DNA of 64,000 nucleotides, taken from the IMG/VR virus record IMGVR_UViG_3300043411_001904. One strand, given 5' to 3'. Positions 1-64,000 of the stretch are shown here, piece after piece (position 1 is the stretch's first letter; the number at the start of each line of letters is the position of its first letter). This DNA is from an uncultured virus (IMG/VR IMGVR_UViG_3300043411_001904) (taxonomy: Duplodnaviria; Heunggongvirae; Uroviricota; Caudoviricetes). Made by a program: the position numbers and the translations under genes. The notes beneath the pieces were generated by a model that worked only from the letters and a program-made list of their open reading frames with translations, did no database searches and had not been told where the DNA came from.

Positions 1-6
1 TACTAT

Positions 7-930
7 ATGATTAAAAAATATTTTGAGTTTTCACAATATGGAAATCATAATACATTAGGTGAATATATTGAATCCTTATGTAATGATGAATTTATAAAAT
101 CTATAGTAGGAGAATATACCAAAGAAATGGACCCACAAATAAGGGTTTCTAATTCAGTAAATTTACTAGGAGACTATGAAAAGATCCAACTCCTCAAAAG
201 AATCGAATCACATCTCAACGGATCAGACAGTGAACCACAGATAACAGCATCAGTTGATGTTGGTGAAGAAATAGATGAATCGTATGGAAAAGGAATATTT
301 ACAACATTTCTAAAATGCTTAACTGCTCTAGGACTAAAAGATAATCAACCAATAAAAGAAACTCCAGATAATTTTCTAATTTTATTTAAATTCGAAAAAT
401 TGGATTATCTGAAAGTTGAATCAGTCTTCAAAAGATTCAAATCATTACAAATATTAGATATCCAATATACTCCAGATATGGGATTGTATTTTGGAATCAA
501 AATAAACGGATTTCTCGAATACGGATATATCGATGACAAAATGAATAAAGTTGGAGAGTTCCCATTAAAAAAATCTACATTAAATTGGATTAAAATATCC
601 GATCTAAAATCTCTATCAGGAATAAAAAAATCCCTAACAGATCTATCATATAATGATATAATTTTATTGGGAAAAATAAAATCAGAGATGGGTAAATTTA
701 AGCCCGACTACTTTGAACAAAAAATGACACCCCATGTTCAAGACAAAATGATAGTTTTCGGATATTATGGATATGGAAATTGGAACATGGGTAAGCTCAA
801 TGACACTGATCTAATTAAAATCAAAGAAAGTGTTAAAGAGTACTTATCCAATTATAGGTGGTCATCTAATGTATTAGTAAACATTACTCCTAGTAAGTTC
901 TGGACATATATAAAAATAAAGATCAAATGA
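7..930 (+). CDS. hypothetical protein with N-terminal MIKKYFEF tag (putative virion-associated)
   Basis: 307-aa ORF; N-terminus matches the recurrent MKxIKKF(N)E motif. Confidence 0.7.
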   Translation: MIKKYFEFSQYGNHNTLGEYIESLCNDEFIKSIVGEYTKEMDPQIRVSNSVNLLGDYEKIQLLKRIESHLNGSDSEPQITASVDVGEEIDESYGKGIFTTFLKCLTALGLKDNQPIKETPDNFLILFKFEKLDYLKVESVFKRFKSLQILDIQYTPDMGLYFGIKINGFLEYGYIDDKMNKVGEFPLKKSTLNWIKISDLKSLSGIKKSLTDLSYNDIILLGKIKSEMGKFKPDYFEQKMTPHVQDKMIVFGYYGYGNWNMGKLNDTDLIKIKESVKEYLSNYRWSSNVLVNITPSKFWTYIKIKIK

Positions 931-1232
931 ACCACATTAAAAAGTTCAATGAAAATAATCACGAATTTGATCTAAATTTGGCAATTTCTAAAATAAAAAA
1001 TGAATTTCCAGAGACTAAAGTAAAAGATATGTTTAATGATGAGTGGCCAAATTGGGTGGATGAAGAGCATTCAGAGGATCTAAATTGGTATCTAAAAGGT
1101 AGTAATGGAGAGGCAGAAGAAATTGTGTATGATCAAATTATTGATTGGTTTAAAAAAGAATTCAAAATCAAAATATCAGAAGAAGATGAAAATAGATTGA
1201 CCAATCTATTGAAGAAAACATATAACCTATAA
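927..1232 (+). CDS. hypothetical protein, N-terminal MNHIKKFNE tag
   Basis: ATGA overlap with upstream ORF; recurrent N-terminal motif. Confidence 0.7.
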   Translation: MNHIKKFNENNHEFDLNLAISKIKNEFPETKVKDMFNDEWPNWVDEEHSEDLNWYLKGSNGEAEEIVYDQIIDWFKKEFKIKISEEDENRLTNLLKKTYNL

Positions 1233-1233
1233 T

Positions 1234-1581
1234 ATGAATATTGGGACCCAATCACAGTTTGACACTATGACTTTCCCACTAATTAAAAGTGTTATTCCAA
1301 GCATACTTGGTACTGATAGAGAAAAGCTGAAAGAAATAGAATCGGAAGTAAAATCCATAAATAGGGATAATAAAATTAAATCTATCGAAGATGATGTAAA
1401 GTATGAGGAAATGAAGATCCAAGATCATCCTGACTATGAAGAAGCCGTATCTAGTTTACCAAAAGTGCAACCACTACCCTCACCATCAGGTAACATATTC
1501 TATATGGATTATCAATATGGATCTGTTGAATCCGAATCACATCAAATTATAAGTTCGGATCCAAACGAATCCAATTTATAG
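1234..1581 (+). CDS. small protein resembling a fragment of T4 gp23-type major capsid protein
   Basis: FPLIKSVIPS...VQPLPSPSGNIFYMDYQY resembles the gp23 segment VQPM-x-x-P-(T/S)-G-x-IF; internal RDNKIKSI motif. Confidence 0.55.
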   Translation: MNIGTQSQFDTMTFPLIKSVIPSILGTDREKLKEIESEVKSINRDNKIKSIEDDVKYEEMKIQDHPDYEEAVSSLPKVQPLPSPSGNIFYMDYQYGSVESESHQIISSDPNESNL

Positions 1582-1710
1582 TCAATCTCCTATTAATGAA
1601 GCGAATTCAGCATTACTCATTCTAGGCTGTGATACGCATAATGTCAAAATTTTTTCCTCCTTACATAAATCTACCACTAAACCCATCAATGTAATTCATT
1701 AAATTGAAAA

Positions 1711-2118
1711 TTAAATTATTCTCTCAGTAGCGACTCCATTCGGAGTAGTATAAACAATCTTTTTAATTCCTCTGTCCATTAGAGCCTGCATGCATCCTTT
1801 ACAGGGACGACACATACAAAGATCACCTTCCATACTTTCACGATAAATATACATTGTATGTCCCTTAAGATCTTTGGACTTGGACCTATTCAAAGCATCC
1901 ATTTCAGCATGAATATGTGCAATATCAATTCCTGGCTCTCCCGTATTATTAGCAAATCGAATTTTATTATACCTACCCTGCATTGGATGAGTCTTTCTGA
2001 GAGAAATTCCCCAAGAGACAATTCTTTTGCGATTTACAATAACAGCCCCGATTCTCTCCTGTTTATTAGAGGAAAAGGACAGAGTGGCAGCTAAATCCAA
2101 AAACTTCTTTTTGAACAT
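1711..2118 (-). CDS. cytidine/dCMP deaminase-superfamily Zn deaminase
   Basis: IGAVIV, HAE and PCKGC motifs; TATATTTG promoter at 2123-2130. Confidence 0.85.
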   Translation of the reverse strand: MFKKKFLDLAATLSFSSNKQERIGAVIVNRKRIVSWGISLRKTHPMQGRYNKIRFANNTGEPGIDIAHIHAEMDALNRSKSKDLKGHTMYIYRESMEGDLCMCRPCKGCMQALMDRGIKKIVYTTPNGVATERII

Positions 2119-2137
2119 GACACAAATATACGAAAAA

Positions 2138-2767
2138 TTACTTAATTATCCTAACACTAGGCTTAGATTTATTGGTAGATGTATTATGATTCTCATCAAA
2201 TTTTACCATAACCTTTTTAGAGACTTTAACGACAAAATCTTGCTCCCACGGAGTAAATATGTTTTCATCGGCTATAACTTCCATTTTGATTTTACCGGAA
2301 GATGATTCATCTAATATTGATAATTTCTTTATTGGAATTGAGACTCTACCATTAGAATCAATATCACCGTTAAAAACTAAGTTCCAATTTTTGGTCTCAA
2401 GAACCAATCTGACTTTAGTATTATCAATACTAACTCCTTCCAATTCTATGTTACAGGAGAATACCTCATCCTTATCTTTAAAAACCTTATACCTATCATC
2501 ATTTGAGTCAATTTGGATTTTCTCTTCCTTTGGAATATAGACATTTTCTTTTATTATCTCCTCTTGTTGTATCTCCACCTCGTCTTCTACAGTCGGAACA
2601 TCAACTAATTCTTCCTCAATATCATTCAATTCCTCTACTTCCTTTATATCTGTGTCTGATAATGAATCTACAGGTATATCATCAGCACTATCAGGAATTG
2701 GACCTGTAAAATTATCTCTTCCTTTTAGGAAATCTGAGAAGTTTATAATACTATCGATCATACTCAT
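2138..2767 (-). CDS. hypothetical acidic protein (late gene)
   Basis: 209-aa ORF preceded by TAATATATA. Confidence 0.65.
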   Translation of the reverse strand: MSMIDSIINFSDFLKGRDNFTGPIPDSADDIPVDSLSDTDIKEVEELNDIEEELVDVPTVEDEVEIQQEEIIKENVYIPKEEKIQIDSNDDRYKVFKDKDEVFSCNIELEGVSIDNTKVRLVLETKNWNLVFNGDIDSNGRVSIPIKKLSILDESSSGKIKMEVIADENIFTPWEQDFVVKVSKKVMVKFDENHNTSTNKSKPSVRIIK

Positions 2768-2772
2768 ATATA

Positions 2773-3105
2773 TTAAAATTTTATCCTAATATTTGGTATA
2801 TTTTGAAACACTCTTTCAAAATGAGAAACTTTAATTTTTATCGAAGAATTACTCTCCACAACTTTCTCATACTCAAGATCATTTATTTTACAAAATATTT
2901 TAATAAACTTCTTGGTCTTTTCTTCTCCAATTTCACGATTCATCCTCTCCCAAGGATTTCCTTTAACATATTCTGAGTACCCTCCCCCACCTCGTAATGT
3001 CTGACCAACTTCTATTAGAATATAAACATCTTCCCAATTAATATCTAAATCTTCCCAATTAGTATTGACTTCTTGCCAATCTAAATAGTATCTTTCTTGA
3101 GGCAT
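2773..3105 (-). CDS. hypothetical protein
   Basis: 110-aa ORF packed with its neighbour. Confidence 0.6.
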   Translation of the reverse strand: MPQERYYLDWQEVNTNWEDLDINWEDVYILIEVGQTLRGGGGYSEYVKGNPWERMNREIGEEKTKKFIKIFCKINDLEYEKVVESNSSIKIKVSHFERVFQNIPNIRIKF

Positions 3106-3155
3106 TTTGGTGAGTTATTTTGAGACATTTTAGCTATTATTATATATAATAAATA

Positions 3156-4316
3156 ATGTCCACTTATAGCTTTACAAGTAATAAAGTATCTTCAACATAT
3201 CCTAGAGTCTTACAAATCGGAGATGGTATTATTTATGATGGACTTGGAGAATTAGTACGTATAAATGATGTTAATATTGATAATCTTTATGCCTCATACT
3301 CAATATTAAGATCAGATGTAGATAATTTAGAATCTGGTATTACAGGACTACAGGGATTTCAAGGATTTCAAGGAAGACAAGGAAGACAGGGAGCGGTCGG
3401 GCAAAAAGGGGAGGGATTCCAAGGAAGTCAAGGACGTCAAGGACGTCAAGGCGCAAAAGGATCCGAATCTTCAAACTCTCTAATTTGGGATTGGGATAAC
3501 ACAATCCCAGCGACAAAAGTTGGAACTTTCTATACTGGTGGAGCAGGACTCGGGGGCGAAACTGATCTTACTCTTATCACGACTCTAATATTTAATAAAA
3601 CTTCACAGGATGGAAATGCACTTGAATGGCTTAGAGCTCTTGATTCACTTAGTTCCTCCACAACAAATCCCACTATATTAAAGTTATCATATTTAAATGA
3701 TCCCACCATTTGGGGCATTTATACTTTAGAATCGTCAACTGAAGCTCTTAATACTTATATATTTTCAATATCATGTATATCTGGAGATGGAGAATTTCCA
3801 GCTGTACTCGGTAGTAAATTTGTTGCATTTTCTTGGGTCTTATCAGGCATTGATGGATATACAGGATCCACAGGATTTCAAGGTACAACAGGATCCACAG
3901 GTATCCAGGGGTTTCAAGGATATACTGGAAGCCAAGGATTCCAAGGATACCAGGGGATTATAGGTGGTGGGACTGGATCAATTGCTATGTTTATTGATAG
4001 TGGATCCTCTGTTATAACAACTGGTGAAAAGTCTTATGTTATATCACCATTCGATTGTAATATTGTCTCTTGGAAAGTTATATCATCTATATCTGGTAGT
4101 TGTGTAATTGATATATGGAAGAATACTTCAATACCAACTGTTGCAAATACCATAATTGGCACATATTCAAAACCAACATTATCATCTCAACAAATAAATT
4201 CTGGCTTATCTACTGGTTGGACTTCCTCCGTATCTGCTGGAGATATAATTCTATTTAATGTTGATTCTGTATCAACCGTTCAGAAGATATATCTTTATTT
4301 AGAAATACAAAAATAA
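3156..4316 (+). CDS. collagen-repeat (G-x-Q) fibre/structural protein
   Basis: GFQ/GRQ triplet runs; Ser/Thr/Gly-rich C-terminal domain. Confidence 0.75.
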   Translation: MSTYSFTSNKVSSTYPRVLQIGDGIIYDGLGELVRINDVNIDNLYASYSILRSDVDNLESGITGLQGFQGFQGRQGRQGAVGQKGEGFQGSQGRQGRQGAKGSESSNSLIWDWDNTIPATKVGTFYTGGAGLGGETDLTLITTLIFNKTSQDGNALEWLRALDSLSSSTTNPTILKLSYLNDPTIWGIYTLESSTEALNTYIFSISCISGDGEFPAVLGSKFVAFSWVLSGIDGYTGSTGFQGTTGSTGIQGFQGYTGSQGFQGYQGIIGGGTGSIAMFIDSGSSVITTGEKSYVISPFDCNIVSWKVISSISGSCVIDIWKNTSIPTVANTIIGTYSKPTLSSQQINSGLSTGWTSSVSAGDIILFNVDSVSTVQKIYLYLEIQK

Positions 4317-4327
4317 ATATATAGTTT

Positions 4328-6445
4328 ATGATAAAGGCTATAAATTATAAATTTGATGGGGGTACTGCTAGCACAACTCCACTATCATCATATGATGAAA
4401 CCAAGGTTAACTTATCAAGTCTTATGAGAATATATACTGGACTAAATCCTAAAGATAAGTTTGCTGGTCCAATGAAAATTGGTATGGCTAGGCCGATGGA
4501 AGCTTCAACACAGATAGCTGGGATTTATCCACATGTATATGCGTATAGTAGTACTATTGATTGGGTTTTCCTTTTTGATAATGCTACTGCAGCTGCGACC
4601 AGAAGAGTTATTCTATATGAGTGTAATAAGACTACAAGTGAATTTAATTGGGTTGGATTTGTTTTATTAACATTCCCAACAGCCACTGCCCATACAATTA
4701 GAGGTGCTAGAGTTAGTGTCAATTTATACACAACTGGGACAGCATCTGTTTCTGGCACATCAGTTACTGGAGTTGGTACATCATGGACAACAGATGAAAT
4801 GAATGTTGGGAGTAGAATTGGATTTGGGTCCACTGATCCGACACAAATAACAACTTGGTATGAAATATCTGCTGTTGGTGGTAATACATCAATAACATTA
4901 ACTGTCTCAGGTGGTACAATTGATGACGGTCCTTATGTTATACAAGATATGATGATATTAATTACTACCACTAATGCGACGCCAGCGAATGGTGGATTAT
5001 TTGTGGCTAAGGGTGTTTCACACGATTCTTTTTCGGCTCAGATAACCATACCTGCTGCTGTCTCAACTGATAATATAAGAGCTGTATATTGGATAGCAGA
5101 TGCTGCAACTGTTATTAATACAGCTTCTTGTGGGTGCGCTCTAGGTAGTTTTACATCATGGACTAACCAATTGTGTTATGTTATTGATACTAACAGAAGA
5201 GTTTATATCTACAATTTTAGAAAAGCACTCACAGTGGCTTCTGGTAAAGATACGACAGGGACAGTTATAACAACTGGTGTTTTAACATCCGCCTTTACTG
5301 GTACAATTTCACAGGCAAATAATAGTAGAGTTGGTGTTCTTAGTCATGGGCCTGGGTTAGGGGTTGAATCTTTATATTTTGTTACAACAACTAGAATATA
5401 TCGAGCCGCTATTTCATCTTTGACTGCTGGTAATACATCTTGGACGTCTGATATTATGGTAGAAATACCCCCAGGTGGGGCTAACACATATACTGCTACA
5501 TCGGCTTTAACATCTGTTGAAATATCGGCCACAATAGATCGGCTAGTTGTTACAACAACTGGAGCTGCTGGTGTTAGGAGCTATGTTACTAGATACAATA
5601 CAATATCTGATCCTATGGATCATATATTTCTGGTTGATGATAAACAATTAGATCAATCACTAGCTGATTCGGGAGGTGCTCCGCATCCAGCTATTCTAGC
5701 TTTGCCATTTTCTGCTTGGTCAGAGGGGGGTATTTTATATCTATGTCGTGTGGGTACAACTGCCGCCCAAATTCAAATATATACACTTCCAATTGGAGCT
5801 CATAGATATTATGTTAACACGACACTTGAAAGATTAATAACTCCAAAATTTGATATTTCAGATTCTACAGTTTTATATAATGTATATACATCAGCCATTG
5901 ATGAATTGGGGGATGATACTTTTTCCTTACCAACAGAGCCATATGATGTTTGGTATAGAACTACTGGTATATCTGATAATTCTGGTGTTTGGACTATGTT
6001 GGATCAACTTGGTACACTATCTGGGGTTTCTGGTACATCTATACAATTTTCATTCACATTCAAAATACTTGGAGCTACTTGTATTCCAGCAAGAATAAAT
6101 GCCATTTCTCTAATATATGAAGATCAGAATAATGATAGTCACTATGAGCCATCGTTTTCCAATTCTTCAGCATCTACAAATGTATTTGCGTATAGGCAAG
6201 GAACTACCTGGGGTAGTAATATTCCAAATTTGAGAATAAGATTGTGGAATATTGATACTGGAGTTTCTGTTTTGGATGATACGATTCTTTTATCATCATT
6301 TGGAACTTGGGAATATTCCACAAATAATGGTTCATCTTGGAATACTTGGGACGCTGCTCAAGATGCTGTTGGAAACTATATAAGATATTCAGCTTCTTCT
6401 CTTCCTGGTGGGATAAGAGTTAGGGCATTACTAACACAAGTATAA
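4328..6445 (+). CDS. Thr/Ser/Gly-rich virion structural protein (tail/fibre-like)
   Basis: 705 aa; GTASVSGTSVTGVGTSW segment typical of tail-fibre domains; beta-rich composition. Confidence 0.65.
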   Translation: MIKAINYKFDGGTASTTPLSSYDETKVNLSSLMRIYTGLNPKDKFAGPMKIGMARPMEASTQIAGIYPHVYAYSSTIDWVFLFDNATAAATRRVILYECNKTTSEFNWVGFVLLTFPTATAHTIRGARVSVNLYTTGTASVSGTSVTGVGTSWTTDEMNVGSRIGFGSTDPTQITTWYEISAVGGNTSITLTVSGGTIDDGPYVIQDMMILITTTNATPANGGLFVAKGVSHDSFSAQITIPAAVSTDNIRAVYWIADAATVINTASCGCALGSFTSWTNQLCYVIDTNRRVYIYNFRKALTVASGKDTTGTVITTGVLTSAFTGTISQANNSRVGVLSHGPGLGVESLYFVTTTRIYRAAISSLTAGNTSWTSDIMVEIPPGGANTYTATSALTSVEISATIDRLVVTTTGAAGVRSYVTRYNTISDPMDHIFLVDDKQLDQSLADSGGAPHPAILALPFSAWSEGGILYLCRVGTTAAQIQIYTLPIGAHRYYVNTTLERLITPKFDISDSTVLYNVYTSAIDELGDDTFSLPTEPYDVWYRTTGISDNSGVWTMLDQLGTLSGVSGTSIQFSFTFKILGATCIPARINAISLIYEDQNNDSHYEPSFSNSSASTNVFAYRQGTTWGSNIPNLRIRLWNIDTGVSVLDDTILLSSFGTWEYSTNNGSSWNTWDAAQDAVGNYIRYSASSLPGGIRVRALLTQV

Positions 6446-6446
6446 C

Positions 6447-6608
6447 ATGGTAGATGATATCATATTTGCAACATATAGCAGTTCTTTTTTAGATACATTG
6501 ACTGCCTCTGGTGGTGCTCAATTAGATATTATGTTTAATGATAGTTATTTTCATACAATAACTGGTACACAATCAAGTGGTGAAACTAATTATGCCTACA
6601 TAATTTAA
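6447..6608 (+). CDS. small 53-aa structural-module protein
   Basis: ATG 1 nt after the previous stop; MVDDIIFATYSS...GETNYAYII. Confidence 0.5.
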   Translation: MVDDIIFATYSSSFLDTLTASGGAQLDIMFNDSYFHTITGTQSSGETNYAYII

Positions 6609-6647
6609 TCATGATTAAGAACGGGAATGGTTGAGATGAGGTAAATA

Positions 6648-7823
6648 CTAAACCTTATCAATATCAAACATACCTAATTTCTTCATACCCAATAAAAGAT
6701 CATTCAAAAGAGGCTGATAAACTTTTTGATTGTCAAAATTATCTTTAATATACAATTTAGTATACATCTGACTTATCTTTTTACAATGATCAACTAATGA
6801 ATTGAAAAGATAGTGTGGTGATTTTTCTGTCTTTGCTTGAAGAAAAGCATACTTTAACTGGTTAGATGTAAAATCAGAAATATCATTTGGTAACATACCC
6901 GCTGATTTCATTTTAGCTAGAGTATAACTCAAATACAGTCCCCAAGATGACTTAACATCATCAATTGATTTAAGATCAATATTCTTAACAGACTCAGGAG
7001 AGTATTTCAATATATGACCAGAGATAACATTCCAAGCTAATTTTTTATCTCCATCGAATTTAGAAGATACTTGGTCCAAAATATCATCCATCATAATAAC
7101 ATTACCTTCCGAAGACGACATCTTCTTACCATCAACCATAACCAACCCAAGACCAATATGATCAATATCAGGAAACAGAGATTTCAATGATTTAAAATGA
7201 TTATCTTGCTCAAATCCAGTTATGTATAAAGTAGACCCATCTAGTTTTTGTGCCAATGTAACATCTTGATAGAAATAGGAACTAGATCCGTCAGATTTAA
7301 TCCCAACAATCTTTGATCCATTAACATCAAAAACAAGAGTACCTTTATACTCTCCAACACCATCTTCAAGAATGGAAGTATTGACTAGCTTTTGTCCGGA
7401 AGCAAAATGAATTGAATCAATTTTATACCCAAATGATTCACAATGAGATTTAAATTTATCCAAGGCATCATCTTGATCAACCTTACCGGACAAAGTATCA
7501 CCTAAAATAGCAATATATTTTTCCCCAATACCTAATGATTGGATAGATTTTGCAAAAATCAAATTGGATAAGTGTCCCAAGTGTAGATGTTTATTCAAAT
7601 TTGGAGAAAATCCATCAACAAATTCATAAACCTTAGGTGATTCAAAAAGATCATATAGATTTTGATCTCCAATTAGAATATTAGTAAATCCACCCGATTT
7701 CTCAGATTCTAATCCCCAATGAGATATCCAATCAGATACTTTCTGATTCGGATCTCCCCATACACAGAAATTAAATCCCATGTTTTTAGGAGTAGTTTTA
7801 ATATCGGATATCTTGATCTTCAT
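6648..7823 (-). CDS. argS: arginyl-tRNA synthetase (compact, Arg-free)
   Basis: SPNLNKHLHLGH (HIGH), KSDG..Y..QD, YITGFEQDNHF, KMSSSEG (KMSKS), GLYLSYTLAK; start at MKIKIS directly after a TATATTTG promoter. Confidence 0.88.
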   Translation of the reverse strand: MKIKISDIKTTPKNMGFNFCVWGDPNQKVSDWISHWGLESEKSGGFTNILIGDQNLYDLFESPKVYEFVDGFSPNLNKHLHLGHLSNLIFAKSIQSLGIGEKYIAILGDTLSGKVDQDDALDKFKSHCESFGYKIDSIHFASGQKLVNTSILEDGVGEYKGTLVFDVNGSKIVGIKSDGSSSYFYQDVTLAQKLDGSTLYITGFEQDNHFKSLKSLFPDIDHIGLGLVMVDGKKMSSSEGNVIMMDDILDQVSSKFDGDKKLAWNVISGHILKYSPESVKNIDLKSIDDVKSSWGLYLSYTLAKMKSAGMLPNDISDFTSNQLKYAFLQAKTEKSPHYLFNSLVDHCKKISQMYTKLYIKDNFDNQKVYQPLLNDLLLGMKKLGMFDIDKV

Positions 7824-7839
7824 GGAACAAATATACGAA

Positions 7840-9258
7840 TTAAATCCGATCGAATAAAATTTGCTTTTTGCCACCCTTTATTAAAAGGTCAATCTCATCA
7901 CATTTCTCTTTTCCAAACAGCGGAACATATAAAGAATTAACAACATTCAATAGATAATCCAAATTTGATAATTGACTAAGATAATCAGTTGATGACCACG
8001 GCTTATTATCATTAATATACTTATTACCAACTTTAACCAACTCATTAGTAAATCTCAAAGCATCTTTTACTTTGAAATTGTTCCAAGATTCTCTCACTTT
8101 TTTATCATATGACAAAACCAAATCAACAAAATCATTTTGAGGATTAACTAGATTCCCTTCACATTTAATATCAACTAGATGGAGGACCCTAGACACCAAA
8201 TTGCCCCAATCATTCACAATTTCAGAGTTCCAAATATTCTTCAAATCGTCCTCATTCCAGGAAGAATCTGAATATGTACTTAGTCCACCCAAAGCATAGT
8301 ATCTAACGGGATACAATCCATATTTATCTAATTGTTCAATAGGATCTATAACATTCCCAATACTTTTGGAAATCTTAAGTCCATTTTTATCTAGAATCGT
8401 ACCATGCACCAATAACTTTCCGGTTTTCTTAATACCTTCAGATTCCAAAAATGATTGAAATATGATAGCCTGAAATCTAAGATTATCAGGACCACAAATC
8501 TGCACCACATCATTCCAATTAAAATTATCTGTTAAATATCCAGCAGCAAATATGTAATTTAATAAGGCCTCCAACCACACGTAAATGATCTGAGAATCAT
8601 CATCGGGCACTGAAATTCCCCAAGGACATTTTTGTACACTTCTAGACACAGATATGTCACCCACATTATCTATTAGATTATATAACTCATCTAATTTCGA
8701 TTTAGGTTCTAAGAAATTAGGATTTTGCTCAATCCAATTCAATAAAGAATTTCGATATTTAGAAATCTTAAAGAAATAATTCTCTTCTTCTATAATTTCA
8801 ATATTTGTTGTAGGATGATCTAAGCATTTACCATCAACTAGATCAGAGTCTTGTTTGTGTGATTCACATCCTTTGCAATATTTTCCTTTGTAAAATCCTT
8901 TATAAATATCTCCGCGATCTACAAACCTAGACCAAATTATCTTAACTTTCTCATGATGGTCGGGATCAGACGTCTTATAAAAGGAATCATACTCAATACT
9001 AAACCGATCACAGAAATCTTTCCAAGTATGTGTTAAATTCTTAATATATTCCGGAGTTGGAATTCCAATCTCTTGAGATTTCTCCCAGACTTTGGCTCCG
9101 TGTTCATCCAAACCAACATTAAAGTGAACATCATCCCCAATACTCTTGAACCATTTAGAGATAGCATCACCAAGAATAAATTCAAAAGCATGGCCAATAT
9201 GAGGAACTGAGTTCACATATGGCAAAGTGGTGGTTATAAATTTGTTTTTGATTTCTAT
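7840..9258 (-). CDS. metG: methionyl-tRNA synthetase (Met-free, no AUG start)
   Basis: KFITTTLPYVNSVPHIGH, GLDEHG, CxxC knuckle, YVWLEAL, KISKSIGN, NDWGNLVSR; start placed at ATA 9258 (alternatives ATT 9267, ATC 9252, TTG 9225). Confidence 0.9.
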   Translation of the reverse strand: MEIKNKFITTTLPYVNSVPHIGHAFEFILGDAISKWFKSIGDDVHFNVGLDEHGAKVWEKSQEIGIPTPEYIKNLTHTWKDFCDRFSIEYDSFYKTSDPDHHEKVKIIWSRFVDRGDIYKGFYKGKYCKGCESHKQDSDLVDGKCLDHPTTNIEIIEEENYFFKISKYRNSLLNWIEQNPNFLEPKSKLDELYNLIDNVGDISVSRSVQKCPWGISVPDDDSQIIYVWLEALLNYIFAAGYLTDNFNWNDVVQICGPDNLRFQAIIFQSFLESEGIKKTGKLLVHGTILDKNGLKISKSIGNVIDPIEQLDKYGLYPVRYYALGGLSTYSDSSWNEDDLKNIWNSEIVNDWGNLVSRVLHLVDIKCEGNLVNPQNDFVDLVLSYDKKVRESWNNFKVKDALRFTNELVKVGNKYINDNKPWSSTDYLSQLSNLDYLLNVVNSLYVPLFGKEKCDEIDLLIKGGKKQILFDRI

Positions 9259-9266
9259 TGATTTAA

Positions 9267-10445
9267 TTAATAACTTACAGGAAATGGAATAACATCATGA
9301 ATTTTCTGACTCTTACAAATATACATTAAAAGCCTTTCAAATCCTAAACCAAAACCTGAATGAACAACTGATCCCCATCTTCTAGTGGACAAATACCAAT
9401 CCATTTTTTGTATATCAATTCCAGAGCTCATAATTTCTGACTTTAGCTTGTCATAATCATCTTCTCTTTGGGAACCACCAACCAATTCTCCAACCTCTGG
9501 AAATATTAAATCGAAACACAAAGCCTTATCACCTTCGGTTTTCATATAAAATGGCTTCAATGACTTTGGATAATGTGTAATGAAAACAGGCAACTTATAC
9601 TTATCTGATATCAATTTTTCAACTTCAGATCCAATATCCTCACCATATTTAACTCCAAATTCTTTGCAAATTTCATCATATGTCCGAACAATCCAATCAG
9701 GATCAACAATTTTTAAATGATCAGATCCAATTCCCAACTGAGAAAATTCATAATCAGATTTAGTAACCACATATCTAATCGTCTTCTTCAAAAAATCCTC
9801 AGTGAATTTAACTGTTTGATCCAAATCGTAAAAAGCCATCTCAGGCTCAATCATCCAAAATTCAGATAAATGTTTCTTAGTTGCTGATTTCTCAGCTCGA
9901 AAACACGGAGAGAATGTATAAATTTTACCCAATGACATCATACCAACTTCACCATGAAGTTGTCCCGACACAGTTAGTTTTTCATCCATCCAATCTGATT
10001 TTACATCAAACGTCTCTCCGGCTCCTTCACAATCAGCATGGGTAATAATCGGGGTATAATATTGATAAAATCCAAAGTCCTCCAAAGTCCTATGGATAGC
10101 TTGTGTCAAATGATGTCTAATCTTCCATGTAGCTTGAAATCCTTTCGTTCTACCCCTTAGTTCAGGAATGGTTCTAAGGTAATCTAATGTGTGATGTTTT
10201 GGTTGAATAGGATAATCATCATCAGAAGAACCAACAATTTCTATTCGAGATGCCAAAAACTCAGGCAGTCCCTTAGGTGTCATTGAATCCATTCCCTGAC
10301 ATATCAGAGACGACCCAACTTTTGGGTCCCCAATGACCACACAATCTCCATCCCTTGCGGTGACTTGGTGATCTCTAGCACCATCTGTAACTGATAGGAA
10401 CATCAATCCCTTTGATTTCCTAACTGATTTTATCCAACCTTTCAT
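9267..10445 (-). CDS. asnS: asparaginyl-tRNA synthetase (Asn-free)
   Basis: OB-fold start (KGWIKSVR), DCEGAGETF, LTVSGQL, FRAEKS..KHLSEFWMIEPE, GELVGGSQRE, GFGLGFERL. Confidence 0.92.
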   Translation of the reverse strand: MKGWIKSVRKSKGLMFLSVTDGARDHQVTARDGDCVVIGDPKVGSSLICQGMDSMTPKGLPEFLASRIEIVGSSDDDYPIQPKHHTLDYLRTIPELRGRTKGFQATWKIRHHLTQAIHRTLEDFGFYQYYTPIITHADCEGAGETFDVKSDWMDEKLTVSGQLHGEVGMMSLGKIYTFSPCFRAEKSATKKHLSEFWMIEPEMAFYDLDQTVKFTEDFLKKTIRYVVTKSDYEFSQLGIGSDHLKIVDPDWIVRTYDEICKEFGVKYGEDIGSEVEKLISDKYKLPVFITHYPKSLKPFYMKTEGDKALCFDLIFPEVGELVGGSQREDDYDKLKSEIMSSGIDIQKMDWYLSTRRWGSVVHSGFGLGFERLLMYICKSQKIHDVIPFPVSY

Positions 10446-10701
10446 CTTCAATTTGTTTTATTTTGTTGCTCCTTCTTAATACTTTAAGGATTGATCTGAA
10501 TTCTTCTTTATGATCTTCTTTCCATAACGTGGTTCCCGATCCACAATTACCATAAAAAACCGTCAATCCTATTCTATCTCCACTATCTACATACTCCCAA
10601 GATATTGGTGTATTAGGAGATAAAATTCCCGGAAATGTCAACCTAATAGCCTCTAAAATAACAGGATCAGAATTAGGAAATTTAACCTCTTTATACTCCA
10701 T
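10420..10701 (-). CDS. hypothetical protein with C-terminal RxxKI motif
   Basis: RRSNKIKQI near C-terminus. Confidence 0.6.
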   Translation of the reverse strand: MEYKEVKFPNSDPVILEAIRLTFPGILSPNTPISWEYVDSGDRIGLTVFYGNCGSGTTLWKEDHKEEFRSILKVLRRSNKIKQIEDERLDKIS

Positions 10702-10703
10702 TT

Positions 10704-10955
10704 CTATTTTGTATTTCTTTTAACCCAATATTTATAAGCTCCTCTACGACGACCTGTTTCTAACAATCCTTCATGGACAAAAGACATCATAATAACATCC
10801 AACTCAGATAGTTTTTTATCACGATCACGCTTCCACTTATTCAACCATCTTCTTCCACCATAAGGCATATCCAAAAATTGCTCTCTCGTCACTTCTCTAC
10901 CATTTGGAATAGAATTAATGACTTTAAGGATCTCTATTTTCAACTCATCACTCAT
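10704..10955 (-). CDS. hypothetical protein
   Basis: 83-aa ORF in tightly packed run. Confidence 0.55.
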   Translation of the reverse strand: MSDELKIEILKVINSIPNGREVTREQFLDMPYGGRRWLNKWKRDRDKKLSELDVIMMSFVHEGLLETGRRRGAYKYWVKRNTK

Positions 10956-11133
10956 TAATCTGATCTATTTTTAATTCTCTATTATATGGAATCAAGCTTT
11001 TTTCAATCTCTTGGAATATTTCTTCAGCCATTTCTTCACACCCATCCATATTCTCAAGATCTAAAGCGCGAATTCCACGTTGATTCTTGTAGATACACAA
11101 TTTTATATTAGTGATGATTCTTTCCTTATCCAT
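10948..11133 (-). CDS. hypothetical protein with C-terminal RxxKI motif
   Basis: NRELKIDQINE; start moved outside tRNA-Arg. Confidence 0.6.
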   Translation of the reverse strand: MDKERIITNIKLCIYKNQRGIRALDLENMDGCEEMAEEIFQEIEKSLIPYNRELKIDQINE

Positions 11134-11136
11134 GTG

Positions 11137-11208
11137 TGACCTCACCGGGAGTCGAACCCAGATCGAAAATTTAGGAAATTTTAATTCTATCCATTGAACT
11201 ATGAGGTC
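11137..11208 (-). tRNA. tRNA-Arg(CCT)
   Basis: cloverleaf GACCTCA..TGAGGTC, anticodon loop TTCCTAA, TTCGACT T-loop. Confidence 0.92.
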
Positions 11209-11378
11209 ATAATTCTATCTATCTTCTGTTCACGAATATAAGACTTTTTATAGACAGGTTGCCAAATTTCCGGATATTTAAGAAATTCTCCCGATGTATA
11301 GGGTTCAAAATCTCCTTTCCTTCTTCCACATCCTGGATATTCTCTAATAAGGACAAATCCTTCGATTTTATCTTTCAT
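11199..11378 (-). CDS. hypothetical protein with C-terminal RxxKI motif
   Basis: IREQKIDRI; stop codon lies inside tRNA-Arg. Confidence 0.6.
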   Translation of the reverse strand: MKDKIEGFVLIREYPGCGRRKGDFEPYTSGEFLKYPEIWQPVYKKSYIREQKIDRIMTS

Positions 11379-11394
11379 ATTGTTAGTATTTTTG

Positions 11395-11480
11395 TACCGG
11401 AGGTTGGAGTCGAACCAACAATAGGAGTAAACCAATCCCCTTATGAGGAGGACACCATTACCACATCGGATCACACCGGC
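11395..11480 (-). tRNA. tRNA with CAT anticodon (Met or Ile2) on a long-variable-arm body
   Basis: TCCTC-CTCATAA-GGGGA; about 15-nt variable region; GTTGG-TTCGACT-CCAAC. Confidence 0.8.
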
Positions 11481-11773
11481 ATTAACTGCAAATTAATCTC
11501 TCTTATTATAATTTTATTATCAATATGTTGATGTTTGTATGATTTAGATATTATTGATCTAAAGGCATTTTCAATTACTGTCTTCTCTTCAGACGAAAAT
11601 TCATTAAAATCTTCACCCAAGCCTGAATTGCCATTATCATCACTGAATATACACTCACCTGTCCACCTTCTATAGATTGAAATATACTTAAAACCGTCTG
11701 TATTGGAATTAAGATCCCAATTTCCATATTGGTTATTTTGAATATCCTTTAGAAATTTTCTAATATTTTTCAT
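11471..11773 (-). CDS. hypothetical protein
   Basis: 100-aa ORF; stop inside the downstream tRNA. Confidence 0.55.
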   Translation of the reverse strand: MKNIRKFLKDIQNNQYGNWDLNSNTDGFKYISIYRRWTGECIFSDDNGNSGLGEDFNEFSSEEKTVIENAFRSIISKSYKHQHIDNKIIIREINLQLMPV

Positions 11774-11984
11774 CGAACACCTTTTCTATTTTTTCTAATC
11801 GTCTCTGTGAGATAAACTTCGTAAAATAAGATACCACTAAAGTAGCAACATATCCTTTAACACTCATATCTAAATTACACTTATCTATATGTAACTTGAC
11901 AAATTCAAAACATTCAGATTTAATTAAATCATCACTAACGTAGTGCCTTTCCGCATATCTATCAATTATATCTTTAATATACAT
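11760..11984 (-). CDS. hypothetical protein with C-terminal RxxKI motif
   Basis: RRLEKIEKVF. Confidence 0.55.
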   Translation of the reverse strand: MYIKDIIDRYAERHYVSDDLIKSECFEFVKLHIDKCNLDMSVKGYVATLVVSYFTKFISQRRLEKIEKVFDEKY

Positions 11985-11988
11985 ATTA

Positions 11989-12531
11989 TTATTTTTTAAG
12001 GTAATAAACAAGAGCACTTTCAGAAAAAAAAGATGGTAAATCTTTATCTGATTTATCAAATTTTATAAAATCAAATTCATTACAAATCCTACTATCTAGT
12101 TCATCTAGTAACTTATTAAATTTTTCTTTTTTTAGAGATAAATTAGACTTAAAATTGGTACTTATACCAATTATAATACTGTATTCAATTTTATGCCTTT
12201 TAAGTTGAATAATCAATGATCGTAAACTGCTTTGATAGTCAATTAATGAGTTCTCATCACTCTGGATACTTGGAGAAGATTGCAAATAATCATTAAGGAT
12301 ATCAAATCTATTAGATGATCCTGTTATAATTTTTTCATCAGTAGAAATAAATATATAATTCGGTTTAGAATCAATAATATATCTAATAATCAACACAAAG
12401 TCATAATCTATACCCTCATCCTCAAGCTCAGAAATAAGAATATCATTGATACTATCAATCGTATCATCAATTATCGGAAGTGTTGATTTAGAAATGTGCT
12501 TTTCAATAAATTTTTCCCATCTATAAATCAT
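11989..12531 (-). CDS. hypothetical late protein (MIYRWEKFIE tag)
   Basis: GATATATA upstream; variant of the N-terminal motif. Confidence 0.6.
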   Translation of the reverse strand: MIYRWEKFIEKHISKSTLPIIDDTIDSINDILISELEDEGIDYDFVLIIRYIIDSKPNYIFISTDEKIITGSSNRFDILNDYLQSSPSIQSDENSLIDYQSSLRSLIIQLKRHKIEYSIIIGISTNFKSNLSLKKEKFNKLLDELDSRICNEFDFIKFDKSDKDLPSFFSESALVYYLKK

Positions 12532-12564
12532 ATCTTATATATCATAAATCAATTTTATTTTTAG

Positions 12565-12637
12565 AGCTAGAACCCAGAATTTAACTGGGATTACGTCATT
12601 ACCAATGACGTGTAATCAACCTTTATACGATTCCAGC
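12565..12637 (-). tRNA. tRNA-Thr(GGT)
   Basis: GCTGGAA..TTCTAGC; CGTCA-TTGGTAA-TGACG. Confidence 0.85.
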
Positions 12638-12910
12638 AATGTCATCTATCTTACTATCCCTGATCTTTTCTATATCATATTTAAATGTATGGAATTGATC
12701 CGAAAATTCTTCTCCATTTTCCATTTTGACTGTTAAAATATCTGAAGTTTGAGACCACATTGACCTAGACATTACCCAAGGACCTTGTGATATACGAATA
12801 ACTTGACCCCTTCTAACTTTTAACCTAAAAGGTATTCCCACCAAAGACCCATCATATTCAGTTCCATTATTCAAAACAAAATCACCTATTCTAAATTTAT
12901 TCTTGTTCAT
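12623..12910 (-). CDS. hypothetical protein with C-terminal RxxKI motif
   Basis: KFRIGD start; IRDSKIDDI end. Confidence 0.6.
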   Translation of the reverse strand: MNKNKFRIGDFVLNNGTEYDGSLVGIPFRLKVRRGQVIRISQGPWVMSRSMWSQTSDILTVKMENGEEFSDQFHTFKYDIEKIRDSKIDDIAGIV

Positions 12911-13002
12911 AACAATTTATCTATTCTACTTTCTCGAAATTTCTGAATATCAAACTCAAACACATAGAAAAAATCCGACAACTTTGAACTTGTTTTCTTC
13001 AT
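12907..13002 (-). CDS. 31-aa micro-ORF ending in RESRIDKLL
   Basis: read by hand: MKKTSSKLSDFFYVFEFDIQKFRESRIDKLL; ATGA overlap with next gene. Confidence 0.45.
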   Translation of the reverse strand: MKKTSSKLSDFFYVFEFDIQKFRESRIDKLL

Positions 13003-13007
13003 TCATG

Positions 13008-13088
13008 TACCTTGGGTGGGAATCGAACCCACACTCCTTTCAGAACGCGATTTTGAGTCGCGGGTGTCTACCGTTCCACCACCAAGGC
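13008..13088 (-). tRNA. tRNA-Leu(CAA)
   Basis: class II cloverleaf; CGCGA-CTCAAAA-TCGCG. Confidence 0.93.
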
Positions 13089-13090
13089 AT

Positions 13091-13435
13091 TTATTCAATA
13101 ATACTATTTATCTTTTTATTTCTTTTAAGTTTATCTAATTCTTCTTTCATTTCTACAGAAGATAAAATCTTCTTAGATGGTAATTGATTATAGGTCAAAA
13201 TATTATCAATTCCTATCCACCATCCGAAAAATATTAATTTGTGAAGAGAACAGTCTAGATATTTATCTCTATCCAAATTAATCACTCCCCGTTTAATTAT
13301 CTTAATCCATATAACTGATGACAGGATGGATAAAAGAGATAATCCAACTAAAATAATTAGAAAATTAACTTGTGATAGGTATATGATAACCCAAAATACA
13401 AAAAGTCCTATAATATCAATTGGATTGATTCTCAT
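13091..13435 (-). CDS. membrane protein with C-terminal RxxKI motif
   Basis: two hydrophobic segments; KRNKKINSII. Confidence 0.6.
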   Translation of the reverse strand: MRINPIDIIGLFVFWVIIYLSQVNFLIILVGLSLLSILSSVIWIKIIKRGVINLDRDKYLDCSLHKLIFFGWWIGIDNILTYNQLPSKKILSSVEMKEELDKLKRNKKINSIIE

Positions 13436-13438
13436 TTG

Positions 13439-13509
13439 AGGTCAGGGTGAGATTTGAACTCACGTACGGGGTTTTGCAGACCCCTGCCTCGCCTCTCGGC
13501 CACCTGACC
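13439..13509 (-). tRNA. tRNA-Cys(GCA)
   Basis: GGGGT-CTGCAAA-ACCCC; U73. Confidence 0.93.
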
Positions 13510-13511
13510 AA

Positions 13512-14231
13512 TTAAGTCTCTAATATAGTAAATTTATTATTCCACCAACAGGGAATATAATTATTAATTTTACAATGTTCAATAAGTGATTTTTTCTTCT
13601 CATCAACAGTTAAAAAATATAATGGTCTTGAGTATTTATTAGTAGGATTTTTACTTATAACAGATTTACACTCACACAAATAAATTTTTCCATTACTATC
13701 TTTTATTATAAAGTCGGGAGTATATCTCCTGATTTTACCATCATATAAGTATTCTATGTGGTCATAAAATCTATCCAACTCGATAACACTGTAATTTTTA
13801 CAAAAGAATGTAAGGAAATTAAATTCCAATTTTGAATCACATCTTACGGATTTTCCATCAAATATAAATTCACATCTAATCGAATTAAACGAGAATTTAC
13901 CCTCAGATCTAGCTTTGGTAGATTTTATTGAAGCATTGGTTCTATAAGACTCATTTTCCCAAGTTCTTTTTATTGAACAACTATGGGAACACGTCTTTTG
14001 ATTTCTTTTACTAAAAGTAACAATGAAATCTCTACTACAATAAAGACAAATTTTGTTAATTTTTGGATTTCCAGAATTCTTTTTTAGAAGAGTTTTACTA
14101 ACCTTAGTATTTATCTCCAATCTCTTATTTCTTGTTGAAAACGATCTAGAACAAACACGAGAGCAAAACTCTCCACTTGAATATTGACTATATTTCATTC
14201 CATCTTTTTCTCCACAATTTTTACAAATCAT
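13512..14231 (-). CDS. Zn-finger plus TnsA-like PD-(D/E)XK endonuclease (putative homing endonuclease)
   Basis: CxxC..CSxxC repeats; DSKLE..YTPDF..ECK. Confidence 0.75.
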   Translation of the reverse strand: MICKNCGEKDGMKYSQYSSGEFCSRVCSRSFSTRNKRLEINTKVSKTLLKKNSGNPKINKICLYCSRDFIVTFSKRNQKTCSHSCSIKRTWENESYRTNASIKSTKARSEGKFSFNSIRCEFIFDGKSVRCDSKLEFNFLTFFCKNYSVIELDRFYDHIEYLYDGKIRRYTPDFIIKDSNGKIYLCECKSVISKNPTNKYSRPLYFLTVDEKKKSLIEHCKINNYIPCWWNNKFTILET

Positions 14232-14274
14232 AAGATATATATCAAATTCGAACCTCTACCTTATCGTATTTTAG

Positions 14275-14345
14275 TACCCCAAGGTGAAATCGAATCACCA
14301 CCTTCACTACGTCAAAGTGATACGCTACCACTACGCCATTGGGAT
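14275..14345 (-). tRNA. tRNA-Val(GAC)
   Basis: TCACT-TTGACGT-AGTGA. Confidence 0.88.
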
Positions 14346-14346
14346 G

Positions 14347-14445
14347 TGGTGAACTAGATTGGAATTGAACCAACTTTTGCGACCGTAATGGTCGCCGTAG
14401 ACCGACTATCCACTTCATGTGGCGGACCATTACTACCTCTAGCTC
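14347..14445 (-). ncRNA. tRNA-like RNA with hairpin inserted in the D-loop, non-canonical anticodon loop and encoded CCA
   Basis: GAGCTAG/CTAGTTC-ACCA acceptor; GTAG/CTAC D-stem enclosing CCAC-ATGAA-GTGG; GCGACC-ATTAC-GGTCGC. Confidence 0.7.
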
Positions 14446-14448
14446 TAG

Positions 14449-14531
14449 AAGCGGGAATCAGATTCGAACTGATGTTCTCTTTCGAGTTAGGGCTTATGAG
14501 GCCCCTGGTACCATCTCCAGTCGATCCCGCG
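14449..14531 (-). tRNA. initiator-like tRNA-Met(CAT) with extra variable hairpin
   Basis: C1:U72 mismatch; GGGC-CTCATAA-GCCC; CTC-GAAA-GAG extra arm. Confidence 0.75.
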
Positions 14532-14563
14532 ATTTAATTATACAAGTATAGTAAAATTTGTTG

Positions 14564-14634
14564 TACCCCGAGATGAATTCGAATCATCACCTCCGCCATG
14601 TAAAAACGGAACGCTACCATTACGCCATCGGGGC
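14564..14634 (-). tRNA. tRNA-Val(TAC)
   Basis: CCGTT-TTTACAT-GGCGG. Confidence 0.88.
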
Positions 14635-14639
14635 ATTAG

Positions 14640-14725
14640 TGATTCTGGTAGGAATCGAACCTACGTTAACCTATTCGGCCTTCCGGTTGTAAGCCGGACG
14701 TTCTTAACCACTGAACTACAGAATC
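14640..14725 (-). tRNA. tRNA-Val(TAC) with long variable arm
   Basis: TCCGG-CTTACAA-CCGGA; GGCC-GAATA-GGTT extra arm. Confidence 0.8.
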
Positions 14726-14730
14726 ATAAA

Positions 14731-14808
14731 GGAAAGAAAATTTAACAGAGTTGTTTTTTCGATTACAAATTAGAAGTTTGTTGAAGTATCTCTATTAGTC
14801 ACTATTCC
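14731..14808 (-). ncRNA. hairpin ncRNA between tRNAs (possible Y-RNA-like)
   Basis: GGAA/TTCC and TAATAGAG/CTCTGTTA stems; no ORF. Confidence 0.4.
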
Positions 14809-14813
14809 TCTTG

Positions 14814-14888
14814 TTGGATCAAATGGATTCGAACCATTGGCCTTCCCAATCTTGTTAGGGACGTTCTTCCTGACTGAACTACAATCCA
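14814..14888 (-). tRNA. tRNA-like gene, undetermined anticodon
   Basis: intact acceptor, D and T arms; enlarged loop TAACAAGATT. Confidence 0.7.
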
Positions 14889-14894
14889 ATTTTG

Positions 14895-14971
14895 TTGCGA
14901 CGAATGGATTTGAACCACTGACCTTTCCCCTAATAAGGTGGGAATGCTCTCCCTGACTGAGCTACATCGCA
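14895..14971 (-). tRNA. tRNA-like gene, undetermined anticodon (10-nt loop)
   Basis: TTCCC-ACCTTATTAG-GGGAA with intact other arms. Confidence 0.7.
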
Positions 14972-14974
14972 GTA

Positions 14975-15361
14975 TTAATTTATTTGATTATCTGATCTAA
15001 AATGTCTTCGTGGGTCTATATCAAAATCATCCGGATCTTCAATTTTTTCAACATTTTTAGATTTCTTCTTAGCTAAAGAAATCACTTTCTTTATAAGCCT
15101 TTTACTAACTTCCAATTCCTTATCTTCTAGGTACATTGAATAAGAATTAGAAAAAAATGGATCAAAAAAAGATATTAAAACAACTAAAAACTCATAATTA
15201 CCTATCCCGAATTTCCAACTTTCTGATTTAGTCATACTAGGCATATAACTAGAATAACTATAATTTTTCAAATTATTCTTTGGATCTTTAAGTTGTTGTA
15301 TCAACTCTTCAACAATGTCATCATCTTTTTTCTTGGAAAAGAAACTTTCTAAATATTTCAT
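14975..15361 (-). CDS. hypothetical late protein (MKYLESF tag)
   Basis: TAATATATA just upstream. Confidence 0.65.
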   Translation of the reverse strand: MKYLESFFSKKKDDDIVEELIQQLKDPKNNLKNYSYSSYMPSMTKSESWKFGIGNYEFLVVLISFFDPFFSNSYSMYLEDKELEVSKRLIKKVISLAKKKSKNVEKIEDPDDFDIDPRRHFRSDNQIN

Positions 15362-15431
15362 TATCCTATATATTATTTCTGAAACTTATTCACCTAGTAG
15401 TTTGAATTTCTTCAGGGACCACTAGGAATTG

Positions 15432-15503
15432 AGGATTCACTCGAACTCGAATCGAGGACACATGGGTACGAATCACGTATTTTTCCGACTAAACTATGAA
15501 TCC
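15432..15503 (-). tRNA. tRNA-Thr(CGT)
   Basis: GGATTCA..TGAATCC; loop TTCGTAC. Confidence 0.82.
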
Positions 15504-15504
15504 A

Positions 15505-16161
15505 TTAATAACTTTTATCTTCATTATACCTAACCATTCTAGAATGTCTCCCTTTACCCCTGTTCAAAGATTTGTAAGTTGGAGTCAATGAATGACAATT
15601 TGGACACAATAATTTCAAATTAGATAAATCATTATTTTCTGAATTTCCATCAATATGTTCTATTTCGATTGGAACCTTTCCTGTTGTCAGATTAATTTGA
15701 CACCATCCACAATCCATACATTTATTACCATGTGTTTTAATCAGATATTTTTTAATCGACCTACTAGAACCATTTCCACTTACAATTATTAAATTTCTTA
15801 ATTCTTCTTTATGTAAATCATTGCAATTCTTTGAACAATATTTAACATTCCCCTTACCAATTATCTCAGAGTCACAAACTACACATTTCAATCTCCACTT
15901 CACTCGGGTCCTATTAACATTAATAGCTGAACATCTTCTGCTACAAAACTTTCTACCATCTGAAACAATACATTTAAATTCCTTATTACAATTTTCACAT
16001 TTAACTGTTTCTCTTTTAGAGTCATAGAATTTTGATGAAATAGATAACTTTGATTTAATTCTAACTATTGTAGATCTAGAAACTCCCAATTCCTTAGAAA
16101 TTCTAAAATTTGACATCCCCTGATCAACTAACTCAAATACATCAGCCCATAATTTTTCCAT
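15505..16161 (-). CDS. HNH homing endonuclease with HTH and Zn fingers
   Basis: ISKELGVSRSTI HTH; EHIDGNSENN..NLKLLCPNCH. Confidence 0.9.
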   Translation of the reverse strand: MEKLWADVFELVDQGMSNFRISKELGVSRSTIVRIKSKLSISSKFYDSKRETVKCENCNKEFKCIVSDGRKFCSRRCSAINVNRTRVKWRLKCVVCDSEIIGKGNVKYCSKNCNDLHKEELRNLIIVSGNGSSRSIKKYLIKTHGNKCMDCGWCQINLTTGKVPIEIEHIDGNSENNDLSNLKLLCPNCHSLTPTYKSLNRGKGRHSRMVRYNEDKSY

Positions 16162-16206
16162 ACCCTATATATTCAGAAGTGTGAGCTTCCCTTGGAAAGG
16201 GAGTAG

Positions 16207-16294
16207 AGCCGGGAGTGGGATTCAAACCCACGATGGTCGCTTTCGCTATACTAACTTACAAGGTTAGGGCCTTCGTTCTCTTGGCTATCCCGGC
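16207..16294 (-). tRNA. tRNA-Thr(TGT) with long variable arm
   Basis: CTAAC-CTTGTAA-GTTAG; GC-GAAA-GC extra arm. Confidence 0.8.
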
Positions 16295-16309
16295 AATTAT
16301 TTAATAATG

Positions 16310-16657
16310 CTATTTACCTTTCTCTCTATTAAGTCTAACTTCATTCTCTGGAAAAAGAATAACACAGTTAAGAGGATTTTTATAATCTATAGTTTGCCAA
16401 GTTCCATTTTTCCTGACATGGGGAATACCACATTCCTTTAAAACATTAGATATCTTAATATACTCATTACTTAGTATATCAACTACATTAGTGTCTTTAT
16501 TATAATCATATTCTATACCTTCCTCGTCAAGAAATTGTATTAGCTTATCAACATCACCATTTGAAGAATCATAATATCCCGTATAGGGATTAGGTTCTGT
16601 CATAAGTATAGGAGCATTTTCATTAACAACAAAAGAATCAAATTTTTTAATATTCAT
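16310..16657 (-). CDS. hypothetical protein (MNIKKFDSF tag)
   Basis: recurrent N-terminal motif. Confidence 0.65.
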   Translation of the reverse strand: MNIKKFDSFVVNENAPILMTEPNPYTGYYDSSNGDVDKLIQFLDEEGIEYDYNKDTNVVDILSNEYIKISNVLKECGIPHVRKNGTWQTIDYKNPLNCVILFPENEVRLNREKGK

Positions 16658-16672
16658 ATTTTCTATATTTAT

Positions 16673-16897
16673 TTATCCTATTCCATTACTATTTTCTAAT
16701 TCTTCAAGAGAATCATATCGACCAATAACATCCAAGTCCGGATCTAGAAAATAGAATTTTTCATCATCCACTCCATATCCAATGTATTCAACATACCCAT
16801 CCCTTTCAGGATCAAAGATATCGATAATCATAATGGTTTCATCTTTAACAAAATCTCCAACAGTTATCTTCTCTAAGAATTTTTTCAGGTGCTTCAT
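16673..16897 (-). CDS. hypothetical protein (MKHLKKFLE tag)
   Basis: recurrent N-terminal motif. Confidence 0.65.
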   Translation of the reverse strand: MKHLKKFLEKITVGDFVKDETIMIIDIFDPERDGYVEYIGYGVDDEKFYFLDPDLDVIGRYDSLEELENSNGIG

Positions 16898-16901
16898 TGG
16901 T

Positions 16902-17123
16902 TTAATTATTTTGAGTAAGTCTACCGGATTCTATCAATTTCAGAACCTTTCTTTTAGTGAATCGATAAGCAGTAGCTCCTTCCATAAATCTTTCTTGAAA
17001 TTGCATTGATTTCGCTTCCTTAGCAGAATCATCCATTATTTTGATCATTGAATCAAGCCAATCAACGATATTTTGATTATCTAATAGATATAGATATTTC
17101 TTATCTGATAATTCATTTTTCAT
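16902..17123 (-). CDS. hypothetical protein
   Basis: TAATATATA upstream. Confidence 0.55.
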   Translation of the reverse strand: MKNELSDKKYLYLLDNQNIVDWLDSMIKIMDDSAKEAKSMQFQERFMEGATAYRFTKRKVLKLIESGRLTQNN

Positions 17124-17138
17124 ATTCTATATATTAAG

Positions 17139-17210
17139 AGGTCAATGTTGGAATCGAACCAACCTTCAAGAGTTTGCAATTCTTGACCTAAGCCACTCGG
17201 ACACTTGACC
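17139..17210 (-). tRNA. tRNA-Cys(GCA)
   Basis: loop TTGCAAA; U73. Confidence 0.85.
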
Positions 17211-17212
17211 AT

Positions 17213-17407
17213 TTAAATACCCTTAGACAATTTTAGTCTATTTCTAAGTTCTTCTTCTTCAAAATCCCCACCAAAATCAGAAATATGATTATATCTCTTT
17301 AATCTATCAATAATTTGATCAATTGATAGATTATCATATCTCTCATCAGCCTTAACAAGACGTTCAAGAATATCAACTCTCCAATCTATCCAATTTGGTC
17401 TTTTCAT
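17213..17407 (-). CDS. hypothetical protein
   Basis: 64-aa ORF in packed run. Confidence 0.5.
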   Translation of the reverse strand: MKRPNWIDWRVDILERLVKADERYDNLSIDQIIDRLKRYNHISDFGGDFEEEELRNRLKLSKGI

Positions 17408-17411
17408 GATT

Positions 17412-17612
17412 CTACCAAATAGCTGCCCACATAGGTAGAGAAATACCCGTTACTTTCTTAAGTACATCATGATCAGCAACTTCATCATATTGATGAGAAT
17501 CAATCACCTCTAGCTCTTCTTCATTCAAAGAATCAATTATGTTGATATCATTATGATTAAGCGAACTTAATAGTTGCGAACGCCTTTCCTCTGTAAGATT
17601 GTTATCAAACAT
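17412..17612 (-). CDS. hypothetical protein
   Basis: 66-aa ORF downstream of a TATATTTG promoter. Confidence 0.5.
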   Translation of the reverse strand: MFDNNLTEERRSQLLSSLNHNDINIIDSLNEEELEVIDSHQYDEVADHDVLKKVTGISLPMWAAIW

Positions 17613-17671
17613 AATAAATTTTATAATTAGACGACAAATATATCAAATAACTTTCATAAAAACAATTCTTG

Positions 17672-17749
17672 TCGGTGGAAAGAGATTCGAACTCTTATTT
17701 TCAACCAATTACCTTACTCCTGCATATCAGACAGGGTGGATACCCACCG
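17672..17749 (-). ncRNA. D-armless tRNA-like RNA with GAT anticodon
   Basis: CGGTGGG/TCCACCG acceptor; no D hairpin; CCTGT-CTGATAT-GCAGG; long variable segment; AAGAG-TTCGAAT-CTCTT. Confidence 0.7.
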
Positions 17750-17753
17750 AAAT

Positions 17754-17818
17754 TGGGATTGGGCCTTTAACCACTTTACAACAGTATCTGTTGAACTAGA
17801 CATCGAACCTAGATCCCA
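17754..17818 (-). ncRNA. circularly permuted tRNA-like RNA (YrlA/Y-RNA-like order)
   Basis: TGGGAT/ATCCCA closing stem; T-arm, then closed hairpin, then AGTGGTTAA D-like loop. Confidence 0.5.
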
Positions 17819-17820
17819 TG

Positions 17821-17894
17821 TTGGCCTGGTCGGTAACGATCCGACTACCTCGAAATTATCAGTTTCGCGCTCTAACCATCTGAGCTACAAGCCA
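17821..17894 (-). tRNA. tRNA-Ile(GAT)
   Basis: CGAAA-CTGATAA-TTTCG. Confidence 0.9.
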
Positions 17895-17953
17895 AAATTG
17901 ATAGATCCAAACCTCTTTAATGGAGGACCTTTCTATCTTTAGGTTTTTTAATC

Positions 17954-18301
17954 TTAAAAATCTAGTGTAACTTTATTCCTTTCATTTAGAACGAAAATTG
18001 TCGTGTTGGAATATGATTCACCTGATGGATGAGCCATCACAACATAATATCCACCAGATTCTCCCATAAACAATTGTTCACCTTTCGCAGAATACGATGA
18101 AATTGTATAATCATAATAGTCATCACAATTTCCATCTGTAAATATTCGTAAATTATCGGAATATTTACCCGATCCTATCCCCCAAGGAGAATCATTTTTC
18201 TCAACTGGAGAATTATTATAACTATCATATCCAATCAGTTTCATAATATCCTTATGAACAACTTTGGATTCTTTAATGTGGTTTAGAACTTTTTCAATCA
18301 T
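17954..18301 (-). CDS. hypothetical protein
   Basis: 115-aa ORF after a TATATTTG promoter. Confidence 0.6.
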   Translation of the reverse strand: MIEKVLNHIKESKVVHKDIMKLIGYDSYNNSPVEKNDSPWGIGSGKYSDNLRIFTDGNCDDYYDYTISSYSAKGEQLFMGESGGYYVVMAHPSGESYSNTTIFVLNERNKVTLDF

Positions 18302-18342
18302 TTTACAAATATAAGAAAATATTCTAAATCTTCACAATTATG

Positions 18343-18415
18343 CGGGTCCAATAGGGTACGATCCTATAATGTCTGATTAACAGTCAGAAGTGATGTCCGT
18401 TTTCACCATAGACCC
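18343..18415 (-). tRNA. tRNA-Asn(GTT)
   Basis: TCTGA-CTGTTAA-TCAGA; G73. Confidence 0.88.
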
Positions 18416-18440
18416 ATTTTTATTCGAACCAACGATTTTG

Positions 18441-18526
18441 AGGGGATGGAGAATTACGATATCTCGACCCTCGTTTTAACAGAACGACGCTCTCGGACCG
18501 AAGTCACACCTCTGAGCTACATCCCC
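18441..18526 (-). tRNA. tRNA with GTT (Asn) anticodon and a UUCG hairpin inserted in the D-loop
   Basis: GCTC..GAC-TTCG-GTC..GAGC; TCGTT-CTGTTAA-AACGA; U73. Confidence 0.78.
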
Positions 18527-18650
18527 AAAATTTTATTTATAATTGTGTCAATACTATCAGACCTAAAACACCCTTTAGTTATCTCAATGGAATTGGCTGA
18601 GATTGCCAACACTCATAATCAGGGGACGGTGACACCCAACCACCCAAACA

Positions 18651-18860
18651 TCACCGTCCCCGATAATACGTCTTCAAAAAATCAAGTAATTCCAAGAAAT
18701 AAAATATCACAATACATCCAATCACATAAATAGGCCAAAATATAGATTTAAGAAGTCCATATTTAGTTTCTGTAAAAACACTTGAGATAAATGCCATAGT
18801 TCCAAATACTGAATAAATCAATACTCCAATAACCAATAGTATTATACTTAATGTACTCAT
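18651..18860 (-). CDS. small membrane protein
   Basis: two hydrophobic helices; SIFWP motif. Confidence 0.6.
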   Translation of the reverse strand: MSTLSIILLVIGVLIYSVFGTMAFISSVFTETKYGLLKSIFWPIYVIGCIVIFYFLELLDFLKTYYRGR

Positions 18861-19066
18861 TATCTTGCTCCACCAGCTGTCATTTTATCCGAGGCATCTT
18901 TGAAGAACTTAGCCAAGTCCTTCAAATCAACTCCTGTTATCAGAATATTCGTATTAGAGTATCCAAAAAACCCGAAATCAATATGAATATATCCATACTC
19001 ATCAACTTTAAACTTAAATCCTCCGTTATCAACGTGGAAGTATTTTTCATGAATTATCTTCTCCAT
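18860..19066 (-). CDS. hypothetical protein
   Basis: TAATG coupling to next gene. Confidence 0.55.
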   Translation of the reverse strand: MEKIIHEKYFHVDNGGFKFKVDEYGYIHIDFGFFGYSNTNILITGVDLKDLAKFFKDASDKMTAGGAR

Positions 19067-19079
19067 ATTTATTATTTTG

Positions 19080-19149
19080 CTCCATCAATAGGATTCGAAC
19101 CTATACCTCCGAGATAAATCTCGGTGTGCCACCGTGACACCACAATGAA
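19080..19149 (-). tRNA. tRNA-like gene with collapsed anticodon loop
   Basis: CCGAGA-TTTA-TCTCGG; other arms intact. Confidence 0.7.
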
Positions 19150-19226
19150 TAGAGAATAAACCCTTCTACCAAAAAAGATTTACTCTCAAGAGATTGGACA
19201 ATTGGTAGACAACCCGCCACTCTTTG

Positions 19227-19299
19227 TAGTCCCACCGGGATTCGAACCCAGACCCATTGTTTAGAAGACAATGACGCTTTCCAGTTACGCCATGGAACC
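19227..19299 (-). tRNA. tRNA-Arg(TCT)
   Basis: ATTGT-CTTCTAA-ACAAT. Confidence 0.92.
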
Positions 19300-19309
19300 A
19301 TGTTTGTTG

Positions 19310-19393
19310 TCCAAGAGGAAGGATTCGAACCTCCGTAAAAGATCCACAAACGCAAATCGTTGTGAAAATTGACTTCCAATAGTCTACTCTCGG
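19310..19393 (-). tRNA. tRNA-like gene with extended anticodon arm
   Basis: CCGAGAG/CTCTTGG acceptor; D and T arms present; TTCACAA..TTGTGGA long arm. Confidence 0.65.
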
Positions 19394-19426
19394 TTAATTA
19401 TAATACAAATATACTAAAAAATAATT

Positions 19427-20134
19427 CTAATCCAAAATTCCATTTGATTTTAATTCTTTAATCACTCCGGATATAGTTCCTTTACTACAATTTAATTCTT
19501 TTCTAATTTCACTCTGTTTCATTCCATTACGATACATATCTAGAACAACATTTCTATCTATTTTAGATCTCAATTCTTTAATATTCGTTGATTTTAATAA
19601 TATTTCTTTCTTGTTAAGTTCAAAGAACTCAAAACTTGAATGTATTTTAATGTGACAATTGGCACATAAAACTACACACTTACTCAGCTCATTAGAAATA
19701 TCTTCACTAATATCCAATATTGATCTTAAGATTATATTAATTGATTTCAATTTGAATTTCTTATCTCTTAAATGGTGAAAATGAAGAGAGCAATATTTAT
19801 CATATCCACACTTCTCACATCTTATAACATTTTTATATTCCAAAAGTATTTTCTTGTTATTTCTCTGTCTATTATTAATTTGATCACCAAAATGTAATTC
19901 ATGATGGCAATTATGACATATCAATTCACATTTCATAATTTCCCTTTCAATAATTGACATTCTATGATTTCTAATATCATTTATATCAAATTCTTTATCA
20001 ATTGGATTAATATGATGAAAGCATAACTTAAATATATCTGATTCTTCACATTTAATACATTTCCCACCCATTGAATTTATTACTTTAATTCTTTTTGCTA
20101 ATTTAAGTATCTTCGTGCTAATAATCTTTTTCAT
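19427..20134 (-). CDS. tandem-HNH endonuclease with C-terminal HTH
   Basis: two CxxC..FHH..C..LCxNCH units; IRKELNCSKGTIS. Confidence 0.88.
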   Translation of the reverse strand: MKKIISTKILKLAKRIKVINSMGGKCIKCEESDIFKLCFHHINPIDKEFDINDIRNHRMSIIEREIMKCELICHNCHHELHFGDQINNRQRNNKKILLEYKNVIRCEKCGYDKYCSLHFHHLRDKKFKLKSINIILRSILDISEDISNELSKCVVLCANCHIKIHSSFEFFELNKKEILLKSTNIKELRSKIDRNVVLDMYRNGMKQSEIRKELNCSKGTISGVIKELKSNGILD

Positions 20135-20188
20135 AAGTTCAAGTCGTTTATCTATATATATTAAATAAATAACTCGAACTTTTTCTAG

Positions 20189-20278
20189 TACCTCAGGTCG
20201 GAGTCGAACCGACAGCGTTTACCACGAGGGTCTGCGCTCCTAAGGCGCAGGTGTTTCATCCAGTTTCACCACTGAGGC
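20189..20278 (-). tRNA. tRNA-Leu(TAG)
   Basis: TGCGC-CTTAGGA-GCGCA; long variable arm. Confidence 0.92.
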
Positions 20279-20287
20279 AAATAAATT

Positions 20288-20427
20288 AGAAATATCTCCC
20301 AACCTCCGCGGTTAGTCAATTATACACACTCATGACTACTAGATCTAGACTCGCGAATCTAGAACCTCACCATGAACACATAACACTCTTACCCACCTGA
20401 TCAGGGTCGTCATCATAAGAGATTTCT
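20288..20427 (-). ncRNA. unclassified rod-like structured RNA of about 140 nt
   Basis: AGAAATCTC..GAGATATTTCT closing stem; TCTAGATTC/GAGTCTAGA apical stem. Confidence 0.5.
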
Positions 20428-20431
20428 TCAG

Positions 20432-20513
20432 TACGTGTGGAGAGACTTGAACTCTCATATCTTTTCAGACACCACTATCTCGAAGTGGCATGTATGCATT
20501 CCATCACACACGT
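20432..20513 (-). tRNA. tRNA-Leu(GAG)
   Basis: CCACT-TCGAGAT-AGTGG (atypical C33); long variable arm. Confidence 0.82.
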
Positions 20514-20521
20514 ATATATTT

Positions 20522-20616
20522 TCCAACGGGAATAGATCCAAATACCCACCATCTTCAGGATCTTCCGTATCCCCATACGGGCGGTCATCTTTTGGAAAAC
20601 CGACATTCCCATTGGA
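20522..20616 (-). ncRNA. unclassified multibranch structured RNA of about 95 nt
   Basis: 12-bp closing stem TCCAATGGGAAT/ATTCCCGTTGGA with internal hairpins. Confidence 0.5.
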
Positions 20617-20648
20617 CTAGGACTAAATTAATAATCCTAGTAATTCTA

Positions 20649-20741
20649 TTAGATCAGTCATCCTCTTAACCTACTGGTTGCCGCAATGTTTACCATCGCG
20701 ACCACCCGGGCTTGAACCGTATTTTCTTCAATGTGATCTAA
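20649..20741 (-). ncRNA. second permuted tRNA-like (Y-RNA-like) RNA
   Basis: TTAGATCA/TGATCTAA closing stem; CGG-TTCAAGC-CCG T-like arm, long hairpin, AGTAGGTTAA D-like loop. Confidence 0.45.
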
Positions 20742-20746
20742 ATATG

Positions 20747-20837
20747 TAGTCCAGGTCGGAGTCGAACCGACAACGTTTAACCTCTTGGGTATGCGATCTT
20801 AAGCCGCACGCGTCTCTACCAGTTTCGCCACTGGACC
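20747..20837 (-). tRNA. tRNA-Leu(TAA)
   Basis: TGCGG-CTTAAGA-TCGCA; long variable arm. Confidence 0.92.
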
Positions 20838-20850
20838 AAATACTAACAAT

Positions 20851-20862
20851 ATTTCAATGAAC
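20851..20862 (-). promoter_or_regulatory. boxA-like antitermination element
   Basis: GTTCATTGAAAT just before the first tRNA; similar motifs near 31500, 31950 and 32890. Confidence 0.55.
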
Positions 20863-20884
20863 TTTTATTCTACTTGTCTAAAAC

Positions 20885-20918
20885 AAAAAACCCGACTTTC
20901 TTTTCAGATTGTCGGGTT
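20885..20918 (-). terminator. attenuator intrinsic terminator
   Basis: AACCCGAC..GTCGGGTT followed by a U-tract. Confidence 0.8.
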
Positions 20919-20942
20919 GGTTTCCTTTTTTAATTCAGATGA

Positions 20943-21035
20943 TTACTCCGAATCTAGGTTATAACCCGAGCCTTTGGTTCTTACACAGAGTGTATTCACC
21001 ATCCTCAAATTAATATTTAGATTTAGCGTTTTCAT
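20943..21035 (-). CDS. leader peptide of the tRNA/aaRS region
   Basis: MKTLNLNINLRMVNTLCVRTKGSGYNLDSE; contains TCGGGTT complementary to the terminator 5' arm; TAATATATA and TATATTTG promoters upstream. Confidence 0.8.
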   Translation of the reverse strand: MKTLNLNINLRMVNTLCVRTKGSGYNLDSE

Positions 21036-21137
21036 TTTTGTATATATTAACTTTTTTCTCTCCCTTTTGAGATATTTGTATTCTATTACAAATATAGTAC
21101 TAAGTTTTTATAATTTACAAATTTATTATAATTTTAT

Positions 21138-21791
21138 TTACCAACGGTCTGTTTCTTTTGAAGACAAATCATCCTCAACAATATATTCTAATAAGGACTC
21201 TATGGAATCATATTTTTTCTTACCATAATCACTGAATATTATATTATTCTCAGATATATAGTGAACCTGTTTCATGTAATTATGACTATCATGAGAATAT
21301 AATAATCCAAAAAGAACATACCCACCATCCATTCTTTTTAGTTTATTTCCTAGGAATTTAATAGAATCTACAACATCTGTCTTTAATTCAAACTTCTCTT
21401 CGTTATCATCCATAGAATATCTAGTTACAATTACGAAGTGTGCTTGTTCAGTCTCCTTATTGAATCCTGAAACGTAAACACCATCCAATTGGATAAAATA
21501 TCTGTTAGCTAAATCGTGATGAACTTTATCTTCACTCTGATTTTTCTGAAATACAAAATTTAATTGATCATCATCTAAATCAAAAATACTCTTGGGAAGA
21601 GATCCGAACTTTTCCTCAGATTCTTTTTCTTTTCTTTCTCTAAGAATGGATCGAATGAATCTTATTTGATCTTCAAGAAGTTCCTGCTCCTCAAACATAA
21701 CATCTAGTTTTTCTCTTAACTCATCATCGTCCAAATTATGAAGAAAGTCAATATTCATATTTTCTTTAATGAATTGGTTATACTTCTTCAT
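21138..21791 (-). CDS. hypothetical late protein (MKKYNQFIKE tag)
   Basis: TAATATATA upstream; N-terminus closely resembles the T4 capsid-targeting sequence. Confidence 0.7.
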   Translation of the reverse strand: MKKYNQFIKENMNIDFLHNLDDDELREKLDVMFEEQELLEDQIRFIRSILRERKEKESEEKFGSLPKSIFDLDDDQLNFVFQKNQSEDKVHHDLANRYFIQLDGVYVSGFNKETEQAHFVIVTRYSMDDNEEKFELKTDVVDSIKFLGNKLKRMDGGYVLFGLLYSHDSHNYMKQVHYISENNIIFSDYGKKKYDSIESLLEYIVEDDLSSKETDRW

Positions 21792-21801
21792 ATGATATAT
21801 A

Positions 21802-22278
21802 TTACTTTGTGATGTATAAAATGAACTTAGTAGTCCTATATCTATCCTTAAGTATTTTAGACTCAAACCCAAACATTGAATTAATTCGATCAGCCATAGA
21901 TTGGAGATCTTCTAAAAACTTAAGCCTGGTCGTATAAAAATCATTTGGTCCAGATATATCAAAATAAAAAGATATAGATCGATTTTGGTATCCTATTGAT
22001 ATCCACGGTAGGGTCTGTCGAGGCATAGGATCCGATCCGTCCCATTGAAAAATACCATTCCAGTGGAATACATCAGATATTGCTTGTCGATCCATTAGTG
22101 ATGGATGAACAGGGTCTAATCCCAAGAATAGATAATTTATATTCTTGTGGCTCCTATGTCTCATTAGATCAGAAAATTGCCACTCATCGTCTAAATCTTG
22201 AAAGATATCGAGAATTCCCAATTCGTCCTCCTTGGTTAATTGATATTCGACTGACTCGTTAAATCTTTTTATTTTCAT
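21802..22278 (-). CDS. hypothetical late protein (MKIKRFNES tag)
   Basis: TAATATATA upstream. Confidence 0.7.
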   Translation of the reverse strand: MKIKRFNESVEYQLTKEDELGILDIFQDLDDEWQFSDLMRHRSHKNINYLFLGLDPVHPSLMDRQAISDVFHWNGIFQWDGSDPMPRQTLPWISIGYQNRSISFYFDISGPNDFYTTRLKFLEDLQSMADRINSMFGFESKILKDRYRTTKFILYITK

Positions 22279-22301
22279 TGAATTATATATTATAATCCAA
22301 T

Positions 22302-22931
22302 TTATTTTAATATCTTATCAATTTTGTAATCCCTGTCCACTTTGATACTATCCCCATCAATGGATCTAAATTCACTTAAAGAATCACTATAACTAATACC
22401 ATCTAAACAACAAACATATTCAATATCCTCATTTCTGACATCATAAATATAATCATAAATATATCCATTTCCAAAATTTGTTATAACTCTATCCTCTAAA
22501 TTAAATTTTGGAACCTCTTTGGAAAGAAATAAAGATTCACCAACTAACATCAAAGTTGTAAATATGTTATAAAGACCACCCGACATATCAAAATTAACAA
22601 CACCTTCACATACACTATAAGTAACTTCTAGATTTGGGTTAGGTAATTCTATTCTACTTAAATATCCATAATAAATATATGGTTTTCCAATGTTCAATCT
22701 AGAATCAAAATGCTCTAAAAAACCATCTACATTATCAACATCTACAGAGTACCTAAATCCAGAAATCAAAGGATCATATATAGACTCCAACTCATAAGAC
22801 ACATCATCCATTTTTTTAACCATAAATCTAATATTTCCTCTCATATTTTGATCATACATAGACATATATGGATAATTACCATCAGCTAAAATATGGCTAA
22901 AGTGATATGAAAATCTTTCAACGGGTACCAA
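22302..22931 (-). CDS. hypothetical protein with C-terminal RxxKI motif
   Basis: DRDYKIDKILK; start uncertain. Confidence 0.6.
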   Translation of the reverse strand: MVPVERFSYHFSHILADGNYPYMSMYDQNMRGNIRFMVKKMDDVSYELESIYDPLISGFRYSVDVDNVDGFLEHFDSRLNIGKPYIYYGYLSRIELPNPNLEVTYSVCEGVVNFDMSGGLYNIFTTLMLVGESLFLSKEVPKFNLEDRVITNFGNGYIYDYIYDVRNEDIEYVCCLDGISYSDSLSEFRSIDGDSIKVDRDYKIDKILK

Positions 22932-22961
22932 TTTTGAGTTTAAATTTGTAATATATATGAT

Positions 22962-24608
22962 ATGAAATGGATAAAGTCTAGAAAGTTATTCACAAACGAA
23001 GCAAAGATTCGAGATTTAGTACTACCTAGACAAGCAACAGAGATAGCGGCAAAGTGGGGGGAGAGGTATCTTGACTACGAAGAAACAACTCCAACAACTA
23101 AAATCAACCAAGGAAAATGGAAATTAGACGAGGAAGATAAAAATAAACTACTCGGAGCCTTCTTTAATGCAGATATGAACCAACTCCTCAGAATTCTAGG
23201 GGATCTTCCAGATAAATTTGCAGATATTCTATCAAAATCAATTGATACCAACCTATTAGGAGATAAGTATAAAGAAATATTCAAAGAATTTAATCCGAAA
23301 AAACCATCGGTCGATCAAATCATCTGCCTATATGATAATATTTTTAGAAAATTATCAGTGGGTGAAACAAAAGCTAGCGAAGTTATATCCAGGGACGAAA
23401 CAGGAAAGCCACTCAAAGATGAAGCTAATCAAATAATAAAGGTAAAAAAAGAAGCTGGTGATCCAATCTTTTCTAAAAACATTGTTAATCTATCAACATT
23501 TATAAATGAATATAATCTATGTTTCCCAGAAGAGAAGGTATCTGATGCTGTTCTAAGGAGCAATGATATTCAACAAATAATAAACATATCAAAGCAAACA
23601 TTTGAGCCAGACTACGTAGTTGGGTACGAGATATTCGGTAAAGATATATATCTATCAATTCTACACAATCCTAAGGATATTCTAAATATAACAATAACAA
23701 AATTCTATTCATCATGTCAGCATTTATATACAGGTCAATATAGACAGCATGTTCTGTCTGGTGTATTTGATCCCAACACAATACCAGCATATTTTGTTGT
23801 TGAAACTCCAATAACTTGGCAAGGAGATGTGATATCTGAAGTACTTCCACTAACTAGACTTCTAGTTAGAAGCATTGAAGGATATGATGATAAAGAAGAA
23901 GATAAAAAACTATTTTTTGACTTAACATATCCAGATAGATGCAAAAGGGTAGCTTGGGAATTAATTGAAAAATATAGTAACAACATTCCACTAAATGGCA
24001 AATTGGACAGATACAATACTAACTATAATTGGTTCGCTAACGTTGATCCATCCGATGAATTGATATTACCATACATGGACACTCTGTCTGTAAATAAGCA
24101 AAAATACATCGGTTCTAATATTAAAAATATAAGACTTGATGACCAAGATTGGTCAAAAGTAAAAATAGCACCTAATGCAAACGTGGAAAGTATAATAATC
24201 GAAACAAATAGCTTACCAAAAAACTTTTTTGAACTTAAACTAAACCCAAAATGGATAAAGTTCAAATTCCTAAAACTAAATGACTTCACACCATTTAAAA
24301 ATCTTAACTCAACATCAATTGGATTCGATAAGTGTTCGATGGATCCATCAATATTAAAAGATATTAACTTCGAAAATCTTTTACTATCTGGTTGTGATCT
24401 AACTGGAAATCTAAACCTTGAGAAAAATCTAAATGATCTTAAAATTATTTACTCCTTGGATAGTAAAACCAAATTGGAAGATTTCATTGGGTCAACTAAA
24501 TTTAAATCCCTTGAAATATCTAGTGATTTGGTTTCTGAAAATAAAGAGTATCTAAAAAATCTGAAGAAAAATAATATAGAAGTAAAAATTGTAGGTCCTA
24601 ATCTATGA
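22962..24608 (+). CDS. large late protein, SC..R..D..PYMDT family
   Basis: SSCQH, FFDLTY and LPYMDTL shared with 40912 and 51077; N-terminal tag. Confidence 0.65.
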   Translation: MKWIKSRKLFTNEAKIRDLVLPRQATEIAAKWGERYLDYEETTPTTKINQGKWKLDEEDKNKLLGAFFNADMNQLLRILGDLPDKFADILSKSIDTNLLGDKYKEIFKEFNPKKPSVDQIICLYDNIFRKLSVGETKASEVISRDETGKPLKDEANQIIKVKKEAGDPIFSKNIVNLSTFINEYNLCFPEEKVSDAVLRSNDIQQIINISKQTFEPDYVVGYEIFGKDIYLSILHNPKDILNITITKFYSSCQHLYTGQYRQHVLSGVFDPNTIPAYFVVETPITWQGDVISEVLPLTRLLVRSIEGYDDKEEDKKLFFDLTYPDRCKRVAWELIEKYSNNIPLNGKLDRYNTNYNWFANVDPSDELILPYMDTLSVNKQKYIGSNIKNIRLDDQDWSKVKIAPNANVESIIIETNSLPKNFFELKLNPKWIKFKFLKLNDFTPFKNLNSTSIGFDKCSMDPSILKDINFENLLLSGCDLTGNLNLEKNLNDLKIIYSLDSKTKLEDFIGSTKFKSLEISSDLVSENKEYLKNLKKNNIEVKIVGPNL

Positions 24609-26233
24609 AGCATTTAAAGCCATTTCTTGAAAAATTTGAATCATATAGATTATCCGGTGTTGTAAATTATATCTCTAAGGGAGATAGAAAAAGATTTCTG
24701 GATGATCTAAAAAGAATATGTGGAGTATTAGATTATCCCATGTCCGATCTATCCGATAGTGAATTTGAATATTTAAGATTTAAAGATGCTTATGAACTAA
24801 AAGATCCAGTTAAAGAAGAGGACCAAGACAAGTGTGGTAAGTGTATGGGAACTGGTCAAGAAAAAAAGCCATGGGGTAAGGAGGGAAATAAAGGATTCCA
24901 TTACAGAAACGTAAAGTGCAAAAACTGCGAAGCCACCGGAATAAAAAAGAAATCAGATGATAAATCAAATCACATACCTATATATCTAAAATTTTGGTTC
25001 AATACTAATGGAAATTATATAGGAATAACAAAATTTACAGATAAGCAACTAGTACCCGTAATTGGTAAAAATCCCAAAATATCAGACTGGGAAAAAACAG
25101 GACCAGTTCCATCTTCCCAAACCAAACATTTAGATATTATCTATGTTCAACCAAATAAACGAGGTGATTGGGTGATAGGCACTGTATGGATAAATTCTAG
25201 AATCTTTAGGTATTTTATACACAATAATGTCAATTTTGATGGCGATAAACCATATATTGACACCATCTGGACAAAATATGGTAAATATTCCTGGTATCTT
25301 GATAACCACCAAGTTTTTATCTTATCAGCAAAAGCAGGGACTGAAGAATCTAAATCACCAGATGTCTTTAACTGCCCAGTTGACTCAAGCCTCAATATAC
25401 TCGGAGTGAATTCTAAAGAATTTCTACAAGATGCTGAATTCTCATTGATCCTAAATTTAGAAAAATTAAAATCTTCTGATTACAAAAAGGTCGCACAAAT
25501 AAAACAATCTAGAGTAGATTCCAAAGTAGGATCTCTATCACATAAAAAAGATGATGAAATCAGAAAAGAAAATATTGATAAATACATTTCTAAATTATCA
25601 TCTTATGATCCATCCGGAAGCCTAAATCAAATAAAATCAATAATTCCTAGATTCTTTGGATGGAATCATCCTATATTTTTCCTATACTATGGAATAAATT
25701 CAATTAACATATCTAAAATAATACATAATTTATTTATAATCCATAGAAAGAATATCTCAGTAAGTGCAGATTGGAAAGAAAGTACAGATGGTGAAATTCC
25801 ACAAATCATAAACGAAATAAAAAACTTAATAGTCTTATCATATAAGGAATCATCCAATCGATACCCAATAATTGTAGAAAATATACAAAAATGTAAAAAA
25901 TTAGCTAGATCGGAAAACCGAAAAGATATATTAGAATTCATAGATAAATATGAAGATCTTAATAGATCAATTATTGCATATATCGGAAAAGATATAAATA
26001 AAATATCCGATCTCGAATCTACAGAAAGAAAAATTAAAACAATTCAAGAAATACTTAAGAGTGATAGATATGTATTAAATCAAGCCAAAGGATTCATAAA
26101 TCATTTATCCACCAAAGAAGACCCAGACCCAAGGAAAAACTCTTATGTTAAAATTAAACAATTCCTTGACACAAATGGGAAAGACAGATTACTAGAGGAT
26201 ATGGATATAATTTGTGGGGCTATTATTCACTAA
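24605..26233 (+). CDS. large protein with DnaJ-type Zn finger and N-terminal tag
   Basis: MKHLKPFLEKFES; CGKCMGTG..CKNCEATG. Confidence 0.65.
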   Translation: MKHLKPFLEKFESYRLSGVVNYISKGDRKRFLDDLKRICGVLDYPMSDLSDSEFEYLRFKDAYELKDPVKEEDQDKCGKCMGTGQEKKPWGKEGNKGFHYRNVKCKNCEATGIKKKSDDKSNHIPIYLKFWFNTNGNYIGITKFTDKQLVPVIGKNPKISDWEKTGPVPSSQTKHLDIIYVQPNKRGDWVIGTVWINSRIFRYFIHNNVNFDGDKPYIDTIWTKYGKYSWYLDNHQVFILSAKAGTEESKSPDVFNCPVDSSLNILGVNSKEFLQDAEFSLILNLEKLKSSDYKKVAQIKQSRVDSKVGSLSHKKDDEIRKENIDKYISKLSSYDPSGSLNQIKSIIPRFFGWNHPIFFLYYGINSINISKIIHNLFIIHRKNISVSADWKESTDGEIPQIINEIKNLIVLSYKESSNRYPIIVENIQKCKKLARSENRKDILEFIDKYEDLNRSIIAYIGKDINKISDLESTERKIKTIQEILKSDRYVLNQAKGFINHLSTKEDPDPRKNSYVKIKQFLDTNGKDRLLEDMDIICGAIIH

Positions 26234-26350
26234 TTCCATTTACATAGGTTAATTCACCACAAATTATACCATTTAAGAAATAATATGTATCACCATATCT
26301 ATGAACTATTTTCCTCAAAAGTGAGGAATTTTATTGACATGAAATGTCAA

Positions 26351-26785
26351 TTATACAATCTCTCCCCTACTAAAATAAATAGATTGTAAAATACCCTTAA
26401 TAGGCTTGTCTCGAACAATAAATTCGCAAAATTTTAAATTAGGATACCAAGAATTCAAAGTGCTTTCATAAAAATCATAATCTGACTCATCTGGATCTCT
26501 ATATTTTTTCAGAAAGTTGGAGTATTGTCGAAATAGTTTACTAGATCCTAAACTAACTAAAATATACAGATCATCCCGATCAACTAATGTTGGATCTTTT
26601 AAATCTTTGGAAACCATTGGTTTCCAATCCGAAACATCATTTATAAAAATGATTGGAATTTCTCCTGAATATAAGTGACACCCAATATACAATCCACTAT
26701 CACTAAGTGGTAGCAAAATGTCATAAATATTACAGAGAATATCTGTCTCTTCTTTTAATTTATCTAAAAAAAATTGATCCATCAC
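26351..26785 (-). CDS. hypothetical protein
   Basis: coupled ORF. Confidence 0.55.
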   Translation of the reverse strand: MMDQFFLDKLKEETDILCNIYDILLPLSDSGLYIGCHLYSGEIPIIFINDVSDWKPMVSKDLKDPTLVDRDDLYILVSLGSSKLFRQYSNFLKKYRDPDESDYDFYESTLNSWYPNLKFCEFIVRDKPIKGILQSIYFSRGEIV

Positions 26786-27069
26786 AATATTTCTATAACT
26801 TTACCCCAAACCTGTTTAGTCCATCCGTTGATTCCTCCTTTATTATTACCAATAAGAAGACCTTTATTTTGATCCTTACCTTTTACCAAATGTGTATATA
26901 AATTGCCCCTAACCTTACAAAAGACTATATCTCCGATCTTACACTCTTCCCACGTAATAGGCTTTAATTTGTGAGGCTGTCCACTACTAATAAGTGGAAC
27001 CATAGAATTACCCTTCTCTTTGGTAATAAACTCTTCACCAGACAATAATTTATCTATTTTCCAATGCAT
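26782..27069 (-). CDS. S24/S26 peptidase-like protein
   Basis: KGNSMVPLI..GDIVF..THLVK..GNN. Confidence 0.65.
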   Translation of the reverse strand: MHWKIDKLLSGEEFITKEKGNSMVPLISSGQPHKLKPITWEECKIGDIVFCKVRGNLYTHLVKGKDQNKGLLIGNNKGGINGWTKQVWGKVIEIL

Positions 27070-27281
27070 TACAATCCCAATTTATCTAACTTAATACCCC
27101 TCAATTTACAAACAATCTTTGATAGATTATTCCCATTCCAAAAACTACATAAAATCATTACTGAAGAGCTAAATTTACCACCACAACAATTACACTCAAA
27201 AATAACATCACCAAGATGATTATTCTGATATAATGGAACCATTTCCAAATTAATACAACAATTAGCACATATTAGAATCAT
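27069..27281 (-). CDS. small Cys-rich protein with C-terminal RxxKL motif
   Basis: CANC..CNCC; LRGIKLDKL. Confidence 0.5.
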   Translation of the reverse strand: MILICANCCINLEMVPLYQNNHLGDVIFECNCCGGKFSSSVMILCSFWNGNNLSKIVCKLRGIKLDKLGL

Positions 27282-28057
27282 ACCTTGACCAAATCAATTT
27301 TATTCCATTTTTTATTAAGAAAATTTAATTTGTTAAGATCAATTCCACAATTGTTTTTCGAAATGTGACCCTCGTTAAAAAGTCTTACCATGTCATCAAT
27401 ACTCAAAATTTGATTATTCTTATCAAAGTTGGGATCAGGGTGTGACCAACCAAGCCTAAAAATCCAATTTAGGATAGCTTTCTTATTATAGTCATTATAG
27501 AATTCCATAGAGCTAGTACCATCCCTCTTAGATATCTTTCGACCACTTTGGAAGAGTAGCCCAGCGTGATGGACATTAGGGAATACTTTACCACCCTCAA
27601 CAGAGGCGATCATATCCCAAATTTTAATTTGCTTTTCAAGATTATTAATATGGTCCACACCACGAACTATATCCGTAATATCGTAGTCATAGTCATCTAA
27701 AATCGAGCAGAAATTATAAGTCGGGAATCCGTTATTTCTGAGAATGACCATTTTATAGTCGCCCATATCAACTTCATACCCCTTATCTGATAGAGTGCCA
27801 ATTTTCTTAGCAACATAAGCATATCTATCCAACCGACTAGATTGTGAAAAGGTAACATCATGATCGAATCCAAAAGATCCCATCATGTTATAGATATAAT
27901 CAATGTGTTCTTTTTTATTTCTTTCTTGATCAGTATCATCTATTCGAAGAATAAAAGAACCATCATTGGACTTAGCCATTAAATAATTAAGAAGAGCTGT
28001 CCGAAGAGTTCCAATATGGAAAAGGCCAGTGGGGGATGGGGCAACTCGTGTTTTCAT
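27278..28057 (-). CDS. gltX: glutamyl-tRNA synthetase-like catalytic domain (GluRS/GluQ-like, truncated)
   Basis: TRVAPSPTG.FHIG, LRIDDTD, GFPTYN, VRGVDH, KISKRDG, LGWS; no anticodon-binding domain. Confidence 0.8.
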   Translation of the reverse strand: MKTRVAPSPTGLFHIGTLRTALLNYLMAKSNDGSFILRIDDTDQERNKKEHIDYIYNMMGSFGFDHDVTFSQSSRLDRYAYVAKKIGTLSDKGYEVDMGDYKMVILRNNGFPTYNFCSILDDYDYDITDIVRGVDHINNLEKQIKIWDMIASVEGGKVFPNVHHAGLLFQSGRKISKRDGTSSMEFYNDYNKKAILNWIFRLGWSHPDPNFDKNNQILSIDDMVRLFNEGHISKNNCGIDLNKLNFLNKKWNKIDLVKV

Positions 28058-28084
28058 TTTACAAATATACAAAAAATTTATACT

Positions 28085-28549
28085 CTAAATTCCAATAGAT
28101 GATATTTTTTCATCCCTAAAGCAACGACCACCCAATGAATAATATCCCGATCCAATAAGACCATCAGATTTAACAAAATTTAAATATTTGAGATCAACCA
28201 TTCTCTGTAAAAATGGTTTATATATGGAATTTTCGAATCCATTGTGATAGCTTTCCCTAAGACAATACTTATTCCTATACTGAGGATATCTACCATAATA
28301 TTCATTCTCTATAAGAAGATGTTCCTTACTTATTAAGAAGGAATAAACAACCCAACAACCAGAATAAAATGGTGTTGATTCACTTTTACCCATTTTATCC
28401 CAATAGCACTTTAGGGTCCAATCACAATCCTCACTAAATAATGATTTAACAAATTTAACAAATTCAATAGGATCAATACTCTCAATTAGAGAATTGATAT
28501 CCCCATTGATATGGTATTGACCATCAGAATAGGAAACTACAACCTGCAT
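28085..28549 (-). CDS. hypothetical protein with C-terminal RxxKI motif
   Basis: FRDEKISSI; start moved outside the tRNA. Confidence 0.6.
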   Translation of the reverse strand: MQVVVSYSDGQYHINGDINSLIESIDPIEFVKFVKSLFSEDCDWTLKCYWDKMGKSESTPFYSGCWVVYSFLISKEHLLIENEYYGRYPQYRNKYCLRESYHNGFENSIYKPFLQRMVDLKYLNFVKSDGLIGSGYYSLGGRCFRDEKISSIGI

Positions 28550-28551
28550 TG

Positions 28552-28638
28552 TGGGGTGTGAATGGATTCGAACCACCGAAGCCCCGAAGGGCACCCAAGG
28601 TACAACTTGAGCTCTTTTGACCACTTGGATAACACCCC
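28552..28638 (-). tRNA. tRNA-Tyr(GTA)-like with irregular anticodon loop
   Basis: GGGGTGT/ACACCCC; GCCC-TTCG-GGGC variable arm; loop containing TTGTAC. Confidence 0.75.
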
Positions 28639-28782
28639 TTAGTCTTCAATAGTTGACAATTGATACTCATACCACATATCCATCAAATCTAGACACTGAT
28701 CCTCAGAAAGGTCTACTTTTTCAAGATCGTTAATAGGATTTACCATTTGATTTTATTTAGACTACAAATATAAGAAAAAAAT

Positions 28783-29172
28783 TCAATTCTCATTCAAAGA
28801 ATTTATTTTTTTATCCCTTTGAATTTGCTTAAATTCATCAACGGAAGCATGACTAGAAAATCGATTTGTTAAACAAATAGGACAATACTCAAATTCTTTA
28901 AAATCGTTCATGCATTTGATGCAAAAAATAATATGTCCTCTATCCTTCCAAGATAAACAATCTCTCATTTTAGACTCATCGATATTTGCCCATTCTTTTA
29001 CAAGTCCTAGTAAGTTCATAATCCACACAAATACAATAGAAAAAATAATTACCATTTTGAATTTCGGAGATTCATATCCCCTATAAAAAATTTTAGCAAA
29101 AAAAGCAACATAAAGTATAACAATGATCCAAACAATCGAAACGATAATAAGTCCTCTCTTTCGACTACTCAT
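28783..29172 (-). CDS. membrane protein with Zn ribbon and RxxKI motif
   Basis: two TM segments; two CxxC; QRDKKINSL. Confidence 0.6.
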   Translation of the reverse strand: MSSRKRGLIIVSIVWIIVILYVAFFAKIFYRGYESPKFKMVIIFSIVFVWIMNLLGLVKEWANIDESKMRDCLSWKDRGHIIFCIKCMNDFKEFEYCPICLTNRFSSHASVDEFKQIQRDKKINSLNEN

Positions 29173-29398
29173 GAGTAAGTTTTAGAGTTTGGCAACCTCT
29201 ACCACCTATGAAGTTAGATGGTCTACTACAATCCCCATAACAAAAGTCTGTCAGTGGGGGTAGAGTACCTATCCATGATTCACCAAAAATAGAACTAATC
29301 TTCATGTCTCTTTGAACATCATCACTTACCAAAGATCCATCGAATATTAATTTCTTAATATTGCCACATTTTTCACACTTGATTTTGAAATACTTCAT
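29165..29398 (-). CDS. small Cys-containing protein
   Basis: CEKC; internal QRDMKISSI. Confidence 0.55.
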   Translation of the reverse strand: MKYFKIKCEKCGNIKKLIFDGSLVSDDVQRDMKISSIFGESWIGTLPPLTDFCYGDCSRPSNFIGGRGCQTLKLTHE

Positions 29399-29751
29399 TA
29401 ATTTATAAGAGAATCAATCTTCAGATTCCTTAAAGATGACCTCAATTTAGATATTTCTTCCTTTACAACCACCTCATTTTTCCAATTACTTTCGATAAAT
29501 GAAAAACTATCGTCTAAAACTTTAAGGAAACTCTTGATGTTACTTGAAATATTGGGATTTATATTACCATTACCAGGCCACAAAAGCTCAATTCGACTAT
29601 CTCCATTTTGGATAGGGAAAAATATATTAGTTTCCCCAATACAAGGAGAAAATGATTCAATGAGAGACTCAATTTTTTCGTCAACTGCATGTCTAGCCAA
29701 TCCATTAACATTAACATAGACAACAAAAATAGGACTATCTAACCTCGACAT
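29398..29751 (-). CDS. hypothetical protein with C-terminal RxxKI motif
   Basis: LRNLKIDSLIN. Confidence 0.6.
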   Translation of the reverse strand: MSRLDSPIFVVYVNVNGLARHAVDEKIESLIESFSPCIGETNIFFPIQNGDSRIELLWPGNGNINPNISSNIKSFLKVLDDSFSFIESNWKNEVVVKEEISKLRSSLRNLKIDSLIN

Positions 29752-30247
29752 AATTCTTACTTATATCTAATGATAGATTCCGATTACTAAATTGTTTTAA
29801 ACCAGTTACTTCCAAAAGACAAACATCCTTAATAAAATTGGGTATTTTTAATTTATAAGCTCTAGTTGGAATTTCTATCTCAGCAACTATTAAATGATAT
29901 CCATTATCAAACTCATCAACTTCCCAATTTAACCTCCCATATGGATAAATATGTCTAATCTTCTTAATAAATCTAGAAGATACTTCTGGGTCTAAGCATT
30001 TTTCTTTAAATTCCAAAAATTCTTTCTTGGAAATGTCTTTCTCATCTTCTAAATTTTCCAATTTAGAGATGCTCTTTTTTATAGTATGAATATATCTTAT
30101 TCCAGATTTGGAATCCCACTCCCGTACCCTTTCCCAAATTCCTGATTTATTTTTCATGTAGAACTGATCAATTTTTACCGAATCTATTGGTTGAATATCC
30201 GGTAAAGACTTTAAGAGAAATTTTCTCTCAATTTCGATTTTTGGCAT
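29735..30247 (-). CDS. CYTH-domain triphosphate tunnel metalloenzyme
   Basis: EIERKFL, WEVDEF, AEIE, EVTG..FSN. Confidence 0.88.
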   Translation of the reverse strand: MPKIEIERKFLLKSLPDIQPIDSVKIDQFYMKNKSGIWERVREWDSKSGIRYIHTIKKSISKLENLEDEKDISKKEFLEFKEKCLDPEVSSRFIKKIRHIYPYGRLNWEVDEFDNGYHLIVAEIEIPTRAYKLKIPNFIKDVCLLEVTGLKQFSNRNLSLDISKNYVEVR

Positions 30248-30292
30248 GTAAGTTTAAGTATATATCAAGTTTTGGGACCTAGTTTAAAAAAC

Positions 30293-30321
30293 AAAAGGGA
30301 TCATGGATAATGATCCCTTTT
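30293..30321. terminator. intrinsic terminator (bidirectional-type)
   Basis: AAAAGGGATCAT-GGATA-ATGATCCCTTTT. Confidence 0.75.
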
Positions 30322-30373
30322 GTAATGAATCAAAGTGAGAAGACAACAAACAACAATGATTCATTTATTGATA

Positions 30374-30664
30374 TTAAGTAGAAGGAATATTATACTTGTT
30401 GATAATTTCCGCCATGGTTTTAAGCAATTCATCATATCCACTTTCACCTTGATAAACATTCCAAGAATCAGGAATGTCGTTAATCCAAATGTCAATATTT
30501 GATGAACTCGGAACAATGGATGTATTTTTCTTAGCATTCATTTTAGCGAAAAATGTTTTACCAAGATCATCCATTTGAACCTTATTGAGACAATAAGGAC
30601 CATCCATCACAACATCCTCTTCATTTTCATCCATCCAATCTTGTAAATCGTCCTTTGTAACCAT
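30374..30664 (-). CDS. hypothetical protein
   Basis: 96-aa ORF. Confidence 0.55.
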   Translation of the reverse strand: MVTKDDLQDWMDENEEDVVMDGPYCLNKVQMDDLGKTFFAKMNAKKNTSIVPSSSNIDIWINDIPDSWNVYQGESGYDELLKTMAEIINKYNIPST

Positions 30665-30731
30665 GAATTTACTATTTTAGAGCCTGAACCGGATTCGCAC
30701 CGATTCGAAGTCGCCTAGACCAGACTTGATA

Positions 30732-31485
30732 GGGGCTGAGATTATACCCGTTATCGACAAATCTTTTGTGAGATTATGTTTTCCTCACTTATCCACCAAT
30801 GTTGCCACTGGTATCTTGTCAATCTCAGTTACTTGAAGGGTAACCAATCCTATCGTGTGTCCAAACTCAACCATTACTCCATCTATTCAGAAGTGCCCTC
30901 CTGATTCAACCTTGCGGGTCTATAAACTTTTCGTGATCAAAACAACAGACCTTGCGGGTTTATTGTCTCCCAATTTACCAAAGGTATTAGGAATTAGAGA
31001 CCTTTCGGAAATACACGCCACGAGAATTTGGCTTTATTTTATATAATGCAATAAAATTGATTATTGGACGACGCTCTCGTGGAGCAGCTACGATCCTTTT
31101 GGAATCACAATACTACACGCCATCCTATCAGTTCCCTGATGGTCAAGAAGATCTCCGCTAAAAGCGTCATGAATCACACGCACATAGTGCGGGACACAGA
31201 ACACATATTCCACATCGACCAACTAAACTGAAACAAGCATTCTAGAAGTTGGCTTCTATCACACTCAAATCCACAAATCATCTTATAGCCTTAAGCATCA
31301 AACACCACATTTAGGGACATAATCACATCCATAGTATGATATTGAGATCCAAGTCACTTGACCGAGGTTCTCATACCGATTCGCTTATGATTAAACTCTT
31401 TAACAAGTCGGGATTGTTACCCTTTATCCCCGTTACCGGGTATTATTTATTCACATCCGAAGATGTGATGGACTCCATACAGCCC
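30732..31485 (-). ncRNA. large ornate ncRNA, GOLLD-like (about 750 nt)
   Basis: no credible ORF; higher GC; 5' GGGCTG pairs with 3' CAGCCC; many GNRA/UUCG hairpins (CCCGCAAGG twice, CCGAAAGG, CTTCGG); next to tRNA-like genes; family name from size and recalled motifs only. Confidence 0.65.
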
Positions 31486-31512
31486 AATATTTTCAATATG
31501 TAAAAGAACTAG

Positions 31513-31587
31513 TGGGTTTCTGAGGACTCTAACCTCAAGATTCGCCAACTATTAAACACTAGGTGTATAACAATTGCAAATAAACCC
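31513..31587 (-). ncRNA. tRNA-like RNA (acceptor plus T-arm, single long hairpin replacing D and anticodon arms)
   Basis: GGGTTT/AAACCC-A; TGAGG-TTAGAGT-CCTCA. Confidence 0.55.
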
Positions 31588-31591
31588 TTTG

Positions 31592-31733
31592 TAGTCTGTC
31601 CAGGATTCGAACCTGATTTTCCGAGTGAAGCTCGGCGTCCTAGTGTGATAATCAACTCAGATCTTCAGACGAGATCCTCAAATTAATCCAACACACCTCC
31701 ATCATAAAGATGGATCCAGTAGACGAACAGACC
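31592..31733 (-). ncRNA. tRNA-Glu-derived RNA with a structured D-loop insertion of about 80 nt
   Basis: GGTCTGTTCGTCTA..TAGGAC; CCGAG-CTTCA-CTCGG; TTCGAAT T-loop; ACAGACT-A. Confidence 0.75.
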
Positions 31734-31761
31734 AAAAATTCGATGGAATAACCCATCATCG

Positions 31762-31939
31762 CAGTCTGTATTGGATTCGAACCAATGTTACCAATTAGAT
31801 CGTAACCTAATTAGTGTCCTAATATATTTTAGTCAAACGAGCTCAAGGCTCAGGTCATATAAAAAATTTTATACATTTTAATATAATATATTAAATTTTG
31901 ACCGACTAAAATACATTGGTACCCCTAGACGAACAGACC
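31762..31939 (-). ncRNA. tRNA-Glu-derived RNA with a D-loop insertion of about 100 nt and a tetraloop-capped anticodon arm
   Basis: same 5' GGTCTGTTCGTCTA; insertion closed by TATTTTAGTC/GACTAAAATA; ATTAGGT-TACG-ATCTAAT. Confidence 0.75.
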
Positions 31940-32017
31940 AAGAATATTCAAAGAACATTAACAATACAAATATAAGTAAAAATTTCTGAACTACAAAATA
32001 TTTTTTACTTTTTTTAG

Positions 32018-32104
32018 TGACCCGTTGTGGATATGAACCACAATCCCACATCCCATCTGGTTAACCCAATCGGGAATCTTGTGTCTTGCTTAGACTAACG
32101 GATC
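32018..32104 (-). ncRNA. tRNA-like RNA with extended anticodon arm
   Basis: GATCCGT/ACGGGTC-A; GTCT/AGAC D-stem; TGTGG-TTCATAT-CCACA. Confidence 0.65.
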
Positions 32105-32250
32105 ATTTCTGATTAACTTTACAAATATAAATCTAAATTTTCATCTAGACAATTTTTTTGTAAAAATTCTCAGAAAACTAGATCTGATACTCTTATCCTC
32201 GTCTTTCAGAGGACATTTATAGGTTGAAAATCAACCAATCTAGTTAAATA

Positions 32251-32853
32251 AAAACCTAGTATTGCTCGGTTTCTTTGAGTATGACCATTACTGTCAACAC
32301 ACCCCCTAGTCCGGGGTTCATACTCTTTGTCACATAGTTATTATCAGAACTATGACTGGTGAGACTAAGTTTATTCTACACTTCCACTTGACCTGTTGTA
32401 CTCAATCCTTGTTACCAAGGATTCAGTCAAGTTTGATGAATCTATTTCAAATATTGAGGAATACTATTCATAGATCCCTTTCGGGTGAAATACCACACTT
32501 TCATATGATATCATAGACACTTCTAAACTTAGAATCGTGATTTTTATCAGATAAATCTGATTTCCCTCAACTAATATGTAATTTATGTTTTTTTCATAAA
32601 TTTATATTTTTATGGGTTGGATTCTTTACCTTGTAAAGATAAAATCACAAATCCTTTAATTTTTAGGCAACTACACTATACTGGGGGTATAGATCTACAC
32701 CTAAAACACTAGACAACTTCTGTATATCCCCATACACATCTATGTCGTCCCAAGGATGAAGTCCAGCTCCTACACAGTCTATCACTGCTACTACTAGATC
32801 CTTGTTTTGAGTATCCTCTTACGAGTCCTAGTTTAGGTTAGTAACCTAGGTTT
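32251..32853 (-). ncRNA. large ornate ncRNA, ROOL-like (about 600 nt)
   Basis: no ORF; AAACCTAG/CTAGGTTT closing stem; hairpins GAATCCTTG-GTAA-CAAGGATT, GAGTATGA..TCATACTC, CCCGAAAGGG; upstream hairpin plus GTTCTTTGAAA boxA; family name from size and recalled motifs only. Confidence 0.6.
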
Positions 32854-32949
32854 ATACACCGCTCAACATCGGTGGTTTCAATAAATTTTCAAAGAACAAC
32901 CAAGTTTTTCTCGACTTGGAATATTTATATATTGGGTGATTAAAAGGTT

Positions 32950-33882
32950 TTAAAAATTTGTAAAATTTTTTTCTTTTGTAGGATTAATAATGTCTCCATC
33001 AAATCCTATCCTCAAATTGTGTCCGTCAAAAACCAAAGTCTCAGTTATATTACTCGGCTTAAATGTATTCTTATGATAAACTCTGATTGGAAAATCAAAA
33101 TTATCACTCAAATAGACATAATTAACACATTCACAAGATCCCTTAAAGGACCATTCCTTAAGTAAAAGGAAATTGTCCGATATCAGATCCTTCATATGAA
33201 ATTTAATAAAATTATCTTTAGAAAAATCATTGACTGGCATGAGAGAAACAATACCCACATTGTTTATACCAACACTACCAACCCATTCAAGAAACTTAAA
33301 TATCTCTTCCTTAGAATCAATATGTCCCTTTATTAAATTACACCTGATCTGGAATTGCTCTTTATTTTTCTTATACTTTGAATATTCAATAATTTCTTGG
33401 GTCGATGGTGTCTTTGATTTAAAAATTGAATTATTTATTTCGTCATTATAATGGTGTCGACTTAGTTGTATATAATCATACATTCCAACAACATTGGATG
33501 TCATGAGCTTATCAAATCGAAACCCATCAGTGGTCATTGTAAACTCACAATTAGGAGCATATTTTCTACATTCTTCCGATATTTTGACAAAATTATCCCA
33601 ATAGAGTGTTGGCTCTCCCCCTGAGACAGCAATTTTCCTAATAGGAATCTTTGATGATATTTCAATCATGGACTCATGGAATTTATCCCAGTTCCATGTT
33701 TGGGCATCACTATGATAAATACAAAAATCACATTTAGAGTTGCAAAATTTCGTTCTTATATAAAGATTAATTCCTAAATCTTCTAAAGGAGTGCCTTCTT
33801 TACCAAATAATGAGCAATTGTGTGTTCTTAATTTTATATCTTGACCAAATATATCAATTGTACCGTTCTCTTTATTTAACAT
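32950..33882 (-). CDS. radical SAM enzyme
   Basis: CNSKCDFC; SGGEPT; TTDG. Confidence 0.9.
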   Translation of the reverse strand: MLNKENGTIDIFGQDIKLRTHNCSLFGKEGTPLEDLGINLYIRTKFCNSKCDFCIYHSDAQTWNWDKFHESMIEISSKIPIRKIAVSGGEPTLYWDNFVKISEECRKYAPNCEFTMTTDGFRFDKLMTSNVVGMYDYIQLSRHHYNDEINNSIFKSKTPSTQEIIEYSKYKKNKEQFQIRCNLIKGHIDSKEEIFKFLEWVGSVGINNVGIVSLMPVNDFSKDNFIKFHMKDLISDNFLLLKEWSFKGSCECVNYVYLSDNFDFPIRVYHKNTFKPSNITETLVFDGHNLRIGFDGDIINPTKEKNFTNF

Positions 33883-34205
33883 CTGGAGCTACCATAATCA
33901 GTTCTATTAGGGGTATCACCACCTCCACATCTAGAATTTCCATAATCCCTATTAGGAGTGTTATCATAATCAGTAAATGGGGTTATTCTCCTATTTATGG
34001 GTGGTAGTTTAGATTTCTTACTAGATTTAGGAACATCACCACCGATTCCATTTTTTTCACAAAAATCTAAAAAAACACTCTCCTCTATATCACCTTCCTT
34101 AACCAGATCAGAAACAGCATTGATAAATCTAGCTTCAGATGTGGAGGCTTTTTTCTTTTTATAGAAATCTAAAAGATTTTGAAGGATTTTATTTTGGTCT
34201 ACCAT
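33876..34205 (-). CDS. candidate RiPP precursor with repeated DYGxSRC cores
   Basis: TPNRDYGNSRC-GGG-DTPNRTDYGSSRC; stop overlaps the rSAM start. Confidence 0.6.
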   Translation of the reverse strand: MVDQNKILQNLLDFYKKKKASTSEARFINAVSDLVKEGDIEESVFLDFCEKNGIGGDVPKSSKKSKLPPINRRITPFTDYDNTPNRDYGNSRCGGGDTPNRTDYGSSRC

Positions 34206-34235
34206 ATTCTATATATTATTAATCTATATATTATT

Positions 34236-34523
34236 TTAACAATGTGATCTTGAATAATCTTTCCAAGAAGTTATGTTTCTACGATTTGCTTTTAGTCCAG
34301 ATCCAGTTAAATTTGATTTAATATCATTTTCAATACAAAATTCATTAAAAACATCTTGTTCTATATCACCACATTCGATCAAATCTTGAACAGACTTAAC
34401 AAAATCCGAATCATATGATTCACCCTTCTTTTTGTAGAAATTTAAAAGCTTTTGTAATACCCCCATTTGATTCATTATATTATCTTTTTCCATATTCCTT
34501 TTAATTTTTTTCACACCAATCAA
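34236..34523 (-). CDS. paralogous candidate precursor ending DYSRSHC
   Basis: N-domain LQKLLNFYKKK..GDIEQDVFNEFC aligns with 33876..34205. Confidence 0.6.
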   Translation of the reverse strand: MIGVKKIKRNMEKDNIMNQMGVLQKLLNFYKKKGESYDSDFVKSVQDLIECGDIEQDVFNEFCIENDIKSNLTGSGLKANRRNITSWKDYSRSHC

Positions 34524-35079
34524 AACTAGTCTTAATAATTAATTGGTTTCTAGATGATAAATATTCATGACCACTGATAAAATCAATTATATCCGTATGT
34601 AAATCACCTCTATATCTTAAGATCACAAAATCATTAAAAAATCTAATATTATATGAATTTAAATTTGAATCGAAACAAACCAAATTCAATGAACTAAGAA
34701 AAAGTTTTATCAATTTTGGATTTGTTATAAAGTAATTACCACTAGAGAAAATACAGTTATATGAAGAGTCTTGTATGCTAAACTTAAAACCATCGAAAAA
34801 CTCATTTAATTCTGAACAAGAATTGATAAAATCCATCATAACATTTCTATACTCATCAAAATTGGAGATAGTTAAAGAATTTTTTGATGAATCTCTAAGA
34901 GTTAATTTTAGATATGATTCAAAGTATTTAATAGAGTTGAAATTAAAATGATGATCTGAATCCATCCAAACACCATGTCCTGATTGATTAAGTGAATTAT
35001 GACTCCAATCTATCCGATTCGTATCTAATATATCAGAAAATAAGTCAGATAAATAGTCGTTCGTTGGAAACTCTATCAT
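34501..35079 (-). CDS. hypothetical protein
   Basis: 192-aa coupled ORF. Confidence 0.55.
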   Translation of the reverse strand: MIEFPTNDYLSDLFSDILDTNRIDWSHNSLNQSGHGVWMDSDHHFNFNSIKYFESYLKLTLRDSSKNSLTISNFDEYRNVMMDFINSCSELNEFFDGFKFSIQDSSYNCIFSSGNYFITNPKLIKLFLSSLNLVCFDSNLNSYNIRFFNDFVILRYRGDLHTDIIDFISGHEYLSSRNQLIIKTSFDWCEKN

Positions 35080-36086
35080 AGATTATATATTAGATCAGAT
35101 ATTAATTTTTTTGACTCTACATATCGATTAGACCAATCCCCACCAACTGTAATATACATCTTACAAAATCTCTCTAGATTTGATTTAAGTTCATTAAAAT
35201 GTTCCACTCTACCATTTAGAAACTTTCTTGTGCCATCTTGAACTGAATCACAATTTGGTTCTAATAAAATATATAGATCGTAATCATACGAAGTTATTTT
35301 TTTCGTAAAATATTCTTCGTATTTAATATATTCATCGGGACAATACATTTTAGAATAGGTGTATGTAGTGATATCCTCAGTGTCACAAACTATTAAACCA
35401 TTCGAATATCCAACCAACCAATCTTCCAACTCTTGTCTTCCCTCGGATATGTGATGAAAATCATCTATTTCTAAATTAGGTTTATTTTCCGCAACTAATC
35501 TACCATATTCAGGTAAAAAATTTGTATTAAAATATGAAGCAAGATTTTGAGTTAAATAACTTTTACCAGTTGATTCAGGACCAACAATAGCGACCCTTTT
35601 GACAAAAAAGGGTCTAATTTGATCCGATATGAATCTCCAATTTTTAATTGGATTGTTTCTAATCATCGTCCCGGATATAGGATATTTTCTACGGTCCTTA
35701 TCAACTAAAAAATGATCAATTCCTAAATATCTAGCAAAGTCATCACCATAGTCCTCAGAAGTAAAAACAACATCTAAACTTTCAACAATTCCATATACAA
35801 CAGGAACCCACAAGGAATAAAATTCATCTAGAGAATTAGATTCTTTATCACTTTGTGGTAATCCGGTATCATCAAAGATATAAACAGTAACATTTGTGTT
35901 ATCTTTATAAATCTCCTTTATACAATTAAATCTCAATTCTCCTGGAATCCATTGACTTGAATTATGACATATAACAATGTGAGTATGATCACTATATTTT
36001 ATAGCGGTGTCAATAAGATATAAATGCCCCAAATGTGGGGGCATTGCTTTCATTAATACTAATGAACTTCTATATCTTTTCTCCAT
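35076..36086 (-). CDS. nadR: NadR-type NMN adenylyltransferase / ribosylnicotinamide kinase
   Basis: PPHLGH, FTSEDYG, ISGTMIR, GPESTGKS, PEYGR, CDT. Confidence 0.9.
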   Translation of the reverse strand: MEKRYRSSLVLMKAMPPHLGHLYLIDTAIKYSDHTHIVICHNSSQWIPGELRFNCIKEIYKDNTNVTVYIFDDTGLPQSDKESNSLDEFYSLWVPVVYGIVESLDVVFTSEDYGDDFARYLGIDHFLVDKDRRKYPISGTMIRNNPIKNWRFISDQIRPFFVKRVAIVGPESTGKSYLTQNLASYFNTNFLPEYGRLVAENKPNLEIDDFHHISEGRQELEDWLVGYSNGLIVCDTEDITTYTYSKMYCPDEYIKYEEYFTKKITSYDYDLYILLEPNCDSVQDGTRKFLNGRVEHFNELKSNLERFCKMYITVGGDWSNRYVESKKLISDLIYNL

Positions 36087-36589
36087 TTAAAGAACCCAAA
36101 TACACAAATTATCAGGAATATAAAATATACTGCACTAGACAACCATAGTTTATTTTCAATGAAGAGAAATATCATAAATACATCACAAAGTATCCAAAAT
36201 ATCCAAGACTCAACCTTTCGATATATCATCAAATAAGATCCCAACAAACTTAAAGAACTTGTTAAAGAATCTAAAGTAGAATTGCTACCATTAAAATAAT
36301 TAGATATAAAATACAAAGCACCCCACATCGGAAAAACTATCAACAGAGTCCACCTATTACTTAAATAGGATATCTTTTCATTCGAAACTGTACTCCACCT
36401 AAACCAACCAACCAAAGATTGAACAGCAAATACAACTTGAATAGACATATTTATCCAATCCCTAGTATTCTGAAATATAATAAAGTAAAAAAATATACCA
36501 ATCAATCCCATTGGCCAATACATTACACTAGACCTATAGGCTAAAATGACAGCTGCCAAACTAAATAGAACCGCAAATATTTCTATCAA
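36059..36589 (-). CDS. pnuC: PnuC-family vitamin (nicotinamide riboside) transporter
   Basis: multi-TM; WPMG, GWFRW, LDS..SL.G.YLM..KVESWIFW..D. Confidence 0.88.
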   Translation of the reverse strand: MIEIFAVLFSLAAVILAYRSSVMYWPMGLIGIFFYFIIFQNTRDWINMSIQVVFAVQSLVGWFRWSTVSNEKISYLSNRWTLLIVFPMWGALYFISNYFNGSNSTLDSLTSSLSLLGSYLMIYRKVESWIFWILCDVFMIFLFIENKLWLSSAVYFIFLIICVFGFFKWRKDIEVH

Positions 36590-36590
36590 T

Positions 36591-38711
36591 TTAACTAATA
36601 TTGAATTTTAAATTCACAAAATAATTTCTCGTGGATCCGGGATAATATTGTCCTAATCTAAATCCATTTCCTGTCAACACTCCACCCGGTAACAAGTACT
36701 TTTGGTCCAAAATGTTATTGACTAATAAACCAATAGAAAAATTCTTAACTCTAATATCACATGTAAAGTTAGAAATATAATATGGACTAGTTGATAATTC
36801 ATCATCTTCCTCATTATTTAAATACATTTTACCAACATACATTCCATTCAAACCAATTTTAACTCTATTACCATATCTCACAAAATTATTCATAGTAAAG
36901 TTTGGTGAAAATGAAGACTTCCCAACTCCCCTAATCTCCGCATTTAAGTATGATCCATTAATTCCAAAATACCAATTTCTATAAGAGTACTCAGATTCAA
37001 TTTCTAATCCATATCTGTGACTCCTATCGGCAATTTGTCGAATAGGTAATCCATAGATATTATCAAACCCAATAATTAATCTTTCATTTCTAATATCCAT
37101 GTGATAAAAATTATAAGACATAGAAAACCTATCTATCCTTGATGTAATATCAAATTTATTGCCTACTTCAATATTAGTAATTATCTCTGGTATAGTATTG
37201 GGAAATATTTGATACAGATTAGGACTATTCAAATTTGATTCTCCAAGATAATCTGAATACATTGATTCCCCATTGATATAAACATTATCATTGGTATCAA
37301 ATAAATCAGATCTAGTGACTTCTCTACTAGTTTGACCAAATGACACCCAAGACTCATTACTGTCTCTAATTCGTTTAATTCCAAATTTTGGATTGATAAA
37401 GTCCCAACCATAATTTACCTTAGACCCATTCTCATCAGTGTATATAAAATCAACACCTCTGTATTGAATATCAGCAAATAATGAATAATCATTAGCTTTG
37501 TATGAAAATCGACTATATGCAATAACATCTTCCTTATTTCCAAAATTAGAATATCTCAAGGTATCTAAAGAAGATAAGTTATGCTCCCTCTGATAAATAT
37601 TATAATTTATTCCAGTATTGATGCTCAATCTATTTTTACTCCAAACCATGTTTGACATACCACCGCCTTGATAGGAAACTATTCCATATTTACCATATCC
37701 ATCTAGATTATAATAACCATTAACATTATTAAAATATATCGAAGAATTAAACACTATATGCGATCCCGTCGAATTTATCCAATTTAAAGCAGCAAAATTC
37801 TGACCAAATCTATCTCTATCATTTGGAGAATTGAAATTAATTCTATAGTTCTGATTTAGGGATTCCTTATCAATCGGAATATATGATAGATCGTTCATAG
37901 ACATACCACTAAACCCATATAATTTCAATATGTTCTTTTTATTAAAAAATCCTAATTGCCCAAAATAATTATACCCATCCGATCCAGAATTTTCTCTAAA
38001 TCCATCAGTTTGTAAATAGTTAAGACTAGATGAAAATGCAACTTTACCCAATAACCCAGAAGAGTACTCCAAATATGTTGAATTGGTCCCGAATGATCCA
38101 AGTCCAATTTGACCAATTATCTCACGATCTAAAATAGATTTTAATTCCATATTCACAGACCCAACGACAGATGATGTGCCATACTTAGACAACCCAACTC
38201 CACGAACAATATCCATCCTAGAGACTGAATTATAAAATCCAGGCATATTGCTAAAATAAATTCCCTGATCTTCCATTTCATTCATAGGAATTCCATTCAA
38301 AGTAAAATTAATTCTAGTCTGATCCATTCCTCTCATTCTTAAATATGAATACCCATATTGGGATCCGTTGTCTGATTGAACAGTCATGTTTGGGACTTTT
38401 CGACTAAGAGTAAAAAATGGATCTGATCCCGCGTTTGATACATCACGAACCGAATCAGATTCAATTGTCGTTATTGTAACTGGATCGGATTTAGTTGGTC
38501 TTATACCAATAACTTGAAATTCCACTAAATCCATCTCTTGAGAAAATGCGAAATTAGAAATTAGAAACAATAAAAGTAATATCCTTCTCAACTTGCGTGA
38601 AATATCATATTTTAGTCGATTTAAAGATATTTCTTTTAATTTTTTCAAAGTTGGAACAATGTCATAATACCTACCATTGAAAATATATGCATCATAAATT
38701 TTAGTGCTCAT
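36591..38711 (-). CDS. TonB-dependent outer-membrane receptor
   Basis: signal-like LRRILLLLFLISNFAFSQ; plug motifs RMRGMDQTRINFTLNGIPMN and VRGVG; C-terminal NNILD..YYPG..RNYF. Confidence 0.88.
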   Translation of the reverse strand: MSTKIYDAYIFNGRYYDIVPTLKKLKEISLNRLKYDISRKLRRILLLLFLISNFAFSQEMDLVEFQVIGIRPTKSDPVTITTIESDSVRDVSNAGSDPFFTLSRKVPNMTVQSDNGSQYGYSYLRMRGMDQTRINFTLNGIPMNEMEDQGIYFSNMPGFYNSVSRMDIVRGVGLSKYGTSSVVGSVNMELKSILDREIIGQIGLGSFGTNSTYLEYSSGLLGKVAFSSSLNYLQTDGFRENSGSDGYNYFGQLGFFNKKNILKLYGFSGMSMNDLSYIPIDKESLNQNYRINFNSPNDRDRFGQNFAALNWINSTGSHIVFNSSIYFNNVNGYYNLDGYGKYGIVSYQGGGMSNMVWSKNRLSINTGINYNIYQREHNLSSLDTLRYSNFGNKEDVIAYSRFSYKANDYSLFADIQYRGVDFIYTDENGSKVNYGWDFINPKFGIKRIRDSNESWVSFGQTSREVTRSDLFDTNDNVYINGESMYSDYLGESNLNSPNLYQIFPNTIPEIITNIEVGNKFDITSRIDRFSMSYNFYHMDIRNERLIIGFDNIYGLPIRQIADRSHRYGLEIESEYSYRNWYFGINGSYLNAEIRGVGKSSFSPNFTMNNFVRYGNRVKIGLNGMYVGKMYLNNEEDDELSTSPYYISNFTCDIRVKNFSIGLLVNNILDQKYLLPGGVLTGNGFRLGQYYPGSTRNYFVNLKFNIS

Positions 38712-38949
38712 TCGTTAATTTATTTATTTTAAAATCTCTTCTAATCCGTAAATATTCCACTTTGGATAATATTTTCCAATTATTTTCTCCACACATACAT
38801 ACAGATGCTCCTAGACTATCAAGAGTACTACCATAATAACTGACGCTAGGAAGACTCGGATGCGCTTGGGGACATGATTCTCCACAAGATCCACATATAA
38901 CAAAAATCTCAATTTCTTCTGTATGAAGATTATAGTTATAGTTACTCAT
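38701..38949 (-). CDS. small Zn-ribbon protein with RxxKI motif
   Basis: CGSC..CMC; RRDFKINKL. Confidence 0.55.
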   Translation of the reverse strand: MSNYNYNLHTEEIEIFVICGSCGESCPQAHPSLPSVSYYGSTLDSLGASVCMCGENNWKILSKVEYLRIRRDFKINKLTNEH

Positions 38950-39229
38950 CCTTGATAATTTTACTAATTTTATACTCTCGTAGATAGGGCAGTGAAATCT
39001 CCATAACTCTAGGATAAATATTTAACAAAAACTGAGACTTAAAGTGATCTGTGCGTCCATCGGTGAATCGACTGATCGACTGATCTAAAAAATTGATATC
39101 AAACATATCATCAATTTCTCCTGACTTAACCAAATCCCTTTCAATTTCTCGACAAACTGCAGCTATTTCATATACCTGTCCCTTTAGCAAATATTCCTTA
39201 ATATCTGTAACCCAATTGATTTTATTCAT
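38942..39229 (-). CDS. hypothetical protein with C-terminal RxxKI motif
   Basis: LREYKISKII. Confidence 0.6.
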   Translation of the reverse strand: MNKINWVTDIKEYLLKGQVYEIAAVCREIERDLVKSGEIDDMFDINFLDQSISRFTDGRTDHFKSQFLLNIYPRVMEISLPYLREYKISKIIKDE

Positions 39230-39543
39230 ACTTCTTCTCCAATTAAAACATCAAAAGTCATTCGAGAAGGAAAATGAAAAATTTTATTCTCACACACTGA
39301 AGAGGAAGCTGAAAATACTAAATCATCCAAATATAAAAAAGCATTAACATAATTAATCTTTCCATAGATAGGATCTATTTTTCTTCTAGAGGTTTGATCA
39401 TCAGAATTGAATAGATCAATAGAATATGGAAGTATATCATATCCAATTTTTATCTTTTTATCAATACCTATCTTACTATTAAGCTTTTTATAGTTCGGAT
39501 CATTAAATCCCATAACTACTTTAATTTGAAACTCGTTTTTCAT
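39226..39543 (-). CDS. hypothetical protein
   Basis: coupled ORF. Confidence 0.5.
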   Translation of the reverse strand: MKNEFQIKVVMGFNDPNYKKLNSKIGIDKKIKIGYDILPYSIDLFNSDDQTSRRKIDPIYGKINYVNAFLYLDDLVFSASSSVCENKIFHFPSRMTFDVLIGEEV

Positions 39544-39785
39544 GATTCTATTTTTTCTATATTCTTTAATCTGATGTAATCTTTTTTCGTAAAAACTTCA
39601 ATTACGTATCCATCCATTTCAAACTCAGTCGCATATGCAAAATAATTATCTCGATTTATCTTAGGATTATCTAAAAAACATTTCTCAATTGCCTCTTCTC
39701 TTGTAAGAGAAACAATGAAATACTCACGATGATTGGAACTCCACTCACCATTATTAAGACTAACTTTCCATATTTTTAAATCCAT
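39540..39785 (-). CDS. hypothetical protein
   Basis: TATATTTG promoter upstream; IRLKNIEKI end. Confidence 0.55.
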   Translation of the reverse strand: MDLKIWKVSLNNGEWSSNHREYFIVSLTREEAIEKCFLDNPKINRDNYFAYATEFEMDGYVIEVFTKKDYIRLKNIEKIES

Positions 39786-39800
39786 AAGTACAAATATATA

Positions 39801-39832
39801 AAAAAATCCCTCGGATGTTCGAGGGATTTTTT
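39801..39832 (-). terminator. intrinsic terminator after hsp20
   Basis: AAAAAATCCCTCG..CGAGGGATTTTTT. Confidence 0.8.
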
Positions 39833-39841
39833 TATCATATA

Positions 39842-40252
39842 TTACTTGATGTCAATTTGTTTAGATTTTTTAACCGGCTCAGATTTAGGAATACCTAATG
39901 TCAAGATGCCATTACTATACTTAGCCTCTATTTCATCCGAATTTGCATTTTTAGGAAGTCTGAAACTTCTTGAAAAGGAGGATTGATAAAATTCACGAAT
40001 AGTATAATTTTCATTTACCTCACTTGACTTATCTTCAAATTTGCTCGAAATGGTGATAATCCCATTTTCAACTTGGATATCAAAATCCTTTTTGTTATAT
40101 CCAGGTGCTAAAATTTCCAAGCTAAATTCTGTATCACTTTCTTTCACATTCACAAGTGGTGAAGAGATTCCATTTGTAAATGGCTTTTTGCCAAAAAATT
40201 CATTTAATAGTCCAGCTAGTGGATCATGTCTGTAGGTCATTAATTTTTCCAT
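39842..40252 (-). CDS. Hsp20 small heat-shock protein
   Basis: PLVNVKE..APG..SFSRSFRLP..AKYSNGILTLGIPK. Confidence 0.93.
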   Translation of the reverse strand: MEKLMTYRHDPLAGLLNEFFGKKPFTNGISSPLVNVKESDTEFSLEILAPGYNKKDFDIQVENGIITISSKFEDKSSEVNENYTIREFYQSSFSRSFRLPKNANSDEIEAKYSNGILTLGIPKSEPVKKSKQIDIK

Positions 40253-40296
40253 AGTATTTATTTTTTTAATACATAGGTATCAAAAACCATGCCAAA

Positions 40297-40668
40297 TTAT
40301 CTAATCAATAGTGATATCATATCATCCCTCTCTAAAATATTAATATCTTTTAATAAAAATGATGGATCAATGGAAACGGAACTCATTACATCATCATCGA
40401 GAGGAAAACTAAGAGGTCCCAAAAAAATTCTAAATGACTTTCTAGTCATAAACCCACCAACCTCTTCAGTTATATGAAATTTGATTTCTCGTAAACACTC
40501 AATGCTTCGTAAAAAATCGATACACTTCTGGGATTTAAAATCTACTACCTTGATTCTTTTTTTGGTTTTTCGAGATCTAATATAATAATGTACAAAATGA
40601 CCCAAATTATGAACTTCTATGTCATATTTACATAATTTAAAAAATACTTTCTTAGACACATCAATCAT
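40297..40668 (-). CDS. hypothetical protein
   Basis: ERDDMISLL end. Confidence 0.55.
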   Translation of the reverse strand: MIDVSKKVFFKLCKYDIEVHNLGHFVHYYIRSRKTKKRIKVVDFKSQKCIDFLRSIECLREIKFHITEEVGGFMTRKSFRIFLGPLSFPLDDDVMSSVSIDPSFLLKDINILERDDMISLLIR

Positions 40669-40898
40669 AAGTTGGTAGTTCCTTGAAACTTTCTATCTGA
40701 AACTGACAGAATGTTTCTAACTCCATTAATAAAATCATCACTAGAAATCTTCTCTGATTCTAAATCAAAATACAAATTATTAATCATTGATAATTTCTCT
40801 TTATCCGATCTCTCAGGATTAGCAACCTTTGGGGCATTTGGCCAATCATTTCTGTCCATCTCCTCACCTCCATAAAGCTCATTGAATTTTTTTATCAT
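40665..40898 (-). CDS. hypothetical protein (MIKKFNE tag)
   Basis: recurrent N-terminal motif. Confidence 0.65.
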   Translation of the reverse strand: MIKKFNELYGGEEMDRNDWPNAPKVANPERSDKEKLSMINNLYFDLESEKISSDDFINGVRNILSVSDRKFQGTTNL

Positions 40899-40911
40899 TT
40901 GCTAATTATTT

Positions 40912-42594
40912 TTATCTAAATTTTTTAATCCACTTAAAGGATTCAACTACTTCTTCTTTATTTATTAAAATTGAATTATCAAATTTTTGATTATCCACTT
41001 CTTTCCAAGACCCATCATCTAGAGCTCTCCAGTCTGATCCCTTCTTCTCTATGTCTGTCCAAACTTTTATAGCATTATCTCGATGAATAAATTTATCATG
41101 ATAAGAAGAATAGAGATAATCTTTACCATCATAATCCTTGACAATAAATTCGTCAGATGGATATATATGTTTTAAGTCTTCCGTCATTCTCCATTCCTTA
41201 GTAACTGAGCAGATACCACCATTATCATCTCGGTAGTCATTTGATACATAAACGTGATAATACTCTGAGAAGAAACAATCATTCGGATATCTATATCCCT
41301 CCACTGGCCCTCGTCGACCCTCTTCACACATTTCACAATAAATTAAATCATTAATGTCAATATCATCGCCATAAAACTCAACCCATATTAAATCTTCATC
41401 ATTCTCATTGTCAACATTACCCTCAGTCGATTCTAACCAAATTCCACCTTTTGCTCTTTCATTATTGGTTATAATTCCTGTGTCTGGATTATATGATTTA
41501 AATGTATCCATATAAGGATAATATCTATGAGAAAACTTTGTTAATTGTATTGTTACAATACCCAAATCAACAACTTGTCCGTTAGGATCATATGATTTTA
41601 AATTTGAACTACTGTTATTGTTATATTTTGAATAAGCTCCAATTTTTTTGGCATACTCTCGAAACAACTCAATATCTGAATCATTTGATGTATAGATTCG
41701 ATCCATAAATTTTTTACCATCATCAAATGTCCAGAGAATTGCCCTTCCTAAAATCTTATCAGAGTCTTCTATAGACTTAAATATAACCATCTCGACTTTC
41801 TTATTATAACAATAGATATCAAAGAAGTCCGGATTAACGCTCCGCATACACGATGCTCCTAATTGACCCTTATGATCGAAAAAATATTTCCGATAATTAT
41901 ACCAAACAGCTATTTCATCTCCAGAAACTATTTCAAAATTACTAAAGATATTATTTATAGCATCTACAGTCGATTTCCATCGATTAACAAATCCCTCAAT
42001 TTCTTTATCGGAAAACTTAACCCCTAAAGAATTAAGTAGTGATCTAACACATCTTCCTATTCGAGTATCTTGTCTATTATTTTTAAAGAATATATCATCA
42101 TCCCACATTTTTTCTAAATTAGACATATTGGTCATTATTGGAAAATAATCGGAATTATCAGGAACAAATTTAGCCCAAACCTTACCAGTATTAGGAGATG
42201 TCCACATTCTTTCAACTTTTCCCATTTCACCTTCAGGAATTGGTTTAATCTCTGTGGGTAGATCCATTCCCAAATTAGCATAGTATTTAGCATTATTTTC
42301 AACAGGATTCAATACATCGAATTTAGCAACCTTATACTTACCATAATTAGATTTATCAACAACCTCTTGATATTTTCGATCTGTTATAAACGTTACTACA
42401 TCATTAGTATCTGATTTAAGATCGAAATAATTATTTGAAATTGGCTTATCTTGTCCTTCATACTTAAGAATTTCATCCGCTATCGGATTTTTCATTTTTC
42501 GTAAAACATCCCTAAAATCTTTCGAAAAGGCAACAACAGACTCAGTAATCAAAAGATGAGATGTGAAGTTTTCAAAAAGAGACAAATAACGCAT
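40912..42594 (-). CDS. large late protein, GASCM..GRAILW..MDRIY..YPYMDTF family
   Basis: paralogue of 51077..52312; MRYLSLFENF tag; TAATATATA upstream. Confidence 0.7.
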   Translation of the reverse strand: MRYLSLFENFTSHLLITESVVAFSKDFRDVLRKMKNPIADEILKYEGQDKPISNNYFDLKSDTNDVVTFITDRKYQEVVDKSNYGKYKVAKFDVLNPVENNAKYYANLGMDLPTEIKPIPEGEMGKVERMWTSPNTGKVWAKFVPDNSDYFPIMTNMSNLEKMWDDDIFFKNNRQDTRIGRCVRSLLNSLGVKFSDKEIEGFVNRWKSTVDAINNIFSNFEIVSGDEIAVWYNYRKYFFDHKGQLGASCMRSVNPDFFDIYCYNKKVEMVIFKSIEDSDKILGRAILWTFDDGKKFMDRIYTSNDSDIELFREYAKKIGAYSKYNNNSSSNLKSYDPNGQVVDLGIVTIQLTKFSHRYYPYMDTFKSYNPDTGIITNNERAKGGIWLESTEGNVDNENDEDLIWVEFYGDDIDINDLIYCEMCEEGRRGPVEGYRYPNDCFFSEYYHVYVSNDYRDDNGGICSVTKEWRMTEDLKHIYPSDEFIVKDYDGKDYLYSSYHDKFIHRDNAIKVWTDIEKKGSDWRALDDGSWKEVDNQKFDNSILINKEEVVESFKWIKKFR

Positions 42595-42628
42595 AGATTA
42601 TATATTAACTTTTATATTTAAAATCCTA

Positions 42629-43399
42629 CTACATAAATGACAAAAATAATTTTGATTCCAATTGTCTTCTTTTACTAAGACCTTTAAATTTCTTAGATAT
42701 TTTAAATGTCTTGATGAGTTCTCCACACTTCTCATAATTCTTCTTTCTCAATTGTTTAGCAAGATCAGAATTGCGAAGTCCAGAAACTCCACCGTTATAA
42801 GCCAACGAAACTAAAGCATCAAACATATCCTGACTAACAGGAACATAATCTCCTGATTTTTTCCAATCACCAAACATTCTCCTAACACCATCAGCGGCAT
42901 CAGTTAAATCCCCAGTCAGTAAAAGACTAGCTTCACTATGACTTATTTCTTGTCCAACTCTGTACTTAGATTTGTTTATAGGCTCAGCATGTCCCCATCC
43001 AATTGTTATCATACCATCTCCAATTTTATACGCCTTTGATCTAAATCCCTCATGTTCTTTTATTAAATCTCTTCCCTTTTGAGATAATCTCATATTAACA
43101 GGATCAAAAAATCCCATATCATCAATAGACTCCACAACTTCATTTTTAATCTCAGAGGAAGAATCATCTAAAATCATACGTATAACAGCAGAAATTGGAG
43201 CGACGGTCATTGCTGAGGCTATAAAATCACCTAAAACTTTCTTTCTACTAACTTTAGATAACTTTGATACTCGATCAATTATTTTTATCCAAACATTTTT
43301 TATTTTATCAATAGAAGATGATTCGTCTAAAGATTCTATCAAATAAATACAATCTCTAAAGATTCTTTCTTGAAGAAATATATCATACCTGGAAGTCAT
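42629..43399 (-). CDS. GH24 phage lysozyme with N-terminal extension
   Basis: LIKEHEG..AY..TIGWGH..FDALVSLAYN..GLSKRRQLE. Confidence 0.9.
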   Translation of the reverse strand: MTSRYDIFLQERIFRDCIYLIESLDESSSIDKIKNVWIKIIDRVSKLSKVSRKKVLGDFIASAMTVAPISAVIRMILDDSSSEIKNEVVESIDDMGFFDPVNMRLSQKGRDLIKEHEGFRSKAYKIGDGMITIGWGHAEPINKSKYRVGQEISHSEASLLLTGDLTDAADGVRRMFGDWKKSGDYVPVSQDMFDALVSLAYNGGVSGLRNSDLAKQLRKKNYEKCGELIKTFKISKKFKGLSKRRQLESKLFLSFM

Positions 43400-43446
43400 T
43401 AATTATATATTAAAAAACAAAATATAACCTAATCATATACTTTACT

Positions 43447-43857
43447 ATGGAAGATAAAAAATCATTTGAATGCAAACATAGCTTCACAGTTTTTCCAAAC
43501 GATCTAAATTTCGTTGGAACCTTATTTGGTGGAAAGCTTTTAGCTGAAATGGATATAGCCGCAGCTAAATTGGCTCGAAGGCTAGTGTATAATAATAAAA
43601 ATGTAGATGGGTGTGTAACAGTATCTTCTAATTGTGAATTCCATAAACCAGCAATGCAGGGGGATATAATAAAAATGACTGTTAAGCTGAAAACCATAGG
43701 TCGATCATCCCTTGGGATGAGAATAAAAGTAGATAGAGAAGATATGACTGGATTCATTGAAAACATAGCAACAGGAAATTTTACATTTGTATCTGTTAAA
43801 GACAAAAAATCCGCAATTCATGATGTATCATTTAATGATGAGATAATAATGGACTAA
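43447..43857 (+). CDS. hotdog-fold acyl-CoA thioesterase
   Basis: VFPNDLN..GTLFGG.LLAEMD..GRSS..FTFVSV. Confidence 0.88.
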   Translation: MEDKKSFECKHSFTVFPNDLNFVGTLFGGKLLAEMDIAAAKLARRLVYNNKNVDGCVTVSSNCEFHKPAMQGDIIKMTVKLKTIGRSSLGMRIKVDREDMTGFIENIATGNFTFVSVKDKKSAIHDVSFNDEIIMD

Positions 43858-44528
43858 TGAGTTTTTACTTCGAAACCATATCAGAATCAAGGTCTAAAAA
43901 ACTAGAAGGTATCTTTACAGATATATCAGATATTTTAGAACTTCAATCTGAAGAATCACAAGGATGTATAGAATACTTCAATAAACTAATACTCAATGAC
44001 ATAGAGAAAAATATCAAAGGAGTCAAGTGTTGGGTAGCAGGAGGATCAATAAGAGATTATTTCACCATTGGTAAAGTAACAAAAGATATTGATCTGTATT
44101 TCACAGATGCTGATGATTTCACTCGAACATCAAATTATCTTAGACAGTCAGGAGAAATTATTTTTGAAAATAATAATTGCAGAAAAATTAAATACAAACC
44201 AAAAATATCATCAGATTTAGAAATAATTATAAATCCTAATCTAGATGTGAAAGAAATTGATATTGATTTAATAAAGATACATTCAATTTCTCCCGAAATA
44301 TGTATTGGTAATTTTGATTTTACAGTATGTTCAGCAGCTGTCACAACGAATAAATTCGTATATCACAAGAATTTCTTTACAGACCTAGAAAAAAGAAATC
44401 TAAAAACCATCTGTCCGGACCCCGAATCATTATTATATAGGATTCAAAAATATTCTAGAATGGGATTTACATTCAAAAAAGAAGAATTGGATATTCTAAC
44501 TCAGAAATATATAAAGATGGATGCTTGA
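43857..44528 (+). CDS. nucleotidyltransferase (CCA/poly(A) polymerase head-like)
   Basis: VAGGSIRD, KDIDLY, FDFT, RIQKY. Confidence 0.8.
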   Translation: MSFYFETISESRSKKLEGIFTDISDILELQSEESQGCIEYFNKLILNDIEKNIKGVKCWVAGGSIRDYFTIGKVTKDIDLYFTDADDFTRTSNYLRQSGEIIFENNNCRKIKYKPKISSDLEIIINPNLDVKEIDIDLIKIHSISPEICIGNFDFTVCSAAVTTNKFVYHKNFFTDLEKRNLKTICPDPESLLYRIQKYSRMGFTFKKEELDILTQKYIKMDA

Positions 44529-44856
44529 TATTCAAAAAATTAATCACAACTATATAATAAGAATGATTATTTTCTCAGCATTTTTATACAAGTCTGATAT
44601 AAAGAACCAAGACCAATATCAAAAAAATGTTCAAGAATTTATCTCTAAAAAATTACCCAATATTGAAGTAACTATATCCTCAATTAGTTTATCAAAAGAT
44701 GAGTTTAGGGATATGACTCTAGATAAAATTCTATATGATGAAGAGTCTAATATTTCTGATTTTATAGTCTTCAAATTCAAAACTTCTATTAAGGAAGTAA
44801 ATTTACAAATAGATTTAGGAAATCCAGATAAATATGAATTATTCCTATATGCTTAA
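44521..44856 (+). CDS. hypothetical protein
   Basis: internal FRDMTLDKIL. Confidence 0.5.
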   Translation: MLDIQKINHNYIIRMIIFSAFLYKSDIKNQDQYQKNVQEFISKKLPNIEVTISSISLSKDEFRDMTLDKILYDEESNISDFIVFKFKTSIKEVNLQIDLGNPDKYELFLYA

Positions 44857-47800
44857 ACAGCGGTTATTTCTTCGATCGACATAATGATAGGACCCACAAT
44901 AGCGTTTCTACGTATCATCATCAAATACCTCTGACCGGAAGTAATATTAGCTGGTAAAGTTACACTAGATTGCTTTTGCCAAGTACTGCTCGTCCAAGTA
45001 AATGCATGTGTACCACTATCCCCAGTAAATATAACCCAGTTCATGGTTGGACCAACGCTTCCAGTTGAAAACTTCACTGTTGCATCAGCGCTTATTGTAA
45101 TTGCTAAAAATGGAGTAGATGTGCCCAAATTAAGTGTTAAATCACCAGGGGTACTGTGTGTGGATACGGTCGTATCCTCTATCACAGGTCTCTGAATCTG
45201 CATATTAATGCTCCCAGTATTTGCACCAGCACCCAATACACTTGAGAGAGAAGGAGCACTACCCACACTAGTACTAACTGTGTACCAAGTTCTAAAATAT
45301 CTAGAATCGCCACCATTAGAATCGAATATATCAGGACTAGCAGATACACAAGAAAGATAAAAAAGCCAATATGATGGGATAGGCTGCTCAAGATGTCCTA
45401 TTGTATAAACACAATATTGACCATTCATAAATACCTCTAGATACATCACTCTACTACCCACGCTATAAGCATTGGTAAGTATATCATTCCATATACTATC
45501 TCTATCCACACCCAATTGATCAAATTGACTAACAACCATCTCAGTTACAGAAAGTGGGTTAGGATCATTTACTGAAAAATTACCAGATCCTGGATCAGTT
45601 GATGTATCAAATGTGCTATACAAAAAATATGGAAAGCCACCCTGTGGTGGGGATCCATATCGATTAAGTTCTTTCATATCAGATTTAATCTCCCCAATTT
45701 CAGATTGAACAGATCCAAGCGAATCGGATGGAGACACCACTCCATAAGGCGGGAACGAAACTACTGTTGGAGCTGGATCAGGCCCACTATCAACTGTCCA
45801 TTCTACAACACGGTCTGGAGCAATGACATTTTCAGTACTTGAAAAAATCAACACTCCACCATGGTATATTTCCCATTGAGATCCACTCCAAGAAACATCA
45901 AATGCATTAATAAAGGTTGGGTCTGTACCGCCCTGATACCAACGACCCCTACCATTTAGATCTGTGTATTTAGGATATACGCCTCTCCAAGTTGGTACAG
46001 TTGGAGAATTTCCTTGAAGATGAATGGCCTCTAACATATTAATATCATATCCATCAAGAACAACAGCTGGTCCTGTATTCCCATTCACACTCACCACACT
46101 AGATACGCCTTGAAATCCTTGAATACCAGTAGACCCTGTTCCACCAGATGCTCCTTGGAAACCTTGATTACCTTGGAAACCTTGAATACCAGTGATTCCT
46201 GTTCCTCCCTGGAATCCTTGATTACCTTGAAATCCTTGAAATCCAATCGGTCCCTGGAATCCTTGTCTTCCTTGGAATCCTTGTCTTCCTTGCAAACCAA
46301 CAGCTCCTTGTCTTCCTTGTCTTCCTTGTACCCCCGTCACACCATCTCTTCCTTGGAATCCCTGAAAACCAGTAGCTCCTTGAAATCCTTGACGACCTTG
46401 ACTACCAGTAGAACCAATACCCATCTTAACAAACGAAATAGAACAATCTTCTAAAGCAGTAAATGACCCCTCAGAAGAAATTAAAGTATAATAATAATCA
46501 ATAAATGTTGATTGATCTATAATCGAATCAACTTGATAGATTCTAAAAATTTGATGATCAGATTTACTAACAACAGAAATATAATCTCCAATTGAAATGG
46601 ACTCTACCCAAGTGGTAGCATCAACTCCAAAGCTGGCTGTTTTGGAGATAGATAAAACTGTTCCAGGAGTTGGCCATGGCTCAAGGTCGATACAGAAATA
46701 TCCATATGGACTTGGAAGAGTTGTCAATGCAACTGATGAATATGTCCATCCCAGACTATTAGACCCATCGACTCCCATAAATCCTTGAATACCACGAAGT
46801 CCTTGAATTCCCTGTGATCCTGATCCACTAGATGAAAAAGTACCAAAGTCCGCAATATTTAAATATCTAACATTATGATCTGTGTCTCTTATTAATACTT
46901 GATCAAAATCAATATCCTCTTGTCTAGCTCTTTCAATATGTCTTAATTGCAAATAAGGAACTGAGTGTCTAACATCAGTTGTCATTTCCCCAAACAAACT
47001 AATATTCTCATACCCATTATCTACATGAGTACCATAGGAATAAATAACAGCAGGATAAGTAGAGAGTGTTGCTGAGATCGATGATCTTTCCGCAACAGAC
47101 TCAACAATACATTGATGTAGGTGGATTGATGTCGCTAATCCTAGTCTAACAATTCCTCGAACAACTTCACCTCGATATAAGGTAAATGAACCACCAACCA
47201 AAACTCTATTATCGGGCTGAACTTCAATTGCATTAACAATACCATTTCCAAAACCACCATCAAAATCATCTAGTAGATTTCCATCCGAATCTAATTTAAC
47301 AATTCTACCAACAGGTGTTCCATTAAATTCAGTAAAAGCACCACCAATCAATAAATTGCCATAATTATCTTCCTTTATACAATTAACATTTCCATTAAAT
47401 CCTGTACCAACATTTGTGTTAAATGTCAAATCAACATCATATACTGGATCTAGTTTTATAATTCGAGTAGCAGAATATGTAACCCCACTAATACCATATA
47501 CAGTAAATTGACCCCCAATTATTGAAGAGTCATCAGTCACTGACGGATGCCCATTGAATAAGTGATAACATAAAGCACTACCATTAAATCCTTCATCAAT
47601 AGATGGATCAAATATTCTTGTATAAACACCCATTGGAGTCAATTCAACAATTCGATTTGTATCGGTAAGATAAACAGCTGGATGAGTGTAATAGTGATTT
47701 GATTGAGTGAAATGTCCAACTACCAAAATATTACCGTCAGTTCTAACGCCACCAACAATTGCTGTTGAGTTGGGTTGATTAAACCTCATTCCTGATAATG

Positions 47801-50513
47801 AACCAGTATTACTAGGGGTACCAAATCCTGATACCACAGATCCTGTAGATGTATGTAGTCTCAAAATCGGACTTACAGCATCTGTATTTTGATATCCTCC
47901 AACTAAATATCTTCCACTCTGATCAACATCAAAGAAAGTTACACTCTGTATAGCCCCAAATGCCGAATATTGCTGCTGTAAAAAGACATCATCTTTCTGA
48001 TCATTTTCATTAAATTTATAAATTCCTCTTCGAGACTGACTAGATGAATTATTACCAAAAAGTATAGAATTATCATTCTCATCCAAATGCAAGAACCCAA
48101 TTGGTCCCAAGCTTATTCTAGTTGGCTGGTTTGGACCAGCTGGATCATCCACGGTTGGGAAAGCCGGAGGATATCCTTGATAGAAAGCAAATTGATCCAA
48201 AACTTTATCAAATTTAAAATCTCTAGATCCATCATTGTAAACTCTATACAATGATGGAAGTTCTAATAAACCATTTGCAGAGTATGTTGACCCAACAGTA
48301 TGATATCCAACAAATGAGTCATTATAATAATCAAATGACCCACCCAAATATATTCGATCACCATCTGGATCCATAAGTATCGTAGCAACAGAAACAGAAG
48401 TTCCAACGCCCGACTTAAAACTAGTATCCCTTAGATATCCAATCCCCTCAGAATCGATTATTATCGGAATTCCTGGAGATATGTTAGTATTACCAAAAAC
48501 AAATGTTTGATCCAATGAGATAATTGTTCGGCTAAAATGAATATCAGATTCAGTTACTCTATAATATAAAACACTATTTGTATGTGTCAATCCTCGTGGA
48601 GCCACCAATCTAGCAAACCCTGATACATCATAGGCCATTCCCGAAAATGTACCTAGATTTCTATCATAGTCCCCAAATAACCAATTATGCCCATCGATAG
48701 CTGTTACACCAGTTGTCAAACATTCAACAACAACGCCCTCACTCAAACTCCAATCAACACCATCTTTACCTAGCATATAGTCATTGGAATAAGTACCAGG
48801 TCTTACATTAATAGTATCTCCCCAAAGAGCATCTTCTTGAGCAGCATATAATGTCAAATATGGAAGATCGAATCTTTCGGGAGTTCCTAAGATATCATTT
48901 CCATAAACTGAATCAACCCATAGTTGTCGACCAGTAAAGCTACTGCCTGTAGGTCCAACTTCTCCCTGTGGACCACCAAATGGTCCTTGTAGCCCTGTTA
49001 TTCCTTGAATACCTTGATATCCTTGAATACCCGTTGATCCTGTTGATCCAGATCCTTGGAATCCTTGTAATCCCGTTGATCCCTGGAATCCTTGGAATCC
49101 TTGATACCCTTGGAAACCTTGGAAACCTTGATATCCTTGGAAACCCTGAACACCCGTTGCGCCTATACCAGCAAATTCACCATCTATTCCCTGTATTCCC
49201 TGAATACCAGTAGGTCCAATTAGACCCGCTGGACTAACCGTAGAATCTACCGGAACAGCAGTACTAACAGTTGGATTACCAGGATAGCATAAATTCAATA
49301 ACTGAAGAACATCAGGATCATAGGATGTTGATGGTGTAGGACCAACGACTAAATGATATCCATAATACGGACCTATATAAATAATTTGCCCTATCGATGC
49401 CCATGATGAATTTTGAACAGCTAACGAGAATGTTTCCCCACATGGAGGAACTGTATTTCCAGTTGTTATTGTATATGTAAAAGCATTTATTCCACTTGCT
49501 CCTTGACCACCACTTGAACCAGTCGATCCTTGGAATCCAGTATTACCTTGGAATCCCTGACGACCTTGGTATCCTTGGAATCCCTGATCTCCGGTTGGAC
49601 CACCCCAGAATGTTGCTCCGGTTGGGCCCATATATCCTTGGAATCCCTGATCTCCGGTTGGACCACCCCAGAATGTTGCTCCAGTTGGACCTGTAAATCC
49701 TTGACGACCTTGATATCCTTGAAAACCCTGTCCACCAGTTGATCCTGTAAATCCCTGAATACCAGTATTACCTTGAATTCCAGTATTACCTTGATACCCC
49801 TGAACTCCTTGATCTCCGGTTGGACCACCCCAGAATGTTGCTCCAGTTGGACCAGTAGATCCATAATCACCCTGTCTTCCTTGAAGACCTTGAAATCCCT
49901 GAAGTCCTGTATGTCCAGTAATGCCAATCCCCGGAAGACCTATAGTACCGATTTCTCCTTGGAAACCTTGGAAACCGATAACCCCTTGTCTTCCTTGACG
50001 ACCCTGGAATCCCAAATCTCCCTGTGATCCCGTAATAGAAGCACCTTGGAATCCACGATCACCAACTCCTTGGAATCCCTGACCTCCCTGAACGCCAATA
50101 TTTCCTTGACGACCTTGAAGTCCTTGTATTCCTTGACGACCTTGAATACCTTGACGACCTTGAATGCCATCATTTCCTTGGAATCCTCTAAGTCCTTGTA
50201 TTCCTTGACGACCCTGGAATCCTTGATGACCCTGAACACCAGTAGCTCCTAAAGGAATTGACTCAGATAATTCAATTGCATATCCAACCAAATTCCACAA
50301 AGTCCAAAGAGGATCTCTAACAGCTTGAGCCGTAATAAAGTTTGTATTATTATCAGGCAATCGATCAACAACCTCTGCCCAATTACTAAAAGTAGCACCA
50401 GAATCCCATTTAAATCTAGACCAAAATGGACTACCTGATGATAGATAGTCAGTATTGGTATTATTGGAGGGTCCGGTTGGGCCTACAGGAAAATCTAGCG
50501 GATCTAAAGGCAT
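44853..50513 (-). CDS. giant collagen-repeat fibre protein with beta-propeller-like repeats
   Basis: 1886 aa; long G-x-Q runs; repeated ILVGGxFT..RIVKL..D units. Confidence 0.8.
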   Translation of the reverse strand: MPLDPLDFPVGPTGPSNNTNTDYLSSGSPFWSRFKWDSGATFSNWAEVVDRLPDNNTNFITAQAVRDPLWTLWNLVGYAIELSESIPLGATGVQGHQGFQGRQGIQGLRGFQGNDGIQGRQGIQGRQGIQGLQGRQGNIGVQGGQGFQGVGDRGFQGASITGSQGDLGFQGRQGRQGVIGFQGFQGEIGTIGLPGIGITGHTGLQGFQGLQGRQGDYGSTGPTGATFWGGPTGDQGVQGYQGNTGIQGNTGIQGFTGSTGGQGFQGYQGRQGFTGPTGATFWGGPTGDQGFQGYMGPTGATFWGGPTGDQGFQGYQGRQGFQGNTGFQGSTGSSGGQGASGINAFTYTITTGNTVPPCGETFSLAVQNSSWASIGQIIYIGPYYGYHLVVGPTPSTSYDPDVLQLLNLCYPGNPTVSTAVPVDSTVSPAGLIGPTGIQGIQGIDGEFAGIGATGVQGFQGYQGFQGFQGYQGFQGFQGSTGLQGFQGSGSTGSTGIQGYQGIQGITGLQGPFGGPQGEVGPTGSSFTGRQLWVDSVYGNDILGTPERFDLPYLTLYAAQEDALWGDTINVRPGTYSNDYMLGKDGVDWSLSEGVVVECLTTGVTAIDGHNWLFGDYDRNLGTFSGMAYDVSGFARLVAPRGLTHTNSVLYYRVTESDIHFSRTIISLDQTFVFGNTNISPGIPIIIDSEGIGYLRDTSFKSGVGTSVSVATILMDPDGDRIYLGGSFDYYNDSFVGYHTVGSTYSANGLLELPSLYRVYNDGSRDFKFDKVLDQFAFYQGYPPAFPTVDDPAGPNQPTRISLGPIGFLHLDENDNSILFGNNSSSQSRRGIYKFNENDQKDDVFLQQQYSAFGAIQSVTFFDVDQSGRYLVGGYQNTDAVSPILRLHTSTGSVVSGFGTPSNTGSLSGMRFNQPNSTAIVGGVRTDGNILVVGHFTQSNHYYTHPAVYLTDTNRIVELTPMGVYTRIFDPSIDEGFNGSALCYHLFNGHPSVTDDSSIIGGQFTVYGISGVTYSATRIIKLDPVYDVDLTFNTNVGTGFNGNVNCIKEDNYGNLLIGGAFTEFNGTPVGRIVKLDSDGNLLDDFDGGFGNGIVNAIEVQPDNRVLVGGSFTLYRGEVVRGIVRLGLATSIHLHQCIVESVAERSSISATLSTYPAVIYSYGTHVDNGYENISLFGEMTTDVRHSVPYLQLRHIERARQEDIDFDQVLIRDTDHNVRYLNIADFGTFSSSGSGSQGIQGLRGIQGFMGVDGSNSLGWTYSSVALTTLPSPYGYFCIDLEPWPTPGTVLSISKTASFGVDATTWVESISIGDYISVVSKSDHQIFRIYQVDSIIDQSTFIDYYYTLISSEGSFTALEDCSISFVKMGIGSTGSQGRQGFQGATGFQGFQGRDGVTGVQGRQGRQGAVGLQGRQGFQGRQGFQGPIGFQGFQGNQGFQGGTGITGIQGFQGNQGFQGASGGTGSTGIQGFQGVSSVVSVNGNTGPAVVLDGYDINMLEAIHLQGNSPTVPTWRGVYPKYTDLNGRGRWYQGGTDPTFINAFDVSWSGSQWEIYHGGVLIFSSTENVIAPDRVVEWTVDSGPDPAPTVVSFPPYGVVSPSDSLGSVQSEIGEIKSDMKELNRYGSPPQGGFPYFLYSTFDTSTDPGSGNFSVNDPNPLSVTEMVVSQFDQLGVDRDSIWNDILTNAYSVGSRVMYLEVFMNGQYCVYTIGHLEQPIPSYWLFYLSCVSASPDIFDSNGGDSRYFRTWYTVSTSVGSAPSLSSVLGAGANTGSINMQIQRPVIEDTTVSTHSTPGDLTLNLGTSTPFLAITISADATVKFSTGSVGPTMNWVIFTGDSGTHAFTWTSSTWQKQSSVTLPANITSGQRYLMMIRRNAIVGPIIMSIEEITAV
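49586..49850. repeat. three direct repeats encoding GPTGATFWGGPTGDQG
   Basis: gatctccggttggaccaccccagaatgttgctcc at about 49586, 49649 and 49811. Confidence 0.85.
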
Positions 50514-50562
50514 CTATCTAAAAGACTAATTTTTCATATATATTAATTTTATTGTTTTTAAT

Positions 50563-51075
50563 TTGGAAAAATTCCATACATTTGTAGAAATCAAACCAAT
50601 CCAAACACCTATTAAGGAAAACATGAAAGATTTTGATATAACCGGATTTGTTAGATTTCCATCAGAAGATCGAAAGGATATAAAAATATCCAACTCAACA
50701 CAAACCCTAATATATCTGATTGCCATAGATATAGAAGGAAACATGTCCAACATCAAACTAAATCCCGGTGGAATTTTTCTAGGAGACGATATGACATTTC
50801 AAGCTCCAAAAGTATCATGGAATTCTGATATTGAAAAAATAATCGAATCTCTGAAATACGAAAGTCAGCAAATAATTAATGATGATAAGTCTATAAATTT
50901 ACTATCATCAATACTAATTGGATGGTCAAACTTGAACTACACCAATAAAAGTGATACCTCTCCTTGGATATGTAGCTTTCGAGATCTAACTAATGAAGGA
51001 CGAAAGCTTTATTACTCAATTCGAAAACTCCACAACGAATCTGAAATAAGATTACTTACTTTTAACAAAATATAA
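50563..51075 (+). CDS. hypothetical protein
   Basis: 170-aa ORF; start uncertain. Confidence 0.55.
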   Translation: MEKFHTFVEIKPIQTPIKENMKDFDITGFVRFPSEDRKDIKISNSTQTLIYLIAIDIEGNMSNIKLNPGGIFLGDDMTFQAPKVSWNSDIEKIIESLKYESQQIINDDKSINLLSSILIGWSNLNYTNKSDTSPWICSFRDLTNEGRKLYYSIRKLHNESEIRLLTFNKI

Positions 51076-51076
51076 T

Positions 51077-52312
51077 ATGCCTTACGAAAGAAAAACAGTT
51101 GATATCAATTCGTCCGAGTCATTTAGAAATTATCTATCTAGGTTCAAAAAAACATCAGAAATTGCTGATATTTTACATAAAGAAAGGATTGATAAAGATA
51201 TTGTACTAGAAAATCATATTGATTACATATCAATATCTGAGGGGGACCCAACTAAAATATCCTACCTCACAAAAGAAAGAATTGAACTCATCAAAAGCAG
51301 AAATGAATGTCTATGGACATCATCCAAGAGATTTCATTGTAAGCCGGGAGCCTTTGTATCGAAAATTCTAAAGGACATCTCTTCAAAAAGCATTGAATCA
51401 TTTTCCAATCAATATAAGTCACTAGCGACTCAACAAGAATTTAAATTTGAAATCGTAGATGGTGCAAAAATCAAAGATTTCTATTATCAAGAATCATATG
51501 TATCTCAGAAGGGATCAATAGGTGCTTCTTGTATGAAATATGAAAAGTGCAAAAAGTACTTTAACATATATTCAGAAAATCCCGATGTGGTGAAAATGTT
51601 GATCATGAAGAATGAAAACGATCTAATACTCGGTAGATCCTTAGTGTGGAATTTCACATGGGAAGGTGTAGATTATAAAATAATGGATAGAATCTATACC
51701 ACAAAAGATGAAGAACTATCTATATTTTTTAAGAATTGGGCCTCCGACAATGGATACCTATATAAAAAGCACCAAAACTGGTCCAACACGCTTCAATTCG
51801 AGGGATCTGAATCTGAGGTGAGAGTTGGGATTAAACTAAAGAATTTTACATTTGACTATTACCCATACCTTGATACATTCAAGTGGGTAGATTTTGAAAA
51901 AGGAATCCTATACAATTATCTACCAAATTATTTCAAAAGAGAAAACAAATACCACAGACTATCTTGTGGACCGGAGGGATACACTGAGTGGGCTGATTAT
52001 CTATCATTCGACGAAATCGACCGGAATTGGGGATACAAAGGGGATATCATAAATGTTGATGGTATTATGACTAGTATCGGAAATTGTGTCTATAGTGAGA
52101 CCTTTGATAAATACATCCTCAAAAAAGATTCTATTTGGAGCGCTGAACTAAGAGACTATATCTATAGTGATAGACTAAAGATAGATATCAATCTCATAAA
52201 AAAGAGATTAAATTTACTAAACAAGCCATTTTCAGAGTGGATTGTCAATATGTATGGCCCACAGAAAAATGATATTTATGAAATTGAACTAGACGGTGGC
52301 GCGGGATCATAA
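51077..52312 (+). CDS. GASCM..GRSLVW..MDRIY..YPYLDTF family protein
   Basis: paralogue of 40912..42594. Confidence 0.7.
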   Translation: MPYERKTVDINSSESFRNYLSRFKKTSEIADILHKERIDKDIVLENHIDYISISEGDPTKISYLTKERIELIKSRNECLWTSSKRFHCKPGAFVSKILKDISSKSIESFSNQYKSLATQQEFKFEIVDGAKIKDFYYQESYVSQKGSIGASCMKYEKCKKYFNIYSENPDVVKMLIMKNENDLILGRSLVWNFTWEGVDYKIMDRIYTTKDEELSIFFKNWASDNGYLYKKHQNWSNTLQFEGSESEVRVGIKLKNFTFDYYPYLDTFKWVDFEKGILYNYLPNYFKRENKYHRLSCGPEGYTEWADYLSFDEIDRNWGYKGDIINVDGIMTSIGNCVYSETFDKYILKKDSIWSAELRDYIYSDRLKIDINLIKKRLNLLNKPFSEWIVNMYGPQKNDIYEIELDGGAGS

Positions 52313-52362
52313 TCAAATTCTATTCAGATAAAACCATATCAAATGTTTCTATATAATGAAAT

Positions 52363-53103
52363 ATGGTTGAATCTATGCTTAAGAAACTCGAATGTTTCAA
52401 TGACTCAAATTTTAAATTCGATCCCTCCCAACATAAATACACATATGATGGGAAAACATATACATCTGTAACTCAATTCATTCAGCAATTTCATAAAAAA
52501 TTTGATCAAGAATATTGGTCAAAAAAGAAATCCGAAGACAGGGGTATCTCTCAAGAAGAGATTTTAAAAGAGTGGAAAGATAAAAATGAGTATGCTAATT
52601 TAGTAGGAAGTGAAACTCACCAATGGATAGAAGACTATTTCAACGGAATACATAAAAAAATACCAACAAATTTAGATATTGTTGATCGAATAAATAAATT
52701 CAATATTATTTATGCTAAGGATATTCACAAACTAACACCTCTAAAATTTGAAACAAGAATATTTTCAAAAAATTATCCGATAGCAGGAACCATCGACTCA
52801 CTTTTCCTATATAAGAATAATCTTATAATATTTGACTATAAAACGAATGGTAAGTTCACAAATGATGAACATATAGATGGAAGATGGGAAAATCTATTGG
52901 ATCCATTTCAAGATATATTCCGTAATCACCTAAACGAGTATTCAATTCAAGTATCATTATATTCTTTGATTCTACAAGAGTGGGGATTTGATGTTAGAGC
53001 ATCATACCTATTACACATAGGACCAACTGAGGATCCAAAAATCTATAAAGCTCACGATTTCAGAAATAGACTTGATACATATATGAAAAATTATAATTGG
53101 TAA
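52363..53103 (+). CDS. PD-(D/E)XK (Cas4/lambda-exo-like) nuclease
   Basis: SVT, GSETH, E..AGTID..DYKT, YSIQVSLY. Confidence 0.85.
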   Translation: MVESMLKKLECFNDSNFKFDPSQHKYTYDGKTYTSVTQFIQQFHKKFDQEYWSKKKSEDRGISQEEILKEWKDKNEYANLVGSETHQWIEDYFNGIHKKIPTNLDIVDRINKFNIIYAKDIHKLTPLKFETRIFSKNYPIAGTIDSLFLYKNNLIIFDYKTNGKFTNDEHIDGRWENLLDPFQDIFRNHLNEYSIQVSLYSLILQEWGFDVRASYLLHIGPTEDPKIYKAHDFRNRLDTYMKNYNW

Positions 53104-53132
53104 ACTTTATAAAAAATAATCATAGAAAAATC

Positions 53133-53621
53133 ATGAAAATATTTATAGTAAATTTCGAGCAAATCATAAAAAATTATACACCATATCAAAATTCTTCCAA
53201 GGAAATTGAAAATGAGAAAAATAAATTTACCAACAGAGTCCAAGAAATCAAAAATGAAATGGAGACAATCGTCAATTCATCAAGGCTTTTAGTACTTGAC
53301 CAATCTCTAAAGGAACAAAATGGATTAAAGCTAAGAGAACTTCAAGCAGAGGGAATGAAACTTGAATCAGAATTCAGGTATATGATATCTCAAAAACAGA
53401 ATGAGATTCTAGAAAAAAACTTCTCTGAAATTTCTGATATTGTTAAAAAATGGGCTACTGACAACAAAGCAGACATTGTATTAAACAATAACTCTATAGT
53501 ATTCTCAAAGGAATCTCTAGATGTCACTGATAAAATAGTAGACATATTAAAGAAAGAGAATCTATATTCAGAGTGGATCGAATCAGAAAATTATGCTGAG
53601 GTATCACAGGAATTAAATTAA
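53133..53621 (+). CDS. OmpH/Skp-like coiled-coil chaperone lacking a signal peptide
   Basis: IVNFEQIIKNY..coiled coil..IVKKWA..ADIVL..LDVTDKIVDIL. Confidence 0.65.
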   Translation: MKIFIVNFEQIIKNYTPYQNSSKEIENEKNKFTNRVQEIKNEMETIVNSSRLLVLDQSLKEQNGLKLRELQAEGMKLESEFRYMISQKQNEILEKNFSEISDIVKKWATDNKADIVLNNNSIVFSKESLDVTDKIVDILKKENLYSEWIESENYAEVSQELN

Positions 53622-54773
53622 ATACTCAATAGCTTGAGTATATAGATCTATCATATTCTTATCATATGTTTTTTCATCATCCCAACTTGAAAAAGTAATT
53701 TTAGATTGTAGCTTCTGAGAAGCAGTAGCTGTGAAGAAAGACTGACTCAATCCAAAAGAATTATTAGACTTTATCCAACTAATATCATCACTTATCAAAA
53801 ATGATGGAGATTCCTTAAGATAGTTAGAAATAAAATTAATTTGAACACTCGAAAAGTTAAAATCAATATCAACAATGGAATCTTTATAAACCGAGAGTCC
53901 AACAACCTCTCCCAAATTCACATCAATAATTTTACTACCCGAAACACTAAAAGTAGATCCCCCGGTGTAAAAATATTCAGAATAACTTTGAGTACTAACT
54001 GAAAACTCTACAAACTTAGAAGTAGACTTATTGTAATTAAAAATCGAAACGAAAAAAGATCCTGTTCCGCTATAAGGAAACACATCAAATTGGAAATCGA
54101 TTTCTAATTTCTGATCAAATAAAGATTGGTATCGACCATTAGACATAATAATAGACAGAGAAGATTCGGGATTTGACATAATTTGATAGATGTGTCCCCT
54201 CTCAACTCCTAAGACTGTTAACCCACTCTGAATCCTCTCTCTAGAATCAAAATCTTGCAAATATGAAGATTGGGTAGATGTTGATATAAAATCACAATCA
54301 TAATCATTCAAAAAAGAATTTGGAATGACCTGATTAACTGTAACCTCTAATGATGTTTTTTTTACATCTAGAATACTAGAATTTCTATGTGTTTGGTAGT
54401 CATTTGGATTTTTAGATTGAAATATTTCTTTTATTTCTCCTAATTTTCGAGTCGGATTAGTTCCTTCAAGAAAGTAACCAAGTCCTTGATTATAAATTCC
54501 ATTCACTCTAAAAAGGCTATATTTTTGATCCTGAAGTGTCGTATTTGTCTTAAATAAAACCTTAGTCCAAGTTTTCTTTTTCACATCATCCGCTGTAAAA
54601 TCATCAACTTCCAATCCATAAGACAAATAGAGACACTGTTTGAACTGATTCCAATTTCCTTTCCGAATATACTCATCAATCAACTCATAATATTGTAGAT
54701 AATTTTCACGACCTTCCTTCGCAATCTTATCGATTCTCTTATATATTTTTTGTATTTCTCTAGGTAATGACAT
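53613..54773 (-). CDS. hypothetical late/structural protein
   Basis: 386 aa; ATATATA upstream. Confidence 0.6.
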   Translation of the reverse strand: MSLPREIQKIYKRIDKIAKEGRENYLQYYELIDEYIRKGNWNQFKQCLYLSYGLEVDDFTADDVKKKTWTKVLFKTNTTLQDQKYSLFRVNGIYNQGLGYFLEGTNPTRKLGEIKEIFQSKNPNDYQTHRNSSILDVKKTSLEVTVNQVIPNSFLNDYDCDFISTSTQSSYLQDFDSRERIQSGLTVLGVERGHIYQIMSNPESSLSIIMSNGRYQSLFDQKLEIDFQFDVFPYSGTGSFFVSIFNYNKSTSKFVEFSVSTQSYSEYFYTGGSTFSVSGSKIIDVNLGEVVGLSVYKDSIVDIDFNFSSVQINFISNYLKESPSFLISDDISWIKSNNSFGLSQSFFTATASQKLQSKITFSSWDDEKTYDKNMIDLYTQAIEYLI

Positions 54774-54821
54774 ATATTATATATCTATTGATTTAATTTA
54801 CATTTAAAATTTTAAGTCAAA

Positions 54822-55436
54822 TTACGGATATACTTCGATAGAAATGGAAGTATCACCAAGTAATCCATCAACACCAACACCCCCCGAAAAGGATTTTACG
54901 ACAACAGCATCTGGCGCATACTCACTAGAAGCGTATGAAAAATATCCATTAACACTGTCATTCACACCCCCCAAAAACACAAGGGTTTTATTAGCCAAAA
55001 ACACTCCCGTCAATGTTCCTGAGTAAATTCCAGTGAAATCTCGCGTCCACACCACCGTGCCTCCAAGGGTGTTCACGAGAACAGTTGCAACGGGGGCATC
55101 GGTTCCGCTTTGGTTGAGGATGGCCTTATAGACCTTGACACCTCCATCAAAATTAACATAATTGGTAATCTCAGGCTTTGAGACCTCAGGATATTTTTCC
55201 TGAAGAGAACTAACTTGCTCTTGAATCCTACCTATTGCAGTCTTGGCCTCAATCAAAGTAGAAAAGTCTAAGGAGACCTTTCGATTAGATGAAGTTATCT
55301 CAACTATATTATTTCTAGTCCTTAAAGCAATTCTAAATGGATTAAAAATATGCTTAACCTCGTTATTCGAATCGTAGATTTTCAATCTAGTATCTGAATC
55401 AAGTAGTGGTCTAAGAAAAGTATCTAAAGTATACAT
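54822..55436 (-). CDS. structural protein with GC-richer C-terminal domain
   Basis: KVYKAILNQSGTDAP..NTLG..WTR..GIY domain. Confidence 0.6.
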   Translation of the reverse strand: MYTLDTFLRPLLDSDTRLKIYDSNNEVKHIFNPFRIALRTRNNIVEITSSNRKVSLDFSTLIEAKTAIGRIQEQVSSLQEKYPEVSKPEITNYVNFDGGVKVYKAILNQSGTDAPVATVLVNTLGGTVVWTRDFTGIYSGTLTGVFLANKTLVFLGGVNDSVNGYFSYASSEYAPDAVVVKSFSGGVGVDGLLGDTSISIEVYP

Positions 55437-55443
55437 TATATTT

Positions 55444-56601
55444 TTATATTGTTATTTCTAATCCAATTATGACACCATCCAAATAATTTTTTGCTATATC
55501 CGAGAAGTCAAATGTCACAGAATAAGTACCGACAGTAGTTATTGATGTAATTTCACTTTGAGTGCTAGTAATAATTATATTAGATGAGGTCATACTAATT
55601 ATACCATCCCTATTATCAACAATACTATCTACCAACAGATAAATAATATCTGATTTTGATATTGCGCTTGGTGTGCCACCATATGTTGAAAGGGAAATAG
55701 AGGTAGAGAATGTATATCCAAAGCTATAAGTCCCACCAACATATGCTGGAACAGACGAAGTAATTGATGATGATATAGTTGCTCCCGAAACATTATCACC
55801 AACATATGTGTAAAAATACAAAGTGGGATCTTCTGTATCCAACAATGGATCTATATCAGAAATATCAACTGAAGGGTTCGAAAGAATATAGCTTATTATA
55901 GAATTAGCTTGGTTAGCATCATTTTCAGTCAAAAAGACAAGCAAAATTGATCCCAAAGTATCATCATCAATAGTAATTATACTTCCAGAAATAGATATTG
56001 AATTTATACTAGATAGATTAAGATAAACAAGTGGGTCACCATTAATATCATTAATGACAATAGATTCACCAACAACATATGTTTGGATATCTGTATAGGA
56101 CAGGCCAGTGAATGATGTACCAGATTGATTGACGGTATCATTAAAATATGAATACTCATCATCAATGACAGCTATCATTAAATCTAACACAACCGGATAC
56201 TTTGTACTTGGATTTGTTAAATACAATTGCTTAATACGACTATCCGGACTCCCTGTGAGAACCATCATCTCAGCCATCGGGTACACCTTAGAAAAGTCAT
56301 CATAATAATTCCAAAGTATATAATTATCTTCTTTATGAACAGATTTAACATTATATGTGGCCTTCATGGCCAAAAATGTAGCATTGTCACCAAGTCCTAA
56401 ATGATTGAGAAGATAATTAACTTGCCCCTCCTTCAAAATAACCCTACTCTTAATTATTTGCTTATATGATATTCGAACATCACCCATCAAAAGCCTCTCC
56501 ATCGTAATAGATCCCTGAATAGCAACAAAATCACTATTATTAATCTTAATATATTGACTACTTCCAAATGCTGATTCTGATCCAGGACAACCTACGCACA
56601 T
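55444..56601 (-). CDS. hypothetical structural protein
   Basis: Ser/Thr/Ile-rich; TATATA upstream. Confidence 0.6.
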   Translation of the reverse strand: MCVGCPGSESAFGSSQYIKINNSDFVAIQGSITMERLLMGDVRISYKQIIKSRVILKEGQVNYLLNHLGLGDNATFLAMKATYNVKSVHKEDNYILWNYYDDFSKVYPMAEMMVLTGSPDSRIKQLYLTNPSTKYPVVLDLMIAVIDDEYSYFNDTVNQSGTSFTGLSYTDIQTYVVGESIVINDINGDPLVYLNLSSINSISISGSIITIDDDTLGSILLVFLTENDANQANSIISYILSNPSVDISDIDPLLDTEDPTLYFYTYVGDNVSGATISSSITSSVPAYVGGTYSFGYTFSTSISLSTYGGTPSAISKSDIIYLLVDSIVDNRDGIISMTSSNIIITSTQSEITSITTVGTYSVTFDFSDIAKNYLDGVIIGLEITI

Positions 56602-56680
56602 ATTTAAGTTTATTTTACAGTATATATAAAAATCAATAGGAAGAAAATTGAAAATATATATATCCTAAACTAAAATCTTA

Positions 56681-57442
56681 ATGAATAGAAAAAGAAGAAA
56701 TAGCAAATTTAATCAAGAAATCGAAGATTTTGAAGAAATAGTAAGAGAGAAGAAAATTAACTTAGGATATAAAGTAAATTTAAAATTTAAAAACAAGAAA
56801 CAAAAAGAATACTACACTGGGATAAAAAGCAATAGAATCTTCTTTACTAGAGGAGCGGCAGGTACTGGAAAAACACTAATCGCACTGTTAGCTGCCCTAG
56901 AAATGTTAAAAGAAGGAACAGTCAAAAAGATATTAATCACTAAACCAATTGTTGAGTCATCAACAAGTATGGGATTTCTACCAGGAGATATGACAACAAA
57001 AATATCACAATACATGGTTTCATTTTATTCCAATATCGAAAAAATCATAGGAAAGGAATGGACAAATACAATTAAACAAGAGGGATCAGTTGTCGAAGTC
57101 CCATTAAACTTTATGAGAGGAAACACATTCGGTGGTGTTAATCTAGATGGAACACCATCAGGTTACTTCATCATAGCCGATGAAATGCAAAATGCAACAG
57201 TTAGAGAAATGAAACTACTTGTAAGTCGATTGGGTGAAAAATCAACAATGGTAATAATGGGAGACACTGATCAAGTTGATTTAAGATTAAGAAGAGGAGA
57301 AAAGAACGGACTAGATGATGCTGTTGATCGTCTAAGTGGGATAAACGGCGTCGGATCAATACAATTTTCTGAAGAAGATATAGTTAGAGATCCATTTTTG
57401 ATCGAAATTATGAAGAGATATAAAAGTGATATCCCTAAATAG
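56681..57442 (+). CDS. phoH: PhoH-family ATPase
   Basis: GAAGTGKT, GFLPGD, FMRG, DEMQN, SRLG, GDTDQVD, DIVR. Confidence 0.95.
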   Translation: MNRKRRNSKFNQEIEDFEEIVREKKINLGYKVNLKFKNKKQKEYYTGIKSNRIFFTRGAAGTGKTLIALLAALEMLKEGTVKKILITKPIVESSTSMGFLPGDMTTKISQYMVSFYSNIEKIIGKEWTNTIKQEGSVVEVPLNFMRGNTFGGVNLDGTPSGYFIIADEMQNATVREMKLLVSRLGEKSTMVIMGDTDQVDLRLRRGEKNGLDDAVDRLSGINGVGSIQFSEEDIVRDPFLIEIMKRYKSDIPK

Positions 57443-57459
57443 GATATATACGTAAATAC

Positions 57460-57684
57460 TTGATGGTGGTGAAAGAAAAAGATGAGCTAATTTATGATTT
57501 AATATTTTCAACCCAATCTGAATATGTAATAGATATTGGTGAGTATATAACTGATATCTATAAATTTGAAGAATTCGTAGATGATATCAAAACCATTTTA
57601 AAAAGGTCCAAGGTCTCAATAATAAAACACTCAGTTGATGTAGATAGTAGAACGGTCATATGGAAGCTAAAAATTAAAAAGTGA
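57460..57684 (+). CDS. hypothetical protein
   Basis: 74-aa ORF. Confidence 0.5.
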   Translation: MMVVKEKDELIYDLIFSTQSEYVIDIGEYITDIYKFEEFVDDIKTILKRSKVSIIKHSVDVDSRTVIWKLKIKK

Positions 57685-57951
57685 ATCTATCCTAATATTT
57701 CTATAAGCCGATTTTGGTAACACATACATCTTATTTATCTTCATAATAAAAGTAGAAGAACTAAGACTATTATATTTTGGATCATCAGTTAAAGTAATAA
57801 AATCGTTATCAACATCAATTATAAAATAATCAACACCAAAATCAAGCCATTTCGGATATCCATTTGTTTTTCTATAATTGAGAACAATAGTATCTCCAAT
57901 GTGATAATCAATCTTTTTTAATATGTCCCATAATTTAGAATTACTTGCCAT
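57667..57951 (-). CDS. hypothetical protein with C-terminal RxxRI motif
   Basis: YRNIRIDSLF; start at MASNSK. Confidence 0.55.
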   Translation of the reverse strand: MASNSKLWDILKKIDYHIGDTIVLNYRKTNGYPKWLDFGVDYFIIDVDNDFITLTDDPKYNSLSSSTFIMKINKMYVLPKSAYRNIRIDSLFNF

Positions 57952-57967
57952 ATTTAATATATAAGAC

Positions 57968-58411
57968 ATGATTAAGAAGTTTTTTGAACACGTCAATTCA
58001 CATATGCTAGATGAATTACGAGAATGCTTTTCAGATTTAGCTGATGACGGATTCGAAATATTTGACTGGGAGTTCATACACCCCCTATCAGATCTATCAA
58101 AGATAAAAATCACCAATGATGATATAAGAATTCGTTTAGAAATACCAATAAAAAAAGCATCAAATTATGATTCAACGCCACCAGAAGATGTCATGAAAAT
58201 ATTGATAAAAAACAATTATACAATACTAGGATATTTGATGTGTGATAACTATATAGGTGATATCCAATATGAAAGATTCCACAATATGGAATCATTAAAT
58301 AGAATATACCAACTACTCGACCTAAAACTCACATATATAAGCCGGAGGCAATTATTTAACTACGAAACAAATTGGTCATATCAAATAGATATGATTTTTA
58401 GAAAATTTTGA
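57968..58411 (+). CDS. hypothetical late protein (MIKKFFE tag)
   Basis: TAATATATA upstream. Confidence 0.65.
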   Translation: MIKKFFEHVNSHMLDELRECFSDLADDGFEIFDWEFIHPLSDLSKIKITNDDIRIRLEIPIKKASNYDSTPPEDVMKILIKNNYTILGYLMCDNYIGDIQYERFHNMESLNRIYQLLDLKLTYISRRQLFNYETNWSYQIDMIFRKF

Positions 58412-58434
58412 TTTTTAAATTTAATAGATAGAAT

Positions 58435-58785
58435 ATGGACCCGAAGAGACCAGAAATAGACTATTTCTATGAGCTTATAATGACATTCTCGAACAAAAAA
58501 TCACTCTTCTCTTCCAAAAAGATTGAAAGATTTATAGTATTTTGGGTATTCCTTATAATGACTATTACTTATATGACCATAAATATGAGAACTCTCGAAG
58601 CTTGGGACTTTGTTGAAATATCCGCTCTCTGGTTGGTTTATGGTGGATATAACTCCCTAATGTCTCTAAGAGACAAAAAAATAGACAAGGAATTTCCAGG
58701 AATAGAAATAGATCAACCCGAAGCAACATCAGGAGAAGAGGAAGAAGGTGATATAAATCCACCCTCTCGTAAAGGAAGAAGATAA
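58435..58785 (+). CDS. small two-TM membrane protein (holin-like)
   Basis: FSSKKIER followed by two TM segments; charged tail. Confidence 0.5.
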   Translation: MDPKRPEIDYFYELIMTFSNKKSLFSSKKIERFIVFWVFLIMTITYMTINMRTLEAWDFVEISALWLVYGGYNSLMSLRDKKIDKEFPGIEIDQPEATSGEEEEGDINPPSRKGRR

Positions 58786-59118
58786 CTAACTATTCAACAA
58801 ATAGTTCAAACTCCTTTCTCTAATATCAGACTGAAAAAAAGTTAAAACTATTTCTCGAACTCTATCATAGTTAATCTCATCTACAAAAACTTCCGTTAGT
58901 AGTGGGTCACTTTCGTCAATTTTAATTTTTTCTATCAAAAACACAGATGTTTTTTTTATTATAGCAGTTGATCTTGGAATAAAACCAATACCTATGTCAT
59001 CATAAAAAGAAGTTGATAGAGATACAGCTATATCATTCCTAACCATCCTGAACGACCTACCACCAACTTTACCATCAAATCCCAACTTCACTAGAATATC
59101 ATGTATGTCTTGTCTCAT
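58786..59118 (-). CDS. hypothetical protein
   Basis: IRERSLNYLL end. Confidence 0.55.
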   Translation of the reverse strand: MRQDIHDILVKLGFDGKVGGRSFRMVRNDIAVSLSTSFYDDIGIGFIPRSTAIIKKTSVFLIEKIKIDESDPLLTEVFVDEINYDRVREIVLTFFQSDIRERSLNYLLNS

Positions 59119-59864
59119 CTTACAATTTTAAGAGCAACCTTCTCCACAAAATTCTTCATATCTACCGTATCAATAGTACTAACACTATCTTTCATACTAT
59201 GACAGTTATAAAGTATCGAAAAATCCAAATTTTTTCCCCTATATACAACAGAGCTCTTTTTATTAGTCTCGGGAAGTGGATTTATAACAACTGAATCTAT
59301 ACCATTTCTTCGAAAAATATCAGCATCATTAAATGGTGTGTTAACAACAGGTGGATTAAAAATAGAAATAATTCTATCTGATAGAGGACCATCATAATCA
59401 CCTATAAAGAAATTATCACCTCCCTTTCCTGTAAGTTCAAAATTCAATATGGATTCAATACTGCCGTACTCTCCTGAATTTATTTTTTCCGATGCTCTCT
59501 GAGAACCAACACCCATCATAGGTGGCTCCTCCCCATCTAAAATAATTACAGGAGTACTTGGAGATAGTAACTTTAAAGCAATCGCATTTATAACTGAAGC
59601 TGAATTATCATTGGCATTATCAGACCTAATATTGACTACATCATGATGAGCGGTTACACCAATTTTTCCACTTCCCAACATAACAATATTATAAAAATTG
59701 TTATCTTGAAATCTCTTATTTTGAAATTCATCTATCTCATATTTTATTCCTAAAGAAGATATCAAATTAACTAAAAATTCAACTCTAGGAGGCATGGAGA
59801 GTCCATTTCTATGGGCACCTCCCTCATTTTTAACTCTACAAAAATCATAAATTTTATTATACAT
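59115..59864 (-). CDS. M28-family metallopeptidase
   Basis: AHHD, ANDNSAS, DGEE, NFE, H..D. Confidence 0.85.
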   Translation of the reverse strand: MYNKIYDFCRVKNEGGAHRNGLSMPPRVEFLVNLISSLGIKYEIDEFQNKRFQDNNFYNIVMLGSGKIGVTAHHDVVNIRSDNANDNSASVINAIALKLLSPSTPVIILDGEEPPMMGVGSQRASEKINSGEYGSIESILNFELTGKGGDNFFIGDYDGPLSDRIISIFNPPVVNTPFNDADIFRRNGIDSVVINPLPETNKKSSVVYRGKNLDFSILYNCHSMKDSVSTIDTVDMKNFVEKVALKIVR

Positions 59865-59875
59865 AAACTTATATA

Positions 59876-60154
59876 TTATTCTGTTACTAGATAATAATAC
59901 TCTTGTCCAGTTAAAGTATTTTTTTGAACAAAAACATCTCCTATTTTATATACACCGTCCTTTAGGAGTGTGATAGAAACTTTAGGAAGAAAAACTTTAT
60001 TGTCCTCTTTGAGATAAGGGTGGGATTTTGAATCAGCCCAAATTGATTGAGCTTTGTTCATAAAATCAAATTCAACATCGTTTGGTGTAACTTGATCAAA
60101 CTCTTTACCAAGTCTATCAGCAAGATCAGAAATGTATTCTTTATATTTACCCAT
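59876..60154 (-). CDS. hypothetical protein
   Basis: coupled ORF. Confidence 0.55.
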   Translation of the reverse strand: MGKYKEYISDLADRLGKEFDQVTPNDVEFDFMNKAQSIWADSKSHPYLKEDNKVFLPKVSITLLKDGVYKIGDVFVQKNTLTGQEYYYLVTE

Positions 60155-60516
60155 TAAATAATATTTTGAATTGTTTTAGATAAAAATTGATTAAGATCCG
60201 AATCACCGACTTCTTCACCATCAACACAAATTCGACTAACAATGATTTTATCTTCCGAAATATCCACATATGTCATGGGTGGATTGTGATAATCTCCCTT
60301 TTCTTCCGTTACATCACCACGAACATAAACATCAAACTCAACATCAAATTCAAAGTCTTCTGATTTTAAGGTAACAAAACAATCTCTAGAAAAAGACTCA
60401 TGTCCATCACTATAATATGATTCAGCAATCATACTCTCCCACTGTGAGGACGGAACATAGTCCCCATCTAAAATATGGAATTTTTGGTTTCTTAGATGTT
60501 CAATTTTCATACTCAA
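60154..60516 (-). CDS. hypothetical protein
   Basis: GDYHNPP motif; coupled ORF. Confidence 0.55.
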   Translation of the reverse strand: MSMKIEHLRNQKFHILDGDYVPSSQWESMIAESYYSDGHESFSRDCFVTLKSEDFEFDVEFDVYVRGDVTEEKGDYHNPPMTYVDISEDKIIVSRICVDGEEVGDSDLNQFLSKTIQNII

Positions 60517-60528
60517 ATATATTAAATA

Positions 60529-60825
60529 TTACTTTATAAACAAAAAGTAAATTCCGTAGACAAGAAAAAAACCAAAAGAAACAACAAATGACCACCTACC
60601 AATCTTATTCAACCTGTAGAGAATTTCTGAATTATCACATACACGGTCATATGATTGGTTAGTCAATAGACCGTAAACAAAAGTCAATAAAACAACCAAC
60701 AGTGAGGCGACAGCTACAGCTACCGATGCGGTAAATATAATTGTAGCAAGGCTAAAAATCAACAAAAGAATCCCAACAATCAAAAAAACAATAAAAGTGA
60801 GTCCAATGTTTAAATATCTTTTCAT
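60529..60825 (-). CDS. membrane protein
   Basis: very hydrophobic; TATATTTG promoter upstream. Confidence 0.6.
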   Translation of the reverse strand: MKRYLNIGLTFIVFLIVGILLLIFSLATIIFTASVAVAVASLLVVLLTFVYGLLTNQSYDRVCDNSEILYRLNKIGRWSFVVSFGFFLVYGIYFLFIK

Positions 60826-60912
60826 TTTTGTGGTCTTTAGACTACAAATATACGAATAATTGGTGAAATTCCTATATAAATCTTTTAATATATAGACTAA
60901 AATAAGTATATA

Positions 60913-61263
60913 ATGTTAGTTCAAAATTTGGATATTTCACAAAAAGAATTACTAACCGAAGAAATAAAATCATCATTTCCTCTAATAATTTGGAATAAGA
61001 TTTCTAAAGTTAAACCACTTCTAAAGCCATACAGAACTATCTTACTCACTCTAACAATGCTAGGCTTTATAAACTATCTATTTTTTCTAAAATATCCTGT
61101 ATTTATATGGATAAATCTCATTGCTTGGATACCTGGTGTTGTTTTTGCATTTTTTGCAGCCCCATTCCACATAATGACTGGGAAAGTTCTAAGAAAGCTA
61201 TCTAAGAAATATAATGTTAATTTAATATCTCTTCAAGAGTACGCTCATAATACTCTTAACTAA
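60913..61263 (+). CDS. membrane protein
   Basis: two TM segments; TAATATATA upstream. Confidence 0.55.
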   Translation: MLVQNLDISQKELLTEEIKSSFPLIIWNKISKVKPLLKPYRTILLTLTMLGFINYLFFLKYPVFIWINLIAWIPGVVFAFFAAPFHIMTGKVLRKLSKKYNVNLISLQEYAHNTLN

Positions 61264-61750
61264 GAGAATAGACTTTATCAAATCCTTCTTCATATGATAT
61301 AGTTTGGTATGATGATATCATATTTTTGATAACATGGGATGGGATAGTTTTATTCTCTTCTCCTGATCTTTTATCGTTTCGCCTTTGGTACTCACCATCA
61401 CTAAGTATGGGAAAGATAATAGCTATTTTTCGATGATTTTTAAAGTAAGATAGATTTTGAATCCTTCTCTTTCGAGTCATATGTGTCATATCAACTATAG
61501 CATTTTTTGAAGAAGATCCAACCTCAACCAATTTTTTGGTCAAAACTCTATCAACTTCCTTCTGATTAACTGACTTAAAAGCCGAATTATAATCGTCTTC
61601 CCCATGAATATCAACAACAATTTGATCCCGAGATATTAATTCATATTCCGAGGGTGAAAAGTTCTTATTGATCCAAGATGTTTTTCCACTTAAAGGGGGT
61701 CCAATCATTATTAACACCCAAGGCTCCTTTGATTTAATTTCTTTTACCAT
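61256..61750 (-). CDS. P-loop kinase (polynucleotide kinase-like)
   Basis: IGPPLSGKT, ISRD, IVDMTH..RR, EGFD. Confidence 0.85.
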   Translation of the reverse strand: MVKEIKSKEPWVLIMIGPPLSGKTSWINKNFSPSEYELISRDQIVVDIHGEDDYNSAFKSVNQKEVDRVLTKKLVEVGSSSKNAIVDMTHMTRKRRIQNLSYFKNHRKIAIIFPILSDGEYQRRNDKRSGEENKTIPSHVIKNMISSYQTISYEEGFDKVYSLS

Positions 61751-61754
61751 ACTA

Positions 61755-62060
61755 TTATATATTATTTGACTTTAACTTTGTCTTATAATGCCTTCCATTA
61801 GATTCTCTATAAAAATATAGTTTTTTATCTTTAACCTTACTATAAATTGACATTAGATGATTTCCTTTTAGACTACCCCAAGTAACAGGTATTATTTCAT
61901 CTTCACAATAAATTAGACCCTTACCAATTCTATCAATCTTGGATTTTCCATATTCAATCGTTTCATTGAAATAAAAAAATCCCTTGTGATCGAAATGATT
62001 TGACACATTCAACCACATTCTAATAATTTTAGAAACTAAATAATGTGAAATTGTACTCAT
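61755..62060 (-). CDS. hypothetical protein
   Basis: 101-aa ORF. Confidence 0.55.
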   Translation of the reverse strand: MSTISHYLVSKIIRMWLNVSNHFDHKGFFYFNETIEYGKSKIDRIGKGLIYCEDEIIPVTWGSLKGNHLMSIYSKVKDKKLYFYRESNGRHYKTKLKSNNI

Positions 62061-62073
62061 TCTATTTTATTAA

Positions 62074-62318
62074 ATAACTCAAAGTGACCTTAGCCTCGAT
62101 TCTGTTTTATGAATACATTTATCTCATCTTTCGATGGTTAGATTTCTCTAACTGCCTCTACCCAACCTCACAGGGAAACCGACACCCTCAGTTTGTTCGA
62201 GTTGCCACTTCCTTAGTAATATCGACTGTTTAGGTCTCCTAAGTTAGGTTTAGTGGTCAAGAGCTTCCTCTAATTGAATTAAAATTCAATCAGCGTATTC
62301 TTATCCTTTTCAAGTTAT
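62074..62318 (-). ncRNA. rnpB: minimal RNase P RNA (about 245 nt)
   Basis: P1 ATAACTTGAA/TTTGAGTTAT; GAGGAAGCTCTTGA pairs with ACAGAATCGAGGCT (P4 with bulged U); AGATAAATG; P2 GAATAC/GTATTC. Confidence 0.85.
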
Positions 62319-62356
62319 AATCATATTTAATGGATTTGAGCACTAATATATAAAAT

Positions 62357-62899
62357 ATGTTCATTTTAACCAAAAAAAGCTTAGAAGATTATTTACTGAA
62401 ATTTAAAATCCCAATAAGTGAATGGGGAAGTGGAAGCTCCAAAACAATAAACCATCTTCTAAAAGAAATAATAAGAGGAGAGACTAAGCTAATAGAAGAA
62501 AATAATGATTTAATTAGAGAAGTAAGTGCTCTATCTATAATAGTAACATATAAAAATTTAATACTAAAAGAAGATTATCAAGAGTTTAATGATGGTCGAG
62601 TACGAAGAAGAAAAATGGAAGCCTCTGTGGCTGAGAAAATGGACAAGAATGACAAAAATATAATTGAAAGTGTCAAAAGAGGAATCAAAGAAGAGCTAGA
62701 TATTCATATTGACAGTGGCCAAATTTCTCAATTGGATGTTATATCTACCAACAGAGAATCAATGAGTTATCCAGGAATAATGTCAAAAATAACTCTTCAC
62801 AAATTCCACATTGAATTAGATGAAAACCAATTCAATCCAGATGGATATGTAGAAGTACAAGAAGATAAAAAAACTGTCTTTAAATGGATAAGAAAATAA
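62357..62899 (+). CDS. NUDIX-like hydrolase
   Basis: AEK..ESVKRGIKEELDI..SYPG. Confidence 0.65.
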   Translation: MFILTKKSLEDYLLKFKIPISEWGSGSSKTINHLLKEIIRGETKLIEENNDLIREVSALSIIVTYKNLILKEDYQEFNDGRVRRRKMEASVAEKMDKNDKNIIESVKRGIKEELDIHIDSGQISQLDVISTNRESMSYPGIMSKITLHKFHIELDENQFNPDGYVEVQEDKKTVFKWIRK

Positions 62900-63624
62900 T
62901 TTTACTACTAATTATAATTCTGATCTTGTCGTGTAATATTCTTCGACCAAAAAAATCCGCTCGTACTGCCCAATCAAAAGAATTATCCAATGAATCAATA
63001 TATGATTCCACATATATTGAAGAATTAGATTCATATGTTGGTATCGGCTCTGGGTCAATAGTTGGATCATCTAGAACAATTGAATCCACAACATCTGAAA
63101 ATACACAAAATGAAAGTGTTCAAACAACTGAAGTAAAAAAAGAATTCGGACAAATAGTTTACAAAATACCCGATACAATGATAGTGTTAAAAAGCTATGA
63201 GATAGTCATAAGAATATCTAAGGGACAAAAGGTAAATATTGAAGAAAATCTAAACGGTAGAATAACCAAAAAGGAAATAAGAGTAGAATCTCGAATGGAG
63301 GTAAAGTTAAAAGATCCTGAAAGTAAATTTGAAATATCTGAAATAAACAAAGAAAGGCAATTAATTGAAGAAGATGAATTTACTGAATGGAGATTTGTAG
63401 TTATTCCTAAAAAAACAGGAAAATGTAAATTAAATCTAGTTGTGTCAATAATAATTGGTGAGGATACTAAAGAAATTGTATATGAAGACATAATTACGGT
63501 CAGATCCAATCCAACAGTGCAAGTAAAATCATGGTGGGAAGAAAATTGGAAATTAATGCTAGAACTAATACTTATACCACTATTTATATGGGGATACAAC
63601 AAATGGAAAAATAGAAAAAAATGA
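62884..63624 (+). CDS. putative lipoprotein
   Basis: MDKKIILLLIIILILSC lipobox; C-terminal TM segment. Confidence 0.7.
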   Translation: MDKKIILLLIIILILSCNILRPKKSARTAQSKELSNESIYDSTYIEELDSYVGIGSGSIVGSSRTIESTTSENTQNESVQTTEVKKEFGQIVYKIPDTMIVLKSYEIVIRISKGQKVNIEENLNGRITKKEIRVESRMEVKLKDPESKFEISEINKERQLIEEDEFTEWRFVVIPKKTGKCKLNLVVSIIIGEDTKEIVYEDIITVRSNPTVQVKSWWEENWKLMLELILIPLFIWGYNKWKNRKK

Positions 63625-64000
63625 AACACATAAAAAAATTCAATGAGAATATTGGGTCAGATAATACTGATAAAAATGACATCATAAGGATGATCAAAAA
63701 TGAGGATGATTTATATGAAGGTGATTTAAAAGCATATTTCAACTTAATAATGAAATCACCTAATGCATATGCTCCTTATCACAATGTTAGGCATATGCTT
63801 CATGTATTTTGGGAATCCTACGATGGAGCAATCTACATGAAACTAAATAAAAGAGAGATGAGAAATCTATTAATATCAGCTCTTTTCCATGATTACAACC
63901 ACATGGGAGTAAAGGGTGATGATTCTATAAACATAGAAAGAGCTTTTGAGGCACTAGATCAACATCTTCTCGAAGAAGATAGACCATACATCGATATAAT
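63621..64000 (+). CDS. HD-domain phosphohydrolase with MKHIKKFNE tag (partial, runs off window)
   Basis: read by hand: PYHNVRH..ALFHDYNH. Confidence 0.75.
   Translation, partial: MKHIKKFNENIGSDNTDKNDIIRMIKNEDDLYEGDLKAYFNLIMKSPNAYAPYHNVRHMLHVFWESYDGAIYMKLNKREMRNLLISALFHDYNHMGVKGDDSINIERAFEALDQHLLEEDRPYIDI

Follow-up and report, generated by a model that had tools for sequence, protein, structure and literature searches.

Why would a virus carry genes for aminoacyl-tRNA synthetases that are entirely devoid of the amino acid each is expected to attach to tRNA? The question is raised by a stretch of 64,000 nucleotides from an uncultured member of the Caudoviricetes (IMG/VR record IMGVR_UViG_3300043411_001904), referred to here as the window, whose phage, together with the three relatives compared below, we provisionally place by size with the Mahaphages. 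On the minus strand at 6648-10445, downstream of a large tRNA array, lies a tightly packed, co-oriented operon encoding an AsnRS, a MetRS and a minimal ArgRS (Table 1). According to the original prediction these three proteins (392, about 470 and 391 aa) lack Asn, Met and Arg, respectively, and recounting bore this out in all three cases, the minus-strand ORFs having 0 Arg (6648-7874), 0 Met (7840-9225) and 0 Asn (9267-10451). It was equally correct that each uses the other two residues, with 16 Arg and 13 Met in the AsnRS, 21 Asn and 11 Met in the ArgRS-like protein, and 35 Asn and 11 Arg in the MetRS. Given the residue frequencies of the 64 window ORFs (Asn 6.5%, Arg 3.9%, Met 1.7%), the chance of finding no cognate residue is about 3e-12 for Asn, 2e-7 for Arg and 3e-4 for Met, the earlier estimates, made with illustrative frequencies, being 1e-11, 1e-7 and 1e-4; the frequencies of the related record LR745206.1 give 4e-13, 7e-7 and 1e-4. 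Among the 19 window ORFs of at least 250 aa, a residue other than His or Cys is absent only from these three proteins, and the genes adjoining them are of ordinary composition.

Table 1. Synthetase and tRNA features of the window discussed in the text
Feature	Position	Strand	Basis
AsnRS, 392 aa, zero Asn codons	9267..10445	-	TIGR00457, PF00152, N=0
MetRS, ~472-475 aa, zero Met codons	7840..9267	-	PF09334, TIGR00398, M=0
Minimal ArgRS-like protein, 391 aa, zero Arg codons	6648..7823	-	PF00750, AlphaFold, Foldseek, R=0
GluRS catalytic-domain fragment, 264 aa, 7 Glu vs ~18 expected (exception)	27278..28072	-	PF00749 164.7 bits
tRNA-Asn (GTT)	18342..18415	-	ARAGORN; Rfam 53.3 bits
tRNA-Arg (CCT)	11136..11208	-	ARAGORN; Rfam 59.8 bits
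tRNA-Arg (TCT)	19226..19299	-	ARAGORN; Rfam 55.4 bits
Initiator-like tRNA (CAT), 84 nt; C1/U72 mismatch, GGG:CCC anticodon stem	14448..14531	-	ARAGORN; not among Rfam gathering hits
CAT-anticodon tRNA (Met or Ile2), 87 nt, extra arm	11394..11480	-	ARAGORN only

The AsnRS, whose ATG start at 10445 was placed by its homologues, scores 387.2 bits against TIGR00457 (asnS), over the equivalog cut-off of 342.6, and 203.7 bits against PF00152; against NF003037 it is slightly below the cut-off (403.5 versus 414 bits), and its match to the N-terminal OB-fold anticodon-binding domain PF01336, which is precomputed for most of its homologues, reaches 21.4 bits with a cut-off of 27. Class II motifs 2 and 3 are present in the translation (FRAE, GFGLGFER), and the closest solved structures are AsnRS 6pqh (3e-74) and 5zg8, the alignment to the latter running end to end. 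The protein is an asparaginyl-tRNA synthetase of class IIb, and is predicted from its sequence to charge tRNA-Asn. The MetRS, of class Ia, scores 245.2 bits against PF09334 (cut-off 20.1), 320.2 bits against TIGR00398, slightly below the cut-off of 336.35, and 376.7 bits against NF008900 (cut-off 598), the C-terminal tRNA-binding part being missing; its translation contains HIGH (as PHIGH), a CxxC...CxxH knuckle, and KISKS in place of KMSKS.

The ArgRS-like protein, a putative class Ia enzyme with an ATG start at 7823 again placed by homologues, is more divergent. It matches PF00750 at 28.9 bits (cut-off 23.3) over only 95 residues (176-270) and falls far under the TIGR00456 cut-off (45.9 versus 261.65 bits). 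All six of its PDB profile matches are ArgRS (best E-value 3e-6), and Foldseek searches with its AlphaFold model (pLDDT 94.2) place ArgRS chains at ranks 1-19, with E-values of 3e-16 to 1e-12, above CysRS, GluRS and MetRS; TM scores are 0.62-0.74 on the query versus 0.41-0.57 on the targets. As modelled, the protein has the ArgRS fold. The N-terminal Add1 domain and the full length of about 580 aa are absent, the profile alignment starting at residue 129 of the yeast enzyme, of which SPN, Y...D and GHL, some of them candidate arginine contacts, are retained. The original prediction had further stated that the loss of cognate residues reaches normally conserved motif positions. All six altered motifs can be read in the translations (FRAEKSAT and TDG in the AsnRS, GHLS, KMSSS and YTLAK in the ArgRS-like protein, and the KISKS of the MetRS), but the severity of the changes was overstated, because neither Asn of FRAENSNT is universally conserved: Lys occupies both positions in a Staphylococcus-type AsnRS from a control contig.

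The absence of Met may extend to the start of the MetRS. No ATG, GTG or TTG occurs between the upstream stop and the conserved FITTTLPY strand in the window, in LR745206.1 or in a further locus (L064); scans of IMG/VR recovered 2 MetRS loci with a single sequence and 18 with a profile. The candidate starts in the window are an ATA at 9256-9258 and an ATT at 9265-9267, the latter overlapping the TAA stop of the AsnRS gene, and the N-terminus reads I-E-I where homologues with an ATG start read M-E-I, so that ATA replaces ATG. Judged from this alignment, a non-AUG start is probable. No initiator-like tRNA with a non-CAT anticodon, able to start at ATA, was found in the window; the sole initiator-like tRNA bears CAT, and its C1/U72 mismatch and GGG:CCC stem are features that we take to be initiator marks.

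A survey of the best 120 database homologues of each enzyme revealed the same composition well beyond the window. Asn is absent from 91 of the AsnRS homologues and present once in 19 (identity down to 62%), Met is absent from 75 of the MetRS homologues and present once in 19 (identity down to 51%), and Arg is absent from 72 of the ArgRS homologues and present once in 17 (identity down to 50%). A Latin-square control showed that the depletion follows the enzyme: Asn makes up 0.11% of the AsnRS set versus 8.0% and 7.9% of the other two, Arg 0.27% of the ArgRS set versus 3.4% and 2.3%, and Met 0.26% of the MetRS set versus 2.8% and 2.1%. The cognate-free pattern is repeated in independent assemblies of several sources. 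An alignment of 119 AsnRS sequences holds only 48 Asn in 46,586 cells, despite 302 variable columns, and in MetRS relatives with a single Met this residue mostly sits near position 297, the KMSKS position. Further afield, 7 of 150 AsnRS cluster representatives have no Asn, in lineages 36-47% identical to the window enzyme, and low-Asn representatives occupy several positions in a FastTree tree with many unresolved forks, which permits several origins as a lower-bound reading only. Some of the distant zero-Asn representatives stem from organisms that are poor in Lys, rich in Ala and probably GC-rich, and that use little Asn in any case; IMG/VR scans with zero-Asn AsnRS of other lineages (P0461, P0416) returned no relatives.

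The original prediction had also pointed to the remaining synthetases of related genomes, and here the pattern broadens considerably. In three uncultured phage records of 635-642 kb (LR745206.1, LR756504.1 and LR756502.1), the strongest purge is that of IleRS, with 0 Ile in 735 aa where 66 are expected. Two AspRS contain 0 Asp (454 and 425 aa), ValRS 0 Val (443 aa), LysRS 1 Lys (378 aa), ThrRS 1 Thr (386 aa), two GlnRS 1 Gln each (532 and 533 aa), and the depleted GluRS copies 6 Glu in 492 aa and 3 in 490 aa; PheS-related, GlyRS-like, AlaRS-like, HisRS-like and TrpRS-like proteins retain 0-3 cognate residues. In all, the purge extends to at least 12 synthetase types beyond the window trio, with exceptions: a GluRS of LR756504.1 (40 Glu in 533 aa), a GluRS fragment of LR745206.1 (21 Glu in 285 aa), a LeuRS-like protein of the same record (18 Leu in 422 aa), and the GluRS fragment of the window (7 Glu in 260 aa), which scores 225 bits against gltX_bact (cut-off 290) and 123 bits against GluQRS. 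The window trio exemplifies a rule that holds across the clade and embraces almost every synthetase that these phages encode. Lost cognates are replaced conservatively (I to L or V, D to E, V to I, K to R, E to D), and those that remain sit in conserved motifs such as LEDTD, PELYLKRL and QCGTLQLDF.

The matter was also approached from the opposite direction, by scanning 1,782 ORFs of three genomes blind. Sixteen ORFs have some residue at 0 or 1 at the Bonferroni level, 12 of them depleted in that single residue, and 11 of these 12 are synthetase-family proteins in which the missing residue is the cognate. The structural outliers are charge-poor proteins depleted in 3 to 8 more residues simultaneously, which the synthetases are not, and the idea that such depletion is common to phage proteins at large was rejected on this ground. 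The twelfth single-residue outlier, a 388-aa protein of LR756504.1 with 1 Tyr, had been predicted to be a TyrRS; Pfam identified it as a CCA-adding enzyme, and the rule that the missing residue names the synthetase failed once for that reason. Weaker outliers (466 aa with no His, 329 aa with one Pro, and others) fail multiple-test correction and have no family match.

The explanation that we consider probable, if only somewhat so, is that selection freed the synthesis of each enzyme from its own aminoacyl-tRNA. Selection would have removed every codon for its own amino acid from each synthetase gene, so that both the rate and the accuracy of translation of a synthetase would be independent of the tRNA that it charges. 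Should a single aminoacyl-tRNA species collapse in the infected cell, ribosomes would neither stall nor misread on the very mRNA whose product relieves that shortage. This scenario presupposes enzymes that work on phage or host tRNAs, shortages of single species in the course of infection (through skewed phage demand, starvation, tRNA-specific defence or takeover by the phage), and a gain in yield from cognate-free genes during such shortages. The earlier suggestion that these enzymes can be elongated without their own aminoacyl-tRNA is strongly supported as the target of selection by the conservation among hundreds of homologues, the breadth of synthetase types, the conservative replacements and the restriction of leftovers to invariant motifs. 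The free use of the other enzymes' residues is what selection against the self-loop alone would produce. Also in its favour, cognate tRNAs are encoded near the synthetases, and a cognate-bias model has been published for biosynthetic enzymes (PMC4209129, in its modelling passages). There are limits to what such a design could achieve. Since none of the enzymes can be made without the remaining 19 amino acids, the simultaneous loss of several charged tRNAs would not be rescued; the MetRS would still require charged initiator tRNA, for which the window encodes the CAT candidate; and if the free amino acid is limiting, an extra synthetase creates none. Host synthetases, moreover, are stable proteins, so that a charging shortage is an assumption; the GluRS and LeuRS-like exceptions named above depart from the rule, and one single-residue purge affects the CCA-adding enzyme.

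The original prediction had named a disabled host synthetase or tRNA species as the trigger. In a fuller form, which we regard as unlikely, a host tRNA species or synthetase would be actively disabled, whether through an anticodon nuclease or toxin of the host or through the phage's own action, and the phage pair of tRNA and synthetase would then be built without that amino acid. Attacks on single tRNAs are on record, tRNA-Tyr being targeted by retron-Eco7 PtuAB and tRNA-Lys by PrrC, with phage tRNAs countering both (PMC11555353), and a CRISPR spacer of a huge phage is directed against the glycyl-tRNA synthetase of its host (PMC7162821). The window is compatible with such a trigger, and only that, in that it holds a polynucleotide-kinase-like gene and an array of 23 tRNAs, several with unusual extra arms that could leave host enzymes or nucleases less able to act on them; a defence that strikes one tRNA would likewise suit the single-species logic. 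However, none of the window's genes was identified as a nuclease, toxin or synthetase inhibitor, a cleaved tRNA is not replaced by a synthetase, and 16 specificities over four genomes would call for very many distinct attacks.

It is still less probable that what is avoided is a self-amplifying loop of errors, whereby synthetases that have lost their editing domains, as many of these phage enzymes would have done, if free of their own codons, escape corruption by their own mischarging or by misreading at hungry codons. ValRS (443 aa), the LeuRS-like protein (422 aa), ThrRS (386 aa) and the AlaRS-like protein (248 aa) are indeed far below the length of their family models, which they match piecewise, and the pattern removes only the self-loop. 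Yet cellular AsnRS, ArgRS, MetRS, AspRS, LysRS and GlnRS are not known to have an editing domain, and the purge is equally complete in these enzymes, whereas IleRS, which at 735 aa has kept most of its length, shows the strongest purge. There is also little to recommend the view that these are paralogues with a role outside translation, as ligases for another acceptor or as tRNA-binding decoys, and that depletion serves this role: several of the proteins are truncated or very divergent, as the ArgRS-like score illustrates, a Phe-free protein matches the NCBIfam 'PheS-related mystery ligase SrmL', and the GluRS fragments resemble GluQRS, but AsnRS, IleRS, AspRS, GlnRS, GluRS and ThrRS exceed curated equivalog cut-offs, anticodon-binding domains are retained with cognate tRNAs encoded alongside, and it is the GluRS fragments, the most evident of the non-canonical paralogues, that escape depletion. 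That the pattern is without adaptive significance (and due to chance, base composition, a mistaken genetic code, an assembly artefact or the saving of a scarce amino acid) is scarcely credible, for although Asn is rare anyway in the source organisms of some distant zero-Asn AsnRS and charge-poor structural proteins also reach extreme single-residue counts, the missing residue differs per enzyme and is always the cognate, neighbouring genes are normal, independent assemblies agree, structural outliers lose other residues as well, long ORFs read well in table 11, and the 10-60 residues saved per molecule are negligible.

Selection for synthesis independent of the cognate tRNA can be set against several known systems. 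In cells, leader-peptide attenuators and T-boxes couple the supply of a synthetase to the charging of its cognate tRNA. There, cognate codons or a tRNA-sensing RNA placed before the gene sense the shortage, whereas these phages remove the cognate codons, so that a shortage could not block synthesis; a search of the window revealed neither a T-box nor a known leader. A close parallel is cognate bias, on which a 2005 paper reportedly proposed that enzymes supplying an amino acid are selected to be poor in it. That paper is cited in the relevant passage of PMC3937554, and a 2014 study (PMC4209129) describes, in its sections on the model, proteins selected to remain makeable during shortage of the amino acid that they supply, together with ribosome stalling and the resulting stalemate. 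The cognate content of the window trio is below the proteome level, and specifically so for the cognate, as this concept entails; but the cellular bias is statistical and concerns biosynthetic pathways, whereas here it is complete, affects aminoacyl-tRNA synthetases, and occurs in viruses. In those sections of PMC4209129 the word 'synthetase' appears once, for tryptophan synthetase, and tRNA synthetases are not mentioned. In the code-change operon of the stop-codon-recoded Jade phages, as outlined by Borges et al. (bioRxiv 10.1101/2021.08.26.457843), the genes for suppressor tRNA, TrpRS and release factor likewise do not need the decoding that they install, although there a stop codon is reassigned and lysis timing is at issue, whereas here a sense amino acid is removed from its charging enzyme. 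Azam et al. 2024 (PMC11555353) offer a similar likeness, one specific decoding capacity being restored when phage tRNAs replace those destroyed by defence; the parts are tRNAs without compositional adaptation there and enzymes here.

Synthetases rank with the most thoroughly studied of all enzymes, and those of huge phages have been catalogued since 2020, a genome having up to 15 of them alongside up to 67 tRNAs, with the proposal that they redirect translation (PMC7162821); the passages of Al-Shayeb et al. 2020 on synthetases and Mahaphage do not mention the enzymes' amino-acid composition, and no earlier description of synthetases without their own amino acid was found in the literature searched. 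A wider claim, which we advance tentatively and with some doubt, is that the machinery with which viruses charge tRNA is generally marked by a cognate-free composition that evolved repeatedly, may reach the CCA-adding enzyme, could be used to read the substrates of orphan ligases, and would extend to the ATA start of the MetRS. If so, that start would render MetRS initiation sensitive to how much charged initiator tRNA is present, or let it escape that dependence, and the missing residue would reveal the substrate of an orphan ligase such as the Phe-free SrmL match. The composition also offers an easy way to infer the specificity of divergent synthetase-like proteins, and shows that active-looking IleRS, AspRS, LysRS, ValRS and other folds are feasible from 19 amino acids, which would be of use in reduced-alphabet and code-engineering work. 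For the phages themselves, the composition of these enzymes would be a sequence-level sign of selection to keep charging going through a shortage of a single species; it would give a testable mechanism to the loose notion of huge phages redirecting translation, and would extend cognate bias from a weak metabolic trend to an absolute rule in the self-referential loop of the genetic code.

The three adjacent minus-strand synthetase genes of the window each lack the residue that their enzyme is predicted to charge. The original prediction, that AsnRS, MetRS and the ArgRS-like protein each lack their own residue and freely use the other two, was borne out by counts on the translations, in which all the motifs that it cited were also found; the gene starts in this operon were inferred. 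Residue frequencies over the window ORFs are 6.5% Asn, 3.9% Arg and 1.7% Met, and the binomial probability of zero cognates, calculated with the proteome frequencies of a relative, is 4e-13 (Asn), 7e-7 (Arg) and 1e-4 (Met). Among the 19 window ORFs of at least 250 aa, a residue other than His or Cys is missing only from these three.

Features of the window, the related phage genomes (with coordinates on their loci L008, L037, L075 and L127) and the IMG/VR locus L064
Sequence	Coordinates	Strand	Feature
Window	10445-9267	-	AsnRS; 0 Asn in translation
Window	about 9258/9267-7840	-	MetRS; 0 Met in translation
Window	7823-6648	-	ArgRS-like gene; 0 Arg in translation
Window	11394-11480	-	Met tRNA, extra arm/insert
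Window	14639-14725	-	Val tRNA, extra arm/insert
Window	16206-16294	-	Thr tRNA, extra arm/insert
Window	19309-19393	-	Ala tRNA, extra arm/insert
Window	32017-32104	-	Gly tRNA, extra arm/insert
Window	14894-14971	-	tRNA, anticodon TTA, would read TAA
Window	19079-19149	-	tRNA, 6-base anticodon loop
Window	13512-14231, 15505-16161, 19427-20134	-	HNH or TnsA-like endonuclease genes among array tRNAs
Window	30733-31125	-	Full-length GOLLD RNA (RF02032), 252 bits vs gathering 150; within translation-gene region
Window	35076-38711 and 53097-53621	- and +	NadR-type NMN adenylyltransferase, NMN transporter, 706-aa TonB-dependent-receptor plug-domain protein, OmpH-like chaperone
LR745206.1	21133-21663 (L008:1133-1663)	+	Free-standing tRNA-binding domain protein, 176 aa
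LR745206.1	613818-614897 (L037:13818-14897)	-	'PheS-related mystery ligase SrmL'
LR756504.1	107701-108867 (L075:7701-8867)	+	CCA-adding enzyme
LR756502.1	514378-519390 (L127:14378-19390)	+	1670-aa SprB-repeat protein with CHU_C type IX secretion signal
L064	1483-2205		MetRS frame ending after YVWFDALL, mid catalytic domain

The AsnRS scores above the cut-off of the curated asnS model (387 vs 342.6 bits) and can be aligned over its full length with solved AsnRS structures. The MetRS matches PF09334 at 245 bits, falls 16 bits under the cut-off of TIGR00398, and retains the HIGH motif and zinc knuckle, with KISKS at the KMSKS position. The third protein is highly divergent (TIGR00456, 45.9 bits vs 261.65); all six PDB matches of a 65-homologue profile are ArgRS chains, and a Foldseek search with its AlphaFold model (pLDDT 94.2) returned ArgRS at ranks 1 to 19. 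The protein is a minimal ArgRS-like enzyme that lacks the N-terminal domain.

The depletion is shared by close homologues. For each protein the 120 best database matches were compared, all of them cluster representatives and many on contigs of 400-780 kb; the members of a set are kin, so that counts are not independent events, and in the ArgRS and MetRS sets the window proteins themselves are counted, along with some truncated calls. Asn is absent from 91 of the 120 AsnRS homologues (one in 19, two to eight in 10; identity to the query down to 62%), Arg from 72 of the 120 ArgRS-like homologues (one in 17, two to eight in 31; down to 50%), and internal Met from 75 of the 120 MetRS homologues (one in 19, two to 11 in 26; down to 51%). 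Used as mutual controls, the sets contain 0.11% Asn in AsnRS vs 8.0% and 7.9% in the other two, 0.27% Arg in the ArgRS-like set vs 3.4% and 2.3%, and 0.26% Met in MetRS vs 2.8% and 2.1%. In the AsnRS alignment (n=119), with 302 variable columns, Asn occupies only 48 of 46,586 cells.

The phage records closest to the window are three genomes of uncultured phages (634,780, 636,363 and 642,428 bp), in which a Pfam-guided search with NCBIfam naming recovered 25 further synthetase-like ORFs, making 29 with the four of the window. The absence first noticed in three enzymes extends to most of these, which have zero to six cognates, but not to one GluRS, two GluRS fragments and a LeuRS-like protein, which keep more. 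The exceptions are a GluRS with 40 Glu in 533 aa (47% identical to the purged GluRS with 6 Glu), a GluRS catalytic fragment (21 in 285), a GluRS fragment in the window itself (7 in 260) and the LeuRS-like protein (18 Leu in 422).

Cognate residues per length in aa, with expected numbers where given
Enzyme	Cognates	Remark
IleRS	0 Ile/735	66 expected
AspRS	0 Asp/454; 0/425	two genomes
AsnRS	0 Asn/392	
ValRS	0 Val/443	
ArgRS-like	0 Arg/392; 0/393	two genomes
MetRS	0 Met/457; 2/485	two genomes
PheS-related ligase	0 Phe/359	18 expected
LysRS	1 Lys/378	33 expected
ThrRS	1 Thr/386	
GlnRS	1 Gln/532; 1/533	two genomes
GluRS	6 Glu/492; 3/490	two genomes
GlyRS-like	1 Gly/246; 3/225	two genomes
AlaRS-like	0 Ala/248	
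HisRS-like	0 His/211; 0/210	weakly significant
TrpRS-like	0 Trp/239	weakly significant

The PheS-related ligase is a member of NCBIfam NF051887 (423 bits, cut-off 300), and by the rule of the missing residue its substrate would be phenylalanine.

A blind scan of the relatives (604, 540 and 638 called ORFs), in which annotation was ignored, found 16 ORFs with a Bonferroni-significant residue count of 0 or 1. Four encode structural or surface proteins with few charged residues, also low in three to eight other residues, and 12 are depleted in a single residue; 11 of the latter are of synthetase families and miss the matching amino acid, the twelfth being a CCA-adding enzyme with one Tyr. This enzyme (PolyA_pol head and RNA-binding domains; 388 aa, 20 Tyr expected) has its sole Tyr upstream of the likely ATG, and its LR745206.1 homologue (31% identity) has six Tyr in 206 aligned residues. 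The free-standing tRNA-binding protein, which resembles the MetRS C-terminal domain, has no Tyr vs 8.8 expected, a deficit that is not significant after correction.

In the purged synthetases the nearest residue takes the place of the lost cognate: the excess is +28 Leu and +18 Val in IleRS, +33 Glu in AspRS, +18 Ile in ValRS, +22 Arg in LysRS and +20 Asp in GluRS. Remaining cognates fall in motifs common to different genomes, namely LEDTD, (Q/N)EW and VEIMS in GluRS, PELYLKRL in LysRS, QCGTLQLDF in ThrRS and VQMMRKG in both GlnRS. Such replacement, with leftovers bound to motifs, is what selection against cognate codons would be expected to produce if function were the sole constraint.

For comparison, two unverified 'phage' contigs carry cellular-type AsnRS with 22 and 13 Asn, and the median Asn content of the best 150 AsnRS 50%-cluster representatives is 3.5%. 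MetRS on IMG/VR contigs have 9-14 Met at 31-37% identity and 0-7 at 40-62%. Zero Asn was found in seven of the 150 AsnRS representatives, including one 157-aa fragment; a weakly resolved FastTree phylogeny requires six or more changes to account for the low-Asn rows. Some of the distant sequences with zero Asn belong to Lys-poor, Ala-rich proteomes in which this residue is scarce anyway. IMG/VR scans with two zero-Asn AsnRS of other lineages found no relatives to supply a genomic context.

The purge of MetRS may have reached its start codon. From the upstream stop to FITTTLPY, the first conserved strand, neither the window nor LR745206.1 nor L064 (on a 109-kb contig) has an ATG, GTG or TTG, and the window and LR745206.1 read ATA GAA ATC where homologues have ATG GAA AT- (M-E-I); a non-AUG start is thus likely in this subclade. 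The window also has an ATT that shares bases with the AsnRS stop codon (TAATT). Of the 120 MetRS homologue gene calls, about 40 start at Val in YVNS, a sign that an ordinary start may be missing there as well. The L064 gene itself is broken or carries an insertion that interrupts it.

The window is phage DNA, with genes for tail-fiber proteins, endolysin, HNH endonucleases, PhoH and exonuclease. Upstream of the synthetase operon is an array of 22 ARAGORN tRNAs, also on the minus strand; the window total is 23, of which 14 reach the Rfam gathering score, and includes Asn-GTT, Arg-CCT, Arg-TCT, two CAT tRNAs and an initiator-like tRNA, and the three relatives have 59, 38 and 46. The ARAGORN tRNAs with an extra arm or insert are 85-89 nt long, and long window ORFs read well in table 11 despite the TTA-anticodon tRNA. 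The SprB-repeat protein of LR756502.1, nearly uncharged (K 0.7%, R 0.1%, E 0.5%), is a surface protein of Bacteroidota type, here encoded by a phage. Type IX secretion is known only from Bacteroidota, and the SprB/CHU_C protein points to a host in that phylum.

This brings us to the question of what the purge is for. Error-loop avoidance is an unlikely explanation, and non-translational roles or no function share the small probability left over by this and the two readings below. A version of self-independence tied to defense or takeover, the former having been the original prediction, is somewhat better placed than error loops, though still unlikely. Whichever version holds, candidate causes of a shortage of a single charged species are the skewed demand of an AT-rich phage, starvation, tRNA-specific defenses (PMC11555353) and phage interference with host synthetases (PMC7162821). 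In the full-text literature that could be searched, with subscription journals and supplements outside its scope, no report was found of synthetases, phage or other, without their cognate amino acid. We lean toward the general reading of self-independence, in which a synthetase could be synthesized without its own charged tRNA. Because each synthetase avoids only its own amino acid, the selected property would be removal of the self-loop. The case of a single limiting charged species is covered by the ultrasensitive stalling model of cognate bias (PMC4209129). With self-independence, synthetase X would be made with no requirement for X-tRNA, which would benefit the phage when one charged tRNA species limits and would be of no help if several fail together.

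Follow-up and report, generated by a model that had tools for sequence, protein, structure and literature searches.

The locus analysed here is interpreted by analogy with trp and ilv attenuation, and no published account of such phage attenuators was found. Synthetase complements are described as not conserved in a jumbo phage review (PMC7824862). The window (the whole 64,000-nt stretch of DNA that was analysed) carries a translation island; it belongs to a large uncultured phage that probably infects a Bacteroidota bacterium, to judge by the TAnnTTTG promoters. Every called gene from 6648 to 22931 lies on the minus strand, as expected from the co-oriented block of about 14 kb described in the initial annotation, and none of the seven plus-strand ORFs tested has a PHROG match. 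The block (Table 1) comprises 22 ARAGORN tRNA genes, three HNH-type endonuclease genes, 16 small ORFs and three synthetase genes, ordered as tRNA array, AsnRS, MetRS and a compact 391-aa ArgRS-like enzyme, all co-oriented.

Table 1. Features of the translation island and of the attenuator at its head
Feature	Position	Strand	Evidence or remark
Promoter-like -7 motif TATATTTG (TAnnTTTG type)	21089..21096	-	heads the unit
Leader ORF, 30 codons + stop	20943..21035	-	MKTLNLNINLRMVNTLCVRTKGSGYNLDSE
Segment 1, leader codons 9-11	21003..21011	-	AAUUUGAGG; pairs with segment 2 in full-length fold
Segment 2, leader codons 22-25	20962..20970	-	CUCGGGUUA; antiterminator partner of terminator 5' arm
Intrinsic terminator	20880..20918 (20918-20889 also given)	-	AACCCGAC, 14-nt loop, GTCGGGTT, T-run
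tRNA-Leu(UAA), 92 nt, first of array	20746..20837	-	Rfam 45.7 bits
tRNA-Leu(GAG), 83 nt	20431..20513	-	ARAGORN only; no Rfam tRNA match
tRNA-Leu(UAG), 91 nt	20188..20278	-	ARAGORN only; no Rfam tRNA match
HNH homing endonuclease gene, 235 aa	19427..20134	-	phrog_2255 2e-28
Internal promoter-like TATATTTG	19406..19413	-	12 nt ahead of tRNA starting at 19393
Atypical tRNA, 85 nt (ARAGORN Ala UGC)	19309..19393	-	Rfam 36.3 bits
tRNA-Arg(UCU)	19226..19299	-	Rfam 55.4 bits
tRNA-like gene, 6-nt anticodon loop, no amino-acid assignment	19079..19149	-	Rfam 36.6 bits
tRNA-Asn(GUU), sole Asn tRNA	18342..18415	-	Rfam 53.3 bits
tRNA-Ile(GAU)	17820..17894	-	Rfam 57.8 bits
tRNA-Cys(GCA)	17138..17210	-	Rfam 34.8 bits
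tRNA-Thr(UGU), 89 nt, long variable arm	16206..16294	-	Rfam 50.9 bits
HNH homing endonuclease gene, 218 aa	15505..16161	-	phrog_1271 2.8e-21
tRNA-Thr(CGU)	15431..15503	-	Rfam 51.3 bits
tRNA, enlarged anticodon loop (ARAGORN 'Stop' UUA)	14894..14971	-	Rfam 50.7 bits
tRNA, one extra anticodon-arm base (ARAGORN Leu AAG)	14813..14888	-	Rfam 46 bits
tRNA-Val(UAC), 87 nt, long variable arm	14639..14725	-	Rfam 70.2 bits
tRNA-Val(UAC), 72 nt	14563..14634	-	Rfam 56.9 bits
Atypical CAU-anticodon tRNA, 84 nt	14448..14531	-	ARAGORN only; no Rfam tRNA match
tRNA-Val(GAC)	14274..14345	-	Rfam 57.1 bits
Endonuclease-like gene, 239 aa	13512..14231	-	weak matches: TnsA-like N 4.8e-5; phrog_1271 HNH 1.7e-4
tRNA-Cys(GCA)	13438..13509	-	Rfam 59.9 bits
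tRNA-Leu(CAA)	13007..13088	-	Rfam 53.5 bits; L001 copy 88% identical
tRNA-Thr(GGU)	12564..12637	-	Rfam 52.4 bits
Atypical CAU-anticodon tRNA, 87 nt, long variable arm	11394..11480	-	tRNA-Sec model only, 28.3 bits, sub-threshold
tRNA-Arg(CCU), last of array	11136..11208	-	Rfam 59.8 bits
Three tightly packed small ORFs, tRNA-Arg to asnS	10420..11145	-	no Pfam or PHROG match
AsnRS gene (asnS), 394 aa	9267..10451	-	TIGR00457 387 bits, cut-off 342.6
Promoter-like TATATTTG within asnS 3' end	9316..9323	-	upstream of metG
MetRS-like gene (metG), short form, 461 aa from TTG	7840..9225	-	PF09334 236 bits
Leaderless-type promoter TATATTTG	7828..7835	-	4 nt ahead of ArgRS-like ATG
Compact ArgRS-like class I synthetase gene, 391 aa from ATG 7823	6648..7823	-	HLGH and KMSSS motifs

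The array spans 9.7 kb (11136-20837, all minus strand), a length due to stretching by the three homing-endonuclease genes and the 16 small ORFs, a few or more of which have promoter motifs of their own. About 25 tRNA or tRNA-like genes had been proposed; against the 22 called by ARAGORN, the Rfam tRNA model recovers 14 with its own filters and, once these are relaxed, 18 with scores of at least 29 bits. The remaining four do not pass Rfam, and the anticodon loop is abnormal in three of the ARAGORN calls. The two expected tRNA-Arg genes (UCU and CCU) are present, but only one of the two expected Asn tRNAs was found, the gene at 19079-19149 having a 6-nt anticodon loop. Two CAT-anticodon genes do exist, but both are long and atypical, and neither passes the Rfam tRNA model. 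A new ORF opens 4 nt past tRNA-Arg(CCU), and overlapping genes run from there to asnS.

The three synthetase proteins, named asnS-metG-argS in the initial annotation, are predicted to be enzymatically active and differ in how well they fit those names. AsnRS exceeds its family cut-off, and its copy in the related locus L002 is 70% identical. The MetRS-like protein matches PF09334 but remains below the TIGR00398 cut-off (308.8 bits vs 336), and the first possible ATG, GTG or TTG comes only after its conserved N-terminus KFITTT. The ArgRS-like protein scores only 45.9 bits against a TIGR00456 cut-off of 261.65; all five of its PDB profile matches are ArgRS, its AF2 model has a pLDDT of 92.9, and the top 19 Foldseek matches are all ArgRS (TMq 0.59-0.71). 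Elsewhere in the window, the proposed PNK-like kinase is present (61256-61750; AAA_33 7e-19, phrog_505 3e-13), and the proposed CCA-like nucleotidyltransferase comes down to a generic nucleotidyltransferase match at best (43857-44528; phrog_1614 2e-9). The supposed RNase P RNA was rejected, none reaching threshold; 30733-31125 instead holds a structured GOLLD RNA (RF02032; 252 bits vs a gathering score of 150).

Judged by its sequence, the "sensor" of the initial annotation is a conserved leader-peptide transcription attenuator with four parts: a promoter, a 30-codon ORF, an antiterminator segment within that ORF, and a terminator. The full-length leader folds with 1:2 and 3:4 pairing (MFE -42.8 kcal/mol, z -4.89), and the truncated leader with 2:3 pairing; the antiterminator duplex has an energy of -10.8 kcal/mol (z -2.78 vs shuffles). 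A gap of 51 nt separates the end of the terminator from the first tRNA, and the layout, with the leader ahead of both, is that of classical attenuators. tRNA genes aside, the minus strand from 23000 to 6000 has no terminator-like hairpin but that of the attenuator, and no other intrinsic terminator lies from the attenuator to the end of the ArgRS-like gene.

The leader is written in test codons that match the array, with 18 of its 19 codons at positions 2-20 specifying amino acids of the array (background share 0.425; binomial P 2.3e-6) and all 18 readable by array anticodons. Codons 3-20 are served by downstream tRNAs for Leu, Asn, Ile, Thr, Val, Arg, Cys and Met, some of them far away (AGG by CCU at 11136, ACC by GGU at 12564, ATG by CAU at 11394). 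Comparison was made across 27 objectively filtered terminator-before-tRNA sites. Leaders match their own arrays at a mean of 0.57 vs 0.25±0.03 for shuffled pairings (n=24), and at 0.53 vs 0.21±0.03 in a conservative set of 21 non-redundant pairs from related huge phages; the observed match was reached by none of 200,000 permutations in either set. Specificity among synonymous codons is modest (266/292 leader codons readable vs 245.8 expected), and the antiterminator duplex beats shuffles (z<-2) at 14 of the 27 sites, being no better than shuffles at the other 13. Across sites, the gap from terminator to first tRNA is 6-51 nt and holds no promoter motif.

The attenuator promoter position is homologous in L002, L027, L028, L016 and L023. 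Homologous leaders occur in L002, L027, L028, L054 and L088, in which the peptide is kept via synonymous changes (e.g., Leu CTC/TTA), and the partner segment and terminator arm vary in step (GGAATCTGGGTT/AAACCCAGATTC in L002, GTTCGGGT/ACCCGAAC in L028). Furthermore, synthetases cognate to attenuator-gated arrays lie downstream of them in L008, L009, L044, L048 and L043: in L008 and L009, where the leaders contain Arg codons, an ArgRS-like gene starts 15 nt past the array, LeuRS-like genes start 16 and 22 nt past tRNA-Leu in L044 and L048, and AspRS starts 643 nt past the Asp/Glu array in L043. The Asn-Met-Arg trio itself, however, is not conserved. The colinear closest relative, L001, has tRNA-Arg(CCU) and the ArgRS-like gene, with asnS and metG absent; AsnRS adjoins ArgRS-like in one of 35 ArgRS-like loci (L002 only), and 19 of the 35 lack any tRNA within 10 kb. 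Type-A arrays are followed by differing sets of synthetases, and the type-A leaders of L027, L028 and L054 keep Asn, Met and Arg codons though those synthetases are not adjacent. Thus, the leader tracks tRNAs rather than enzymes.

An attenuator-gated tRNA array that reads without a further terminator into the synthetase genes is considered the likely arrangement. An integrated unit of sensor, tRNAs and synthetases, as originally proposed, has support given the conserved attenuator, the lack of an intervening terminator and the cognate synthetases after relatives' arrays, but the trio is not conserved and the synthetases, 10-14 kb from the attenuator, may use internal promoters. The window has 19 copies of TATATTTG, every one on the minus strand (expected 9.5±3.1 on both strands; 0/100 shuffles reach 19). 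Those in and near the block (21089, 19406, 18306, 17635, 13859, 9316, 7828) include the four internal promoters noted originally, one displaced from 18305 to 18306, so that the unit need not be one transcript. Internal copies at 19413, 18313, 17642, 13866, 9323 and 7835 could drive most of the block on their own, and with such motifs, one of them right at the start of the ArgRS-like gene, expression of the synthetases could be independent of the attenuator. It is possible, though rather unlikely, that the attenuator governs only the array head (as far as 19413, with three tRNA-Leu genes and one HNH gene), the rest being transcribed from internal promoters and the co-location reflecting recurrent arrival of translation genes at an array 3' end that tolerates insertions rather than co-regulation. 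The copies at 19413, 18313, 17642, 9323 and 7835 favour such control, as do the motif, 4 nt and ATG found at six window gene starts (ArgRS-like, GluRS-like and four others), the colinear L001 without asnS and metG, and the variable synthetase content after type-A arrays. However, test codons for tRNAs up to 9.7 kb downstream (CCU, GGU and CAU) are sensible only if read-through reaches those tRNAs, no terminator lies in between, and the 15-22 nt between array tRNAs and synthetase ORFs in relatives leave no room for a promoter.

A specific counter-defence, in which the attenuator fires on host tRNA destruction by tRNA-cutting or tRNA-depleting enzymes (e.g., anticodon nucleases) and phage tRNAs and synthetases replace the losses, appears doubtful. 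In its favour, tRNA cleavage would be sensed by an attenuator that monitors the supply of charged tRNAs, several tRNAs of the array carry an unusual anticodon loop or a long variable arm, and a PNK-like kinase is encoded in the window; phage tRNAs can evade anticodon nucleases via loop changes. Yet no RNA ligase or other tRNA-repair partner was found among window ORFs of at least 100 aa, the eight amino acids are tied to no known nuclease targets, and the same design fits codon-usage mismatch, host shut-off or starvation; the sequence fits counter-defence and a plain shortage of tRNAs for phage codons alike. AT-rich short ORFs are common, and large phages often encode clustered tRNAs together with homing endonucleases and dispersed synthetases, as would suit a small gene of the ordinary kind, ended by a terminator of its own, ahead of a constitutive supply island. 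This disfavoured explanation, without any sensing, is highly improbable given that, among unrelated arrays, each leader's composition goes with its own array, that the short promoterless gap separates terminator and first tRNA, and that changes in the terminator arm are paralleled in the partner segment within the ORF.

In the attenuator-gated arrangement, the switch logic is proposed by analogy with trp and ilv attenuation, and the reach of read-through is likewise a prediction. The promoter at 21096-21089 would drive the leader ORF (21035-20943), and segment 20970-20962 can pair either with the upstream segment 21011-21003 or with the terminator 5' arm. When charged cognate tRNAs are scarce, ribosomes would stall on the test codons and the antiterminator would form, allowing RNA polymerase to read into the 22-gene array; with fast decoding, or with no translation, the terminator would form. 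Transcription of asnS, metG and the ArgRS-like gene would combine read-through with their own starts. A leader in codons of the phage's own tRNAs, together with a switchable stop, suggests that these tRNAs and synthetases are probably made when ribosomes are short of those tRNAs.

The leader ahead of the first tRNA gene has, as read from its sequence and predicted folds, the four-segment layout of classical attenuators. Its ORF opens with an ATG 54 nt downstream of a promoter motif, and an intrinsic terminator follows the stop codon by 24 nt and precedes the first tRNA gene by 51 nt. The full leader folds with a minimum free energy of -42.8 kcal/mol (z -4.89), segment 1 pairing with segment 2 and the terminator being formed (3:4), whereas once the 3' arm is removed from the fold, the partner of segment 2 becomes the terminator 5' arm (2:3 duplex -10.8 kcal/mol, z -2.78). 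The predicted antiterminator would exclude the terminator, overlaps the ORF and is opposed by an upstream anti-antiterminator. No match to the Rfam leader families (Trp, His, Leu, Thr), to known riboswitches or to the T-box was obtained at E ≤ 1 in 6000-23000.

Features of the window, with positions and strand
Feature	Position	Strand	Remark
Promoter motif TATATTTG	21096-21089	-	
Leader ORF, 30 codons, encoding MKTLNLNINLRMVNTLCVRTKGSGYNLDSE	21035-20943	-	
Leader segment 1	21011-21003	-	
Leader segment 2	20970-20962	-	
Terminator hairpin and T-run	20918-20880	-	8-bp G+C-rich stem
tRNA genes (22)	20837 to 11136	-	ARAGORN
Endonuclease genes amid tRNAs (three)	19427-20134, 15505-16161, 13512-14231	-	
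AsnRS	9267-10451	-	
MetRS, short form	7840-9225	-	
ArgRS-like protein	6648-7823	-	391 aa
GluRS-like gene	27278-28072	-	
GOLLD RNA 3' domain	30733-31125	-	RF02032, 252 bits
tRNA-like gene upstream of GOLLD, 88 nt	32017-32104	-	ARAGORN Gly CCC
Two TATATTTG motifs upstream of GOLLD 3' domain	31967-31974, 32122-32129	-	
Radical SAM enzyme	32950-33882	-	
PNK-like kinase (plausible)	61256-61750		

The codons of the leader point to the array behind it. Codons 3-20 (ACG CTA AAT CTA AAT ATT AAT TTG AGG ATG GTG AAT ACA CTC TGT GTA AGA ACC) can all be read by array anticodons, and the only one of codons 2-20 without a clear partner is AAA (Lys) at codon 2. By amino acid, 18 of these 19 codons fall in the set served by the array, against a background of 42.5% of residues in 14 window ORFs (binomial P 2.3e-6), so that the leader is enriched in codons that report on the products.

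The same relationship was followed into related huge phages. The ArgRS-like family has at least 584 proteins of about 391 aa, and an alignment of 22 of them led to the retrieval of 38 IMG/VR loci (L numbers), to which the array regions of five phage records of 369-676 kb (G001-G005; 17-68 Rfam tRNA hits each) were added; the duplicates L012, L014 and L015 were removed before counting. The search first located terminators no more than 100 nt ahead of a tRNA on the same strand and then took the longest ATG ORF that ended just upstream. It gave 34 sites in 53 non-duplicate sequences, and 27 sites passed a filter that asked for 12-70 codons in the ORF, 15-45 nt between stop codon and hairpin, and 8 bp or more in the stem. 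The longest-ORF rule mis-picked L044, whose true leader was found by eye, and two likely false sites (L049:3931 and L023:20919, the latter at a truncated array) were kept, so the permutation tests are conservative. A degenerate DNA pattern for type-A leaders, i.e., those homologous to the window leader (L002, L027, L028, L054, L088), was also tried in IMG/VR and proved too loose, giving 119 loci with a tRNA within 400 nt in two and one true leader (L088).

Leaders in relatives and the arrays they precede
Locus	Leader	Array
L040	..SRSRSSRS..	Ser, Arg
L040	..IYIGYIAEGGYEAG..	Glu, Tyr, Gly, Ile, Ala
L050	..TTATTAPQQGAGQGRTAQPRG..	Thr, Gly, Ala, Gln, Pro, Arg
L013	..TTYQTQKQQPKGGKPYG..	Gln, Lys, Pro, Gly, Tyr, Thr
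L039	..QQVQQQQ..	four tRNA-Gln
L008	..IAMIIRMRIIR..	Arg, Ile, Met
L044	MKTTLSLSLSLSLSLSGWTNRAM	Leu, Ser

The leaders of relatives read as lists of their arrays. The mean share of codons 2-20 matching the leader's own array was 0.57, against 0.25±0.03 in permuted pairings (n=24), and 0.53 against 0.21±0.03 when a single type-A representative was used (n=21); none of 200,000 permutations reached the observed match in either test. Specificity for codons beyond the amino acid was modest (266 of 292 readable, 245.8 expected). At 14 of the 27 sites an in-ORF segment complementary to the terminator 5' arm had z<-2, and the remaining 13 were no better than shuffles. In the type-A leaders L002, L027 and L028 the partner segment and the terminator arm change together, a pattern drawn from five to six homologous leaders that may reflect compensatory change. 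We hold with high confidence that sensor and tRNA array belong together.

The window is part of a 136,741-bp contig of a large phage and carries tail-fibre and collagen-repeat proteins, a phage lysozyme, PhoH, Hsp20, NadR/PnuC and several HNH endonucleases, with a G+C content of 31-34%. Megablast of GenBank phages with the 14-kb block returned a single 34-nt match and no near relative, and a search of IMG/VR via the MetRS found no close relatives. Among the eight runs listed, none was an RNA run containing the region. The ArgRS-like contigs of 400-780 kb were also considered as small bacterial genomes or giant eukaryotic viruses; this reading was rejected, as G001-G005 are phage records according to both IMG/VR and CheckV (completeness 97-100%, two classed as proviruses), and the tail-fibre, lysozyme and HNH genes speak against a non-phage reading of the window. 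The motif TATATTTG occurs 19 times in the window, always on the minus strand, where about 9.5±3.1 copies are expected on both strands and none of 100 shuffles reaches 19; it agrees with TAnnTTTG, which we take to be the -7 element of Bacteroidota promoters. At six minus-strand genes (2118, 7823, 18301, 28057, 39785, 60510) it stands 3-5 nt ahead of the ATG of ORFs of 81-391 aa, and this spacing suggests leaderless transcripts and a promoter design for leaderless mRNA. Elsewhere in the window, the radical SAM enzyme scores 50 bits each against HxsC and prokaryotic viperin-family models, a weak similarity that stays below threshold. A NadR-like NMN adenylyltransferase/kinase, a PnuC transporter, a 706-aa TonB-dependent receptor plug protein and an OmpH/Skp-like chaperone, encoded at 35076-38711 (-) and 53097-53621 (+), make up a set of phage-borne auxiliary genes for the host envelope and NAD.

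The initial annotation, which had described a one-strand block of sensor, tRNAs and synthetases, was partly borne out. Every called gene from 22931 to 6648 is on the minus strand, and none of seven plus-strand ORFs inside the block has a PHROG match. ARAGORN predicts Leu (UAA, GAG, UAG, CAA), Arg (UCU, CCU), Asn (GUU, one copy), Ile (GAU), Cys (GCA, two copies), Thr (UGU, CGU, GGU) and Val (UAC in two copies, GAC) tRNAs, two atypical genes with a CAU anticodon and four oddities, namely an 85-nt 'Ala' gene, a gene whose anticodon loop has 6 nt and an adjacent pair in which that loop is enlarged. The two Arg tRNAs of the initial annotation are therefore present and its second Asn tRNA is not; its two CAT-anticodon genes exist, but both are atypical. 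The Rfam tRNA model backs 14 of the 22 genes under its own filters and 18 under laxer ones, and gives no support to 20188-20278, 20431-20513, 14448-14531 and 11394-11480. Three endonuclease genes lie amid the tRNAs, together with 16 small ORFs for which no family match was found.

Several of these tRNAs are unusual in form. The adjacent genes 14813-14888 and 14894-14971 carry one and three extra anticodon-arm bases, giving loops of 8-10 nt, and ARAGORN labels one of them a UUA 'stop' reader; the tRNA at 19079-19149 has a 6-nt loop, with comparable genes in L002 and L008. Since the window ORFs read normally under code 11, there is no sign of recoding from the odd-loop tRNAs. A CUA-anticodon tRNA (ARAGORN 'Pyl', amber reader) occurs in a relative (L029:17466-17541). 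Across the window and the loci, 51 of 362 ARAGORN tRNAs are well formed and have a long variable arm with a non-Leu/Ser/Tyr anticodon (Asn 8, Met 8, Thr-UGU 6, Cys 5, and others), often adjoining a normal-length twin of the same anticodon; examples are 14639-14725, 16206-16294, 11394-11480 and 14448-14531 in the window, and others lie in L002, L008, L016, L027, L028, L034 and further loci. The commonest forms, Asn and Met, correspond to the amino acids of two synthetases encoded in the window. Conversely, 17 of 70 tRNAs with Leu/Ser/Tyr anticodons are shorter than 80 nt. Divergence was too great to assign the odd tRNAs by BLAST orthology across loci.

Behind the array, the genes that had been annotated as asnS-metG-argS differ in how firmly they can be named. 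The AsnRS exceeds the NCBIfam equivalog cut-off (TIGR00457, 387.2 bits; cut-off 342.6), and the putative MetRS is a short form with HIGH and KISKS motifs (PF09334, 236 bits) that scores below its cut-off (TIGR00398, 308.8; cut-off 336.35). The conserved MetRS N-terminus IEIKNKFITTT (9225-9266, -) lies upstream of the first TTG in a stretch without ATG, GTG or TTG. The L031 homologue has an ATG start (MGKIFLTTT). For the window gene, ATT, ATA or ATC may serve as start codon, or the first strand may be missing. The supposed argS reaches only 45.9 bits with TIGR00456 (cut-off 261.65), below equivalog level. Its product nevertheless has the class I motifs HLGH and KMSSS, invariant among the 22 aligned family members, and all five of its PDB profile matches are ArgRS chains (best E 1.6e-6). 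Its AF2 model (pLDDT 92.9, pTM 0.91) retrieves ArgRS as the top 19 Foldseek chains (E down to 1.8e-16, TMq 0.59-0.71), followed by CysRS, and its C-terminal helices align weakly to residues 544-606 of yeast ArgRS, as in an ArgRS fold. The stretch ahead of the HxGH motif, where the additional N-terminal domain that reads the tRNA D-loop would lie, has about 70 residues, roughly half the length of its yeast ArgRS counterpart (about 147). Solved ArgRS structures (1f7u, 1bs2, 1iq0, 4q2t, 5yym) share with the protein the class I fold, HxGH, a KMSKS-like loop and a C-terminal helical domain, but are 570-607 aa long and 13-18% identical to it, and the protein belongs to its own family of shorter members. 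The protein would work like a pared-down ArgRS. A fourth synthetase-like gene encodes a GluRS catalytic core of 259-264 aa without an anticodon-binding domain (gltX_bact 225 bits, GluQRS models 119-123 bits, all below cut-off), and a relative 42% identical to it stands after the type-A array in L088.

Whether array and synthetases form one unit is less clear than the link between leader and array. The attenuator terminator is the sole non-tRNA terminator-like hairpin on the minus strand of 23000-6000, the leader tests codons of tRNAs up to 9.7 kb distant, the ORF behind the last tRNA begins 4 nt past it, and overlapping genes continue as far as asnS, all of which counts for one unit. Promoter motifs at 19413, 18313, 17642, 13866, 9323 and 7835 count against it; the motif at 9323 precedes metG and that at 7835 lies 4 nt before the ArgRS-like ATG. 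In the colinear closest relative (L001), a tRNA-Arg(CCU) and a small ORF are followed by the ArgRS-like gene, without asnS or metG, and among ArgRS-like loci AsnRS is adjacent only in L002, with MetRS within 10 kb in four. Any tRNA lies within 10 kb in 16 of 35 non-redundant ArgRS-like loci, a same-strand tRNA at most 700 nt upstream in 10, and a same-strand tRNA-Arg within 2 kb in 8, Arg tRNAs making up 21 of the 161 tRNAs in those loci.

Individual relatives repeat the general arrangement. In L008 and L009 an Arg-codon attenuator leads to tRNA-Arg genes and then to an ArgRS-like ORF that begins 15 nt past the final tRNA; compact LeuRS-like genes follow tRNA-Leu by 16 and 22 nt in L044 and L048, within or behind Leu-rich arrays; and in L043 an AspRS (416 bits, cut-off 353) comes after an Asp/Cys/Glu/Ala array whose leader contains ADCADE. 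Cognate distances behind arrays are 15-643 nt (ArgRS-like, LeuRS-like, AspRS), and non-cognate neighbours also occur (ArgRS-like after tRNA-Ile in L023 and after tRNA-Ser in L029; GluRS-like after the type-A array in L088), both kinds being examples as encountered rather than a systematic count. The LeuRS-like proteins (L044:4228-5691, 487 aa; L048:6619-7887, 422 aa; leuS_bact 401.6 and 399.5 bits, cut-off 548.4) are short beside a normal LeuRS of about 840 aa and presumably lack the editing domain. The principle of array plus synthetase recurs in relatives, and the window synthetases are plausibly, though not demonstrably, under the same control as the array.

Further translation-related genes had been claimed elsewhere in the window. 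No RNase P family reaches the gathering score in the 64 kb, and the RNA that might be read as RNase P is GOLLD, with its 5' domain probably filling 31125-31960. A PNK-like kinase is plausible, and the supposed CCA-like enzyme has only a generic nucleotidyltransferase match. GOLLD is a class known near phage tRNA islands, according to the accessible text of bioRxiv 10.1101/2024.12.08.627333. The window copy resembles that setting, since a tRNA-like gene lies upstream of it and the phage has tRNA arrays, and differs from it in standing outside the attenuator unit, 10 kb off behind other genes.

In the multivalent leader-peptide attenuators of enterobacterial amino-acid operons (ilvGMEDA, thr, his, trp, leu), transcription is attenuated as ribosome speed on test codons measures charged tRNA. 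The window element shares with them a promoter, a short ORF with many regulatory codons, alternative pairing among four segments, and an intrinsic terminator ahead of the first gene. However, its regulated products would be tRNA genes and, via read-through, synthetases rather than biosynthetic enzymes, its setting is a phage, and its leader samples eight amino acids and about 13 anticodon species together. T-box riboswitches of Firmicutes bind uncharged tRNA directly, without translation, and set a terminator/antiterminator switch before synthetase genes; the proposed readout of tRNA charging and the switch are similar here, but the window element needs a translated ORF and matches no T-box model. 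Huge-phage surveys describe islands of tRNA and synthetase genes, and the block resembles these in its tens of arrayed tRNAs, intervening homing endonucleases and scattered synthetases. Attenuation of synthetase operons is established for pheST, trpS and leuS in the accessible text of PMC1262725, with a cognate-codon leader peptide upstream of the synthetase as here, whereas the window has tRNA genes first and synthetases last, several amino acids, and promoter motifs of the synthetases' own. The accessible text of a jumbo phage review (PMC7824862) describes neither attenuator control nor a rule of cognate synthetases behind matching arrays, and a full-text search of the accessible literature found no published account of leader-peptide attenuation governing phage tRNA arrays or genes.

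We tentatively propose, as a reading that is possible rather than probable, that the block acts as a closed-loop homeostat of charged-tRNA levels, polling tRNA supply and opening transcription of tRNAs and synthetases, and that it recurs across huge phages. One translated 18-codon test strip would poll about 13 tRNA species, shortage of any of which would open array transcription, and read-through would also yield synthetases charging three of the polled species; the ArgRS-like, LeuRS-like and AspRS genes behind their own arrays would be recurrences of this design. The usual view of phage tRNA genes is that they passively supplement codon usage or act as spares when defences cut tRNAs. If an array is gated by an attenuator spelled in its own codons, the phage would be measuring how fast decoding proceeds and producing tRNAs as needed, apparently along with the matching charging enzymes. 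Leader content would furnish an annotation rule from sequence, predicting what an array decodes, and orthogonal translation systems could draw candidate parts from the odd tRNAs and from the compact ArgRS-like and LeuRS-like enzymes. The long-standing question of why large phages carry tRNAs and synthetases would become testable by simple reporters. If the proposal is true, huge phages carry self-regulating, partly host-independent decoding modules that are switched on when the host tRNA pool is depleted or attacked.

Follow-up and report, generated by a model that had tools for sequence, protein, structure and literature searches.

How is translation initiated on a methionyl-tRNA synthetase (MetRS) gene whose reading frame offers no ATG, GTG or TTG at its beginning? 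The question is raised by the metS gene in 64,000 nucleotides of DNA from an uncultured virus (IMG/VR record IMGVR_UViG_3300043411_001904). This whole stretch is referred to here as the window; it belongs to a phage, which probably infects Bacteroidota. The features needed first are as follows.

9267..10445, minus strand: asnS, asparaginyl-tRNA synthetase gene with an ATG start (Pfam PF00152)
9295..9297, minus strand: in-frame TGA closing the metS frame upstream
7840..9258, minus strand: metS, predicted Met-codon-free methionyl-tRNA synthetase gene, from the area of ATA 9258 and ATC 9252 to the stop TAA at 7842..7840
9217..9243, minus strand: stretch coding for the first Rossmann-fold strand, K-F-I-T-T-T-L-P-Y, placed by structure alignment and synonymous-only changes
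6648..7823, minus strand: argS-like gene with its ATG at 7823 (Pfam PF00750)

The metS gene and its absent start codon

The metS product is predicted to be a class Ia methionyl-tRNA synthetase by homology of its catalytic domain. It matches Pfam PF09334 (E 7.9e-70; 236 bits against a cut-off of 20.1) and the solved chain PDB 2csx_A (E 4.6e-79, residues 7–430). The HIGH motif is present (PHIGHAF), with KISKS in place of KMSKS; this replacement of Met by Ile occurs in all 69 Met-free sequences of the tree set, at a position where other class I enzymes tolerate a non-Met residue. The protein is short, divergent and without a C-terminal appended domain, and it scores below the NCBIfam equivalog cut-offs (NF008900, 376 bits against 598; TIGR00398, 320 bits against 336), so the name MetRS rests on the Pfam and PDB homology.

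Counted from ATC 9252, the coding length is 470 codons, none of which is ATG, and the same trinucleotide is found 37 times out of frame. The avoidance therefore acts on codons, and avoidance of ATG as a DNA word was rejected. Between the TGA at 9297..9295 and the TTG at 9225 the frame has 23 codons with no ATG, GTG or TTG. After the TGA it reads TGT TAT TCC ATT TCC TGT AAG TTA TTA ATT(9267), followed by AAA TCA ATA(9258) GAA ATC(9252) AAA AAC AAA and then by TTT ATA ACC ACC ACT TTG(9225) CCA TAT GTG(9216) AAC.

Chance alone could well yield 23 codons devoid of a start codon; this run carries weight because the conserved strand FITTTLPY sits inside it. The strand aligns to residues 5–13 of solved MetRS chains, and in the F-I-T-T-T-L-P columns all differences among six close loci are synonymous. 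Since the strand is conserved, translation of metS must begin upstream of it. The original prediction had described a frame free of Met codons, with no ATG, GTG or TTG between the previous in-frame stop and TTG 9225 and with the strand KFITTTLPY upstream of that first TTG, and had deduced a non-canonical initiation. The reading of the frame agrees with all of this, and the coordinates it gave for the start region were correct.

An assembly error or a decaying pseudogene could also produce such a gene, and one window alone might hold an ATG-to-ATA error. A contig from the probable source sample, however, is identical over 8700..9800 at a depth of 15, and a 229-base contig from a run of a different study is identical over 9147..9375. 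Read support at this point had been suggested as a check by the original prediction, and in these matching sequences, which are assembled contigs and not raw reads, no ATG variant was seen at the metS start. The absence is also shared by 12 distinct loci, including a curated phage genome of 634,780 bases, whose reading frames run uninterrupted for about 470 codons and include the HIGH and KISKS motifs. Pairwise dN/dS values of 0.054 (loci L001 and L083), 0.09 (L088 and L164) and 0.12 (L094 and L098) indicate that the metS genes are under purifying selection. An error or a pseudogene is hardly credible as the explanation; the absence of the start codon is real. An alternative genetic code was likewise rejected. 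Reassignment of TGA rescues no start, given that L001 and L083 have TAA as their upstream stop and that table 11 yields full-length synthetases.

Start codons of the relatives and candidates in the window

Alignment of the orthologue starts, also proposed by the original prediction, showed the absence to be conserved and recurrent. The comparison covered 61 distinct related DNA loci. In 12 of these the segment from the upstream stop to the strand is free of ATG, GTG and TTG, and each of the 12 encodes a MetRS body without Met. They include the GenBank huge phage LR745206.1 (634,780 bases), presumably a genome from Al-Shayeb et al. 2020, which carries the same type of MetRS as the window. Every one of the 37 loci with at least one Met codon keeps ATG, GTG or TTG; a canonical start is also retained by 12 further loci whose available portion, a complete gene in only 4 cases, contains no Met. 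A scan of viral contigs with a degenerate DNA pattern added one locus, which has an ATG start.

Database proteins gave the same picture. After filtering, 93 of 120 were kept: 40 are Met-free with a gene call that starts at PYVN, the absent canonical start being here deduced from the gene calls and not from DNA; 19 are Met-free with a full N-terminus; 34 contain Met and have a full N-terminus; and none contains Met with a truncated call. On a neighbour-joining tree (Biopython), Fitch parsimony gave about 15 changes of start state, as a rough count. Loss of the start codon is conserved, has arisen repeatedly and is confined to Met-free bodies. The original prediction had named an ATG at position 9258 in close relatives as evidence against it; distant relatives do have ATG or TTG there, but the closest ones (66–85% identity) do not.

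The codons at which translation might begin are the following.

9265..9267, minus strand: ATT within TAATT, where it overlaps the stop of asnS; weakest of the candidates
9256..9258, minus strand: ATA, homologous to the ATG or TTG start of relatives (the ancestral start position)
9250..9252, minus strand: ATC, the best comparative candidate, GAA ATC being invariant in the close loci
9214..9225, minus strand: TTG 9225 and GTG 9216, canonical codons chosen by ORF finders and gene callers, rejected here

GAA ATC is identical in all six distinct close loci (the window, L001, L083, L085, L088 and L164). A single codon is used in 5 of 22 invariant-Ile columns, and the column of ATC 9252 alone is fixed as ATC; as background, the close loci have 51 codon-invariant columns among 257 invariant-residue columns. 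At the position of ATA 9258 relatives read M/L-E-I, and this ancestral start codon is ATA in the window, L088, L164 and L095, whereas the close kin L001, L083 and L085 hold CTA, TTA and CTG, each a different codon. ATT 9267 was rejected as a start, having no conserved counterpart in the relatives. Other subgroups have ATA or ATT at other positions, and in L094 the sole in-frame near-cognate codon is the ATA of F-I-T-T-T, with none before the Phe codon, so a single start rule does not fit every locus. Judged from these comparisons, the metS start most likely lies at ATC 9252 or ATA 9258, with ATC ranked the likelier.

The protein might instead start at TTG 9225 or GTG 9216 and be functional without the first strand, an outcome that the original prediction had accepted as contrary to its own claim. 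Gene callers do pick such a start, both in the window (protein P0001 begins at the Val codon) and in about 40 relatives, and TAT GTG AAC TCA is identical in six of six close loci. Beyond these, however, the Val codon is GTA in L095, L098 and L156 and GCC in L109, and the Leu codon is CTA, TTA or CTT in other start-less loci, so that neither TTG nor GTG is conserved as such. This start would also remove the conserved first strand, which lies upstream and varies by synonymous changes only; solved MetRS folds include it, with merely 4–5 residues before it. A downstream start is thus very improbable, and initiation upstream of the strand is retained in what follows.

Coupling to asnS, promoter-like boxes and the leader

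How ribosomes reach these codons was considered next to the sequence elements around the asnS end.

9316..9323, minus strand: TATATTTG box within the 3′ end of asnS, which might serve as an internal metS promoter, 57 nt before ATA 9258
7828..7835, minus strand: TATATTTG box 4 nt before the argS ATG, a leaderless geometry

The asnS stop TAA (9269..9267) overlaps ATT 9267, with ATA 9 nt and ATC 15 nt further on, so in the window metS could be started at any of the three by ribosomes that have just terminated on asnS, as had been proposed originally. In the closest relative the proteins P0002 (85% identity) and P0121 (93%) come from the same contig of 30,470 bases, and the adjacency of asnS and metS is therefore probably shared. 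Against this proposal, a promoter-like TAnnTTTG box precedes metS in the start-less L001, L085, L088, L094, L095, L098 and L156, at 37–38 nt from the Phe codon in six of them and at 47 nt in L094; in 9 of 11 loci such a box is found 35–38 nt before the Phe codon. In the two loci whose flanking genes were read, asnS is not adjacent (L001 has an opposite-strand gene and L164 a ValRS-like gene). Since start-less relatives have their own box directly upstream of metS, coupling to asnS is not the general mechanism and cannot account for the missing start codon. Even after reinitiation the first codon must still be decoded, which means that coupling explains delivery and not decoding, and the box inside asnS could give metS a separate transcript. 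Reinitiation in the window is therefore quite improbable, and the metS start would need no coupling to asnS.

Frameshifting was rejected in both of its forms. The asnS frame ends at the TAA and, read on, would meet a TAG three codons further, and in seven of the seven boxed start-less loci the predicted transcript has no canonical start in any frame from which an upstream short frame could begin.

The TATATTTG box occurs 19 times in the window, always on the minus strand, against 9.5 copies expected, and it also precedes metS in relatives. Its distance to the ATG is 3–5 nt for argS and five other window genes, and its distance to the candidate start of the relatives' metS is 14–23 nt, the transcription starts being predicted. 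In F. johnsoniae transcription starts 4–5 nt after the TAnnTTTG −7 element, and upstream adenines substitute for a Shine-Dalgarno sequence (Baez 2019, PMC6847099). The −7 box before metS in relatives is that of the leaderless and short-leader mRNAs of Bacteroidetes described in the cited passages. Unlike a leaderless mRNA, the metS mRNA has a predicted leader of about 10–18 nt, with no AUG at or near the 5′ end. Bacteroidia are thought, in the discussion of the same paper, to depend heavily on AUG in the absence of Shine-Dalgarno sequences (Baez 2019, PMC6847099), which makes a weak metS start codon harder to accept.

No conserved RNA structure was found near the metS start with RNAalifold on 11 loci (−2.27 kcal/mol, no covariation); the sole structure was a small invariant hairpin within the coding region, and an IRES-like element is therefore unsupported. 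A search of 10 relatives' metS loci against Rfam returned nothing relevant. ARAGORN found no tmRNA in the window and neither tRNA nor tmRNA in 11 relatives' loci. Locus L109 has a T-loop-like fragment just upstream of metS.

Cognate-free synthetases and decoding of the first codon

The neighbours of metS lack their own amino acids too. The asnS product (NCBIfam TIGR00457, 385 bits against a cut-off of 343) has no Asn in 392 residues (background 6.5%; composition log10 P = −11.4), with AAY codons 0 times in frame and 39 times out of frame. The argS-like product has no Arg in 391 residues (background 4.0%; log10 P = −7.2), its Arg codons being found 0 times in frame and 42 times out of frame, and the metS product has no Met in 470 residues (background 1.73%). 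The same is seen in 91 of 120 AsnRS homologues (no Asn) and in 72 of 120 ArgRS homologues (no Arg). In LR745206.1, IleRS has no Ile in 735 residues, a ValRS-like protein has no Val and AspRS has no Asp. The MetRS, AsnRS and ArgRS of the window thus present a cognate depletion that is also conserved.

Alves and Savageau reportedly described in 2005 a cognate bias of amino-acid biosynthetic enzymes. Such a bias in these enzymes is also treated in a later work (Fasani and Savageau 2014, PMC4209129). As in the cognate bias outlined there, the phage synthetases are poor in the amino acid that they supply and so could be made when it is scarce. The bias, as described in the cited passages, is a statistical depletion in cellular biosynthetic enzymes, whereas in the phage synthetases the absence is complete; it is kept over 50–90% sequence divergence and in MetRS reaches the start codon. 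Our literature search found no report of a complete purge of cognate residues or of a start-codon loss linked to it.

A tRNA gene array lies directly upstream of the synthetase cluster and includes tRNA-Asn(GTT) and tRNA-Arg(CCT, TCT).

11136..20837, minus strand: tRNA gene array, 22 genes by ARAGORN
11394..11480 and 14448..14531, minus strand: two atypical CAT tRNAs in the array, found by ARAGORN and not by Rfam

Rfam supports 18 of the 22 genes, neither CAT tRNA among them. The one at 14448..14531 looks initiator-like by eye and is unsupported by the Rfam tRNA model. The tRNA-Ile(GAT) at 17820..17894 was considered as a phage initiator with an Ile anticodon and was rejected, its 1:72 end being paired and its anticodon stem lacking a run of G:C pairs.

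Huge phages encode up to 15 synthetases per genome, those with genomes above 634 kb have predicted Bacteroidetes hosts, and the phages were proposed to aminoacylate tRNA variants of their own (Al-Shayeb et al. 2020, PMC7162821). The main text passages of that paper on these enzymes mention neither their amino-acid composition nor their start codons.

We therefore consider it probable that metS is a working, translated, cognate-free gene of a large phage that starts non-canonically at ATC 9252 or ATA 9258. It would belong to a set of phage synthetases stripped of every codon for their own amino acid (MetRS, AsnRS and ArgRS), and in MetRS the purge would extend to the start codon. Translation would begin on a short, A-rich leader without a Shine-Dalgarno sequence, most likely at ATC 9252 or else at ATA 9258, and not at ATT 9267, TTG 9225 or GTG 9216. 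The first codon may be read by an imperfectly paired initiator fMet-tRNA, as at the rare AUU, AUA and AUC starts, and this near-cognate start would make metS expression low or conditional. The cognate-free design may let each synthetase be made in an infected cell that is short of the corresponding charged tRNA, and the shared start absence suggests that MetRS is built for production at methionine-tRNA scarcity.

As to which tRNA reads the first codon, reading by the initiator as a near-cognate is our default, held tentatively and with close to half of our confidence; a Met-independent start receives a clearly smaller share, and another or unknown route the rest. Several observations bear against a near-cognate fMet start. 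In several loci the ancestral position is CTA, TTA, CTG or CTT, codons in which no more than one or two bases can pair with a CAU anticodon. Nor is there an obvious rationale, if fMet-tRNA remains in use, for Met-free bodies and start loss to be so strictly linked.

Near-cognate starts have precedents. In E. coli, infC and pcnB start with AUU, and NCBI table 11 lists ATT, ATC and ATA as starts; the odd start codon of infC serves the autoregulation of IF3. Like these genes, metS would open with an AUH codon, and the start feature is conserved among orthologues. Unlike in infC, the start of metS has been lost recurrently, different codons occupy the ancestral position (ATA, CTA, TTA, CTG, CTT), the loss is confined to enzymes without any internal Met codon, and the type of host, which lacks Shine-Dalgarno sequences, is thought to lean heavily on AUG.

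In a Met-independent initiation, an elongator Ile- or Leu-tRNA would decode the first codon (ATA, ATC, CTA, TTA, CTG or CTT) in the P site, or the start would follow some other route that bypasses the initiator. MetRS would then be made without any Met-tRNA, preferentially when the charged initiator is scarce, as a feedback that restores Met-tRNA charging. The distribution of the losses fits this possibility: among sequences that contain Met, 0 of 37 loci and 0 of 34 proteins lack a canonical start, against 12 of 24 loci without Met in their available portion and 40 of 59 proteins that are Met-free. The loss is also recurrent (15 changes by parsimony) under strong purifying selection. The ancestral position is an Ile or Leu codon in 9 of the 11 loci read (L154 left out), and the related L001, L083 and L085 hold three different Leu codons there, but this Leu-synonymous pattern rests on two changes, with a chance of about 0.2. 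The complete absence of the cognate residue in other synthetases, such as the IleRS, speaks for selection against even a single cognate codon. On the other hand, ATG or TTG is kept in the other 12 of the 24 loci, including 4 complete genes, so a Met start is tolerated. The tRNA-Ile(GAT) of the window lacks initiator features, no conserved structure that could place the ribosome was found by RNAalifold in the 11 loci, and fMet-tRNA would still be required to start all other phage proteins. We know of no natural bacterial or phage gene that depends on an elongator-tRNA start. A precedent exists in E. coli deprived of three of its four initiator tRNA genes, which initiates with elongator tRNAs (Samhita et al. 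2013, cited in PMC7949028). There the ribosomes start with non-initiator tRNAs at initiator scarcity, the condition for which a Met-free MetRS seems built; that case, in the cited account, is a laboratory reporter phenotype of mutants. Weighing both sides, we regard a Met-independent initiation, with the feedback that it would provide, as unlikely, and the near-cognate reading by the initiator tRNA remains our default. It is equally doubtful that the phage MetRS is translated from its short A-rich leader without any methionine, its first codon being read by an Ile- or Leu-tRNA or an initiator-free route.

Met-charged tRNA starts every protein, and an enzyme that restores this charging faces a chicken-and-egg problem, by which the metS gene family appears to have been shaped. 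The removal of all Met codons and of the canonical start are linked strictly and repeatedly in evolution, which provides a simple signature in the sequence for recognising phage synthetases that are built to operate despite a failing host supply. In practice, gene callers mis-annotate about 40 of these MetRS genes, with truncated N-termini. A Met-independent MetRS, if true, would stand at the centre of a phage translation set able to bootstrap itself, every synthetase being made without its own product, and its gene would be the first natural one of bacterial type to start without fMet-tRNA. The metS gene thus offers a naturally occurring case in which to ask whether fMet-tRNA is dispensable for initiation by bacterial ribosomes.

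The metS frame and its relatives

Three synthetase genes adjoin on the minus strand of the window:

9267-10445, minus strand: asnS, from ATG 10445 to TAA 9269..9267, encoding AsnRS (392 residues)
stop at 7842..7840, minus strand: metS, encoding MetRS
6648-7823, minus strand: argS-like, from ATG 7823 to the stop 6650..6648, encoding an ArgRS-like protein (391 residues)

The in-frame stop preceding metS is TGA 9297..9295, and none of the 23 codons that follow it, up to TTG 9225, is ATG, GTG or TTG; ATT 9267, ATA 9258 and ATC 9252 are all present among them. The conserved N-terminal strand K-F-I-T-T-T-L-P-Y (9243..9217; Phe codon at 9240) is upstream of both TTG 9225 and GTG 9216, the starts chosen by gene callers, and the strand's counterpart in solved MetRS chains begins at residues 5-6, with just 4-5 residues before it. 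Reading of the frame confirmed the original prediction that metS has no canonical start upstream of this strand, with the candidate codons as it placed them. The KMSKS motif of this MetRS is KISKS.

Sequence error as the cause was ruled out, since a 229-base contig from the run of a different study is identical to the window over 9147..9375. A contig of the probable source run (depth 15) is also identical over 8700..9800; support at the site, which the prediction had asked for, thus comes from assembled contigs of two runs, not raw reads.

Orthologue DNA, drawn from genome, metagenome, viral and GenBank collections, gave 61 distinct loci (L-numbers) spanning the MetRS N-terminus.

Start codons and Met content at the 61 loci
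No ATG, GTG or TTG from the upstream stop to the strand: 12 loci, 12 of 12 with 0 Met in the body (8 complete genes)
ATG or TTG start retained, 0 Met in the part seen: 12 loci (4 complete)
At least one Met: 37 loci, canonical start in 37 of 37 (31 complete)

The first class comprises the window, L001, L083 (with the near-identical L084 and L085), L088, L094, L095, L098, L109, L152, L154, L156 and L164 (GenBank LR745206.1), so that the proposed alignment of orthologue starts revealed a recurrent absence, always in Met-free genes. Database proteins repeated the pattern. After removal of 27 that showed no recognisable HIGH motif within their first 80 residues or whose body fell short of 400 residues, 93 of 120 remained: 40 Met-free with a gene call starting at PYVN or NSVPH, 19 Met-free with a full N-terminus, and 34 with Met and a full N-terminus; none of the 93 combined Met with a shortened call. 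A truncated call meant a missing canonical start in all five protein and DNA pairs (window, L001, L164, L088, L094). On a neighbor-joining tree of 125 MetRS bodies, seven protein/locus duplicates among them, Fitch parsimony gave a rough count of 15 changes for the start state and seven for the Met-free state. Judged from this tree and the alignments, start loss clearly arose or reverted many times, confined to the Met-free part of the tree, and is bound to the Met-free design. In six more distant loci (L103, L105, L106, L107, L111 and L114) the MetRS frame has no stop for at least 29 more codons upstream of the strand (IQITPSLVAEIIRTKG...), which may be an appended N-terminal domain.

Promoter boxes, host and upstream context

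The window is a phage, encoding a phage lysozyme, PhoH and collagen-like proteins, with a GOLLD RNA at 30733-31125 on the minus strand (252 bits; gathering score 150). The octamer TATATTTG occurs 19 times, always on the minus strand, against 9.5 copies expected, and stands 3-5 nt ahead of ATG in six genes, argS included:

2123-2130, 7828-7835, 18306-18313, 28062-28069, 39791-39798 and 60514-60521, all minus strand: TATATTTG near ATG

It fits TAnnTTTG, the -7 promoter element of Bacteroidetes. In Flavobacterium johnsoniae, according to Baez 2019 (PMC6847099), transcription starts 4-5 nt past this element and upstream adenines replace Shine-Dalgarno sequences. Leaderless mRNAs are predicted for the six genes. 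The best annotated MetRS relative is that of LR745206.1 (71% identity), from an uncultured phage 634,780 bases in length; this kinship, the Bacteroidetes-type box and the Bacteroidetes hosts that Al-Shayeb et al. predict for phages with genomes above 634 kb make a Bacteroidota host likely. Three host-envelope-like genes fit a Gram-negative, possibly Bacteroidota, host:

36594-38711: TonB-dependent receptor plug domain
36062-36589: nicotinamide mononucleotide transporter
53097-53618: OmpH-like chaperone

Re-initiation coupled to asnS termination had been offered as a cause of the missing start. L001, L085, L088, L094, L095, L098 and L156 carry a TAnnTTTG box 37-47 nt ahead of the Phe codon, and the ATG-start relatives L086, L089 and L163 have the same geometry (35-37 nt). 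In all seven boxed loci without a canonical start, ATG, GTG and TTG are absent from every frame of the predicted transcript before the Phe codon, which excludes frameshifting from an upstream start; in L001 the upstream gene is on the opposite strand. Since these relatives have their own box and no upstream start, re-initiation cannot account for the missing start. Within the window itself, ribosome delivery to metS may be aided by asnS termination 9-15 nt upstream, and a TATATTTG box within asnS (9316..9323) may provide metS with a transcript of its own.

No conserved RNA structure at the metS start was found among the loci compared, nor any tRNA, tmRNA or Rfam element beside metS in relatives. 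In L109 (~1000-1040), an acceptor-like strand comes after a T-loop-like sequence and reaches to ~45 nt upstream of the Phe codon of metS, with no tRNA call by ARAGORN or Rfam.

Translated strand and position of the first codon

Between lineages both devoid of a canonical start, dN/dS was 0.054 for L001-L083 (dS 0.81), 0.09 for L088-L164 and 0.12 for L094-L098, and these low values indicate that such genes work. In six close loci the codons of F-I-T-T-T-L-P vary only synonymously (TTT/TTC, ACC/ACA, ACT/ACA, TTG/CTA/TTA, CCA/CCG/CCT), so the strand is translated. The Leu codon matching TTG 9225 is CTA, TTA or CTT in other loci, and the Val codon matching GTG 9216 is GTA in L095, L098 and L156 and GCC in L109. 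Both gene-caller choices were rejected, because these codons are not kept elsewhere and the strand upstream is translated. The stretch TAT GTG AAC TCA (9205-9219, minus strand) is identical in six of six loci (window, L001, L083, L085, L088, L164), in contrast with saturated synonymous sites elsewhere; an ATG-TGA out of frame lies within it, and its pairing with ACATA in the His-Ile codons can form a small invariant hairpin.

The relatives that keep a canonical start begin M-E-I... or L(TTG)-E-..., so the ancestral start aligns with ATA 9258.

Codon at the ancestral start position
ATA: window, L088, L164, L095
CTA: L001
TTA: L083/L084
CTG: L085
CTT: L098/L156
ATC: L152
something like ACT or AAT: L094, L109

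GAA ATC, with ATC two codons downstream of this position, is identical in six of six distinct close loci, and GCA comes next in five of five. A single codon is kept in 51 of 257 invariant-residue columns of the close loci and in 5 of 22 invariant-Ile columns, the 9252 position being the only one fixed as ATC. L083 and L085 differ little through the gene (pS 0.003), yet have different ancestral start codons and are unrelated farther than ~12 nt upstream of GAA ATC, so the conserved unit starts about there. The three candidates therefore fared differently: invariant ATC 9252 is the best candidate on these alignments, ATA 9258, at the ancestral but variable site, is second, and ATT 9267 had no conserved counterpart among the relatives compared. 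The rule for ATC is not universal; L098, L156 and L109 carry ATT directly before the Phe codon, and L094 lacks any in-frame near-cognate codon ahead of Phe. Taken together, metS translation evidently begins before Phe 9240, with a non-canonical first codon behind a short A-rich leader, and does not depend on asnS.

Cognate-free synthetases and initiation

From ATC 9252 to its stop, metS has 470 codons and no in-frame ATG, with 37 ATG trinucleotides out of frame; cognate codons number 0 in frame vs 39 out of frame in asnS and 0 vs 42 in argS-like. The three most extreme zero counts among 80 window ORFs are those of these enzymes, each for its own amino acid: AsnRS (log10 P -11.4, background 6.5%), ArgRS-like (-7.2, 4.0%) and MetRS (-3.5, 1.73%). 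Asn is absent from 91 of 120 AsnRS homologues and occurs once in 19; Arg is absent from 72 of 120 ArgRS-like homologues and occurs once in 17. Except for two AsnRS calls, these homologues begin with M.

Synthetases of LR745206.1, read from loci L177, L164, L170 and L171
IleRS (L177 1048-3252): 735 aa, 0 Ile; NCBIfam 674 bits, cut-off 621
ValRS-like, short (L164 3893-5221): 443 aa, 0 Val
AspRS (L170 1144-2442): 433 aa, 0 Asp; 474 bits, cut-off 353
AsnRS: 392 aa, 0 Asn
ArgRS-like: 392 aa, 0 Arg
LeuRS-like: 422 aa, 18 Leu, not cognate-free

The window's GluRS-like protein (27278-28057, minus strand, 260 residues) is not cognate-free either (E 7, Q 5); it is a GluRS/GlnRS catalytic domain only, its start arranged TATATTTG-N4-ATG. 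The amino acids of the other enzymes remain in each cognate-free synthetase; the design strips only an enzyme's reliance on its own product. Full-text searches found no report of start-codon-less MetRS genes or of synthetases without their cognate residue, and the synthetase lists in the supplements to Al-Shayeb et al. might bear on this; cognate bias among biosynthetic enzymes (PMC4209129) is the nearest known concept.

Of the 23 minus-strand tRNA genes that ARAGORN called in the window, 22 form an array at 11136-20837 and one is at 32017-32104; 18 are backed by Rfam, but two CAT tRNAs (11394-11480, 14448-14531) had no support from Rfam's tRNA model. The window's tRNA-Ile(GAT) is elongator-like. 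Several tRNAs (Met, Val, Thr, Ala) are 84-92 nt with long extra arms, and the calls include a tRNA-Stop(tta) at 14894-14971 and one with a two-base anticodon at 19079-19149.

On a conservative reading, imperfect pairing of initiator fMet-tRNA with AUC or AUA would start metS and make MetRS expression low or conditional, which leaves unexplained why only Met-free enzymes lost the start. An elongator Ile- or Leu-tRNA starting metS when the initiator is scarce would account for that tie, and a review (PMC7949028) describes laboratory precedent in initiator-depleted E. coli. We nevertheless consider this start unlikely. The cognate-free design would allow each synthetase to be made in an infected cell that is short of the enzyme's own charged tRNA. 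Such scarcity could stem from cleavage of tRNAs, from host shut-off or from phage tRNAs that are poorly charged by host enzymes, and Al-Shayeb et al. (PMC7162821) suggest that phages charge their own tRNA variants.
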